A DNA stretch of 64,000 nucleotides, taken from the NCBI GenBank assembly GCA_051362555.1, contig CM120640.1:64892788-64956787 (forward strand), written 5' to 3'. Below the pieces are notes generated by a model, which was not told the DNA's origin, did not search any database, and saw only the letters and a list, made by a program, of their open reading frames with translations. The DNA comes from Lingula anatina (taxonomy: Eukaryota; Animalia; Brachiopoda). Positions 1 to 64,000 of this stretch are shown here, in pieces. Both the position numbers and the translations under genes were made by a program. How positions within the stretch are numbered: the first letter of the stretch is position 1; every line of letters begins with the position of its first letter.

Positions 1-1466
1 GAAGCCAACACTATCATTAATATAAGCTTTAAAAAATGACCAGATGAAATTGACTCAAGCACTACTGCAGTTATCAAACTTGATTAGGTTCCTAGGTTAT
101 CTATTATCTACCACACTTATCAGTGCCAGTCATTGTAAACATCCCTGTGTCACAAGTGTACAATCATTGTCAACATGAAAGTTTCACACTTCCCAAATAG
201 CTGTGAGACATAAACAGGTAAAACTGACCCCCCCCCCCCCCCCCAAGAAATAGATATAACCAGTACACTGTGTCGCATCCCAATCTCAGGATTTCAAGCT
301 CCACACCACAAATTCTCATTTTTGTGATACCCTTTTGACCGTACTAAAAATTAGACCTCACATTGAAATCGATAGTCACATGCTATTAACCAAGATATAT
401 ATCTTGTCATTTACACTTCAAAATTTGGCTTTTCTTTTTTTTTTTTATTGCATGAATAAATCCTTGTGTAACTGAATATTATCATGTATGAATCATCTTC
501 AATATGCTGAGTGTACTAGTATCTTAGTGATGCACTATCTGTTGGCACATTGGGCATAAGCACAAAACAACCTAAAACACGCCAAATAACATCTTAGCCA
601 GGTAAATTGGGTAGTGTGGCAAAGTCCACTTGAGATTAGGTAGTGAGATGCGGTTTATAAAGTCTTGTTTGGTTGTAGATGATATTAGCTGATAAATAGT
701 TTGTGTCTTAATAACTGTTTGGATGGTCTGGATTTACTTGGTGTTGTTTCATAAAAAGAACTACAACAACCAAACCAAGTCACTGACGAAAACCTGATGA
801 CTTATGTATGTTTTATCCTTTTAGAAATAAAATAAGATTTGTGATGAATTTAGGAGCTGAATATCTAATCTAACCAAATAGCTTCAAAGAAAGACCATTT
901 TAGAAATTTCCTTATTAACAAAAATTACATGACAATTTATTTAACCTACAAGTAAATGAACAGAATGAAAGCTTTAAGAGGGGCAGCAAACTACAATCAT
1001 TAACATGCTTGTGTAAGAGAACACATCAGGGTGACATTGTTATTGTGCTTTAGTACGAGTCGAACTGTGGATGCACCATGACAACAGTCGTGAAATGTTA
1101 TTTTTCAAATGGTTGTACACGATTCCAGATCTTGTTTTCAAAAAGCAGACAGCATATATTTAAGAATAATTCATTCAGACAAAGAACAAAAATAGATAAA
1201 CGCGCTCTTGTTTCAATGGTAACAAAAATTGAACCATTTCAATGATTTCGTTACTATATATTTGCGTTACTCTTTTTAAATCAAACCATATTCGTTTTAA
1301 AATGTGGATAGCAAGGTGAAGTTTGTATGGCAAACCTAAAAGGCATGTATCACATCGCCAGACAGTCGTTGAATTTGCTGTGAAAATGGTTGCTACAAAA
1401 TTTTCACCGGTGATTCAAATCCGGAATAATGGCCGCTACGTAAACAAGATACCTCTCTTGACTTAC

Positions 1467-1521
1467 CTTCTAAAAGTCGTGCAATTATGCTGTCTATATT
1501 TAATTTGTCTGCATCCGCCAT
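1467..1521 (-). CDS. PPP1C: Serine/threonine protein phosphatase PP1 catalytic subunit, first coding exon (gene continues off the left edge)
   Basis: Reverse complement reads ATG GCG GAT GCA GAC AAA TTA AAT ATA GAC AGC ATA ATT GCA CGA CTT TTA GAA G|gtaagt = MADADKLNIDSIIARLLE. This matches the PP1alpha/gamma N-terminus (e.g. MADLDKLNIDSIIQRLLEV). 55-nt phase-1 exon with a perfect donor; too short for the ORF track. Confidence 0.93.
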
Positions 1522-2058
1522 AACTTTGGATACGTTTGATGTTGTTCCTTATTTTCTTTACCGACTTTGGGCTGGTAAATCTTTGATGATGGCGGATAGA
1601 ATACACGAATAAAACCAACCCTTGTCAAAATGGCGGTCGTTACGAAGGCGGATGAATATACAGAAACTGCTAATGAAGAAATCACAACAAGACCAGCTTG
1701 CACCTTCGAACTAGTTTATTTGTATTTTTAAAATTTAGTTTGAAATTATAGGCTTCCAAATTATTAAAGTATTTAATAATTCGTAAATTATTACACCTTT
1801 CTCTTACTACGGGTGAAAAAACAGAAATAAAAAGATTTTAACGGTTGCTAACATTCCACCCTTTCAGTTTTCATTAGGGATGCTGGGATATGTGGCTAGA
1901 CATTCTAAGAGCAAGTGCTCTGGGGCTGGAGTTACGCTTTCAACTTCAAGCATATAGATACCCTCATTTGTGGGTTTCTTTGGCTTGACATGGAAGATTT
2001 ATTACAAAACAAGAGATAATGTTTAAAATGTTTCCAGTTTGAACTACGTAATAGGAAC
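1522..2058. promoter_or_regulatory. Bidirectional promoter / 5' UTR region between PP1c (-) and the ankyrin gene (+)
   Basis: The two start codons are about 540 bp apart and divergent. The region is locally CpG-richer than the flanking gene bodies. YY1-type motif AAAATGGCGG at 1627-1636. Confidence 0.6.
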
Positions 2059-2077
2059 ATGGTTATTAAAAGAAAAG
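2059..2077 (+). CDS. Ankyrin gene, probable first coding exon (MVIKRK)
   Basis: ATG GTT ATT AAA AGA AAA G|gtaagt; phase 1 joins in frame to ag|AT TTC CAG at 3157. Confidence 0.55.
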
Positions 2078-5000
2078 GTAAGTGATGGTATATATCTGCG
2101 AGTTCTGTGGATCTAACTTCTAAGACAGTGAGAGTGGCTAGTGTCAGGTTCACGTAGTTTACTTTATATATGTAGTAGTAATTCAAGTATTTTAGAGTGA
2201 TGCTTGCTGATTGCCAAGTACATGCATTTGCATCTATAATTGATTAACATAGTTTGAACATTGTGAATTGACTGACAAATCGGACAAAATATGGTTTATT
2301 CTGTGAATACAATAAGAGGTCATTCCATCATATAAATGGATTGTCACTGTCAGTAGGGAAAAAGTTAAGTAGTAGTTTGATTTCTTCTGGAGTTAGCTTG
2401 TTAGGCAGCTGTAGTTTATTACCTATATGTACAATATCTGTGTGATGCACATTCTGGATTAAAACCGTGTAATATAATTACATGTACTAGTAATGCCATA
2501 AAACGATCGAGTTGAGTGCACAAGCAAGCAACTCCATTTAATTGTTACTTTTTAAAGTCTGGGGATTATTCTTGTGAACTAAACAATTGTCAACACTGAG
2601 GAACTTTATAATGTATGTTATGCCTTATAGTGAGTCTGTTAGTGCTACATGTACCGATACACTACCGTGTGTGATAGCGGTTGAAGTCAGGGCCCAGTAA
2701 CTCGAAAGCATCGCGCATTGCAACCGAGCTCAAGCACCTCGATTTCCATATCTCCCCTATACTCGACTCATATGGGGTTTTGGAAATGAGCCTCGATCTT
2801 GCGCTCGGTTATAATGCATAATGCTTTCGAGTTACGGGGCCCTGGTCTGTGTTTTTATAGCTTTTTACCCTTGTGGCTTGTTGGTATCAAGTTTTCTCTA
2901 TGTACACATGTTCTGTAATTGTTAGTGCTCTACAGTTCTCACATACATACCTAGTACATGTGCATGTATTTAGAAATGATGTCACATTTCTTAGATGTTG
3001 AGGGTTTATCCTTAACTGACAAGAGGATAGACCTGAAAAGAGTACTATAAAGTGTTAGTTTACAGTGTACGGAAGTGGAAACAGTGCCATTATCAACAAC
3101 CAGCATCACAATGTCTTTTTGTAAAAAAGCTAATTTTTGATTCTGTTTGTTTTCAGATTTCCAGAAGGCAGCAGCTTTTATAAATGAATTTCTTCTTAAG
3201 CTTGGTGAAGGTGTGGAGTGTGCAGAGTTAAGGGATTCCCTCAACTTGACCTTGCTGTATATGCAGAGGTATTATCGAACATTAAGGTTGCGATCTCAGT
3301 CAAGAGAAAGGACAGATAATCAAAATGAACAAAATCTGGGGATGTCCATGCGGGGGCTGAGCCCTATGACTCCATTCAGAGATGTCCCCGACAAATTTCA
3401 CTGGCGCTGGATAAATATCGACTGTCCTAAAGTATCAGGGAGTTTACCGCTGGAGGGAGATCTGGTTACTCTTCCTTTGGTTATTCAGGCAGCGAAGCAG
3501 GGAGACATCGAGTTAATTGAACAGCTATTGGAAAAGGGTAAGCAAGGTGTTGGATGATGTACTGCTGGTAGTATATAGGCTTACATGTTAGAACAAGTTT
3601 TTTCATTTTTAGATGAAACCTACCAGTACAGTTAATAAAATAAATATGAAGAGTGGTCCTTTTTAAAAAAAATCATTTAATGAAATTTTTCAACTTGATT
3701 TAAGGATCACTAATTATTTTATTGATCTGACATTGAATACAACATTTCTGTAACTAAGTAAAGATTTATCTTTGGAATAGTAGAGTACCTCTGTGGACAG
3801 AACAATATACTATTTATGTGCTCAATTGATTTTACACCCAGCAGGGAGGCATAGTCAGATAATTATGTACACTAGTGAATAATTCAAGAGAAAGAATGGA
3901 TGAGAATTGGCATAATCTGTCAATAAATAATTGAATACTGTCCATAAACAAGGTACATGCAAAATCATAAATAATTATGTGAATTACCTCAATGCTAATT
4001 AATATACACTGTATGCTTTAAGACATGAAGTGTCCAAACTAGAATTACTAGTAGTTGCTTTTAAATAAGTGTCTTATATATGTTCACTAGTTACTCTTTA
4101 GAAACTTGGATTTTGTTTTGAATGTGTGTAACTAAAAAAAAATTAAGACGAAGAAATTTTTATTTTACTATATAGGCCATTAATTGTTTAGTATATTTAA
4201 TAGATGACAGTGCTTTTCATGTTCCCGGGGAACCAGAATTATTTACAGATCAAATATGATTTGAAATAAAAAAAAATTAAAGATTCAGCAGTCAAATATG
4301 CTTCTTCCCAAGTAGCTACAAAGTAGACGATAAGTTGCATTTTATGCTGTGCTAAGATAAATCAAAGGAAGAAAAAGATAGTAATTCGACAATATTCCCT
4401 TTACTTGTTTAAAATTGTTATGCCAAAAAAGTGATGCCTTTATTTTCAAGCAAAGTCTGTTATTGTGGTAATATGAATTATGTGAATATGAAATATAATG
4501 GCTAACAACATGTTAATAGCAGTCAGAATGTCATGCTTTCTGGGTGAGCTGTTTTCCTTTTATGAATTCTGGACTTACTGATTTGATTCATTCAAATTTG
4601 ATTTATTCAATTCAGTCAAAATTTTTTGTTTTATGCTATACCAGTGTTTACATGTGAAAACCTTGTTTTCCTTTAAATACAACTTAATTTGCTCTTTTGC
4701 ATTGATTTATTTTGAAAAATACCCATCTGATCCATAACCTTTGAGTTACCAAGGTAAAAACCATGGAGTTCTACTGCCTGATCAATACTCTGAGGTATAA
4801 TAATCTGGCAGTTAAATTGGAAATATTGATCAGGAGCTTCTTTTTAGGTGTCACAGGGGCTAATTTACTAATGTTAACGTCAGCGACAAGCATTAGCAGA
4901 GTGATATGTTATTACATCTGAAACATACTCCCTGACAATAAATTACATATGTGCAAAATCATTTTATCCTGATTGCGTTTCAGATCTGCTATGAAGTTGA

Positions 5001-8000
5001 TCATATCAAGATTGATGAATGTATTACCAAGAATGTTCAACCTAAATGGCCAAAATCGTCCTGTTAAAATGGACCCTAAAGATGTTTTTTTTTTTTCCCC
5101 AGATTTAAGCTTTGGTTTTGGTACCTATAAACTCCTGAAGTTTTTCCACAGAACTGCAATTTAACATTGATTCTAAAGTACATCAGCACAAAATTGACAC
5201 TTGAATACAACTCTTAAAAGGCAAATTCTAGCCTTAGCTTTAGACCACAACATGCACCAGCCCTGCAGGTGCCTAGCAATTAAACGGATTAAATCTCAGA
5301 TCCAAGGTTAAATTTTTAAGCCCTAGCAAGGCTGGCACATGTGGTAGGCAGGGAGACCATTAGGGGATTAGCGACATCACTCTCAAGTTGGGTCAGCCAT
5401 TTCTAATCCATGGACCAGTTAGTTCCTGGATCATCTGTTCTGGTTGCGACCATAGGTGCCCAAAAATCACGGACCATGCTTATTTATGACTGAAACGATG
5501 TTAAATCACACTGCTATGAAAAAATTAAACCTTCTGGAGTTTCTAGATATGTAAAACAAACCTTATGTAATCTTGGTAATACATTATTAATCACATGTAT
5601 AGGCACTGCAAATGACTTGAGTTGTTCCTTTTACCTGCATCTAAACTTGTTTCTTGCTACCATGTTATACTCATTTGCCACACCATATTCCCATTTTGCT
5701 ATATGTTAAGTTGAGGCTTTTATCAGTATATGGTCAAAATACATGTCACATATGAAAATTGGCAGTAATGGGTAATTTTTACAGAAGTAGTTCTTATCCC
5801 ATTTCAAATTTTTTGTGCTTCAATTGTAATTCAGAATAAGCTTGAAACATATGATATCATTGTTGTTGCATATTAAAAAGCAGTAGAGAGGGGCCACATT
5901 GCAATGATATTTATATTTCATTTTTTGTGCTTATCTGGAATTTCTCTGGGGTCCTGCTAATGTATTTACTTTTACATTGAATCAGATAACAGAAAAGCTT
6001 TTCATCAGTTTTAAAGTAACAGGTAAATGTTATCTAAGTATTTTCTCCATAAAAAGGTCATAAAACAAAAGTGGACATGTTTTATGTGGTTAAAGATTAA
6101 GGACACGTTTAGTTTTACATGTACTTTTTTTGTCTCATAGATATAAATGATACAAAATGTATAGGCTGGGACCACAGCCCTTGCCCCCATTTCGACTTAA
6201 CCCGTTCCTTTGATCAATACCAGCAAATAGGCACCCTTTGTGGGCTCCTCGATAAATCTAAATGCAAATGGAGATTTTGTTTGTATAGGCGTGTGCATTC
6301 TGTGCCCATTAACAACAATAGCTAGCAACTGCAAACACCATATAAATACGGAATTCCTTACCTTACAACATTTAACTTTATTTATTTTCTTTTTCACATG
6401 TCAGGCACCTGTTCTTTGTAGATGTTTGGTAATTGCTGTTGTTATAACCCTTGGCAATATTCCAAAGCAAAATTTAATTGTGCAGGTTGTTACATTGCTG
6501 TAGACTATGAAGCAGAATATGGGTGCAAATTTTCACTTATATTCCAAGAACTAAAAATTGTTAAACCCAGGCTGATGTTCATTTGTTTTGCTGTGACTTC
6601 ACTTTTGTTACCTTTTAGGTGTTAACTCTATAGTAAATAGCACACCAGAATCATAGAATTATCGTAAATGTTACAGCTAACCACAAACCACAAAGCCAAT
6701 TATTTATAGATTTTGTCTGTAAATGTAATCCATTGATAAGAGAGGGAAAGGTTGGTACAGAGTATTTACATACTGCACATTACTTTGCAGAACTTCATGC
6801 CCTGTACTTTCCCATTTTCTGTGGATTAAAATTGTTAAATAAACAATGAATAGTAAAGAAAGATAGAAAGCATCTAAGGGGCCATCACAAGGCCAAAGTA
6901 TGTGGTGTAGGTGTGAAAGAGGAGTTGTAAAATCCATACGTTGGTGCTGTTTTAAACCCAAAAATGCACTTGATCTAGAAAGGACCTATGGAGCCTTTAA
7001 ATTAAATCATTACAATTAATTAAGGAGGCGCCAACTTTTTCACACTTATGACACCTTAGGATACCAATATAAAAATAGTTATGACATACCTGTCATTTAT
7101 ATCTTGCAAAAAAGCTTTTATTTAATGCAAACATGTAGACCATATCAACTAAACACATTAGTAAGTCCAAATTTTTCATATATTGCACCTTCTTAAGAAG
7201 TGATAAGAAATATCGATATTTCAAACTTCATATCCATATAGGAAATCTATTTGAAAAAAGTAGAATTTGTGGGCTTATGATATCTTACCTTTAATTCTTT
7301 CTCTTCTATGCTACTTGATTTTAAAATTATCTTTTTTCATAATTAAATGGAAACACTGAAAAAACAATCTTTTCTTCCTTTTGAGTAAAAACAATTGTTT
7401 CATGCAACAAGGATTTCAGTTAACCTGGATACTGTGATGGAGTCAGAGAAGATAAACTCTACTTATTTTATTTTTGTGTGATTACTAGTAATATGATCTC
7501 TCTACATAAAATAGAGATTAAACAGCATTATTCTAAGCATATATTTAGCTTTATTGGTTGTCTGTCCATGAATATATATGTTGTCTCCAGTTTCAAACTT
7601 GACATTTACATCTGGGTTCTTATCAGATACATGTACTGAATCAAAATCTGCATTTGTTTGACAGACTGATATGTTTTCTGGCAGGTGCAACATTATCCTT
7701 TCTTTACTAGTAAAATCTAATATATTGCTCTCTGTTTCCTAATTATCCAACATTTCTAGCACATCAGTTACTCTGAGATTGCAATAATGACCTGTGTCTG
7801 CCATTTGAATACATATATAATCAGCAACATGTCTGAAAAAAGACCAATTTAAGTCACAATTGATTTTAGATATCCACAAAGAAGGGCAGTACAGCATAGC
7901 TGTTGTATGTGTACTATATACAGCATGTTTTTTTTTTTTTCATAAATGTCAATGCATGGTGTCTTCTCATTTCTGTACTGCATATATATGCAGTTGTTGG

Positions 8001-11000
8001 CTCTTTGAGCTTATGAAAACACATGGCATATGTGGGTTGAAGGTGCTTACTGTGTTATTCCTTTTGATTTGAAGAACACTTTGGATATACCTTTTAACAT
8101 AAATCAATATATATTTGATCAGCCAGGTAATTGTTATCATTTTTCAAATTAGGACATCTAACATTTGGTTAGTTCTTTATATTGAAAAAGGGGTGAGTCA
8201 GGAATAACTGTTTTACAGAAGCACTTTTGAAGCACTTGATCAACTGACTATATTACCATCATTTTTTCATCTTGTTTCAGACAAACGCTGTATTGACCAG
8301 ACAGACAGTCATGGGCGAACATGTGTAATGTATGCTGTCCACTTTAAGCAAAATGAGGCCTTGAAGATATTGCTAGACAATGGTGCTGATGTCAATGCTG
8401 TGGCATATGGTGAGTGAATATAGAGCAGTCCACAGTTTGTATTCAATAGCTGTGAGCAAACTTGAGAGAATCAGCAGAAGTTGTCCAGAGGACCTATTTC
8501 TAATATTCCAAACTTCTTGTGTGGGTGCTTTTAATCTTGCAAACGTACCTAAAAATAGTGCAAGCTCATGTTTAGTATTGAATGTGAAAGTTGTGTGCAA
8601 CAAGCATACTTTTTTTAAAAATAACTTGTCCCTTATAGCTGTTTAAAGTTGGTTAGATTTACATTTTCTTGTCACAGATGGTCGTATATATATACCATCT
8701 GTGACAAGAAATGTAAATACTTTTATAACCGCACATTGAAGGTAGAAGGGATAGGTGGCTGATATATATCAGGAATAACCATTTGTATTTTAATGGTGCA
8801 GTACAGAGTCAGTGTCCTGTGTATATATGAGATGACCACACTGTTACAGTTGAAATGTGTTTTTCAGATGGCTCCACTGCTGTCCACAGAGCATGTTGTG
8901 ATGGTCACCATGAGGCCCTGAGAATACTTATTGACCACCAGGCTGACCTGACCACAGGGGACTGTATGGGAAGGGCACCTGTACATTGGGCTGTCTCTGT
9001 ACCTGAACAGGACTGTTTAAAGGTGAGCCAGCCTGCTGAGGAATGTGGAATATCTGTTCCTATAACATGAGATTTTTTAATTTGTTTTATATCAAGCTGA
9101 TTTATAAATATATTTTATGCCACCAGACTGATTTACATGAATTATAATTTCCAGTGATGATAATATAAGTAATGAACATAGTTTTTATTATGGAATGTGC
9201 ATTCTATCTGTCTGCTGGTCTTTCTTTCAGTTGCTGCTGGAACATGAAGTATCAATCAATGTGAGGGACAAGGACGGCATGACCCCCAGTATGTGGGCAT
9301 GTAGGATGGACCACATCCAGCACTTTGAGCTGCTGACTTCAGTGGATGACCAGTGGTCAAGTGGTGATGGTCTGGAGAGAGATAACCATGGCAAGACATG
9401 GATGCATTGGTCAGTGAGGAAAACTGAACCTCTGGAGTGTCTACAGGTATATACAAATACAAAAGGTTTTGATTATTTTGCCACAGGTGTATCTAGGATC
9501 ATAATGGCCTAAGTAGTGCAACAGGTGGCTGTGAAGATTTTGCTATTTTATCAACCTTATCTGATAATGTATAATATCCAATAAGCTGTACATGGGATAT
9601 ATAGTGCACTTGCACACATTAATAGATCTCACATACAAATACAGTTTCATGAAGGAACAATGTTACAAATATGTGAAATATAGGTATACCATACCTTATT
9701 TTGACTGTCATACATTCCAGACATTTCTGACTGAAGAAAGTGCAGCTATAAAGGACGATGAAGGAAAAACTGTGATGTTAACTGCAGCAGAGCAAGGTAA
9801 GGAAACAATCAGTATTCTTGATATCAAAGCCACTGCACCATTTCACAAAGAATCTTAAAACTAATACAATCTCTCATATACGTTTATGTAAGAAGTTTTA
9901 CAGTAATTTATCAAATTCAAATGCATTTACTCTTAATACTATTGGAAATGTCCAATCCCCTGTCTGCAGGCTCTGTGGTTGCCATGAAGACTGTCCTGGA
10001 GATCGGTGGGGAAGATGTGATTTATGATGAGGATAACCAGGGCAGAACCAGCCTCCACCTCGCCACCATAGGGGGACACGGGGAGTGCATTAACTTTCTA
10101 CTGGAACATGGAGGTAGTGTAGTGCTGGCCTGATCATGACTGGAATATCCACTAATGTTCCAGTTATGTGATATGACCTCAATATGAAACACCTTTTTTA
10201 TAGTGATAACATGGCTTGTTTCATGTTGACAGCGCTTGAAAATGTGTATTCAGCTATATTTTATTTAAAGAGAACAACAAATATAAAGGAGGGCTGATAT
10301 AGGATCTGGCATACAGCAATTTAATACAATTATATTGTTCAGGGGTATTTGTATTTTTCAAGTATTTGATAGTTTAGCAATCATGTGATGTTCAGTCAGT
10401 ATACACACCGTCTGCTTGAAAGACTATCAAGTAAAATTAGAATGCATGAAAGACAGGTATATTTTAACCTTCCCTTGTTTTGACACCAGTTGATCTGTCG
10501 AAGTGTGACAAGAGCAATGCAACAGCCATGGACTACGCCAAGGCCCGTCACCTGAACTACAGCATGATGATATTGTCTGCATACCAGAGACAGAGAGACA
10601 AACAGAACAGGAAAATTCAAGGCAATAGCTCACCTGAGGTAAGGGTGACTAGAACACTTGTATAGCATGGGTTTGGAATAATATTATGTGTATTCCACAA
10701 AATTTAAACAATACATGCCACTGTTTCAAGGGAAGAAGTGATGTGTTTGTGTAAGCATGTTAAGAGAGATATACTAAAACAGGAGTTGACACTACATATA
10801 GTGATTTTCACTTTTGATTTTGACTACATTTTGTCTATAATACATATTACATATATTATAATAAGTAGTATAACATTGGCCTCATGTCCCTGGCAGAGGA
10901 TTCAAAAGTTTTTGCAAGTTTTAATACTTGGGTCTTTATAACCACACCACATGTGAACGAAATAAACTTCCGAAACCAGAGTATTATTTCTCACATTCCA

Positions 11001-14000
11001 TCGTATATTTTAATAGCATGATCAAAGTGACGAAGAAAACAAAGACAATAACTTGACAAATAAGCACCAGGTGGCTCCTCCCCACCCTCCCAGCCACCCT
11101 AAAAGTGGAACCACACCAAAACAGCAAAACGTGAAGCAGCAGCACTGGGGTCACATGGTGGCTCCAGAGGAGCAGGACTCTGGTCACAGCACACAGGGGG
11201 AGACAGAGAAGCCTAATACTAGTGACAAAGAAATTACTCAGGTAAGAAGTCCTTGAGGTTTAGGCTCTGTTCACATGGAAAATCTATTTTCTAAAAAATC
11301 TAAAAATCTATTTTCGGCATCTTGTGATTACGGTCTGTGCCCTGGATATCCCGCGGCGTAATTACTGGCAGCGCCAGCGAGTTACTTCCAAAGTTGTAAT
11401 TAATTCTCGGCTGTGCTCGGAGGAGATTCTGATACCTTGATGCATGCGCAGTAGGAAGTTACTCCAACTTGTTTTGCACTACCAATAGCCATATTATGCG
11501 TCTGTATGCTTGAGTCGTCACAACTAAACTGATGAACTTCACAGCTTAGAGATACTACTGCCAGTAAGTACGCCGCGGGGTATCCAGGGCACAGACCGTG
11601 ATCACAAGATACCGAAAATAGATTTTTCTAATTTTGTATTATTGTACCACCAGCGTAGGCGCTGGCGGTACCCATGGTTTTAGTCCCGACCCGTATGTTC
11701 CGCCGGCTCCTGCGGCTCCGCCGGCTCCTGCGGCTCCACCGGCTCCTGCGGCTCCTGCGGCTCCGCCGCCAAGTCACCGTTACCGCTTCTCCTCCTAGAC
11801 GGTAAGGGCCCCTGTACCCATCTCTTGGATTTAGGTCACCTATAATCTCAACTCGTTCCATGTAAAATTTGGGCTTTGTCGGTATTGGGGTCTAGGTGTG
11901 GCACTCATTGCAATGCACCCTTGTCTAAAAATGGCAAAATTAAATGCTAATTATCTACCCTAAGGAAGGAGTTATGGGAAAAATTTCTACAGACAGCTTT
12001 CCAAAAGTCATATGTGTAGTTTTCAAATATGCCCTTGGATTTGACCTTTGACCTTTATTTCAAGGTCAAACGGGCCAAAATTTTCAAAAAAATTAATTTT
12101 TTTACGAAAAAAATTTTTTTTGCCCTGTTATTCAGACACCACGCAGACTTAACCAATAATATTATTGGAAAGTGTTACCCTTCGGGTCATCTTTCATCTC
12201 CGTGAATTTGGGGTCAATCAGTGCATTTTCACGGGAGTAGCGGCCATAAGATACCGAAACTGAAAACTGTCTCTAATTTGGGAACCGTTAATGCTAGAGA
12301 CCCATTCTTTTTTGCATTTTGTAGAGCATGTAAAGCCCAACACTGGAGGTGGTCTCGGTTTTTTTGTATTCCATACGGTTTTCGAGTTACACTGTATCAA
12401 AAAGTACATATTGGTGGTGAAAGCAAAATGTGCAGTACGGTAATGGATAATAAATTTTGAACTCCGGAAAAATAAAACATAAGGCTTGGCAAAGCAGACA
12501 ACTTGTGGTCAAAAATGACATTATTTCATCAAATTTGAACTTCTGGAACTTCAGAGCACCTCCCATTTTAAGAATTTTGACCAAAATGACCTTTTCTTTA
12601 TTTTAATTAATTTTTTCTGTAGGAAATTTATGGCACATTATGGTAATTCCAAAATTATAACATTTAGTCCCTTATATCTCCAAAACTGGCAGAGATAGGT
12701 CTATAGTTACTATTGAAGTTGAATAGGAAGTCATATACTGGCAATCTAAATGTGACCTTAAAATTGACCTTTGACCTACTTTTCACCATGAACTGAACTT
12801 TGCAAATTTTGCTTCCCTTTTATCTCCAAAACTGGCAGAGATAGGTCCATAGTTACTATTGAAGTTGAATAGGAAGTCATATACTGGCAATCTAAATGTG
12901 ACCTTAAAATTGACCTTTGACCTACTTTTCACCATGAACTGAACTTTGCAAATTTTGCTTCCCTTTTATCTCCAAAATTGGCAGAGATAGGTCCATAGTT
13001 ACTATTGAAGTTGAATAGGAAGTCATATACTGGCAATCTAAATGTGACCTTGAAATTGACCTTTGACCTACTTTTCACCATGAACTGAACTTTGCAAATT
13101 TTGCTTCCCTTTTATCTCCAAAACTGGCAGAGATAGGTCCATAGTTACTATTGAAGTTGAATGGGAAGTCATATACTGGCAATCTAAATGTGACCTTTAA
13201 ATTGACCTTTGACCTACTTTTCACCATGAACTGAACTTTGCAAGTTTTGCTACCCTTTTATCTCCAAAACTGGCAGAGATAGGTCCATAGTTACTATAGA
13301 ACTTGATTAGGAAGTCATATACTGGCAATCTAAATGTGACCTTTAAATTGACCTTTGACCTACTTTTCACTATGAACTGAACTTTGCAAATTTTGCTTCC
13401 CTTTTATCTCTAAAGTTACGCTGTATCAAAAAATACATATTGGTGGTGAAAGCAAAATGTGCAGTACGGTAATGGATAATAAATTTTGAACTCCGGAAAA
13501 ATAATACATAAGGCTTGGCAAAGCAGACAACTTGTGGTGAAAAATGACATTATTTCATGAAATTTGAACACCTGGAACTTCAGAGCACCTCCCATTCCAA
13601 AAATTTTGACCAAAATAACCTTTTCTTTATTTTAATTAATTTTTTTCTGTAGGAAATTTATGGCACATTATGGAAACTCCAAAATTATAACATTTAGTCC
13701 CTTTTATCTGCAAAACTGGCAGAGATAGGTCCATAGATACTATTGAACTTGAATAGAAAGTCATATACTGGCAATCTTACTGTGACCTTGAAATTGACCT
13801 TTGACCTATTTTTCACCATGAACTGAACTTTGCAAATTTGCTTCCCTTTTATCTCCAAAACTGGCAGAGATAGGTCCATAGTTACTATTGAACTTGAATA
13901 GGAAGTCAAATACTGTCAATCTTACTGTGACCTTGAAATTGACCTTTGACCCACTTTTTATCATGAATTGAACTTTGCAAATTTTGGTTCCCTTTTATCT

Positions 14001-17000
14001 CCAAAACTAGCGAGATAGGTCCATAGTTACTATTGAAATTGAATAGGAAGTCATATACTGGCAATCTAATTGTGACCTTGAAATTGACCTTTGATCTACT
14101 TATAATCATGAACTGAACTCTGCTAATTTCTTTCTCTTTTAACTCCAAACCTGGCAGAGATAGGTCCATAGTTACTATTGAACTTGAATAGGAAGTCATA
14201 TACTGGCAATTTACTGTGACCTTGAAAATGACCTTTCACCTATCTTACGATGAACTTAAATTTGATTGTACCATTTTTAGTTTCATATATTTTTTGCATA
14301 TATTGAAAATTCTTGTTGATTGCATGTTTACATCTTGTCAAGCACAAGACTGGTGGCTGTGTCCCTTATTTTGTGTATGTGGGGGTCTATACGAATGCGC
14401 TTGCTCCAGCTGGTGGTACAATATTCGGAGGCGGTATCGCCTCTCTGATCCTCTAGTTTTGTTTATTGCTTCACACTGTCAGAGGGACAGAGTTCCTTAC
14501 AAACATGGTTTTTGTTGGATACGATGTATATGATACTGTTCAGAGAAGTTTGTTGGATATGACAATGACACATGAAACTGTTTAAAGAACTATGTGAAGC
14601 AGATATACTGCAAACACTGCTAGAAGTTGGAAAACAATATCATAAAGTTGTTATGGAGTTTTTCACTCAGATGATTGAAGGCTATTGCCAGGTTTTCTGC
14701 ATGATCTTGATCTCTTTTAACCCCTGTTAGCTCTTCTTACCTCTTAATACAGATGCAGAAAATTGAAAGATCCATCATAAGGGCCATTCAGAATAGGAGA
14801 TCTGAGTATAACTGGTCCAAGGCTCAAATATGATGGGCCCTACATGAAAGGAAGACCGTTTAATCCTGTAATGGTCTCTCCGCCTCTCACATGCCTTTCC
14901 ACGCGTCTGGTGGAATGGAGTAGAGATTTAATTACAGTGCCCCTGCAGGGATGATGCGTGGGGAGACGTGTGAGAGGCGGAGAGACCATTGCAGGATTAA
15001 GCAGTTTTACTTTCATGTAGGTCCGCCATATTTAAGTCGTGGACCGGTTAGCACTCTGATCTTCTCATTCTGAATGGGGCCTTAGTGCTGCTGTGAAGTT
15101 TCAATTCTAATATTCCAAAAGAGAGAGAACTTCATGTATTTTCCATGTCTTTCTTATTAAAATATTTAATAGTGTTTTATATTGTATAGATATAACTATA
15201 ATTGTCATTATTCAATATTTTCAACTGAACTGTTTATTCATTGGTCACCAGGACAATGGTGTTGGGGAGACCTCTACAGGTCAGATGATGAGAATGGAGA
15301 GCGTGGAGTCCATGGAAGATGAGAACAATAATGAAGGCAAACAGCAGCCTGGCCAGGAGCAAGCACCAGATGGTATGTCTTCTGGAACAATGCACAATGA
15401 CCACGGCTGTAGATTTTCTTAATTACACAAATTAAAGACAAACAGAACCTAACTGTACTTTTTTCATAGCACAATTTAAAGATGAACAGAATAAAAATGG
15501 TTAGATGAAAAACCCAGTATTCAGTACAGAACTCACCACATTAGCAATATTTGGTTCAGATATATAAGAGAGCATACATATTACTGTGAGTCATTCAACT
15601 TACAGGTATCTAAACAAATGTGTGTGTGTGTGCAATCCTGTGTATTAACATATATTTCGTTGCAGATGAGGAGGACCATTCTGTCAGTATAGGTGGGATG
15701 GATGTGTCAGATTGTGAAGGGGAAGAAGAACAGAGGGAGAGGCCAACTACACCACACCCACAGAAGAGACACCTGCCATCCCCACCCACAGCACCACCAA
15801 GACACCATATACCTACACCAGTAAGATACTGAGCTTATAGATTAATGAATTTATTTTTTAATTAATTGATTAATTTATATTTATTTATTGTAATTTTACT
15901 AAATTATTTGCATTTGTTATTATTTAGTGATGAATTTAAAAATCTGTTTAATTTTAAATTTATCAAAATCAAATGAATGTGATCTCAATAAAATAATATA
16001 TAGCAGTTAATGCTAGAAACGTCTGTTTGGTATTATGGTATACATTATTTGGGGGGTAATGGCCTAACAGGACTTAAATATATGATACCAGAATGTAATG
16101 AGGTATGGCACAGATCAACAAATCAATTTTTTTATTCAAACAACAAAGTTCAAACTAGCATGTAAAGTGTTTTTTTTTTTTTTTTTTTCTACTTCTCTGG
16201 CTAAATCAAAAATTAACCTATAAACAAAAAATTAGTGTGACTGTAGCCATGAGAAAGTTGTTAAGACAAATTTTGAATAGACCATTTTTTGTCCCTAGAT
16301 GGGATCCGCTCTGTCTCCAGTACCAGTGCCTCCAGTACCAACCCAGGCAGTGGGCCAGACCTCACACCCACCACCACTGAAAGATGTCCGGGCAGGAAAC
16401 CAGAATAACTTACAAGGTGGGTGAACATGGCATTTCACTGTATAAAAAACATTTATTTTATAGTAGACTGCACATTGTGTTGGTTGAGAACTGTTTATGC
16501 CTCTCATGTGTATTGTCTATTTTCATCAATGCTGTACCAGCCTCAGAATTTTATAGCTTCTTAAAATTCTTCAATTTTTGACAAAAAATGAATTCTGCGT
16601 TATGGTGTAAAAAGTTCACTGCAAACTCATTAGTGTGTTCCATGATCTAATATGACTAATATGGAGACTGACTAGAGTGTATTGTTCTGTATCCAGGCCC
16701 AGCTGTTCCTGAACCCAGAAAGATGCCAGTGCCACCCCCACAGTTGATGCCCCTGGGAACCCCCATGAGCCAGGAGGACCCAAACAAAGGGAATAAGAAA
16801 ACAAAAAAGAAGAAGAAAGGGAAAGATATGAAGGGGGAACAAGGTGGTGCAGAATTGGCACCTGTCCGGGGATACACAGCCCCTATTCAGGCCCCTTTGC
16901 CACAACATCATCCAGTTTCCCCAGCTGGAGGCCTCCAGCCCCCCAAGGGAGGCCCAGGGGTGCACATGCAGAAAAATGGACCACCCCAAGACCAAAGGTA

Positions 17001-20000
17001 AGATTTGAAAATCTTGAGCCATACTATACAGCATTTTTTTTTACTGATTTCGATGCTTTTTTTTTCTTTCATTTATTTGAAGTTGATAAGGAACATTGGC
17101 TGTAAAATAGTAGCTGTAGCTGCAAGCAGAATATCTTACAAGATAGGTGAAGATGCCTTTTGAATAAAACAAAACCTGTTTATTCCATGAACTGCAAATT
17201 TTGTTGGTTGAGAACAGTTGCCTCTTATATGAAGTGTTGTCTACTTTCATCAGTGCTACACCAGCATTAAAATTATACAGCTTCCTAATTTTTTTTCAAA
17301 TGCAGAGTTTTTAGAATTTCTTTTAGGATAATTACTATTTATCAAAAAGTGACATTAACATTAAGATTATCAAGACATCATATTCAACTTCATCAATTAG
17401 ACAGTATGCAGAGAAAACTTAATTAAGAAGATCGGCATCTGTGTAATCTTATTAAGCATTATTGTAAATTGAAAGATGTCTAGATAAACAGCAGGAAACA
17501 ACCTGTTCCTTCAAGTTTTCATGCACTTATATTTCAGTGGATGTTGTTCATATTTAAACAATACGGTGGGTTTGACAAAATGACTTTTAAATGTAATATA
17601 AGTGGTATGAATAATATATATATTTATGGTGACATGTGCAATGTGACTACTCCAGGATGTCTCCAGAGGGTCAGTGGTTTGATGACCAGCAGCAGCCCCC
17701 ACCCCGCCCAGGTGCTCCTCTGCCCCCTCACTCTCCGCTCCCAGCCCCACCCCACGGGCGGCCTGCAGGTGCCCCTCTCCCCCCTCCAGCCAGGAATGGC
17801 GGCGGCCAGCAGCCTCTTCACACAGTACACCAAGGACCCAGGCTCCAGAGAATGGAGAGTGAGGAGAATCTGTCTGCACTAGACCTGGATGACAGTGAGA
17901 GCAGTGGCCAACAGCTGGCTATGTATGAACAAGGTAAACTGGGAAAATGGTTTATATTGTTATTGGAGATAGTTAAGTGTATTGGAAAAAAGGTTTTTTG
18001 GTTGATAGAGGTGCATGTGTGATTTATCAGAAATAAAAGAAAAAATTCAATAATTCAACAGAAATCATGCTTTTGTATAACTACAAACTATACATAGGTA
18101 TGTCAGTTATATGGCGATTATATTTTTCTGTAAAAAAAGGTGTTCCCGTGGTACCAAATGGGCCAAACTCAAGGTACCCCCCACCTAACTATCATGGTCC
18201 ACTGGCTAGAGACCAGGGCAGACATCTCATGGGACAGAGACAGGTAGCTGGTATTGCTTTTTTGTACATTTCCCAATTAAAAAATATTTGGATATTAAAT
18301 TTTAATTAGTACCGCCAGCGTACACGTACGTACACGTAGCGTACTCATGGTTTTAGTCCCGACCCGTCTCGTACAGCTCCGCCGGCTCCTGCGGCTCCGC
18401 CGGCTCCTGCAGCTCCGCCGGCTCCGCAGTCGGGCGCCGGAAACAAGTCACCGTTACCGCTTCTCCTCCTAGACCGCAAGGACCTGTGTCCCCATCTCTT
18501 GGATTTAGGTCACTAATAATCTTAACTTGAACACCCTGGTTTTTTTGTCTCCGTTGGTGCACTGGCCTGGGCGTGACGCTTGTGGAAATGCACCCTTGTC
18601 AAAATTTTTGAAAATTCAATGCTAAATATCTCCCAAACCAAAGGAATTATGGGAAAAATTACTTCAGAAGTCTGACCGAAAGTCATATGTGGAGATTCCA
18701 AATATACCCTTGGATTTGACTTTTGACCTTTTTTTCAAGGTCAAACAAGCCAAAATTTTCTAAAAATGGGAATTTTCTGTAAAAAAATATTTGTTTGTGC
18801 TAATTTTTGGAAACTACACAGCCCTAAGCTCTCCTGTTATAATGAGGGGTTACCATTGGGAACTCCTTTCATCTTTGAGAGTTTGGGGTCAATCGGTGCA
18901 TTTTCACGGGAGAAGCAGCCATTAGATACCGAAACTGAAAACTCGCTCTAAATCTGGAACGGTAAATGCCAGAGACCTCTTTTTTATTGCATTTTGTAGA
19001 CCTTGTCAAGTGCAATACTGGGGGTGGTGTCCATTTTTTTGTTTTTGATATGGTTTAGGCGTTGCCCTATATCAAAAATTACAACATCGCAATATTCAGT
19101 GGGGAAAATGTGAAATACTCCAAAATTAGCAGAGATACGCCCATAGTTACTATTGAACTTGAATAGGAAGTCATATACTGGTAATCTAACTGCGACCTTG
19201 AAATTGACCTTTGACCTACTTTTCATTATGAACTGCACTTTGCAAGTTTTCTGATCTTTATATCTCCAAAACTGGCAAAGATACGCCTATAGCTACTATT
19301 GAACTTGAATAGGAAGTCATATACTGGTAATCTAACTGTGACCTTGAAATTGACCTTTGACCTACTTTTCAGTACTGCACTTTGCAAGTTTTCTGATCTT
19401 TATATATCCAAAACTGGCAAAGATACGCCCATAGTTACTATTGAACTTGAATAGGAAGTCATATACTGGCAATCTAAATATGATCCTGAAATTGACCTTT
19501 GACCTACTTTTCACCATGAACTGAACTTTGCAAATATTTTAACCCTTATATCTCCAAAACTGGCAGAGATACACCCATAGTTACTTTTGAACTTTAATAG
19601 GAAGTCATATACTGGCAGTCTTATTGTGACCTTGGAATTGACCTTTAACCTACTTTTCATCATGAACTGAACTTTGCAAATTTTCTATCCCTTATATTTT
19701 CATTATATATTTTATAATTAGATTTAGTAATTTTTTTTTTTTTTTGCTTATGTTTCAAACTAGACATTTTTGATATCACTTTGCATTGAGACGGAAATAG
19801 ATGGAAATAGTATGTAAAGGAGCAATTGGAGTTGTTATCCATTCTATCACTATTCAAAATGAAATTAAGGAATATAAGCATACATTTTGCTGAGATCCAG
19901 TGAAACTATTTTCACATATATTTTGCCTTTTCAATTGTCAGATGTCAGAAACCCATCAAGTGTGGTAATAATTAAAAGTACAACTTTTCTTTCCATGCAG

Positions 20001-20270
20001 ACAATGGAGGTTGTTAAGATGCATCCACAGGGTGTGCCACGTTCAGCTCCTCCTGGCATGCGTGGAGGTCATCATGGCCCAGGTCAAGGTCACAATGGGC
20101 CAGGTCAAGGTTATCATCAGGGTCAATATGGTCATCCAAATCAACATTCAGGGCCACCATACCCACTGGCGCCTCCTGTTGGAGGTCAGAGGCAGCAGGG
20201 TTACGGGCGAGGCATGCCCCCACCACCCATACATCCTCCACATCCCCCCATGATGGGGAACAGACACTAG
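2059..20270 (+). CDS. Ankyrin-repeat protein (ANKRD55/inversin-like N-terminal ANK array plus long low-complexity P/Q/G/H-rich C-terminus), 16 coding exons, about 946 aa
   Basis: Exons 2059-2077, 3157-3537, 8281-8409, 8868-9022, 9231-9446, 9721-9796, 9970-10113, 10490-10638, 11017-11241, 15252-15372, 15666-15820, 16299-16416, 16697-16997, 17656-17933, 18140-18243, 20001-20270. All GT-AG with matching phases; total 2841 nt. ANK motifs GRTCVMYAV, GSTAVHRAC, GRAPVHWAV, GMTPSMWAC, GKTWMHWSV, GKTVMLTAA, GRTSLHLAT, NATAMDYAK. Orthology to ANKRD55 is an inference. Confidence 0.85.
2688..2844. mobile_element. Palindromic MITE, PIF/Harbinger-like termini
   Basis: CAGGGCCCAGTAACTCGAAAGCAT ... ATGCTTTCGAGTTACGGGGCCCTG (24-bp inverted repeat, 1 mismatch); looser pairing continues inward. 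Confidence 0.75.
3157..3537 (+). CDS. Ankyrin gene exon 2
   Basis: ttttcag|AT TTC CAG ... LVIQAAKQGDIELIEQLLEK G|gtaagc; start of first ANK repeat. Confidence 0.85.
8281..8409 (+). CDS. Ankyrin gene exon 3
   Basis: DKRCIDQTDSHGRTCVMYAVHFKQNEALKILLDNGADVNAVAY; cag| ... |gtgagt. Confidence 0.92.
8868..9022 (+). CDS. Ankyrin gene exon 4
   Basis: DGSTAVHRACCDGHHEALRILIDHQADLTTGDCMGRAPVHWAVSVPEQDCLK|gtgagc. Confidence 0.92.
9231..9446 (+). CDS. Ankyrin gene exon 5
   Basis: LLLEHEVSINVRDKDGMTPSMWAC...GKTWMHWSVRKTEPLECLQ|gtatat. Confidence 0.92.
9721..9796 (+). CDS. Ankyrin gene exon 6
   Basis: TFLTEESAAIKDDEGKTVMLTAAEQ G|gtaagg. Confidence 0.9.
9970..10113 (+). CDS. Ankyrin gene exon 7
   Basis: GSVVAMKTVLEIGGEDVIYDEDNQGRTSLHLATIGGHGECINFLLEHG G|gtagtg. 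Confidence 0.92.
10490..10638 (+). CDS. Ankyrin gene exon 8
   Basis: VDLSKCDKSNATAMDYAKARHLNYSMMILSAYQRQRDKQNRKIQGNSSPE|gtaagg; last ANK repeat. Confidence 0.9.
11017..11241 (+). CDS. Ankyrin gene exon 9
   Basis: taatag|HDQSDEENKDNNLTNKHQVAPPHPP...KEITQ|gtaaga, phase 0/0. Confidence 0.8.
11302..11627. mobile_element. MITE with about 70-bp terminal inverted repeats
   Basis: AAAAATCTATTTTCGGCATCTTGTGATTACGGTCTGTGCCCTGGATATCCCGCGGCGTAATTACTGGCAG pairs with CTGCCAGTAAGTACGCCGCGGGGTATCCAGGGCACAGACCGTGATCACAAGATACCGAAAATAGATTTTT. Confidence 0.8.
11639..14458 (+). mobile_element. Non-autonomous Helitron/Helentron (HINE-like) element, copy 1, with internal 146-bp tandem array
   Basis: Subterminal inverted repeat TATTGTACCACCAGC / GCTGGTGGTACAATA. 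5' hairpin GTACCACCAGCG-TAGG-CGCTGGCGGTAC, followed by a 9-bp CGGCTCC minisatellite and a central tandem array. 3' hairpin GAGGCGGTATCGCCTC then CTAG-T-run. Homologous copies at about 18304 and 30231-32129. Confidence 0.8.
12675..14250 (+). repeat. 146-bp satellite-like tandem array (5 units, a 290-bp flank duplication, then about 3.5 units)
   Basis: TATCTCCAAAA[CT]TGGCAGAGATAGG starts recur at 12675, 12821, 12967, 13113 and 13259, with a partial start at 13405 (period 146). 12385-12670 is re-copied at about 13415-13700. Confidence 0.9.
14781..15081. mobile_element. Palindromic MITE, Harbinger-like (TAA/TTA flanks)
   Basis: TAA|GGGCCATTCAGAAT ... ATTCTGAATGGGGCC|TTA; inner arms AATGGTCTCTCCGCCTCTCACA / TGTGAGAGGCGGAGAGACCATT. 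Confidence 0.8.
15252..15372 (+). CDS. Ankyrin gene exon 10
   Basis: DNGVGETSTGQMMRMESVESMEDENNNEGKQQPGQEQAPD G|gtatgt. Confidence 0.78.
15666..15820 (+). CDS. Ankyrin gene exon 11
   Basis: tgcag|AT GAG GAG: DEEDHSVSIGG...PRHHIPTP|gtaaga. Confidence 0.82.
16299..16416 (+). CDS. Ankyrin gene exon 12
   Basis: ccctag|MGSALSPVPVPPVPTQAVGQTSHPPPLKDVRAGNQNNLQ G|gtgggt. Confidence 0.78.
16697..16997 (+). CDS. Ankyrin gene exon 13
   Basis: GPAVPEPRKMPVPPP...KKTKKKKKGK...GPPQDQ AG|gtaaga; polybasic NLS-like stretch. Confidence 0.82.
17656..17933 (+). CDS. Ankyrin gene exon 14
   Basis: tccag|G MSPEGQWFDDQQQPPPRP...LAMYEQ G|gtaaac; phase 2/1 fits both neighbours. Confidence 0.82.
18140..18243 (+). 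CDS. Ankyrin gene exon 15
   Basis: GVPVVPNGPNSRYPPPNYHGPLARDQGRHLMGQRQ|gtagct. Weak A-rich acceptor, but the phase is required by the flanking exons. Confidence 0.7.
18304..19700 (+). mobile_element. HINE-like element copy 2, 3'-truncated inside the tandem array
   Basis: Same 5' end (AGTACCGCCAGCG...CATGGTTTTAGTCCCGACCCG), minisatellite and about 4 array units as copy 1; no 3' hairpin/CTAG. Confidence 0.78.
20001..20270 (+). CDS. Ankyrin gene terminal coding exon 16
   Basis: atgcag|TMEVVKMHPQGVPRSAPPGMRGGHHGPGQG...PPMMGNRH TAG. Confidence 0.85.
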   Translation, partial: TMEVVKMHPQGVPRSAPPGMRGGHHGPGQGHNGPGQGYHQGQYGHPNQHSGPPYPLAPPVGGQRQQGYGRGMPPPPIHPPHPPMMGNRH

Positions 20271-23200
20271 GGACATCTGGTGGTTAGCCCTGCATAGCAA
20301 AAGTGGGTACTTCCTCTTCAAGTAATACAAACTATGGGAAAAGATTTAAAATGGCTGGGAAGATGGGATGGTTGCTATATATACTCTGTACATAGAAATG
20401 GACAAGTTAAGATATTTTGACTAGTCTTACTGTATTTTACAAAATATGAAGTTGATGCCCTTTCTGTGTGTGTTTGTGTATTTTATATATATACATATGT
20501 ATGTATGTATGTGTGTGTTTACATATTTAAAGTCCCATAGTTCCTTTGTGTTTAGACTGTCATTTCTAAAACCCCACTGAGCAGGTGTTCCCTGTTGTTT
20601 CAAAAACAAACCCCTTGTTTTATTGATCACAATCATAATGTTTCAGTGTATTTCATACAGTGAAAAGCTATTTAGCAAGCATCTGTTCATTTGTTACTAG
20701 TTATTTTACAAAGTGCTGTATTTAGCAAACATCCCAAGTTGACACTGTTTCCATGAAATTACAAGACAGAATGTTGACAAATATTCTTAAACCCTCAAGC
20801 ATTATCTGATATTGATTGAAAGCATATAGTGGGTTATACAGTGTACTATGATATTGTCACTCTCTACGTACTAATGGATTAATATTTTCCCTTCTATTTT
20901 GGGTTCACAAGGTTTGTACTTACCTTAATTGTTCATCAAGGTAAAAGAGTTTAATGGATTTGGCCAGGGAATAGAAAATAAGAAGTAAAAAGTACACAGA
21001 ACATGGAAAATTTTTTATACTAAATTATGTTATGGAACTGTATTTTTCTTTTGAACACTATAACAAGCAGAAGTGATTTGTTTGGGATTTGAAAAAAAAA
21101 ATCAGTGCTCTGGTCCATTACATGCCCTAGTGGACATATATACATACAATCTATGTAGGAATTGTTTTCATGGTACGGTATTATTAATTTTATCAGCTAT
21201 TTGGTGGTAGTCTTTCCTTAAAGTTTGTGTTTAGCATTATGAGCATAGTCATTTGTTTTGATTATATACTAGTGTGAATGGCAATACTAACCGGCATAGA
21301 TTTGTTTGCAATATAATACTTATGCTATATACTAGTCTATACAGATTTAACTGCTATGATATACTGGTGCCTGAAGTAGATAAATAACCAGGGTTTCACT
21401 TTCAACAGATTGTGAAAGTCAAGGATGTATGCTTGCTGAGCAAGTAAAAAATAAACAGAAAAGTGTAACATGATAATTAATATTTCAGCATATATAAATG
21501 TACATTGTTTCATGTATTTTGTTGTGCAAATTATGTAGGAAGTGACTGGTGTACTTGTAACACTGAAGTTGTTTATTTCATGAAACTGTCTTGTATATAG
21601 AAATTTTCCGTCCTTTGTGAACTGTTAAGACTGTGATATATGAATCATATACCTGTAAACAGATACTGTTTGGTGATGTGTATGCTATTTGCTATACATG
21701 GAAGGCAGAGTAGGCCTGGAAAAAGATTTAGGTACATTTGATTGGAGTGGGTTACTGACATTGATGGTTTTGGCATAGCATATCACGATTGTTGAGGTAC
21801 AAATAATCTATCAGAGGCTGAAGTTACACCAGTGCATCATGATTAATAATGCAAAAATAAATGTATGTACCTTTTGAGTAATGTCAGCCGTGGAAGTCAG
21901 AGAATCTTATTTATGACCTCCTGAGGGCAGAACAAATATACTATATAAGTGTATATATGGTGAAAGAAAATGGATACCTTTTGTTTGTTTAAAACTTTTA
22001 TAGTAACAAATGTCATGCAATTTAAACAAGTTTCGTAACACTTCATTTTACTGGCAAAAGTGAAGGTCGATCATTTGACTATTTACTGTATTTGTTTTAT
22101 TTATTTATTTATTTTATTTATTTATTTTTTTGTCTTTGGATCTTGTTAGTACTCCGTCCGTTTCTTTAGTTTTTATTTCTACACGTTTGTTATACAAGGT
22201 GGCTTTTAGTTGATATTTAGAGGAGGCGCATAATACGTGTCGATATATTTTTATAGTACAATATTTTGTCTTATGTGAACTTACCAGTTTATAGATTGTC
22301 CTCCGTTGGACTATTGAGAGTCGCTGGAACACGCAACCCTTATGTTAAACGAAACACCTTTGAAATATTTTATGACAAGAAGAATTTTTTACAATTATCA
22401 TTGTTAACATGAATTTCATATTTGTTTCATATGACTTGCACTGAACCCAGGTGCCATGTCTGTCGCTGATCAGATGTCCTAGTAAATGTTCTCTTTCATA
22501 TGGGGTACCAGATCTCTTAAAAGGTAGAATAAAATTAAGGAAAATGTCTTGATATGTGTTGTGGTGTTTGAATGTGCAACCTTGGCTTTCTGACGGATTT
22601 GATATAACCTAGACGGCTGGTTTCCAAGTGAAGCAAATTTTTTTAAAAAGTAATATATTTCGTAAATCAGTTGTCGAAGAAACCTGACACGTGGCGTGCC
22701 TATGCTATGGAGTCTTGGCTAAAGTTTGTCGAACTCCCCTGGTATTTCAAAGGCAACCATTTTCACTTTTTCGCAGCACTTGTTCACTCGTCATCGTTTT
22801 GATTGATTAAGATTCGCCACATGGCTTTTTGACAAAATGCTGTTCAGGAAGTGAAGGCAAAAAAGTGTTAATGATCCATTCTTTTATGCAGACGGTTGAA
22901 TCAGAAGATTGAGCCCACCAAGTACTGGTGAGAAGACCGAGACGCCACCCAGCACTGTGGAAACGAACAAAGTTGGAGTACAGATAATTGTGCAAGTACA
23001 TAAAAGAGGCGGACTCCGGGTTTATCCCCCTCCGTTTGTACTTCCCAAATACAATTTAACATGTGGCAGCGAAACCAATTTCCTAATTCGGGATATTGAA
23101 AAAAATTAGAACGAGAGAAGTTGCTTCTTTTCGCCCATTGAAGTTGAAAATGGCAAAATAGGCTTGTATTTCGATGAAAATACTCTATTAGTGTAATCGA

Positions 23201-26200
23201 AGCTGATTTATTATTATAAAAGATGGGTATTCTCAAGAATCCTGAAAATCTTGTTCTTAAGAATTATGCAAGGTTAATCAAAATATTAATTAAAGTAACA
23301 AAATGTACAATTTGTCAGGTAATTTAACACAAACCTTGCCTAATAAAGTTAAATAATATTTTTAGTGTACCCATAAAGCTTATTAATATAAATTAATAGA
23401 AAAAATGCACATATTGGATAATTATAATAGATGTGACGAAAAATCGATGAAACCAATAATTATAATGTAGCATCTGTACAGCTTCAATTCATTCGACAGC
23501 ACGAGAACACGAAAACGGGTGGAACAAAGTAACAAAGTAGGAGAGGTGGGTAACAAACCGCGCACCACAATAAAGAAATATTTTGAAAATGCACTAAGAT
23601 GTGAATAATATTGTAACGTTTAGAAGGTGACTGCAATTATTCGACCCAAGGCTAAACCAGTCTTGTCGTAACTGCTGCGATTCAATACATGATGTGGTTT
23701 AAACAGATGCCTGACGTTCCTAGCTGATTCAACCGCTATTTCCACATTATATGAAGATAATTGGTAATACAAACCTGCATCACGAAAAGCTAACCTTTTG
23801 ACATACAGGTATTTAAAGAATCGCTGATGTGAGATGGCGAATAAGAGTCAGAAGAACTTTTTGATTAGCGGGTGGCAAATCCTTAATGGTACATGAGAAA
23901 AGGTGGGAATAACAAGAAATTATATGATTAATGTTATAAGAACTACCGAGCAGAGGCAATGAGAGAGGGTTGAGATGAATAGCCCCATTTATACCAAGTC
24001 ATCGCACAAACGAAAGCATCTTTTAGGAAAATGAGATTTAAAAAATACGATGGTTCTCTCGAGCAATTGTTTTTGTAGACAATATTTATTTTTTGTTAGA
24101 GTGACGGAGAAAAACTACAGCTAATAGTGATGGTGGCATTGATGTATTGTTTTTGTATGTATTTTAGAGATTTATCCTAGACAAACGTGACTGACTGTGT
24201 AGAGCAGCGTCAATGGCGAATAAACACCAATTAAAGAATCAGGAAAAAAGCTAATTGATGCTGATCGATGATTGGGAACTACATGCATCTTGACACCCTG
24301 GAGAATTAAAAAAAGCACGCGAGATGGGGACTATCGTTTAGACAATCAAATCCTAGTCCAGGTCCAGATGAAGTTTAAACCAATATTTTCGTGTCAGTAG
24401 GTTTGACCAAGAAGTGTCACGAGCGGAAGATACTGGTGACAATTTACACAGATGAGAGTGACGCTGTTATTGACGTAAATCAAGTGTGCTGTTCAAGGGG
24501 AGCCATGCAGAACACTGGCACACCTTATTACTTCCAGCTAAATACACTCCTCGCCAACAATTATTCAGACTTCGCCATGTCCATCTTTTTGACACTTGAC
24601 CGGTTGGTTGGTCATCATTAGAGGACCTAACGTGAGACTGCCCACCCTCGTTCTCTCCGTGACAGTTTTACCCGGTACATCATTACAAGGTCATCATCAC
24701 CATCACGTATATTTCTAAATATGTGACTTCACGTCATTTCTTTGATTAAAATCCACATTCCTGTCAAAATTTGAAGTCTAAAGTCTAATGCAAAGTTTTT
24801 TGAGTCAGTTATCTACTTATTGCGCACACGCAAACATACATAAAGACAGTATCGCAATCATAACCGTAAAGGAAATAGTAGCACAAAACTTCCAGCAATT
24901 TTGAAGAACCTGATACTTAGTGCATAACACGAGCATCAGAGCCTGGCTTTTAGAAACACTGTCGATCGATAGAAATCCACACTGTTGCACTAGATGAAAG
25001 AAATTGTGAACATTAATGAAACAAGACAATGAAACTGTGTGATATATCTAGGCAATCCACCCCGTTCCTTTATTTGTTTTTTGTTTTGTTTTTTCTTTTT
25101 ACGACTTTTTCTTCTTTTAATGACTATAAAGTCGAGCCCTCAACTACATTGTATAACCCCCCTCCCTGCATTTTGTTTTTGTTCGATTTGTGCAACAAAT
25201 AATAACATTTCTTACATAAGGCTTTCAAAATCTACGACTTCGAGCTTTCAGTTGCCTTGATTCCCAGGTGTGATCTTGGAAGGGCAATTTTTTGTTTTTG
25301 CTTTAATCATCATTAATCTTCTCTCGTGTCATGAAAATCCCTCAATTAGCCAAAATGTTTTAGTGAACGAGACATCGATTGCATGCATCTTATCTTCCAA
25401 ACCGATCTACATATTAATGCATGCAAACTTTTGATATCAAAGTGGCAGCCGCACTGCAGGACCTCTTTCGTGTAATGAATATTAAAAAGTTCACTGGCCT
25501 CAGCGGGAAAACAATCGTTTTATTTTCGATTTTACTCAGTAATTTGTATTTTAATGCATTTGCACTGACAAGATAAGAAAAGTTCCACGTTTCGTCTTTC
25601 AAAAGATTCTCAAGGGTTTTGCATGACCAGAAGATAATTACTAAGCCTTTTTTTAATAGGCCTGTCCGCTACATTGACAATTTTGGCTGTTTTATGAGGT
25701 ATAAACTTCATGTTGACGCACAGCCTTAGCTGCCAAATAAATAAAACGTAACATGGGAGAAATTAATGGTTTCATGTGCTATTCGTATTTTAATAAAGAT
25801 TGCTATGAGTGCCTTTAAAAGTTGCTATATTGTTAACAAAATGTTTTAAAAAGCGCGGTCAAGGTGTGCACCTGGTGCACGTGCTGTCTGTCCGGTCTGT
25901 TTTCATGTTTTCAATCACAGAATGCATCGTATGATATTTCGTACCAAGATTTGCTTTTGAGTGTTTATTTCCCTGCTTTGATTACACCACATGCATCATG
26001 TATTCATTGTTAAAGCAACATTTCCTTTATATTTTCCGACGAGTCATGTACTCCATTTCCTTTATAAAATTACAGATCGATTTAGACTCCAACCATGCAT
26101 CTTCCATATTGTCCCATTTTAAGGGTTTTTTATCTCTATGTACGTTGCAGGGAAGATTGAAATCCAGTCAAATTTTAAAGAGTTTACCGCTTATCTAATG

Positions 26201-28330
26201 AAAAATTTCAGTGGAATTTATGTGCGATCTGGAAAACAATAATCTGTAAAACAATAATTAATATTTGTTTTCTACTTTAAAAAACAACTTTGAAGTATTT
26301 TTTTTACTTTTTTGTGAAGATATTTTATAGTATTGGGTTAGGCCTAAGAATGGTATATCACACCAGACTGCGTTCTGACTACTGCAGTCAAAATTTAAAG
26401 CAAAGGATATACGGCGTGGATTGACCTAGGCTAGTGTAGTCCGACTATTCTGAAGACAGGCCTTGGGGATATTAACGTAACCCATATTATTGTAGCACGG
26501 ATTGCCAATTAAACAGATACGCCGGTATTGAAGACTACAGCACTGCTAGAACATTTTAGTCAATCCCCATATTTTATAGTACTTGGACATTGTTGTCTTG
26601 GAAACCAATCGTACTATGCTGTTGCAGTTGAGGTCCGTATAGCAAAGTGATCATCCATTAATTGTAAACCTTATTGCACCACATCAAATGTGATTATCTA
26701 CGCTTATTCTTTCACTTATTTCGTACTTTATTTCCTAAATAGCGCTATCAGTTACAGCAAATCTGGTCATTAATGGTTATAGAATAGGAAATCACCACCT
26801 CGGGATGAGCGAACTAGACTGATAAATGAAAAATGTATAATTACAAAAGACAGCTGTGAATTAGATGCCACCTCTCGTTACGAAAGGCAAAGTTAACAAC
26901 ATGGAGATGGGGGAGGGGGGGTGGGGGGCTTGCGGTGGTGAAAGGTTGCATTCCAAAAGGCACGTGCGCTTGAATTGCAAAATAGTGAGTACAAAATTAA
27001 TTTTATTGAAACGATTAAAGTAAAGTTACATTTTAATAAATCTGGGCACATTTGAGTAAATTATATTCTACACAGTTCACTCAATCATGACAATCGTTTT
27101 CTTTATTTGATCACAACTATACGCTTGCTATTGAAAAACCTGTACCTGTGCCACGTTCGCCATATGCATGGCAGACGTTACAGTTATTCCATTCTTCATC
27201 ATTTTTGGTGTAATTGAATGTTTTGTTTCTGTTTGCTCATTGTTTTAATGATTTACTTTTAAAAGATATTGGGCGTCTGAATAAAGAGTAGAAAGTGGCC
27301 ACAAAAGGCATGGTTTGTATTTCAGTAATGTAAAGATCAGTGATGCAGTTATTTAGTAATAGTTTAAGATCTAATATGCTTTTCACACAACCTAGAGCAA
27401 ATAAAATAAAGGTAGTTTCGCTATATAGATTACTCAAATGTGCCATGTTTAAAAATTTGAACTCAAGTAGAGATAATTTTAAAAGAGATGCTCTGTCTCA
27501 TAACAAATGAAATGATAAGGACTTTCTGTCCGGACAAGCCAAATTCAAAAGTTCCAGATAACGCGTTTGGAGGCGACACAACGTATATTAAATGATAAAT
27601 GTAAAATAAAAGATGAGTATTTTATGTGAATGCTTCTAAAAGACACTTAAATACTGTATTGAAATATTCTTAATTTTGTGATCGGTTAGCAATATATGGC
27701 ATAACTAGATATACCATGATTGTAACATTTCAGCGCATGGAGAGGCTCATAATGACTAGAAAGGGCAATGGATTTCATACGGGCAGACATGAAAGCCGAT
27801 CCAGATAACTGTCTGATTGTGTTTCTTAATTGAACCAAAATGAAAACAATGGCATAACAGGATTATCGGAAAAGTAATCAAAACCTGTTTAGTGTTAATG
27901 AATATTAATATCATCCCAGAGTGCTAGGAAGTCATCTTCATTGTATTAACATTCAATGCGACAGTCATGCACTCATATATGACAATTTCAAAAGTTAGCG
28001 ATGTTACAACACACATATAGATGCCAGCTGTATTATGCGTAGTGTTTGCGCTGTTACTTGTGGAAACCAGTTCATGCTTCATCTTGCTCATTATTCTTTA
28101 AGTTAATAGGAATAAAAGTCATATCTTTGTCTTATTCAACTGAATATGACTTGGGTATCCTCATTACCACGCTGACACAATAGGGTTATGTTCTCGCCGT
28201 ACCAGTAGTTTTGTTCAAATTGGCGTTGGGAACGCTTTTCGTCAAATAAGCGACGTTTGAAAGCTTCAGTAACCAAAACTTTACAGATAAAAGATTCCTT
28301 GCTTCCTTCTGATTCATATACGCAAACTTC

Positions 28331-29296
28331 CTAGCTTTCGCAAGGAGTTACTTTGGTTATACTGGGTCTTTGCCCATTGTTATTTTGTGGGGTTTGTCTT
28401 GAAAGTGTTTCAACACTGCCATGACGTGAATCGCACTCTTCGAGTTTGTCCTTCTTATGTTTCTTAGGTCTCACTCTAGAGTGAGAATAATACAGAAAGA
28501 AATTGCTGACGATGATCGGGATTGTCAGAGCCAGCAAAAGAACGCCACAGAACGCTGCTATGGCACCGACGACGTAACCAGGCCCTGAAGTCGGATAGAA
28601 ATCGCCGTAACCTACAGTGGTCAAGGTGATGATTGACCACCAGAGCGTTGTCGGAATATCCGGGTACTGGCAAGCAGGGTTGTTGATGTTGTCTGCAAAG
28701 AACATCAGCGATGAAAAAATCAACATGCTGATACAGAGAATGACGAGTGTAAGGGCTATCTCTGCAAGACTCTCCTTCAGCGAGTACAGAATCACTTTCA
28801 TTCCAACATAAGACTTGGCCAATCGGAAGATACGAAAAACGCGGGCAATTTGAAGGATGTGGATGAAGTCCAGAACAGAGTGCGTGAATAATTCTTTGGG
28901 GTTAGAAATGTTCATTATCAGTTCTATGTAAAACGGCACCACAGCTATTAGATCGATAATAGTCAGTGGTTCCAGAAAGAAACGACATTTTCGTGGACAA
29001 AATATAAACCGCATCACCAATTCAAATGTGAAAAAGCATGCACATATCACGTTTATTATTTCCATAGCCGGATGAAGAAGGCTATATGATTCGTTTGCAT
29101 GCGCTGCTGAGGTTTTATTGGCGAGGTCGTTGTATTCATACATTATTTCCTGGTACGTTTGGTCATCAACGTGGAATATTGAAAGCAAATTCTCCCATTC
29201 TGGATCACCTGGCTTGATGCGGAATGCTTCATGGGTATCCATGGCAAACACGAGTATCGACACAATGACAAAGAACAAGGAAACGCTCAGATATAC
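28331..29296 (-). CDS. Shaw/Kv3-family voltage-gated K+ channel paralog A, exon 2 (S1-S6, C-terminus)
   Basis: ctttcag|GTA TAT CTG...; S4 ILQIARVFRIFRLAK, pore WWSIITLTTVGYGD, S6 LALTIPIIVSNFFLYYSH (Shaw-type SNF..YYSH). With exon 1, about 489 aa. Confidence 0.95.
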   Translation of the reverse strand, partial: VYLSVSLFFVIVSILVFAMDTHEAFRIKPGDPEWENLLSIFHVDDQTYQEIMYEYNDLANKTSAAHANESYSLLHPAMEIINVICACFFTFELVMRFIFCPRKCRFFLEPLTIIDLIAVVPFYIELIMNISNPKELFTHSVLDFIHILQIARVFRIFRLAKSYVGMKVILYSLKESLAEIALTLVILCISMLIFSSLMFFADNINNPACQYPDIPTTLWWSIITLTTVGYGDFYPTSGPGYVVGAIAAFCGVLLLALTIPIIVSNFFLYYSHSRVRPKKHKKDKLEECDSRHGSVETLSRQTPQNNNGQRPSITKVTPCES

Positions 29297-29756
29297 CTGA
29301 AAGGACAGGAAGGATTTATGAGAAATGGGGAATAATCTAATAAAATGTGGCAGCTATCAATCCAAATTACAGAGTTTGATATGTAAATTACGTGAGAACG
29401 CTTGCCATAGGTAAGAAAAATAATGTTTACATGTAAGTTAATGCATTAACCCCTAAGGTAACCTCCTAAAATTTGAATTTTATCATGGATAAAATTGTTC
29501 AACTTAAAGGTGACAGGACGTAAGATTCTAATAATAATAAATCTCAATAGTCTGTACTTCAGTTTTGAATCTTTACTGCATTGCATTCAAATTATTGAAT
29601 TACACATGGCGCTTTTATCAAAATCATAAATTAAGTCACGACCTCTCTTTAGTAAGTTAACTGGAAGTTCAAACACTTGAAATCAGGATAAAAAAACGGT
29701 CGTCTGGAGGTATGCGAATGTGCAAACCTGTCAGATACACTCACGGGAGTCTTGCG

Positions 29757-29931
29757 CATTCAGAACAGTGGACCAGCAGATCTGGGGATCAATCATGGCA
29801 ACCGACTGAAAAACTTGCCGCTTAATTCCCGATTAGACACTGAAGAGATTCCCCGCGGGGATTACGCAGCAAGTATTCTAGTGGGTCGGCCATATTTGAT
29901 CCGTGGATCTGTTAGTCCGCTGTTCTAAATG
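29757..29931. mobile_element. Degenerate palindromic MITE (same family as 14781-15081)
   Basis: CATTCAGAACAGTGGAC ... GTCCGCTGTTCTAAATG with inner imperfect pairing; right arm resembles 14990-15075 and 5363-5440. Confidence 0.55.
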
Positions 29932-30230
29932 GACTCATAGATGGTTAAGATGGTCGCATGTAGTTTTGTTATGGGGCAACAAGGTCTCATCAGTCTCAAG
30001 TCACTCTCTAATGGATCTCACGATGGGCTCTCAAAAATGTTACCAGTCGTTGCAGTAGGTTTGCAAGTACATGTAGGTCTCATAGCGATCGCCAACGGTC
30101 GAGTAGAAGTCTTACAGGAATTTCCATGTACTAGCAACTCGATTTCTAGCAGTGGCGCTGGGTTTCACCTGCTTGAACGCTAGAAACTTGATTTTGGTGA
30201 CGCCAAAAACAATGACATCAACTTGAGAAC

Positions 30231-32129
30231 AACTAGAGGATCAGAGAGGCGATACCGCCTCCGGATATTGTACCACCAGCTGGAGTAAGCGCATTCGTAT
30301 GGACCCCCCCCCCACCCCTCCAAAAAGGGACGCCATCACCAGTCTTGTGCTTGACAAGCTCTATAAGATGCAATCAATAAGAGTTCTCAAAATATGCAAA
30401 AAAATATAACTAAAAATGGTATAATCAAGCAGATTTTCGAATTGACTTGCATTTTCCTACCCTTGATCACTCCTGTATTCTCTAGACAAAAGGCCTATTG
30501 GTTTTCCCAACTTGGTTTTCCTTGAAAAGTGTTGTCAATGGTGCATATATGCTGACAAAAGAGAAAACCTAGGGGCAACAAGGAGCACATCTCTGCTAGT
30601 TTTAAAGATATGAGAGGCAAGAAAATATGCAAAGATCAGTTCATGGTGAAAAAGTAGGTCAAAGGTCAATTTCAATATCATAGTAAATGAATTTCTATTC
30701 AAGTTCAATAGCAACTATGGGTATTTCTTTGCCAATTTTGCAGATTTAAAGGCCTGAAAACATGCAAAAAGCAGTTCATCATAAAAAGTAGGTCAAAGGT
30801 CAATTTCAAGGTCACAGATTGCTAGTGTATTACTTCCTATTCAAGTTCAATAGTAACTATGGACCTATCTCTGTCAGTTTTGGAGATAAAGGAGAAAGAA
30901 AATTTGCAAAGTTCAGTTCATAGTAAAAAGATGGTCAAAGGTCAATTTTAAGGTCACAGTAAATTGCCAGTATATGACTTACTACTTAAGTTCAATAGTA
31001 ACTATGGACCTATATCTGCCAGTTTTGATGATAAAATGGAAAGAAAATTTGCAAAGTTCAATTCACGATGAAAAGTAGGTCAAAGGTCAACTTCAAGGTC
31101 ACACTTAGATTGCCAGTATATGACTTCCTATTCAAGTTCAATAGTAACTATGGACCTATCTCTGCCAGTTTTGGAGATAAAAGGGAATGAAAATTTGCAA
31201 AGTTCAGTTCATGGTGAAAAGTAGGTCAAAGGTCAATTTAAAGGTCACAGTAAATTGCCAGTATGTGACATCCTATTCAACTTTAATAGTAACTATTGAC
31301 CTATCTCTGCCAGTTTTGGAGATATAATGTTACAATTCTGAGTTACAATAATGTGCCACCACAATGTACTTTTTAATACAGCATAACACGAAAACCGTAT
31401 GAAATACTAAAAACGGAGACCATACGCAAGGTTGGGCTTTACATGCTCTACAAAATGCAAAAAAGAACGGGTCGCTAGCATTAACGGTTCCCGAATTAGA
31501 GACAGTTTTCAGTTTCGGTATCTTATGGCCGCTTCTCCCGTGAAAATGCACCGATTGACACCAAATTCACGGAGATGAAAGAAGACCCAAAGGGTAACAC
31601 TTTCCAATAATATTATTGGTTAAGTCTGTGTAGTGTCTGAATAACAGCGCAAATAATATTTTTTTGTAAAAAATTTCATTTTTTTGAAAATTTTGGCCCG
31701 TTTGACCTTGAAATAAAGGTCAAAGGTCAAATCCAAGGGCATATTTGAAATCTACACGTATGACTTTTGGAAAGCCGTCTGTAGAAAATTTTCCCATAAT
31801 TCCTTCCGTAGGGTAGATAATTGGCATTGAATTTTCAAAAATTTTGACAAGGGTGCATTTCAACGAGCGTCACGCCCAGGTTAATGTACCGACTGAGACA
31901 AAAAAACCTGGGGGTTCAAGTTGAGGTTATATGTGACCTCAATCCAAGAGATGGGGACAGGGGTCCTTGCGGTCTAGGAGGAGAAGCGGTAACGGTGACT
32001 TGTATCCGGCGCCAGTACGCGGAGCCGGCGGAGCTTACGGAGCCGGCGTACGGAGCCGGCGGAGCCGGACGAGACGGGTCGGGACTAAAACCATGAGTAC
32101 CGCCAGCGTACACGCTGGTGGTACTAATA
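30231..32129 (-). mobile_element. HINE-like element copy 3 (complete, inverted) in the intron of Kv paralog A
   Basis: Reverse complement has both termini of copy 1 (TTATTAGTACCACCAGCG 5'; GGAGGCGGTATCGCCTCTCTGATCCTCTAGTT 3') and about 5 array units. Confidence 0.82.
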
Positions 32130-32574
32130 ATACCAATGAGAGTGTTCGCTTTAAGGTTTCTATAGCAATGCAACCAAACATCAATTTCACTGTAAAGCCA
32201 TCAAGTGAAGCATAACTCAAAAGTTGCGTAACCAGCATGCCTTGTAACTAGAGGGTCTCTCGTGACCTGTGAGACCCATCGGGGAGTGACTTGAGACTTC
32301 ATGGAACCATGTTACGCCAACATGAGGCCTCTTGTGATGGTCACTGGTCGCAAGACTTTGCCAGTCTTATGAAAAATTACATTGAAAACCGGAGAACGAT
32401 GAAGAGTGATGTAGACGAAAAGGGACGACTTGGGAGACAATCAAAATCAAGGCACCATCTTGATGCCCTATGGCTGTTCTTAGTGACCGATAGCGAGAAT
32501 AGGTCAAAAATGTTCTGTCCCACTCAAACAAGTAGATTTGGATTTATAATTCTACATTGTTTTTAAAGACTTAC

Positions 32575-33078
32575 CTTGGCGCCTAGGCTAGATGAAGGGT
32601 TGTCTAAGTAGTTCCACACTTTTCTTCTAGTTGTCTCCCATTTAGATGCCTTCCTATTTTCTTGCACTTCCATGTCTTTGCCTAAAAAGGAATCAAACTT
32701 AGCCAGAGAAGCCTTTTGTTCTTGAAAATTCGAGTAGTTCACCCAGCAACATTCCACCACTTCATTTTCGTCTATTCCCCAGAACTCCAGCTCGTTCTTC
32801 ATGGCCGGTCCGCACGTGTCCAGTGGAACATGCAGCTCGCCGGTGCGGTAAAAGTTCAGAATAGCGCAAAATATACCGGGGTGTCGGTCGAAGAAATAGT
32901 CTTCCTTTGCAGGCCGATAATAGCGCATCAGTTCCTCCTTATCTGCTAGTAGACCTGTCGCTTTATTCTGGAGAGTGTGCAAACTGACTTCATGGATTGA
33001 CCCCCCAACGTTCAATCGAACGGTCCCGCCATAGACGCCAGCCTCCCCATCTGGAGTACCCGTGACCTTTAAGCTCAT
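32575..33078 (-). CDS. Shaw/Kv3-family K+ channel paralog A, exon 1 (T1 domain)
   Basis: VRLNVGG...YFFDRHPGIF..ILNFYRTGELH-X5-C-X20-CC (Zn site of non-Shaker T1); ends LGAK|gtaagt, phase 0. Confidence 0.95.
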
Positions 33079-33975
33079 TCTAAGTTACTGACCAAATTTT
33101 CACTGTAGTACAAGCAGTTTGTGCAACAGCTTCCGCTCCGTGTACACAACTATGTGATAGAAGTATGGTTTTTGGTCCGGCGACAAAAATTCTTGCGATG
33201 GCCAGGCCGCGATCGCGATTGATTTAAGTTCCGTTCTTCGATACTAACTGCCCCTAAATGCCAACGATTGTTTTCTTGTTGCCTTTGACAGTCACATCGA
33301 TTGACATTCTTTGAATACAATTAGAGTTCCCGTGCAATAGTATCTCGTCAGCAAGGTGATGCAGTACGTCATTCAACATGAAAGGAAACTGGCACCTGGA
33401 CTTAGTACTAGATCTAGCTCGCTTTGAGTGTCTCGCTTTGAAACAAGGAGAAAATGTGTTCGTGCAACATTCACCGAATAATCCACTTGCAGCTGTGCAA
33501 TCAGATTTGAACGTCAGGAACTACGTAGCGAAGAGTCCTCTCTGAAAAATTAACAGCCAAATTATTTTCATACCATTTTGCCTATTTTGAAATCAAGTAT
33601 GTGACCAGCACAACAGCTTGTTTGTTTTGTTTCGCACTATTTATTCAGCGTCTGTGCTATGTGTCACAGCGACCAAACAGTGATGATGGTAATGTAGACT
33701 GTCAATAATCTAAACAAAGAGCATCGATTGAACTCTTCACAAACCTGCACTTATAAAAGTGAAAATTGATTCTTATGAATGATTGGCAATTAAATGGGAT
33801 TTATTAATGCTGAAAACCTTTCCTGATATTGGGCCATACAGATAACCACACATCTTTTGGACGAGATCACCAATTGTCCGTTTATCAAACTTTTCTCTTT
33901 TTTTTTTTTTTTTTTTTTTGACAATATTTATACTTTTACTTTTAAATGCATATTAACTTTGATTGTCTTTAAGTA

Positions 33976-35636
33976 CAGACTTGACATTTAATATGGAATA
34001 TTTCAGTTTCGAAGGTATGCCTAGGTAAAAATTCGTTCTTTTTTCAAAAAACTCCTATCTCATATAGGATTTGTGAATGGAGAAGTGTGTAGTCTGGTGT
34101 GTCGCTACCAATTAACTGACTTCCATGTCTGTTGCGCTGCTACTTTATGTAAAGTGCGGTGATTTAATTGGGTAGTGTTCCTTTGGGCTGGTCAATGCTT
34201 GGCTTAGGCAAATCTTGGTTCTGTCAAAAAAGTATCCGTATGTCGGCAACTATTCCAAAGAAGAATTTGAAATTTTGCATGCAAGCGGTCAGTTTTGCAG
34301 TGCGTAAAATTAGCTAATGAGTGCTTTATAAATTTGTAAATTTGTGGCAGAATGGCGCGAAAAAGACAGACATTACCAGACAGATTACAGCGCCAAACGG
34401 AACGGTCCGCACAGTTTTATAGAGTAATGCCCAGACTGATGTAACTACACAGAGGTCACACCCAATGCATCGAAATCTTATCTCCAGGGTACAGGACGCA
34501 CTGTCTTTCGGGATACGCTGCTGCAACTAAACAAAAGCCACCCAGTCTGTTCAGAACGAGGGGTAAATTGCCACCAAAATGCGTTTTTCAAGGCCCTTAA
34601 CGAGCACCAAACTGGTTTTAGCAGGTTAGAATACCAGATGACCTGCGAGGTACCCACTGTAAACAGCAAAACATCGTCGTCTGTTTCTCTAATGAATTGG
34701 GGGCCATGACCGTTTCTGGGTTGAACACTGAAACCGCGTGGCTTTCTTTATTGAGGTCAGATTTCACCTGTACCTCCCAGCTAGTCAAAACAGAGTTTAC
34801 AGACATCCAGAAGAGGCCTACGACGAAGCATGTACCGCGTGTAAAGTGACACGGGTCATTGACAGCGTCAGTATTTGGAGTGGATACCACATTGGTGCCA
34901 AAACACCAATGGTAGTCATTGACGAAAACCTGAACCAGATCAAATAAAGGAATAATCTGGGAACCACTTGACTATCATTGGATAAGGGGCACCTTAGGAA
35001 CAATTTTAGGTTGCACGGTCAGATTGCCAGTTCACACAGAGCACTTTTAATAGCAGATAACTTACAGAACCAAGGGAATGAGCAGCTACCCTGGTCATCA
35101 AAATCGCCACATTTGAACCGCATAGACAATATGTGGGTAAGCCATTACTCGCCGAATCAACTGCTTACATGCCCTACATCAAAACTGGACCAAATTGGAC
35201 AATTTTGGACCGATGCCTGGAATAATATTCCAGATTGAACTCTAAAAACTTTTCCCAAGGAATGCCTTGCCGCTTGAGAGCGCTGGTAACAGACAGAAGA
35301 GGCCAGGCGTAACAGCGACCGTTACTATGACTACACACTGACATGAGGGTCCATTGTGTAGCGTATAACTCTTTTACAGACGATAATTTTGAAAATATAG
35401 AGATCCAAAATATCTCTTTCAATGGATGTCGTATGACATAGAATAGGCAATGTATTTCTGTTTGCCTCACTGTCGAATTCAACCAATGAGCTGGTGTCAG
35501 CATGACATCAAAGAGATAATTTAAAGTTATTAAAACACGATTTTAATCCTTATCTTCATTTATCAGTCAGCAAAATAGCAAAAAACTGATGAAAAATGAC
35601 TTGGAAAAAAATATTCCATATTAAATGTCAAGTCTG
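33976..35636 (+). mobile_element. Tc1-family DNA transposon with decayed transposase
   Basis: TA|CAGACTTGACATTTAATATGGAATATTT ... AAATATTCCATATTAAATGTCAAGTCTG|TA (28-bp perfect TIR, TA TSD). Broken transposase motifs SVSIWSG, WSSKSPHLNRIDNMW (cf. WPSQSPDLNPIENLW), and an out-of-frame GMPCRLRALV. Confidence 0.9.
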
Positions 35637-38600
35637 TATATTGGGATCAGTTTTCAATGAAATAAGAATACAAGGTTTTAAATAAAACTTATAACTTATA
35701 ATTTGACAGCTCATTTCAGTAACTCTTTGCACTAGAACTGCTACCTATAAAACTTAAGCTCCAGTCTGACACGTCTCTATTGTACAACAACTAATTTACA
35801 TTTTTAATCACCATTTAAATCACGACTTCTTTATCTCTCTTTTCTGTCAATAACAGGTGTGCGTATTCACGATGCACTGTACAAAGAATTGCACGTGACA
35901 CGTAACTTTTCATGATGCTCCATCTGAATATAATAAACCTGATTTATCTGCATAATATCTTACATTTTTAATTACCGAATAATGGTTGATTTCTTTATCT
36001 CTCTTAATAAAAGGTTCACTGTTTGCATATATGTAACGTACTGTTCAAAGGATTGCATGTAACATCTAATTAGTTAAGAGGTTACATCTAAATATATTAA
36101 CATTAACTTACAAAATCATTTTATCTCTTTGGGTTGAAGTTCAACCCGTTTAGCAAGTCGGCTTATCGACACCTTCTGATTATTTTTAATTAGTATAGAT
36201 GTAGAAACGTAGTGTAGTTTCGAATCTTTTACAAAAAAAATGCCTCCAATCCACACCTGTGTTGTTGTTTTATAAAGTTTAAATTTACAATACAGCTGCA
36301 AACAAGATTTTATTTCACAAATGCGTGGAATGATATCCGTGACGGACGATATCCTGAATTTCAGAGGACACGGACACTCACTTCTCTACTATCAGCGTGC
36401 CTTGTCCAGTGTTCAAGTGTGCGAGGTGCTTGAATCGACATAGGTATGCTGACAGTAGAATGGCGAGTCCCCAGTGTCTTCTCCAACTCAGGGTTAATGA
36501 GGGAACACCAGGACATTATTTTTCAGCGTCTCTGGGGTCGGGGATCCCTCACTGTCTTGTAAACAGAATTAATACATCTCTTCACGCAATTCTGATTCAT
36601 CTGCTGTAACTTGGACAGAATCATAAATTTAGGCTATACTGTCAGTATTGTCAGCGAAATGCGTATTTTTTCCTAATTGGAGATTTTGCATTTATTTCTT
36701 TGATAATTGATTGGGTAAACCGCTATTTCAGGTCTCGCGAGTTTCAATGGGTTCACTGGCCTCGACGGTTGAAAATGATGTATGCCACTATAATGCGATC
36801 ACCGCTGTCTATGGGATATGACCCTGCCATTTAGTTCCCAGCCCCAAACGATTATACTGGCGCAGTAAGGAAGTACCGCTGAGCGTGCTTCCTGCGTTCA
36901 GTGCACCAAAATACATCCAGCTTGATTGCAAGAAAGTAAGTGGCATCCTCAGGCGAGATTTGTTCGGTCTCACATGGTGCTTCTTAGATTGTCACTTGAT
37001 ACACAGAGGGTTTGATTGCCAATGTAGTTATCATATTTGACATTTTTTCATGGGGTAACGAGGAAAAATCCAGAGAAATAAGAGAGTCGATTTGTTTTTC
37101 TCGTGCGTACACGTTTTTATTTCTTTTTTTTCCTCTTCTGTGAAAGCTTTTTAGAATTATTCACAGTGGTTGATTTCGAATGAATTCTTAATGCAAAGTG
37201 CTCTTTCAAATGAACACAAATCCCTTTGAGGCAGAACGTTACTTTCAGCGGCTTTAATATTTTACTCTTATCTAAAGATTCACCAACTGTGTTATGTTAT
37301 AAAAATAAATGATTTTAAAGTTTGGATAGCCTTATTTCCTGGTGAAGATGCTCTGAGAGACATCGAATTATTGGGGGTCAGTATAATCTGTCAATATAAG
37401 CTGTTGATTGAAGAAAAATTTGAATTTGGCAATATAACCGATTTTTTGGTAAAGTAAGTCCATACATTGTGACAAGTTAAACCACAGATGGGTTACCCAC
37501 CTGGATCCAGACAGATCGACTTAAAAGTGAAGGTATCGATCGGCAAATTTTACACAAGGATGCCATAATATTGCAGAGAGTTGGTTGCTCAGTGATCCGT
37601 ACAGGACCCTATTATAAATTACCTTACCCTTTACAGCAGTCATCCTAGCTCAGTGTATTCCGGTCGGAACCTCATTACATCCACTAATTGAATGACAGGC
37701 CACTCATCATCCAAGTCATCGCCGTGCCAATGGTTTTATTAAAAATAATTCATCGAGGACACTAACAACGGCTAAGGCACTCGCACATTCTTCAACAAGA
37801 CTGTTATCGTCAAAAATTAATCACTAACACACACGCACATACACGCACGCTCATGCATATACGTATAGTAATAACAATTTTACATTTTATTCAGAGTGGT
37901 CACTTACAAAGAGTGATGCCTTCAATACTGTTAATCTTTAAAAATACCATACACATGCGCATACACACACGCGCACACACACAGTATGGAAAAACGTATG
38001 CCCGTTGTACATGTTTTCACTTACCTAGATACCGAGATGTCGGCCCGTGGCTGTGATTCTCCTTTCCTGCAGAATGTGAACAGTGCAGTGTTTTAGTGGG
38101 AATCAATGCAAAAACAAAACTACATATGCCTCACCCTGTGCCGAGAGACGAATTTACACTGATTTATCTCCTTGGCCTGTGTCATCATATTTTATGACAT
38201 TCTCTGTTATTAGACTCTGTTTCTCTAATAGAAGCACATAAGTGACGACTCCTAATTATGTGCAGTAGCCGTGTTAACACCTGCGACGGTTACGCGCGAG
38301 CATTCCTCTAGGTGTACGTTTTAAAGCGTGTATTAGCTGCAGAAAGCGTGTGCAAGTGTTCATGGCCGCGCAGACCATTAATTTAGTTTCTCTTCGAGGC
38401 GAGACAAAATTTATAAGGTGGTTAGCGAACGCGATTGACCTCTATTTTGAGAAAATGGGAATTTTTGCACTTTTTTTTTTTCAAATTAAAATGCAACGGG
38501 CATTAGTTTGGTAGGTGGTATACTCTATCGATTTACCCCCCCCCCCCAAGTTACTTTGCTACTTAAACATCAGACGTGCATGTTCAAATAAAAACAAAAA

Positions 38601-39780
38601 TAAGATTCGTCTACCAACCATGTTTACAGACAGTCACCGCTCGTTAAACCAACTTACCAATATGGCCTGGCTTTGCTATGTCCATATTATACGATGTATG
38701 CCGCCCTTAAAAGCACTTGGAACGTGAAAAGAATTTGATATAACATTTTAAAGAATGTTTCAGTGACATATAATTCCTTACGCAGTCATTTCGTAACCTT
38801 ATCCCATCACTTGCTGTCGAAATTTTGCAGTCAGGTGGTTCAGATACATAAATTTGGCAAAAACAAAGAATTAAACCTAAGCTCACCAGCATGCTGTTGC
38901 GTACAGGTAGCACACGACTAATTGTTCAATATTGCGATACTGCAACGCTTCCCAGCATCATATGAAATACGCAACTCGGTAGGAGTGAATCAAAACTGAT
39001 TTCAGTATGGATTTGTATCACAGCACATAATTTCACATTATATTGACCACATAATGGAAGTGTAATACATGGATGGGATCCGATGGCAAACGAAAAATGC
39101 CGTGGGATCAAGCAGCTTTTACTTACCGTCTGTGAAAATGAATGGTCTATCCTCTTGGTGCTTCTCACGCTGTGTCTCTCCTAGTTCGCCTGCCTCTGTT
39201 TCTTTTACTCTTTACATTGTAATTATGAACTTAGCATGCATCTCAAATTCAGCAATTTATTCCAGATGTCTAAAAATACACACACTTCCTTAATGGCCTC
39301 TTTAGACAGGCGGACAGTGACCCGTGATGGCTTCAAAAGTGACCGGGCGATATATCTATGTCTTTCACTAATCAAATTTGCCTGGTATCCAAGTTCACTA
39401 TCTTATCACGAACTCTCCCTGGTATCAAGTAATCGCTTGTAAAACACGAACTTATGACACCTAGCACATGATGGGTTTTTAACGCCTGTTTTCTGGAAAT
39501 CAATTTACTTGCATTTAGCCAAAGTATGCAACGGACACGGATTACAAACATAATGGCTTGCAATATCCATGTTGCCTTTTGAAAGCTGTTAATCAAAAGA
39601 GAGATAACAGATTTTAAGTTTTATTCAACAAGAAATTGAAATTAAAATTAAGAGTAGTTATATGGTTTCTGAATCAGACCCAATATTAAATATGGTCATT
39701 TTCTTATATTAGAGTACCTAGTTCCTAAAGTTTAAATATTTTTATAACAGTTGTAGGCTTCATCCATTTTCGTATGTATA

Positions 39781-39783
<3 letters not shown>

Positions 39784-39855
<72 letters not shown>
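39784..39855. repeat. (TA)n microsatellite
   Basis: About 36 uninterrupted AT dinucleotides. Confidence 0.97.
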
Positions 39856-39857
<2 letters not shown>

Positions 39858-42052
39858 AAATCCTAATATTTTCAAACCAACTATTTAAACATCTAATCCT
39901 CCCTTGTTTGCCAGAATCTACCAATCTAAATCAAAGATACATGTAGGTTCGTATTTTGCGGTGTTCCCTAAGCCCCAACCTATCTAAATTGTATACAAAG
40001 ATATATATCGTACTTCTAGATGTGAAATATGTGTTCGTTAAACCACACAGAAACAAACGACGAAGGTTGAATAACATGGCTTACCTGGTGCGTTCACCGA
40101 GTACAGGAGAGGTGTTAACTGAAACCTGTAGCGCGATCCAGATTGCGTGACGTGTTCAGAAATTAGATGTGAACTGAATGGGAATATGATCTTATCGTAA
40201 TTAGCGGTGGTGTTGGCCGGGCAGAGCCCTGAGGAAATCTTAAACGAACATTGTATACTTTCGCCCATATCTGTATGGCTACGGCAACAAAGGTTTTTTT
40301 GATAGAATATAGTCACTATAACATTCCAGCTGATATAAGTAGTAAAGCGGTATATCAGTGATGCTTGTTGTTCGGTTCAAATAACGACAGTTAAATAGTT
40401 CAGATGTCGGTTCATTATTCGATGCCATGTGCGGTTTGACGAGTGATCATTTGTTACAGAAATCGTGCTAATGGTTTATTGAAATAAATGCAAACTTGGT
40501 ACACACAACGGATATTAGCAACGACCACGTTTTCTTGGAACTGACCCGTTATCTATCATCACATCTACAGTATAGCTTCTAGATTGTTTCTTCACCGGTT
40601 TGTTCTGCCTTAATACATACTACTTGAGTGCCAGTGGTGCAATTTATTGTAATAATTATTTTCACTATTTAATTATTTACTTAGAAGACTGCAGCACGTT
40701 TGGCGGGTTAATTTAAGGATAACACAAACTCTTTAGTACTTCTCAGATTTTAATTAATCAAGATTCGCAATCAAAACATTTAGTTCCAGTGAGTTTGTCT
40801 AAAAGGGGTCATCGTTTGAACAGTTCAGAACTCTGCCCGTGCGTCTAGATGGAATTAATTTTCCATGTGATAAACTTTCAATTAGTGTTTTTGCAGCCGT
40901 TATCTCGTCCAGTACACGGTCATGTGCTGATCTATAGGTTATAAAATATCACATTTCCTCTTTGTTCTGCAGCAGCTTTTTTTGCCACGATAATTTCAAA
41001 CGAACGGCTGCAGAGAGACAAAATTGCGAGGATACACCAATTAATCTTTACATATGTTGTAATCTTAGTCCCATAACTGCCACAGTTTGTTAAAAATTAC
41101 TGCTACGGAACCCATTAAAAGCACTTTGAAACATCGCAAGTGGTCGATATATTATATTTCGTACGATGTCATTGGAGGGCGTGAGATCGCACACAAGCTG
41201 TGTGAACGTGTACTTTCTTCATTTATAATTAAATATTTGGGATTCGCTGCCTATAATTTATTTCAAGTTTTATGATACCAGTACATCTCAGACCTGATAT
41301 GTCACTCCTGAAGTCCAAAACAAATTTGCTTTTATGTCGGTTTAATGTCACAAAATGGTGGCCCCTGTCCGAAAATGTCTTTTTGATAATTTTAATTACG
41401 TTAAGGCGACCCTTCGTTAGCCTCCCTGCTGAATCTATGCACAATGGTCAGGATATTCCTCGAATTCCCTAAAAGCATGAACATTGATCTTACCAGTACG
41501 TTTTTATGTGAAATGTTCTGTCCGTACAGCATTTTCAGCATATTTTCAAATTGTACTATGTCTTACATTGTTACAGTGTTTTTAATTGTTCGTTTAATTC
41601 AATGATGAAATAACAAATTGTGCAAACAAGTAAGAAATTACAACACAAGCTATAACTGTTAACTAATTAACATGGTGTTTATTTCATTTTATTGCTCTAA
41701 ATTTAAACAAATGATTCAAACCCAACTGGAAATATGACGTATTTATAATCACAGTCAGATTTTTGTATATTCTACTTTCGCGCTGGCAACAGGTGATATT
41801 TTATTTGCCACGCCCGCTTACCGTCCTTGCAACACTGATAAACCTGAAAAGCTGATAGTACTTTCATGTACATTATTCTTTCCTGCGTAATACTGGAAGA
41901 TGCTAAGAATAGATTTTAAATGGGGACCATCCATTGTGCAATATATGCGGTAAGCGTGTTTAAGCTATTCTTTTATCCCCCTTAACCTTTACCGTCCTTG
42001 AAATATTGATGACCTGTCCGTTTGTGCTTGTGACTTCCAGAGTCACTATAAA

Positions 42053-42298
42053 GGGCTCATTCCCAATGAAAATGTCGTTCTTCGTAGATCGATCCAACTC
42101 CGTGGGGACTCTCTCTGAATGCAACTAGATTAAAAGATTAGCACGCCTCCTCCTGCCGTTGGGTAGAACACAGAAAAGCTGTGATTATACAAGTACGTTG
42201 ATGTGTCAATTTGTTAATCTGATTGCATTCAGTAAGAGCCTCCGGAGTTGAATCGATCTACGTACATGTAGAACGATGCTTACATTGGGAATGAGCCC
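42053..42298. mobile_element. Palindromic MITE, Harbinger-like termini
   Basis: GGGCTCATTCCCAATG ... CATTGGGAATGAGCCC; inner CGTAGATCGATCCAACTCCG / CGGAGTTGAATCGATCTACG. Confidence 0.8.
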
Positions 42299-43322
42299 TA
42301 TGGCTGGTATAACGTTATTCTGTAGCCTGGAACCAATGGCTATAGTGTTATGTTTTTTACCAAAATCTAAAGGGGTGGTTGGCATATATTGGACTCGGCC
42401 CTTTTTATATGCCCTTGAATTTTGGGCAGTTGCACGTAACTGACTCAAATACTGTAGTACAATAGAACTAATTCCAAACGATGTGTATTTGCAAATGGCC
42501 CCACTTGCAATACTACAATGACATATCGTCCAAATGATAACACAGACTTGAACAACTGACTAAGAACTGCTAGACAATTGTTTTAGACCTATAACTTAAT
42601 TCTGTAGCCAGAAGAGCCTCTGTGTGAGAGGCCTATATTGCATCTTCCAAGCGCTACGCTTGTCGTGGTAGGTACTTGTACTAAACTTCCTTTAATTCCA
42701 GCTTAAAATGTCTTATTCGTGTCTAAATTATTCATCCTCCTGATGCTACTGGGAATAGCGCTAATGCTTTAATAATCACAAATAATCCTTACGTTCATCA
42801 CTGACTTATAAAAGCAGAGCAAAGAGCTATTACTAGTACTCTCTGCGTCCTGCATTACATAATAATAAAAAACGCCTGTTTCTAAATAGACAAATCATGT
42901 TACCTGAGCACTTTTATGCAAGATTACATTATATACATATAAATTTACTGTGGCTATCATTCCTTGATACATGCTAGTACTAAAATGCAACTTAGATTAC
43001 TTTTGCCCTCAATATTCAAACTACCACAAATAATTAGGCCTATCATTACATTACCTCTAGACTTCTTTACTTTCATCAATAATGTGTTTTAAAATTTATC
43101 TACATGAAATGGAAACATGACTTAACAAATAATCAGATATCGTAACAGAATTCTGTTCACTCCCACCGAAGAAATTCATGTCTTTGAAGAAGTTAACTAT
43201 AGTATAATGGCCTTTTTTAAGATTACAGTAGCGGATTTATACTCGAAAGCAGTTGTCGTTGCGCCAATGGTTGGTACGAGTGTCTTCACATTTTCTGTCG
43301 TTAATGTGAATACAATGTAATG

Positions 43323-44267
43323 TTAAATTTGTGTTGTGATCGTGGGCTGTGTCTGGTTGTCATGCTCGTAGGCCTTGTTTTGGTACCCCTCTGAGGCGCC
43401 ATTAACTGTTTTTGGGTCGACATTTGAATCTCTTTTCTTTGGGGTTGTCCTGGCGTGGGAATAATACAACATGAAGTTGTTGACAACGATTGGCACCGTC
43501 ATCGCCAGGCAGACCACTCCAAAAAATGCCGAAATTGCACCAATGATGTACCCTAACCCGGATGTGGGCACGAACTCCCCATAGCCCACAGTGGTCAGCG
43601 TGACGATGGACCACCACAAGGTGAGCGGGATACTGGTGAACATACTGTCCTCATTGTTTACATTATCTGCATAAAACATTAATGTTGAACAAATGAGCAT
43701 TGTGATCACAAGTATGATAAGAGTCAAGGTCAGTTCCGCTAGTCCCTCCTTTAGCGAATACAAAATAACCTTCATGCCGGTGTAGGACTTGGCCAGGCGG
43801 AAAATACGAAAGACACGTGCAATTTTGAGAATATTGATGAAACCAAAAACGGTTTCACCAAACATATCCTCTGGGTTAACAATGTTGATCACCAGTTCTG
43901 CATAAAATGGCGCAATGGCTAGGACGTCAATGATGCTTAGAGGGTACGTGAAAAACCGTGCCTTACTTGGACTAAATATGAAACGGATGAAAATATCCAG
44001 TGTAAAAAAGCTTGCACATATGACGTCAATCAAGACCATCGCTGGGTGTAGTAATGCGTAGTCTTTGTTTGCTCGACCAAGTGAGGTTGAGTTAACTCGG
44101 TCCCAGTAATCTGTTATTATTTGCAGAGTCTCATTGTTGGCTACGAAGAAGGAGAGGGTTGTCGTCCATAAATTATCTGCCGGAGTAACTTGAAAATATG
44201 GATGGGAAGCCAGTACGAAGACAATGATAGACAGGACAACGAACATCAGAGACCCAGCAGCATAAGC
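43323..44267 (-). CDS. Shaw/Kv3-family K+ channel paralog B, exon 2
   Basis: ctttcag|GCT TAT GCT...; S4 ILKIARVFRIFRLAK, pore TTVGYGE, S6 LAMTVPIVVNNFMLYYSH; about 486 aa total. Confidence 0.95.
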   Translation of the reverse strand, partial: AYAAGSLMFVVLSIIVFVLASHPYFQVTPADNLWTTTLSFFVANNETLQIITDYWDRVNSTSLGRANKDYALLHPAMVLIDVICASFFTLDIFIRFIFSPSKARFFTYPLSIIDVLAIAPFYAELVINIVNPEDMFGETVFGFINILKIARVFRIFRLAKSYTGMKVILYSLKEGLAELTLTLIILVITMLICSTLMFYADNVNNEDSMFTSIPLTLWWSIVTLTTVGYGEFVPTSGLGYIIGAISAFFGVVCLAMTVPIVVNNFMLYYSHARTTPKKRDSNVDPKTVNGASEGYQNKAYEHDNQTQPTITTQI

Positions 44268-44574
44268 CTGAAAGAAGACAATGGAGTCCCAATAGTACCT
44301 TTAGTTTTTTCTTTAAGAAATGGATGAACTAAAAGGAACAATTTATTTGTCATAAACTGACGCAAAAGTGCTTTGTGTTGGTTCATGGCAAATTAATTCT
44401 TAATTATTAAACAATAATATAATAACAAGAGCTTTTGACTAGAAAAGGACAACCGCTACATGATTTAGGTATTTAGACACTAGGTCCTCATTGTTTTCAT
44501 TATTGTAAAAAATATAAAGTTTTTATATGAAGAAGGTTATTTTCAAATAGCAAATTATACATATGTTAAGTCAC

Positions 44575-45090
44575 CTTTGCGAAACAAGATGCGTCCGGGT
44601 TTTCCAGGTCATTCCAAATTCTACTTCTTGCTTGCTCCCAATTGGAATCAGTTTTCTTCGGTTTCTCGTGAGTCTTGCCTAGAAAGGAATCAAACTTTGC
44701 CAGCATATCTTCCGTTTTCTGATAGCTGGAATAGTTACCCCAACAGCACTCTGCCATTTCGCTGTCATCTATCCCCCAAAACTGTAACTCAGCTTTCACT
44801 GCCGGGGCACAGGCATTCACGGGGATATGCAGTTCCCCTGTACGATAGTAGCTAAGGACTGACGCAAATAAATCCGGATGGCGGTCGAAGAAAAAATCAT
44901 TTTTGTCAGGCCTGTAGAACTTTTTCAGCTCTTCGAAGTTTGGAAGAATTTTTCCCTTTTTACCCTGTAATGTCTTCCATCCAACTTCATGGATGTCCCC
45001 TCCAATGTTGAGGAGTAAAGTCTCTGGTACAGCTTCCGACGCCGTGACCTGCTCTGTGTCCGTCATGGCGTGAATGACGTCTCCATTCAT
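44575..45090 (-). CDS. Shaw/Kv3-family K+ channel paralog B, exon 1 (T1 domain)
   Basis: LLNIGG...FFFDRHP...YYRTGELHIPVNAC...ECCW; ends FAK|gtgact, phase 0. Confidence 0.94.
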
Positions 45091-46360
45091 GCCTGTCCTT
45101 TAAGGTGGTGGAAAGAAAAGGAACATGTCCATCTTGAAATCTTAGAGGCGTCGCCTCTGATACTGGATGACATATATCAGGGACGGAGTGGACCTTCTCG
45201 TGTACTGAAAATATTAAGTACAACATGTTAGATTACTTTAGCAGTGCCCGTCAAAGCACGTCAAAGTTATTTATAGTTTGACGTGATGTATGGTATCAAA
45301 TACGGTGAGCAACGACTTGGCGACTTTTAATATTGAAATTTTATAGGGCCATCGGAGACTTTTTAACAGGAAATCGGAAAATTCTTAACAGAACTTCCAT
45401 AGCAGAAAGAAATACTGTGTGTATATGGCAATGCACATATGGTTGTGCTTGTGTTAGGTGTATCGTTAAATCGTCCTGTTCTTGTCCTTATGCAGCAAGC
45501 AGCGATAGGGTGGGATACTTCCTGCGATGACTCGTTAGTCATGATCATCCTGGATGTCAACAGGATATTACCAAGCTAAGGTATCAACAGAATATTATGC
45601 ACTTATAAAAATAGTTACTGCAAAATATAATAACAAACAGTGTTTTCTGAATTATATCAGATTTTATAAAACCCCTAAAAACAAAATACCGATGTGTATA
45701 TGTATGAGTGCATATTTTTGGGAAGGGGGTTTACCGCGTTTTGGCTCCGCTAAACAATGTTTAAATGCAATTTTACGATAGGGCTCATTCTCGCATATTA
45801 TACACGTACACGATGTCGAGGTATATTAACATGAATTAAATGTTCCTTTTGGCATTACGATTTTAATGGTCCGTACGTGATCATTACTGTTTCCACGACG
45901 GGCGGCTATATCAATACCTCTGTTGTGAAACATAAATTTCCAACCTGGTACTTATGGGTGCAGATTAAAATTAGATAGAGCTAGGGAGTCCAATGTATGA
46001 CCATTGTCTTCCTATGCCTAAGGTACCACTTATATAATTGTCTTATACCGGGGCACAATTTCCAAACTTTGTGATGTGAGATTTCCATTTTAACAATTTT
46101 TTATAAGCTGTTGTACAATTCTCTGTATAAAAAGCCTTCCCACACGAGACCTCTGCGTGTTATGATATGGGGCACTGTAGTTCTGTGATTTCATTTTAAA
46201 GGATAGGCGAGATAACAACAGCCTTTTTTTCTTACTAGAAACAGAGAAAGGTATGGAGTAACAAGACGCAGTTATCCTCCTCCCCCCTCTCTCTCTTTCT
46301 CACCAAACAAAGAACGTTTTATAACGTTATTATAACGTAACGATAACGCACCAAGCACTC

Positions 46361-46652
46361 CCGGTGGCGGATTAAGAGGGGGGGGGGGGCAGGGGTGTCC
46401 TGACCCCCCCCCCCCCCCTTCGGTTACTGAACAATATATCACACCAACATTCCTCTCTTGAAATAAGAATTTTGGCTAGCTAAATCATAGTTCTTAACCG
46501 TGCCAAAGGGCACTGTTTGCTCTCCAAAACACCAAAAATATTTGTGGCCCTTCGGCAGGCCCCGAACCCCACACCAAGGAGGCGACGGTCGGCCTCGCAT
46601 CTGAGGCCTGTTGTTCCGGACACCCCTTCAAATAATCCTGGAACCGCCCCTG
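46361..46652. mobile_element. Small non-autonomous DNA element (hAT-like CAGGGGCGG termini, G/C runs)
   Basis: Left CCGGTGGCGGATTAAGAGGGG, right CCTGGAACCGCCCCTG; degenerate, TSD not clear. Confidence 0.45.
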
Positions 46653-49600
46653 CTCCCTACACCCATCCACCCGCACACAAACACACTATGAGTGGTTTCG
46701 CATGCGTTGGAATCACTTCTTTCGTTTTTTACGTTAAGAACCAGATAAAGCTGTAAAACTTTCAAAAATATATAAGACATATTATCATCATTATTATAAA
46801 TGAATGGAAATGGAAAATGGTACAAGACAGTTACACCTTGCGATGCTAACCTGATTTTCAATACATGACTAAGAAGCGATCGACAATTCCACCTCTTTCT
46901 ATTCTAAAATTCTTTTACACATAGAAAAAATTATATTGATGAAAACAGAGGGATAGGTTTCCTTTAAAAGAATGCACACAATTCCATGCGCCATAGCAGA
47001 GGTCGTGCCACATGCATCTCTACTTCGTATTTTCATGTGGTCTTTGCAAGGCCATCTCATACACTGTTCTAAAGCGCCTTTTTCCTTTGGATTTCTGATA
47101 AAAATATAGTTATTAAGACGATATAAAAGTAACATGTTGTGACCACATGATATTAAATGAGAAGATGAATAAAAAGACCTTGGCGGTTTGTGTTTGGTCG
47201 CTGGATCGTCACACTCAGTACATACAATCAACAGTGTTGATATAATAAAAAATATATCCAAAAGAAATGATATTAATACCTTTAACTTAATCACACACTT
47301 GTCCATCTCAAACTTACTTACTTTGGTCCAGTTATCGTCCAGTGCATAGAGTCGTAGCTGCCGCTCCTCGCCGTGTCCTCTCTTAATGGTGAACGTCACA
47401 TGTATGAAAAAGGGTCATTAAGAAAGTGAACAACTACACCTATGTATAAACTATATGTATATTTATCATGGTCGCTGTATAGTTGTCTGTCTCACGCCGT
47501 CTTTTGGACGCACGTCAACTTGATTCATAGCCGCTCAGGGGATAACTTACGCGTGTTTTTCGTGCCTGTGTCTATCCTCGTTAGGTGTACAAATACAAGC
47601 AATGTCGTCTTCCTTCATATTTGATTACTCATATTTGATTTGATTATTATACAAGTACATACCTAATAGTTATACAGTACAATCACCCTAATGGACAGCG
47701 CGCACCTGTTAGGATGCCTCTCCTCTATTGGGTGTGATCTCAAGGTACAAACAGGTTGATTTTCTTCTCGGTCACAGCAGACAAGAAAACGAATATCAAA
47801 CATTATTTGCTATCATTGCACGCAGATAGGAATTTTGTCTATTATTTGTGAACCGCCGGTGACACGGATATTTAACCAAGGATGCAGTTGACTGTGCTCA
47901 TATGTATGTTTGTAAATATATTTGCTGTTTACATCAGGCAGATCTTACATCAAACTACTACCAAAATCTTATTACACGGACTGCGTGATGATCACATGTA
48001 CAACAGGATTGGACTACATTAAATTGCACGAAGGCTAAAAAGAAATTAGCACCTGTCAAGCGTACTTTTATTCCTTCCCCCCCCCCCCAAAAAAAAAGGG
48101 AAAAGAATAAAAGATATTTTCATATTATAAATACATTGTGGTGTATCAGGAAAATTAGTCTAAATATAATTTTTTATCTATTTATTTCTAATTTTCTATC
48201 AAATATATAATTTCTAAAGTCATAATATTTTATATTGTTACAGTACCAAAGTTATTTTAAAGACTATTCATTAGTGAGGTTATCTTATTAAACGGCCTTG
48301 ATTTACGAAATCTCCGAAAAAACAATATCCGGGGTTGGTTGTTCACTATGTGTGGATGATGGCAAAAAAGTAAAAAGTAAAAGCACTCAACATGCGTCTC
48401 GGTGCGGTTTACATTAGGTGACAATATAACTGGGAATACTTTGGCATGTTTTAGATTGGGTGTAGATGTTCTCGCCTCCCTGAGGAGGATGCAGTGCAAC
48501 TGCCGTATGGGGCGCCGGAAGCTAGCAAAGAACTTTAACCTTTCCAGCCACATCAGGAGTTTGACCCCGGCTTCACCCCTAGATAGCGGAGTGTCTAGCA
48601 GGGGGACAGCAGAGGCTGTTTATGGAGCACTGGTATGTCCCCCGTCCTCCCACTCTGAAATATCTCACCATGACCACAAGGCCAACCATTCGGTCAATGT
48701 TTGTGTAAATGGTGTGAATGTTTGTGATGATTTGGGATGGAAGAGACATAAAAATATTTTCACACGAGGATGACATACAGATAGGGTTCAAGGACACGGG
48801 GTATTGACAAGCCTTTATTTGCGCGACCGTAATATTCTTGTGAAAGAAAAGTCCAACCATAGATCTATTCATTGAGAAAATGCCACAGAAGCGAAACTAA
48901 TCGCATAATACATTATTTATGGTAACAAAGAAATATTTCAGCTACATCATTTCTCGCACTGGTAAACCCGAAGGCCAAAAGAAAAATGAAATGTTTGTCT
49001 CACGTATTTGTAGAAGAAAATATGATAATAATCAAGTTTTGATCTTTTTTAATCTTCACATATAGTTGCGGTATGAATCTTGCGTAATCATACTTTTCCC
49101 AAATCTCTCTAGGACTACCAGAAGACATGCACAACAAAACTATATTACCAAACGTTATGCTACACAACGGCTATATGCCGAAATCATTCAAACGTTAATT
49201 CAAAAGATCATTACCGTGCAAAAATCACGGAAAGACAAATGTGACTTTTTGAGATATTAATTTGATATAAAAGCCTGAATATTTAGATGAACAGTTCGGA
49301 TTTTAAAGTGAAAAAAATGCGAATTATTTCATTACCAGCTTATTTTCATATTAGAAAAAAATTGCCTATGAAAAGTGCTTCCACGATCACATTTTTCACA
49401 GTGTGATACAGGTCACTGAAAGCTACATTCATCTCATTTCTACTTAGTTTACATATAGTTGGCCTGAGTTACACTCGAGTGACGGTGACTTTCCTTTTTC
49501 ATAGCGAAGGCTTTCGGTCAAATAACACTTAATTTATTTTTTTATAAAAGGACGTCTAAAACCAGTATGATGTTGAACTTACTCGTGCTAAAAATACGTG

Positions 49601-51498
49601 CCCTTGAATTATGTAAATGTTAATTTGGATTGTTTGAAAACTATGGCATCATAAAAGGCAGTTTGGAGTTTAAGAACTTTGCTGTGTCGGTTTTTGCTCT
49701 TAACACGTCTGTGTAAATGCTGTTTCATCCAATATACGTTTGATTAGGGGCATTTTTCCCTGTCCATTTTTTTCACACTGCATCTCATTGAAATAAGTGT
49801 CTATGTTAGAATAAGCTGCAGTCCTTTTTCCAGCTGGTTTAAACGTTTTTTTTTTAGTTTAGAAATTTAAAAGTTGAACATTGCACCTCTCCTCCCCTTT
49901 CCATGCAAGCCTTCCCTAATCATTCCCAACGCTCCGGTGTTGACTGTTTAAATAAAAAAATTGGTTGATATAAGGGGCTGTGTAGAGTAACTTAATGATT
50001 TGCAAATCCTAGCTGAAACTAATCTTTCGGTTTTATATCTAAAATTCCCACGTTTAGTGTATTGCACTGTTATCTACTGTATGCTATTAGTGATACATAC
50101 TATTTGACTGAGTGGTCCAAACCTTTTGTGTGTCAGTTGAATTGTAGATTGTGAAATGCATAAGGCTTGGTTTTCAATGCAAAACTTCCAGGAGGCTGGC
50201 ATACAGTATGTAATGCTTTACTACACGTGTGTTGTGAATGACCGGTTACATATATCTTATTATCTCCATGGATGCAGGGGACTGCAACATAATTTTCCAT
50301 TATCATCATTTTGTGTTTTGTGCACACATGTACCTAGATTCTATCTGGTCAATAGCTTACGATGTTCTTATTCGACCCAACTATCTTGCCATCCATGATA
50401 GTTGTCTGTGTTGTCTGTACATAGTTTTGATACAGGTTTCAGTATTGTTTATTCAGTGCTCAAGTCACCCATATTGAGACTACATGCAATGCTTTTTTTG
50501 AGCATATCTGTAACATATTGAATGAGAACGTTACTATGTGCTATCAAAATAAGACAGCCAACCTTTGGAATTAGTGAAATATTCCATGTAACATTACACG
50601 CACAGTCTTATAAAATAACATTATAAAGAAATGAATTGACACCTTTACGACTATAATTACATGGATTTAATAAATTTTATATATCAGGTCTACAAAAACT
50701 GCAAAGGCACAAAAACCGAAGCGAGAGTTTATATGTTTTGGAATAACACATATCGAACCGTGAACCCGTAATATAAAAAAAGCGTATTGATACGCTATAT
50801 TGTGGTACAATTAATTTATTTAGAAATATACCAAATTAAATATTGAGCACCTCAGGGCACAGCAGTTCGTTGCATGAAGTGTGTATGTGCACTGCTGGTT
50901 GTCTCATGAAATGATATCCATCATTATATGCTACGTACATTATAGTACTCTTAGTAACAGAGTCTCCCGAGAGCCATCTCTCATTAATTTTTGCACAAAA
51001 CACCTGTCGATATAGCTTCAGAACTTAACCGGAACAGTGTATGTTATAGATTTTGGAAGTGCTCTTAGTTCTTGTTCATTTGGAGTCTCTTGACAGTCAT
51101 TTTTTGTACCAGATTCTTGTCAAAATGGCTTTTCTGTCGGATCTCATAAAGGTGTATATGTTCTAATAAGTGTCTGTTAATCAACCTTTTACCATCCGTA
51201 CCAACACACCACTGTTACTGACAGCGCGATACCATACGGAGACTGGGAATTACGGTTTCCCATTGGTCACATCAGATTAAATGCTTCTTTTGTACCGGAA
51301 ACAGCAAAGAGGAAAATGTAGAGCAAATGACGACGCTCAGGGGGTCAAAGAGTGAATATGAAGTTCCCTCTGGTAATTTTGAAGCCTATGGAACCTAGTA
51401 GAATATTAATGCATTTACGTGTGCAACATCACTTTGTTTTATCCATATTGTATGGCAAGATGTCGCTTCGCACAGTAAAAGAACAAAATTGTGCAATT

Positions 51499-52476
51499 TT
51501 ACATTCGTTGTTCATTTTCTGCACTTATGCCAGAGACTGGCCGTGCGTCTCCGTTTAAGCTTACAGACAAAATCTTTGGTTCGTTTGGATCAATTCTCTC
51601 AAACACCAAGTCATTTGTTTCCTTGAATTTTGACTTTTTTCTTGGCCTGATCTTTGAATAAGAGTAATAAAGCATGAAATTACTGACGATAATAGGGATA
51701 GTCAAGGCCAATAGCAGCACCCCAAAGAACGCCGTCACCGAGCCCACGATGTACCCGGGTGGAGAGGAGGGATAGGTATCTCCGTATCCTACTGTGGTCA
51801 GGGTGATAATGGCCCACCATAACGTTGACGGTATGTCTGGAAACTTGCTGTCAGGGTTATCGATGTGGTCAGCATAGTACATGAGCGAAGAAAACACTAG
51901 CATAGTAATCAACAGGATAACCACCGTGAGGGCAACCTCTGGGACGCTCTGCTTCAGGGAGTAGAGGATCACTTTCATTCCTGTGTACGATTTTGCGAGG
52001 CGAAACACACGAAAAATGCGGGCAATTTGTAGAATATGGACAAACTCAAAAACCGAATTTTCAAACATTGTTGCAGTGGGGTTAACAATATAAAACCCAA
52101 ATTCCAAAAAGAAAGGTAACACGGCCAAAATGTCTATAATGTTAAGCGGATGCATGAAAAATCGGCATTTCTCAGGACAGAATATGAATCGCACGATCAG
52201 TTCCAATGTGAAAAAAGCTGCACATACGAAATTGATCACCTTGACGCTAGGGTGCTGGAGAGCAAATGCATGATTGGCTTCTTCGATGGAAGTCTCGTTC
52301 ACCATGCGCCAGTAGTCCCCCCTGAGCTTATGGAAAGTCTCGTTGTCAACTCCGAACAGGAGCAATTCCTCTGCCCAAAGTGGGTCATTGGGATACACCT
52401 CCAGGGCAGGGTTTTGGTGCAAAATAAAGGTCACAATGGACAGTATCACAAAGAAAAGCGACGTGAAAGTGTACAC
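51499..52476 (-). CDS. Shaw/Kv3-family K+ channel paralog C, exon 2
   Basis: ttccag|GTG TAC ACT...; S4 ILQIARIFRVFRLAK, pore TTVGYGD, S6 LALTIPIIVSNFMLYYS; about 491 aa total. Confidence 0.95.
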   Translation of the reverse strand: MYTFTSLFFVILSIVTFILHQNPALEVYPNDPLWAEELLLFGVDNETFHKLRGDYWRMVNETSIEEANHAFALQHPSVKVINFVCAAFFTLELIVRFIFCPEKCRFFMHPLNIIDILAVLPFFLEFGFYIVNPTATMFENSVFEFVHILQIARIFRVFRLAKSYTGMKVILYSLKQSVPEVALTVVILLITMLVFSSLMYYADHIDNPDSKFPDIPSTLWWAIITLTTVGYGDTYPSSPPGYIVGSVTAFFGVLLLALTIPIIVSNFMLYYSYSKIRPRKKSKFKETNDLVFERIDPNEPKILSVSLNGDARPVSGISAENEQRM

Positions 52477-52647
52477 CTGGAATCGAACAGTATACATTTA
52501 TAAAAATACATTTCTTTTTAAAATATATTCTTGATTTTACATCCACCAAATAAGTAAGGGAATCAAATAAAAGTTGAATTATTAATTGCAAAATTGCAAT
52601 AAATTTTTTGTTCATATATGTAGCATCAGCAGTATAAATATACACAC

Positions 52648-53145
52648 CTTCGAATACACAGATGAGGTAGGGTTTTCTAGGCCTCTCCAGATGATCTTTC
52701 TCGTCCTCTCCCACTTAGAACTAAGACTGTCAATTTCAACTACCTCTTTAGACAAAAAAGAGTCAAATTTAAGTAGGGCGTCTTTTTTCTCTCTGTACTC
52801 GGAGTAGTTTGCCCAACAGCAGTCTGCTATCTCGTCGTCGCTTATTCCCCAAAAATCTAGCTCTATTTTCACAATGGGAGCACAGTATTCCAGAGGAAGA
52901 TGGAGTTCCCCTGTGCGATAGTAGTTCAGAATCGACACAAACAAACCAGGATGGCGGTCAAAATAGTAATCATCTTTTTCTGGTCGATAGTAGCGTTTGA
53001 GTTCTTCCATTTTGGGCAGAACCGATCCCTTCTTGCCTCTAAATATACTCCAACTGGCCTCGTGCATCCTACCGCCAACGTTGAAACGCAGCGTTTCAGT
53101 GCTCGTCCCTGCATCGGTTTCCATTAATATGTTGTTGTTGTTCAT
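52648..53145 (-). CDS. Shaw/Kv3-family K+ channel paralog C, exon 1 (T1 domain)
   Basis: LRFNVGG...YYFDRHP...YYRTGELHLPLEYC...DCCW; ends YSK|gtgtgt, phase 0; 171-bp intron. Confidence 0.94.
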
Positions 53146-56100
53146 TGTGGCGTAGAACAGTTCTCTATAACTGCTGGTTGAGCGTGTTATTTCCTTATCT
53201 TTATCAACCTGCAGCTGTTACCGCGTTTGCTGGCGGTGTCGTCATTAAATTGTATCTTGTATTCAGTAGAAGAGGGAGCCCACTGATATTCCGACGGTAG
53301 TTGACTCAAATAAGCCTGAGCTGGACCGGTGATCGATTATCATTCGTAGTCATCATTAACACAAGGTGGTGAAATGAATACCATGAACATTTTAAGAGAT
53401 TGGGCATAAATCACTGCAGGATTATTCATTTCAAAATTTATTAGATTATAGCCCTTATATTAGGTAATCTACCGAAACTAAAGATGTATTGCAATCCTAC
53501 GAATTTCTGGAATCCGCAATAGTTGTCAGTGAAGGACACGAAAAAAAATTTACCTTATTTAATAAGCCTGGACCTCTCTTTTTTTCATATTTAGTTAATA
53601 ATTCAATATACAGTATTCTAGGTTGGTTGTTTTTCCCAATTTCAAGGTTTAGTAAAGTTGTGTCCCATCGTAAAATCGTAATAGCCTGTTCCTGTAGCAT
53701 AAACGTAGATACTGGTATAAGTGTTGATGGCAACATGCAGGCATTGATTGACGATTTAATATAAAAGACAGGAATGGGACATGTACTGTAGCGAGTCCAA
53801 ATAAATACAAAAATAGATTTGATGTTTTCTCTTACAGACAAGAAAGCCGTCATGATGTTTCTTTCCCTTTGCAGTTGGACGACTTCAATCTGTGTGATTT
53901 ATTAGAGGAAATGCTCAATCATAGTATATATGCCTCGGAATGGCATGTACAATTTGCTATATTGCGGTTAATCATATAAATTGAAGATGCTAAGTAACAA
54001 CAAAAATAATTTACTATATATCCCCACATATCAATGATGACTGATTGAGCATTAGTGTTTTTAATCGATGCTTTTTTCGGTAATAGGCCCCCTGATGGTA
54101 ATTTTCAGAAAGTCGAAATAACGTGCGCTGCTAAATCCCTCTGTAATTTATGGACTTCCTAGAAAATGAACGGTTATATACTATGCATTCATCAAAGTCA
54201 TTGTTTTGGATTCAATTTTACATTTCTCATTGTAATGAGCAACACTAAAAAAAGTCACAACATCAGCACAGGTGTTTGATAAGTCTTGTGCATGTAGGCG
54301 TCTAACAACGTCAATGCTAAAAGTCAGCATGTATAATATATGTGCAGGTGTGTTATTTGGTAAAGGTTAAAGTATTTTATGTGTCTCATATGCCAATGGA
54401 ATATGGTTGTCCTAATTTCTCTTGGTTTTGTTTGATGAGTGAACTTATAAATAAAAGTAATGCCTCCCTTACGTAGGCTACTGTAATAAACAACTTGCCT
54501 CACCATTAAATAATGATTTAATGATAAGCTAGCATCAATTAGTGTGTCTGATACAAAGTCTGATCATGATTAATTCAAAGAAGCTTCTGAAATACAACTG
54601 TTTTGATGAGATGTCCTTAGTCGAACAATTTTTGGTAGATTAAAAACTATTGACTATCCTATTACGTCTGTCTTCAAAGTAAACACGCAATGTGCGCTTA
54701 GTTTTATCCCGTGTAAGGTCGTGAAACAGTAAATAAATAAATAGACTGTGGCTTAAAACGCATGATTGCCTTTAAATAAGTTTTTTCCGGGAGATCATCA
54801 GTGTGACTGGTATTTCAGCACATTATAAACAATTTGAATACCATTTTAGAATGCTGTCAGTTAAAGTGGAATGCATTGGAATTTCATATATGTGCCAAAA
54901 CAGGAATTCCTGACATGTAAAAGCCAAATGAACTAAAGGCAATTTGTTGATTTCTACATTTGAAGTAACATACCCGTTTTATATGCTTTAGACACATGTT
55001 GTGTCTGTGAAGGCTGCAAAACTGCACTTCCTGCTTAACTCTACAGAGAACAGAAGATCAGATATTTGATAGTTAGTTTCCGTTTGGCATGATGTACACG
55101 AGAGAGGATAAACCGGTGTGTTTGAAATATTATCAGTACAGTGGCACAGCGCTCTTACCGGCCATTTATACTCAGCTATTAACTGCGTTCCCACTTAAGC
55201 AAATAGTCTAAATTATCTTAGGAATTAGCCAAAGCCTCGTTTGTTCAGTCATTTATACTGTGTGGAGAAACTTTGCAATGGGCGAGAGAGCGCTACTGAA
55301 CAATGCTCAACTAAAGCAGTACACAAAAGTGTAAAGTGTATTAGAAGATTGCGCTAGAGATGCTGCCCTAGCGTATAGCACACAGCTGACTTAGTGTAAT
55401 ACGCTACAGTGTGACAGTGCCATTTTTTTAGCCCGTTAGGTAACGTTTAAGTTATGACATTGACGTTTATTCGAAATGCAATTCACTTTTGGTTTGAGCA
55501 ACACTTTAATATAGTTCTTTTGGGGTTACATCATAGTAATATCTGGTAGTATATTTATACCGCAGATTACAAAACGTTGGAATACGTTTTCCAAACACTT
55601 ATCAAGCGTTATGCATACGTTAAACACGCTAATCGATCGTTACAAATACGTTCAATACGTTACTAGTTCGCAACCACTGTATTACACAACCTCTTTTAGA
55701 CTGGGTTCCCAACCCTAGATCGATCCATCTGGATCAATATATGTCCCTGGGGAGTCTCACTAAATTGCTATCAACTTAACTGGCTTAAATGTCTGTCACG
55801 CCTAGTAAAGCTATTAGGGGTAATAAGCTTTACCCACTACTGCAGCTGATTCGGTAGGCGTAGTAAAACTGTTAGGAGGTAATTATCTTTACCCCCTAGC
55901 TGATTCGTGACAGACATTTAAGCCGGTGTAACATGAAAATCTGACTCCCATGAAAATGTGACTCCCCAGTCAGATTTTCATTATGAAAATGTGACTCCCC
56001 AGTCAGATTTTCATAATGACAATGTGACTCCCCCCATGAAAATTTGACTCCCCCTCCACAAAACTTCATATATCTTATTTTATTTGAGTATATGACTGTA

Positions 56101-56592
56101 ATCTTGTAGTATGTAAAAGGAGGATAGATTGGCACATTTTTTTGTAGTTTGCAGTGAAAATTTTAATGAAAAAATAAGAAAATTAAAAATGAGCACATAA
56201 TGAAAATCTGACTCCCCCATGAAAATTTGACTCCCCCATCATAAAACTTCATAAATCTTATTTTATTTTGAGTATATGTCTCTGATCTTGTAGTATGTAA
56301 AATGGAGGATACATTGGCACATTTTTTGTAGTTTGCAGTAAAAATTTTAATGAAAAAATAAGAAAATTAAAAATTTGCACATAATGAAAATCTGACTCCC
56401 CCTCCACAAAACTTCATAAAACTTATTTTATTTTGAGTATATGTCTGTGATCTTGTAGAATGTAAAATGGAGGATACATTGGCACATTTTTTTGTAGTTT
56501 GAAGGTGAAAATTTTAATGAAAATATAAGAAAATTAAAAATTTGCACATAATGAAAATCTGATTCCCCCATGAAAATTTGACTGCCCCTCCA

Positions 56593-57885
56593 CTGCTGGT
56601 AAAGCATTTGAACCACATGCACTGAATTTTCGCCTCCGGAGCAGCATATTCATTATGGTGTGGGGCTGCATCAGCATCCATGGCGTGGGCGAATTGAAAG
56701 TGGTTGATGGAAACATGAATCACTAGAAATATATCGATGTTTTGGAGTCAGGCTTGCTACCATCTATTACTAACATGTTAGGTGACAGGAATTATCCATT
56801 TGTTCACCAGGATGACAATGCTCCTTGTCACAGGCCCAGAGCAGTTGATGATTGGTTTGACCAACAGGACATTCGCAGGGTGATGTGGCCTGCCCAGAGT
56901 AGGGAAGCAAACATAATAGAAAATGTGTGGAATGATATGTCAAAACTTTTGACAAATGTCCGTCTAACCAACAGAGAAACTCTGTTATATTATATTGACA
57001 CCTTATCAACCCTTGCTAAACTACGTCTTAGTGACCATAAACTCCACATCGAAACTGGGCGGCACACCAGGCCAAAAACTGAAAGGTGCGACAGAATCTG
57101 TCGCCTGTGCACACAAGGGGTAATTGAGGATGAATACCATTTTATATTCCAATGCCCAATGTACAAAACAGACCGAGTCACCTTTTTCAGTAAAACCTCA
57201 TTCCTAAAAGCTGATTCAAGGCCACCAGACAGTCAATTATGCCATGTATTTAACAGTGCCAACAAAGATACTTTAGTGTCCCTCTCCAACTTTATAATCA
57301 AATCATTTAAGAAAAGAAGTGAAGTGGTTGCTCTGCTTGGTAACTCTTAGCATATCCCTTAAAATGTCAGTGTATGGTCCCACTGTTGTGAGAAGTGACT
57401 CGGCAGTGGGACTGAACATGGCACAATATTTATATCTGTGTAACTTATTTACTTATATGTCTTATGTAATTGTCATTAATCGTAATTATCAATGTCATCA
57501 AACAGCCATGTAAACAGCTATGTAACGGTGGTTTTAAGTTCTTTAAAAACATATTCTTTTTGTGTAACATGTTTATAGTATGTTTATGGTAAATCTATAA
57601 TCACACCAAGGTTTATCTCATTGCTTAGATAGAATATTTTATGAGTAATTTTACTAGTACTTATCTTCATTATATAAAGATGGTAATACACTAACTGTAT
57701 TGTATCATCATTTGTATATCATATTGTACAAGGTCATGACAATCTATGTACCAGTACAGAAATGAATTGAATTGAATTGAATATATTCAGTGTTTCATGC
57801 TTGGGCCAGCATTAGCCCTGAACGCAACAGACAATTATATGAATCCTTGCCTCGTAGACTGGCACCTATTATTAGGTCACGTGGC
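56593..57885 (+). pseudogene. Tc1 (DD34E) transposase C-terminal fragment, interrupted by a LINE
   Basis: IMVWGCISIHGVGEL...(TAG)...QDDNAPCH-..-WPAQSREANIIENVW, with 34 residues between D and E. Resumes after the LINE as FHAWASISPERNRQLYESLPRRLAPIIRSRG. Confidence 0.88.
56997..57781 (+). mobile_element. 5'-truncated non-LTR retrotransposon 3' end
   Basis: LAKLRLSDHKLHIETGRH...RICRLC...EDEYHFIFQCPMY (ORF2 C-terminal Cys/His domain), then 3' UTR and a (TTGAA)n tail. TATATT duplicated at 56991-56996 and 57782-57787. Confidence 0.85.
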
Positions 57886-58803
57886 ATTTTACATGCTACA
57901 GGATCACTGTCATATACTCAAAATAAAATAAGATTTATGAAGTTTTGTTGCGGGGGATTCAAATTTTCATAGGTGAGTCAGATTTTCATTATGTGCACAT
58001 TTTTAATTTTCTCATTTTTTCATTAAATTTTTCACTGCAAACTACAAAAAATGTGCCAATGTATCAACCATTTTACATGCTACAGGATCACAGTCATATA
58101 CTCAAAATAAAATAAGATTTATGAAGTTTTGTGGAGGGGGAGTCAAATTTTCATGGGGGAGTCAGATTTTCATTATGTGCTCATTTTTAATTTTTTTATT
58201 TGTTCATTAAAATTCTCACTGCAAACTACAAAAAATGTGCCAATGTATCAACCATTTTACATACTACAAGATCACAGTCATATACTAAATTAATTAGAGA
58301 TTAATGAATGTTTTTTTGTAGGGGAGTCAAATTTTCATAGGGGAACCACATTTTCATTATGTGCACATTTTTAATTTTTCTTTTTTTTATGAAAATTTTC
58401 ACCTGCAAACTACAAAAAAGTGCCTATGTATCATCCATTATGCATACTACAAAATCATAGTCATTTACTCAAATAAAATGAGATTAATGAATGTTTTTTT
58501 GGGGGGAGTCAAAATTTCATAGGGGGAGTCAGATTTTCATTATGAAAATCTGACTGGGGAGTCAGATTTTCATGATGAAAATCTGACTGGGGAGTCACAT
58601 TTTAGGGGAGTCAGATTTTCATGGTACACCGGTTAAGTTGATACCAATTTAGTGAGACTGCCCAGGGAGATATATCGATCCAGATGGATCGATCTAGGGA
58701 TGGGAATTCAGTCTTAAAGAGGTTGCGTTAGATAGATCGATCCAAATATCTGTGGGAATGGTCCCTTAAATTTCTTTTTTTCAAAGCAACTGGAAAGACC
58801 GTA

Positions 58804-59185
58804 ATGTATTGTGTCGTGCTGTGATGTATTATACTGAATTGCATTAAACTGTAGTAAACAAATCCTGGATATTTTATCTGTTCACGCTGCATTGTTTTAT
58901 TTACAACCTTTTGGCTGTAATACACAACTGAATAACCGGACATCGTACGCATGCATTAGACAAGACCGTCGAAACACCCGTCATCGTCATTCCATGTATT
59001 GTGCCGTGCTGTGATGTATTATACTGAATTGCATTAAACTGTAGTAAACAAATCCTGGATATTTTATCTGTTCACGCTGCATTGTTTTATTTACAACCTT
59101 TTGGCTGTAATACACAACTGAATAACCGGACATCGTACGCATGCATTAAACAAGACCGTCGAAACACCCGTCATCGTCATTCCAT
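58804..59185. repeat. Near-identical 190-bp tandem duplication covering the stop codon and poly(A) signal of the CRD gene
   Basis: ATGTATTGTG.CGTGCTGTGATG starts at 58804 and 58994; only a couple of substitutions between copies. Confidence 0.92.
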
Positions 59186-60068
59186 TGTTCACAGCGGAGC
59201 TGCGAGGGCCACATGAATCCAAATTTATTCATAAGAGTTGAACAACCTGTAAAATAAAGGCAATTGGTAAATCTCAGTTACTGAATAATTAAATTATCAA
59301 AGGTGCCCTCTCTACGAATATGACTCAATTTTAAAGTAGTCCTTCAGCATGATTTAAAATTGTTATTCTACAGGAAGAGAAACTGGGGTTTACTATTTTT
59401 TAAAGAATATTTTACAAATCTAAGAGATCGCTTCAAACTCAAAAACAAGGAACTAATAGTACCAATTATCCAATCACATGAACTTAGCTACATGTACATA
59501 TCAACCCTCTGGCACAGCAATCGTATAATAGTGAATCGTACATTCATTATTGCAGTAGATTCATCCATCTAAAAACCTTTACCCTTGTATGCCTCCTCAC
59601 ACAGACGCCTTCACGGCGGAACGAGCGGGGCCTCTTGATTCGTCCCACACATCGGCGCATATACAGCACAAAGATAAGGACGCAAAGCCGGGGAACATTT
59701 TACCCGAACCAATGGGTAGAACATATGGACTTCTAAACCCGCCTCAAGCTGGGATGCATGGTTGAGAAAATTTGGCAAGGTCGTCGTGTTATACCTAAAA
59801 AGTTCGAGTTAAACGATTTGAAACCAATTTGCTGCCAGTGGCAGACTGGTGCCATCGCTTGGAATTTCGCGTACTGACTTATGAGTATACGAAGCTTATC
59901 TTTTTTCTTCAAAAAGAACCTGTCTACCCACCCTAGTTGGTTGCCTAGTCTTGCGTCCAAACACATGGGAATAGTGACTGGCTGACACGTCGATTCCACC
60001 TCAAACACCGTCAACAAAATCAACAAAACACTGAGCAATAAGTTGCTCACAGGCAGCATGGTGACCAT
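59146..60068 (-). pseudogene. Secreted stand-alone Frizzled cysteine-rich-domain protein (Fz1/2/7-like CRD), 3 exons, 149 codons, one in-frame TGA at conserved Cys6 (pseudogene, null allele, sequencing error or recoded)
   Basis: Exons 60068-59932, 59794-59583 and 59246-59146 splice GT-AG in phase. Product: signal peptide MVTMLPVSNLLLSVLLILLTVFEVEST, then [127 protein letters not shown] lies about 55 nt after the stop. Confidence 0.85.
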
Positions 60069-60776
60069 GGGGTCTGTTTTACGAACTCCTCAAGGGTAAA
60101 GTTAGTGCCAAAATGAAGTAGGTCAAACGTTTATGTACAGAGCTCGCGGGATTTCGTTATAGAATGTAACACATATAAGACTACATTAGACATGGTCAAT
60201 TTGAATTGTGCAATAGACTGCAATAAGGTCGCGCGACAAGGTTATTTTCAGTTGCACCCTGGATTACGCACGCTTGCTCCGCAAGGTGTCGCCTGTGGTG
60301 GGGGGGCATCACAGCCCATATGGTTACTGTGGCGAAGGTGACAGGTACTTCCAAACATTTTTTCATAACTGTAATTTTTCCTCATTCTATTCATGAATTT
60401 GATATTTACGGCAATTGAAAATGTGGCACCGGCAAAAGTGAATCTAGGTGCGTTGACAGGCCGCACAGGTGTCCCCAATTAACCGCCGCCAAAGAAGAGA
60501 CGCCAAGCATTAAACAACACAACCTGTAGATACTGGAAATTTGGCGAAAGTTTTACAAGCAACTGAGGTTTTATTAGATTTGGACAGAAATCGAGGGGAA
60601 TGTCCAGTGACATGCCAAACCCCTAAGTTCAAGTCTTGGCCCTTGACACCAGTAACGCACCCCTTAGTCAAGAATCTGAACAAATCAATGTTGGGCAGGT
60701 ATGCTCTGTTTTCTACAGCCGTTTTGTGATTTTATCAACTTGATTGTCAAGTGCCAGACCTTTTGTTCCCAGGTAT

Positions 60777-62083
60777 CAGACTTTACGAAAGGCCAAAAAA
60801 TATGTCAGACATTCGGTCTGACAAGCTTGAAAATTCTGTCAGACCGAAACAAAATCTGTCAGACCGAAGTAAAATAATAGAAATATGAACCATTATTCAT
60901 GTTTTCATGTGTATTTTCTAACGTTTTAAATCACTGACATTTAATCAAATATTAATTTTTTGAAATATATTTATTTGTAAAAAAGTAAAATAAGAAAGAA
61001 AAAAATAGGCAAAAAATTACTTGCATAATAAGTTGTTTTTTATTTAATGAAAAAGACGCTGTGGAATGACACAAGGACTAAAAACAATACAAGTATGAAG
61101 AATGTGTAGCTAGTAATATCAAATGTATGTCCATAAAAAACGTCTGTTAATCAGATAACCATTTCACACGTTGTTTTTGGCAATAACATATGCATTTTGA
61201 AACAGCACAGTAAGGCAGTCTCTTTCATCCAATTGAAGCTTTGACAGGGACTGTCCAGTCCGAGTCTAAGATCCTTTTTCATTTTATTATTTTTTTTTTA
61301 TATAAAAAGAAACTCAAACTGTGAGCTTTCATCAAGTTCATGTGCACTTTTTCCAACTCGTGATGAACGGTACATGCAAATACGTACATATGTTCCATAA
61401 TTTAAGAACCCGTAGTAAAGCTGTCACATTTATGTTGCTATTGATCAAAATGATAACTTTAGTACTCCTGTCACTCGGCACACACTATTTTCCTCTCCTA
61501 CAGATCACAAGTCCACCAGGGCCTACCTTCTTTCCAATTTTATTAAACTTCCGTTTCTCTTCTTCACTTCGTTTTCATTTTTGCCACGCTTTACACCAAC
61601 GAAGTGTTTAAAGTTCAACAACGTCATTTTCTAAGCAAAAGGCTTATCCAGGAGTACTGTGTACGACTGATAATGAAGAAACAGAGGATCAAGTCGGTAA
61701 AAACGCAAATAGCACGAGCACATGTGTTGCAGCCATTTTGTTGTGTAGGGTATCACGAAAACGAAAACGAGACTGTACATTACATCATTCAGGAACTCCC
61801 CAACCTCAGCCAGTCATAAAATAGTATTTGTGAGTGAAACTGAGGTTTATAAATTATGTATAATTAGCTGGGAACTCCCCGAGATTTTCACCCCGTCTCT
61901 CTTTTCGAATGAAGTAAAACATATTGTCCAGAAAAGAAACAAAAACGTATTCCTTATATTTACACATTCCCAGTCAGTTTGAAAACTCGCCGGACATAAG
62001 GTCCGACGATACAGGATTTTGTATCGGACCGAGACGAAATTTGCCAGGCATGTCCGACGGTCCGACGCCTTTCGTAAAGTCTG
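60777..62083. mobile_element. Non-autonomous DNA transposon, 17-bp TIR, 6-bp TSD (hAT-like)
   Basis: AGGTAT|CAGACTTTACGAAAGGC ... GCCTTTCGTAAAGTCTG|AGGTAT; subterminal TCAGAC/TCCGAC repeats at both ends. Confidence 0.8.
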
Positions 62084-63602
62084 AGGTATTAGTAGCAAAC
62101 TTTATCAGATAACAATCTGACACTAGCCAAGCTGCACTATAAAAGCGCTGTAAACTCAGTTATCAATGCTGTCATCTTTACCTGTATCTTTACCGGTATT
62201 ATGCCAGTGGTACGTTTGATACATTTGAGTAAGGCAACATGCTTTAATGCTTATGTTCATTTGTAATACTGAATGGGCATAGAAAGAACAAAGTGAGTCT
62301 TCCTCCCATTAAAAAATGAAAAATGAAAATAAATAAATAAAAAACAGATACTGTCATTCTTAATACTGAAAAACAATGGCACCTTGCAGCCTTCACTGCC
62401 TCAGTATTTGCAGACAATGTTCTAGTCACTGTAACTGTGTACTTTTGATGAGGCATAGATGCAAGAATAACTTCTTTGAAGTACATGTATATTGTGAAGG
62501 TCTCTTTTGTCATAAATCTGCCATGTATAACCCGAATGTACAACGATTCACACCGCAGCAGCTTGTCTTAGTAAGGACTCAACCAGTTTGAAAACTTGTG
62601 GCATAGCTTCAGGGACAAGATCACACCATCTATCCTTGCTGTGATGATGGATCTACTAGTACATTATCTATGTCTTGTCGTCCTAGTTTCTCTAATACCA
62701 TTTCCCCTGATCTATGCTCACATCAATCTCTATAGCTTTACCAACTGCTACACAGTTTTTACATCTGAAAGTATAAAGCAAAAATTGTAATAAAGCACTA
62801 TCAATTTACTTGTTAGATATTGATTTGAGGGCAAGAGAAAAATGCAGAAACCTCATATCATAATCAAGATAATTGAAAGTCAAATATGCATAATCAAATT
62901 AATAGCTTTAATTGTACATACTACTGATAATTTAATCTTTTAAACAGCATAAATTTCTCTTGTTAAAGCATAGCCACTTTATCAAAATGTGCTTGAAAAA
63001 ATAATAATGATAATAATGATAATAATAATAAACAACCTGCACACAAGATGGAACATGGAGGTCAATTGCCACAAAATAAGTTGATTTGTACTGTACTTGG
63101 TAGCCTGAGAAATAGTATCAGGTATTAATTTGAGCAGTAAATTGAGTAATAATACCACAGAGTTAACAATGACACAAGCATATGGTGTTGTGTAACAAAA
63201 TTCATGCATTACTTGCTGTGGCAGTGTCCTCCTCAACCTATCGTGCACCGCAGGTTTTGATTTTCAATGTCATCAAAATTTTTTATTGTTGTTAGTTTAA
63301 TTTATGTATCTGCTATTCAAATAATATCCTTAGGAAAATAACTTTCTGATTTAATTATGCTTTTGCAACATGAAATTATCATTAACTTTGCCGGTTCACG
63401 TGTATACAGTACCTTGCAATCAGTGCTGCTCTATTCTCCCCAACTCGCCACTGACAGGCTAACCACATCGTTTCAAAACAACGTTGGTATGCTCCTTTAC
63501 TTTTGGTGTTGGCAGTTTCGCCCTGGGGACATCGTTTTTGGTTAAAAACAACGTATCGTTTTCACCCATCTATGCATTGCTCGTGTACAAAATGGCCGCT
63601 TG

Positions 63603-63605
<3 letters not shown>

Positions 63606-63638
<33 letters not shown>
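63606..63638. repeat. Poly-C homopolymer
   Basis: About 33 consecutive C. Confidence 0.9.
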
Positions 63639-63640
<2 letters not shown>

Positions 63641-63837
63641 GGGAAAAATCGTAGCACGTGGGTAGTTACGCAAGACCTGTGACGTATAACGCGCGCAAGG
63701 TTATTAGACAGAACGGAAGATGGAACAACAGCTTTTATTTTTTAGCTTTTGTGTGTTTTTATTATCGGTCATTACTATTATTTCTGACCCCACTCTCCTA
63801 ATATCGCAAGATCCGTGTACAAAAACGCTATCCATAC

Positions 63838-64000
63838 TTTTTATGTACAGACACAGATGTTACTGTACATATAACTGTCACCTGCGTCTGTCGTCGCCGT
63901 AGCAGTCGTCGCCGTGCACTTTCAGTAATAACACGATTGGAAACCATTGTCTTCAAACTTACAGAACCGATAATGTTCATCATTTCAGGCCAAGTTCCAA
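63838..64000 (+). mobile_element. Possible 5' end of another, older HINE-like element (runs off the window)
   Basis: T-run, hairpin ATGTACAG...CTGTACAT, then a GTCGTCGCCGT micro-repeat: the same layout as the other HINE copies but a different sequence. Confidence 0.3.

What the first reader, a model, noticed from the sequence alone, without database searches (positions are those of the whole stretch)
28331..53145. Tandem trio of Shaw/Kv3 subunits that all lack the PVP gate: candidate lineage-specific regulatory (silent) Kv subunits
Seen: three intact, same-strand, two-exon paralogs share one phase-0 intron after T1 and keep the T1 Zn motif H-X5-C-X20-CC. S6 reads LALTIPII, LAMTVPIV and LALTIPII where Shaker-family channels have PVP. 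The Thr is retained in all three clearly diverged copies, so it looks selected rather than decayed. Established: PVP-region substitutions characterise non-homotetramerising regulatory subunits (vertebrate Kv5/6/8/9; cnidarian Shaker/Shal/Shaw regulatory subunits). In the vertebrate subunits it is the second Pro that is lost; here it is the first. Inference: an independently evolved set of Shaw modifier subunits, or channels with a non-standard gate.
Basis: partly seen in the sequence, partly recalled or inferred. Interest (0 to 1): 0.8.

Follow-up and report, generated by a model that had tools for sequence, protein, structure and literature searches.

The report
Brachiopod single-proline Shaw channel trio
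Three intact neighbouring potassium-channel genes of a brachiopod belong to an old branch, shared with molluscs, annelids, ribbon worms and flatworms, whose gate has a threonine in place of the first proline; they likely build channels among themselves rather than silently modifying ordinary Shaw, but this is untested.

Summary
Observation confirmed: three intact minus-strand Kv3 genes share one phase-0 intron, keep the Zn motif and have gates TIPIIV/TVPIVV/TIPIIV. Two match Lingula anatina RefSeq proteins; the third is spliced in RNA (40). 'Lineage-specific' is wrong for the gate. The trio nests in a spiralian-wide Kv3 expansion (100/99 with gate columns removed), already drawn as clade M by Jegla 2012; origin from canonical Shaw is rejected. 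Among 127 representatives, position 1 is Thr/Ser in 114 and the second Pro stays in 122, unlike proven silent subunits, which mostly keep P1 and lose P3/V6. The branch also reverses a Lys/Glu pair beside the T1 zinc site. Best reading (0.55): a separate assembly group with a Thr-assisted single-proline hinge that conducts without canonical Shaw. Rival (0.3): silent modifiers, since first-proline mutants of Shaker and Kv1.1 mostly fail. No functional test of the branch turned up in ten literature searches. The scan noted the same branch earlier in a mussel (e1-9890178).

The parts
32575..33078 (-). Gene A coding exon 1 (start codon, T1 domain with Zn motif and reversed E/K pair)
   Evidence: protein matches RefSeq XP_013387572 at all but one residue
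29297..32574 (-). Gene A phase-0 intron, 3278 nt, holding a 146-bp tandem repeat (30589-31329)
   Evidence: GT-AG sites; repeat; joint not among the 15 joints shown (176 more not shown); RefSeq model joins the same exons
28331..29296 (-). Gene A coding exon 2 (S1-S6, filter TVGYGD, gate TIPIIV, stop)
   Evidence: sparse RNA reads, depth up to 1.4, in 3 of 4 runs
28523..28525 (-). Gene A gate Thr codon (ACA) at the first-proline position
44575..45090 (-). Gene B coding exon 1 (T1 domain)
   Evidence: RefSeq XP_013387567
43323..44267 (-). Gene B coding exon 2 (filter TVGYGE, gate TVPIVV; Thr codon 43497-43499)
   Evidence: RNA depth under 1
52648..53145 (-). Gene C coding exon 1 (T1 domain; start Met inferred, the frame is open upstream to 53217)
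   Evidence: RNA reads in 2 of 4 runs
52477..52647 (-). Gene C phase-0 intron, 171 nt, spliced out in RNA
   Evidence: 4 joint reads in run X7, 5 in X9, 0 in X1 and X4
51499..52476 (-). Gene C coding exon 2 (filter TVGYGD, gate TIPIIV; Thr codon 51700-51702)

Best explanation
The three genes are intact tandem duplicates from an old spiralian branch of Shaw/Kv3 channels, and they likely assemble with each other or with branch relatives, not with ordinary Shaw, into potassium channels whose S6 hinge is predicted to work with one proline helped by a threonine. Shown: gene structure, placement in the branch, constraint on the gate, RNA for gene C. Inferred step 1: a reciprocal Lys-to-Glu / Glu-to-Lys change next to the inter-subunit zinc site rewired T1 so that it stays self-compatible but fits canonical Shaw poorly. 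Inferred step 2: the Thr/Ser side chain hydrogen-bonds back to the helix and tunes the kink of the remaining proline, as in T-x-P motifs of other membrane helices, while the pore-facing gate residues 2 and 6 stay hydrophobic. Inferred step 3: with R1/R2 of S4 missing (His/Gln in A and C, Asn/Lys in B) the current would be weakly voltage-dependent, a slow or standing outward K+ current like invertebrate Shaw.
For: Placement: Kv3 99/95, spiralian expansion 100/99, trio plus two more Lingula genes 100/96, with gate and E/K columns left out; grouping with canonical protostome Shaw rejected, p-AU 3e-8. Gate constraint: of 127 representatives, position 1 is T 92, S 22, other 13; P3 122; position 6 V 97, S 23, A 7, never aromatic or charged, against P3 40% and V6 12% in 43 regulatory subunits. 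Thr/Ser bend helices and modulate proline kinks (PMC12983209 passages; T-x-P in chemokine receptors, PMC4058654 passages). T1 pair: among 109 distinct Zn-loop sequences with a non-Pro gate, 55 are acidic/basic and 0 are basic/acidic; among 78 with a Pro gate, 28 are basic/acidic; the trio is E/K in 3 of 3; all four Zn ligands are kept and the site is inter-subunit (PMC2266617 passages). One TVPIVV ortholog group is conserved across brachiopod, annelid, nemertean, flatworm and molluscs (100/100). Filter, pore helix, S6 glycine and S6 tail are intact, and S2/S4 co-vary (Asn with Gln in A and C, Asp with Lys in B). 14 of 21 listed RNA-versus-DNA differences in gene C are synonymous.
Against: All 27 proven homotetramer-forming subunits in the Pisupati set have P1, and 42 of 43 regulatory subunits carry gate substitutions. 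Shaker P473A and P473W do not conduct and P473D is not matured; Kv1.1 P403S, the closest analogue, is reported to give no current, P403A a small right-shifted one. NvShakR2/3 are regulatory and lack P1 while keeping P3. A likelihood ratio from the published gate tables was inconclusive, 0.23 for TIPIIV and 4-8 for TVPIVV towards regulatory. The K/E pair was not shown to be in contact or inter-subunit; 29 of 109 have a neutral second site and 8 are basic/basic; G-E-L-H also occurs in some divergent non-Shaw genes. The representative set was seeded with T-x-P queries, so it is biased; 61 of 476 sequences were left unassigned. Monophyly of all T-x-P genes is unresolved once the gate columns are removed. 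RNA support for A and B is thin. No functional data for any branch member were found.
Confidence: 0.55

Rival explanations
1. The trio (and perhaps the whole branch) are silent regulatory subunits that join canonical PVP Shaw, probably one per tetramer, and shift its gating; the set would then be spiralian-wide rather than Lingula-specific.
For: P1 is invariant in 27 of 27 homotetramer-forming subunits and gate change marks 42 of 43 regulatory ones; first-proline mutants mostly fail as homomers; long branches; Kv3 silent subunits evolved at least twice elsewhere, NvShawR and vertebrate Kv3.5; T1 residues conserved in canonical Kv3 are changed at many sites.
Against: P3 and V6 are kept and position 1 is restricted to Thr/Ser, unlike the drift seen in regulatory gates; the reversed T1 charge pair would more likely hinder than favour pairing with canonical Shaw (inference); deeply conserved ortholog groups.
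Confidence: 0.3
2. Genes A and C pass ions mainly through the voltage sensor (gating-pore or proton current), like flatworm N.at-Kv3.2, with the central pore secondary.
For: His at the R1 position and Gln at R2 in A and C (Shaker numbering recalled); N.at-Kv3.2 has His at R1 and conducts through the gating pore, and Shaker R362H passes protons (PMC2443804, part 1 of 5).
Against: N.at-Kv3.2 also lacks R3, which the trio keeps; canonical Shaw likewise lacks R1/R2; gene B has Asn/Lys; whether N.at-Kv3.2 belongs to this branch could not be checked.
Confidence: 0.07
3. The genes are decaying duplicates and the gate change is neutral.
For: Low read depth for A and B; no protein identical to C among the listed hits.
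Against: Open frames, saturated dS with dN about 0.38, spliced RNA and mostly synonymous variation in C, the same Thr across five phyla.
Confidence: 0.02

Closest known systems
Lophotrochozoan Shaw expansion, clade M of Jegla et al. 2012 (PMC3519636, Fig. S2; Lottia 13 and Capitella 9 Shaw genes)
   Same: Two of its tips, C.tel_157089 and L.gig_71678, are proteins P0033 and P0365 in my tree and fall in the same 100/99 clade as the trio.
   Different: In the passages and supplements I saw, the paper gives the clade only as an expansion; it does not discuss the T-x-P gate or T1 changes, includes no brachiopod and expresses none of the genes.
Canonical Shaw/Kv3 (human Kv3.1, Drosophila Shaw, lophotrochozoan Shaw)
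   Same: Best PDB sequence and fold match is Kv3.1; T1 Zn motif, six helices, GYG filter, loss of R1/R2 as in invertebrate Shaw.
   Different: About 35-37% identity; PVP replaced by T-I/V-P; T1 K/E reversed to E/K; S2 Glu to Asn/Asp; S4 Lys5 to Arg; gene B has GYGE.
Regulatory (silent) subunits: vertebrate Kv5/6/8/9, Kv3.5, Nematostella ShakR/ShawR/ShalR (PMC6279357; bioRxiv 10.1101/2025.09.21.677649)
   Same: Departure from PVPVIV in a long-branch paralog set; NvShakR2/3 also lose P1 and keep P3.
   Different: Those mostly keep P1 and lose P3 and V6; none has Thr at position 1; the trio changes only P1 apart from Val/Ile swaps. Inability to form homomers, the defining trait, is untested here.
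Aplysia aKv5.1 (Zhao et al. 1994, Neuron 13:1205)
   Same: Recalled, not read: a molluscan Shaker-family channel only about a third identical to the four subfamilies that gave a non-inactivating low-threshold current on its own; title and one citing sentence seen. It would fit this branch.
   Different: The paper is not held and its sequence was not identified among my hits, so membership is an untested lead.
Notoplana N.at-Kv3.2 (PMC2443804)
   Same: Divergent spiralian Kv3 with His at R1; the branch has flatworm members (Macrostomum).
   Different: Lacks R3 and conducts through the gating pore; its S6 sequence was not visible in the text.

Membership tests
Shaker-family Kv, Shaw/Kv3 subfamily | T1 (BTB_2) plus six-helix Ion_trans domain with GYG filter | tested here: met
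Shaker-family Kv, Shaw/Kv3 subfamily | T1 Zn motif H-X5-C-X20-CC (Kv2-4) | tested here: met
   3 of 3
Shaker-family Kv, Shaw/Kv3 subfamily | Groups with Kv3 against Kv1 and Kv2 in a tree | tested here: met
   99/95; no Kv4 row in that tree; one Kv4 row
Shaker-family Kv, Shaw/Kv3 subfamily | PVPVIV gate consensus | tested here: not met
   TIPIIV, TVPIVV, TIPIIV
Shaker-family Kv, Shaw/Kv3 subfamily | Co-assembles with canonical Kv3 subunits (functional definition of a subfamily) | not testable with these tools
   needs co-expression; reversed T1 charge pair hints against it
Lophotrochozoan Shaw expansion (Jegla 2012 clade M) | One clade with C.tel_157089 and L.gig_71678, apart from canonical Shaw | tested here: met
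Regulatory (silent) Kv subunits | No current as a homotetramer | not testable with these tools
   needs expression
Regulatory (silent) Kv subunits | Changes the current of a canonical partner | not testable with these tools
   needs co-expression; Lingula canonical Shaw was not among my hits
Regulatory (silent) Kv subunits | Atypical substitution in the six-residue gate | tested here: met
   P1T in 3 of 3
Regulatory (silent) Kv subunits | Typical pattern: P1 kept, P3 and/or V6 lost, gate drifting | tested here: not met
Regulatory (silent) Kv subunits | Self-incompatible T1 | tested here: inconclusive
   interface changed but reciprocally, Zn ligands kept; the paper finds no consistent T1 signature; no complex model could be obtained

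The most novel reading that the evidence does not exclude
Spiralians evolved a fifth Shaker-family assembly group out of Kv3: dozens of genes with a charge-reversed T1 interface and a natural Thr-x-Pro hinge that conducts although first-proline loss disables Kv1 channels; the Lingula trio is a local expansion of it, and Aplysia aKv5.1 may be its one recorded member.
Probability: 0.35. Interest if true: 0.72.

Novelty: new variant of a known kind. Interest (0 to 1): 0.5.

Why it matters
The first proline of PVP is invariant in proven self-assembling Shaker-family channels and its loss causes epilepsy in people. A large natural branch that has kept Thr/Ser there across five phyla is a ready test of what that proline does and which compensating changes rescue it. 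Either outcome is informative: a conducting T-x-P channel with its own T1 code would add an assembly group to a family held to have four, and a silent result would give spiralians their first regulatory Kv set. It also concerns the many uncharacterised Shaw-like genes in molluscan and annelid neurobiology models. The trio itself is not special; the branch is.

Tried and rejected
Whole genome not held, so Lingula canonical Shaw and the full paralog count could not be read; three further Lingula T-x-P genes came from protein searches. Complex prediction of a T1 tetramer was not available; no result. The single-chain model (pLDDT 75.5 overall, about 53-65 around pore and S6) shows S6 as one helix, too coarse to judge a kink. 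Careful mixture-model tree did not finish in three runs; I report the quick mixture tree and a careful LG+G4 tree without the gate and E/K columns. In one search the T/S-x-P group had 84 SH-aLRT and one P-to-non-P change, but that tree included the gate columns; without them the group is unresolved. The trio's sister relation to nemertean genes (89) was not recovered. Attempts to place aKv5.1 failed; the one Aplysia hit, XP_012944267, gate TIPSLV, carries no such name. No indexed RNA holder was listed; runs were added by species label. Gate likelihood ratio inconclusive. ESM Atlas returned only generic Kv clusters. Papers on T1 specificity and Ser/Thr kinks by PMC id were not held. Supplements of the 2025 bioRxiv preprint (Table 1, Kv3 alignment) could not be seen and may list more of this branch. 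Rejected: Lingula-specific origin of the gate, pseudogenes, assembly duplication (53-54% identity), Kv2-type silent subunit (tree).
Full report
Observation. The window holds three minus-strand Kv genes: A (33078-32575, 29296-28331), B (45090-44575, 44267-43323) and C (53145-52648, 52476-51499). Each has one phase-0 GT-AG intron at the same codon before S1 and an open frame of 486-491 residues. All keep H-X5-C-X20-CC. S6 reads LALTIPII, LAMTVPIV and LALTIPII, and alignment to human Kv3.1 places the Thr on the first proline. The copies are 53-54% identical, with dN 0.37-0.39 and saturated dS; the Thr codons are ACA, ACG and ACT. There is no fourth copy in the window.

Identity and expression. 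A and B match Lingula anatina RefSeq proteins XP_013387572 and XP_013387567, each at all but one residue; no protein identical to C was among the listed hits. Raw RNA reads (6-30% of each run read) cover C in 2 of 4 runs and skip exactly its 171-nt intron, 4 and 5 reads. Of the 21 coding differences in C among the 40 rows shown (59 more were not shown), 14 are synonymous (p = 7e-5 against 25%).

How widespread the gate is. The first homolog search already returned T-x-P gates in gastropods, bivalves and annelids. Further searches added cephalopods, nemerteans (Lineus, Tubulanus), the flatworm Macrostomum and three more Lingula genes. In a 58-row tree with the six gate columns and the two T1 charge columns removed, Kv3 has 99/95 support, a spiralian expansion of 37 rows 100/99, and the trio groups with two other Lingula genes at 100/96 inside a 20-row mollusc-annelid-nemertean-brachiopod subclade at 97/90. 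Forcing the five Lingula genes together with canonical protostome Shaw is rejected (p-AU 3e-8). With gate columns included the tree needs one Pro-to-non-Pro change; without them the two T-x-P groups and a Pro-keeping group are unresolved, so one or two early origins are possible. The duplication is local, the gate is old. Jegla et al. 2012 drew this expansion as clade M (PMC3519636; passages, Fig. S2 tip labels and searched rows of Table S1 seen), and two of its tips are in my tree. A 2025 preprint notes separate Kv3 duplications in lophotrochozoans without detail (section 14 and passages seen, supplements closed).

Is it a silent-subunit gate? Pisupati et al. 2018 (PMC6279357; sections 10, 14, part of 19 and Table S2 seen) give P1, P3 and V6 at 100% in 27 homotetramer-forming subunits, and P1 88%, P3 40%, V6 12% in 43 regulatory ones, with no Thr at position 1. 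From 494 stored proteins I dropped 5 duplicates of the trio, 4 without a filter motif and 12 with several, added the trio, and assigned 476 by similarity upstream of the gate; 243 fell to the T-x-P group and 61 stayed ambiguous. Among 127 representatives at 70% identity, position 1 is Thr 92, Ser 22, other 13; P3 is kept in 122; position 6 is Val 97, Ser 23, Ala 7. This looks like a new constrained motif rather than drift, though the set is biased by T-x-P queries. Ser and Thr bend helices by bonding back to the main chain and can raise or lower a proline kink (PMC12983209 passages), and T-x-P shapes a helix in chemokine receptors (PMC4058654 passages); applying this to S6 is my inference.

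Evidence the other way is real. Shaker P473A and P473W are non-conducting and P473D fails to mature (PMC2233862 passages). Kv1.1 P403S is reported to give no current and P403A a smaller current shifted by +30 mV (PMC9331732 passages). Nematostella NvShakR2/3 are regulatory, lack P1 and keep P3. A likelihood ratio built from the published tables did not decide the matter.

The assembly domain. Comparing 71 branch members with 24 canonical Kv3 rows shows a reciprocal change beside the zinc site: Lys (92%) becomes Glu (74%) two residues before the His, and Glu (96%) becomes Lys (61%) five residues after the lone Cys. Among 187 distinct Zn-loop sequences, the 109 with a non-Pro gate are acidic/basic in 55 and basic/acidic in 0, while the 78 with a Pro gate are basic/acidic in 28 and acidic/basic in 7, two of which are the tree's Pro-keeping branch members; 29 of the 109 have a neutral second site and 8 are basic/basic. 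The zinc bridges neighbouring subunits (PMC2266617 passages). I could not show that the two charged residues touch (not mentioned in PMC9287412 passages; complex prediction unavailable). If they do, the swap would keep self-assembly and disfavour canonical Shaw, which would require channels built from T-x-P subunits to conduct.

Predicted behaviour. Filter, pore helix, S6 glycine and S6 tail are intact. S4 keeps R3, R4 and two further basic residues; R1/R2 are His/Gln in A and C and Asn/Lys in B, matched by Asn or Asp at the outer S2 acidic site; canonical invertebrate Shaw also lacks R1/R2 (Shaker position names recalled). I therefore expect shallow voltage dependence. His at R1 recalls flatworm N.at-Kv3.2, which conducts through its voltage sensor (PMC2443804, part 1 of 5), but that channel also lacks R3. 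The model's best structural match is Kv3.1.

Novelty. Ten literature searches found the expansion but no description of its gate or T1 change and no expression of a confirmed member; the library lacks most subscription papers. Aplysia aKv5.1, which I recall as a divergent channel active on its own, may be a member; only its title and one citing sentence were seen. Verdict: real, selected, a variant of a catalogued clade, function open; separate conducting group 0.55, silent modifiers of canonical Shaw 0.3; interest 0.5.

Noticed in passing
window 43323-44267 (-) and protein P0006/P0124: Gene B and its closest Lingula paralog have the filter GYGE instead of GYGD and Val where A and C have the outer-mouth Tyr; may alter slow inactivation and external TEA block (recalled Shaker pharmacology).
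   Followed up: no
window 51499-53145 (-): Gene C, the best expressed of the three in the runs laid, had no identical protein among the listed hits and may be missing from the annotation.
   Followed up: partly
window 12668-14264, 19118-19697, 30589-31329: A 146-bp tandem repeat family in introns; the copy in gene A's intron draws RNA depth over 1000, strand-biased in run X5, so the family is heavily transcribed somewhere in the genome.
   Followed up: no
window 55677-58735: Foldback-type element: long inverted arms built of 184-bp repeats around a DDE_3 transposase fragment at 56727-57350, upstream of gene C.
   Followed up: partly
window about 3141-20270 (+): Multi-exon gene with ankyrin repeats and a Pro/Gln-rich tail, convergent with the channel trio.
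   Followed up: no
window 59733-60089 (-): ORF with a signal-peptide-like start followed by a Cys motif reminiscent of a frizzled domain start (recalled); no Pfam hit.
   Followed up: no
window 51080-51363: Reads of run X9 skip 282 nt in the 3' region of gene C with six other letters between; probably an insertion polymorphism.
   Followed up: no
proteins P0436, P0438, P0449, P0451, P0452, P0470, P0472: A Pro-keeping part of the same expansion has gates such as PIAVIA and PIPIIA (P3 and/or V6 lost) that fit the silent-subunit pattern better than the trio does.
   Followed up: partly
proteins P0033, P0029, P0349 and relatives: A strongly conserved mollusc-annelid ortholog group has gate TIPVIS (V6 to Ser) and His at the fifth S4 position.
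   Followed up: no
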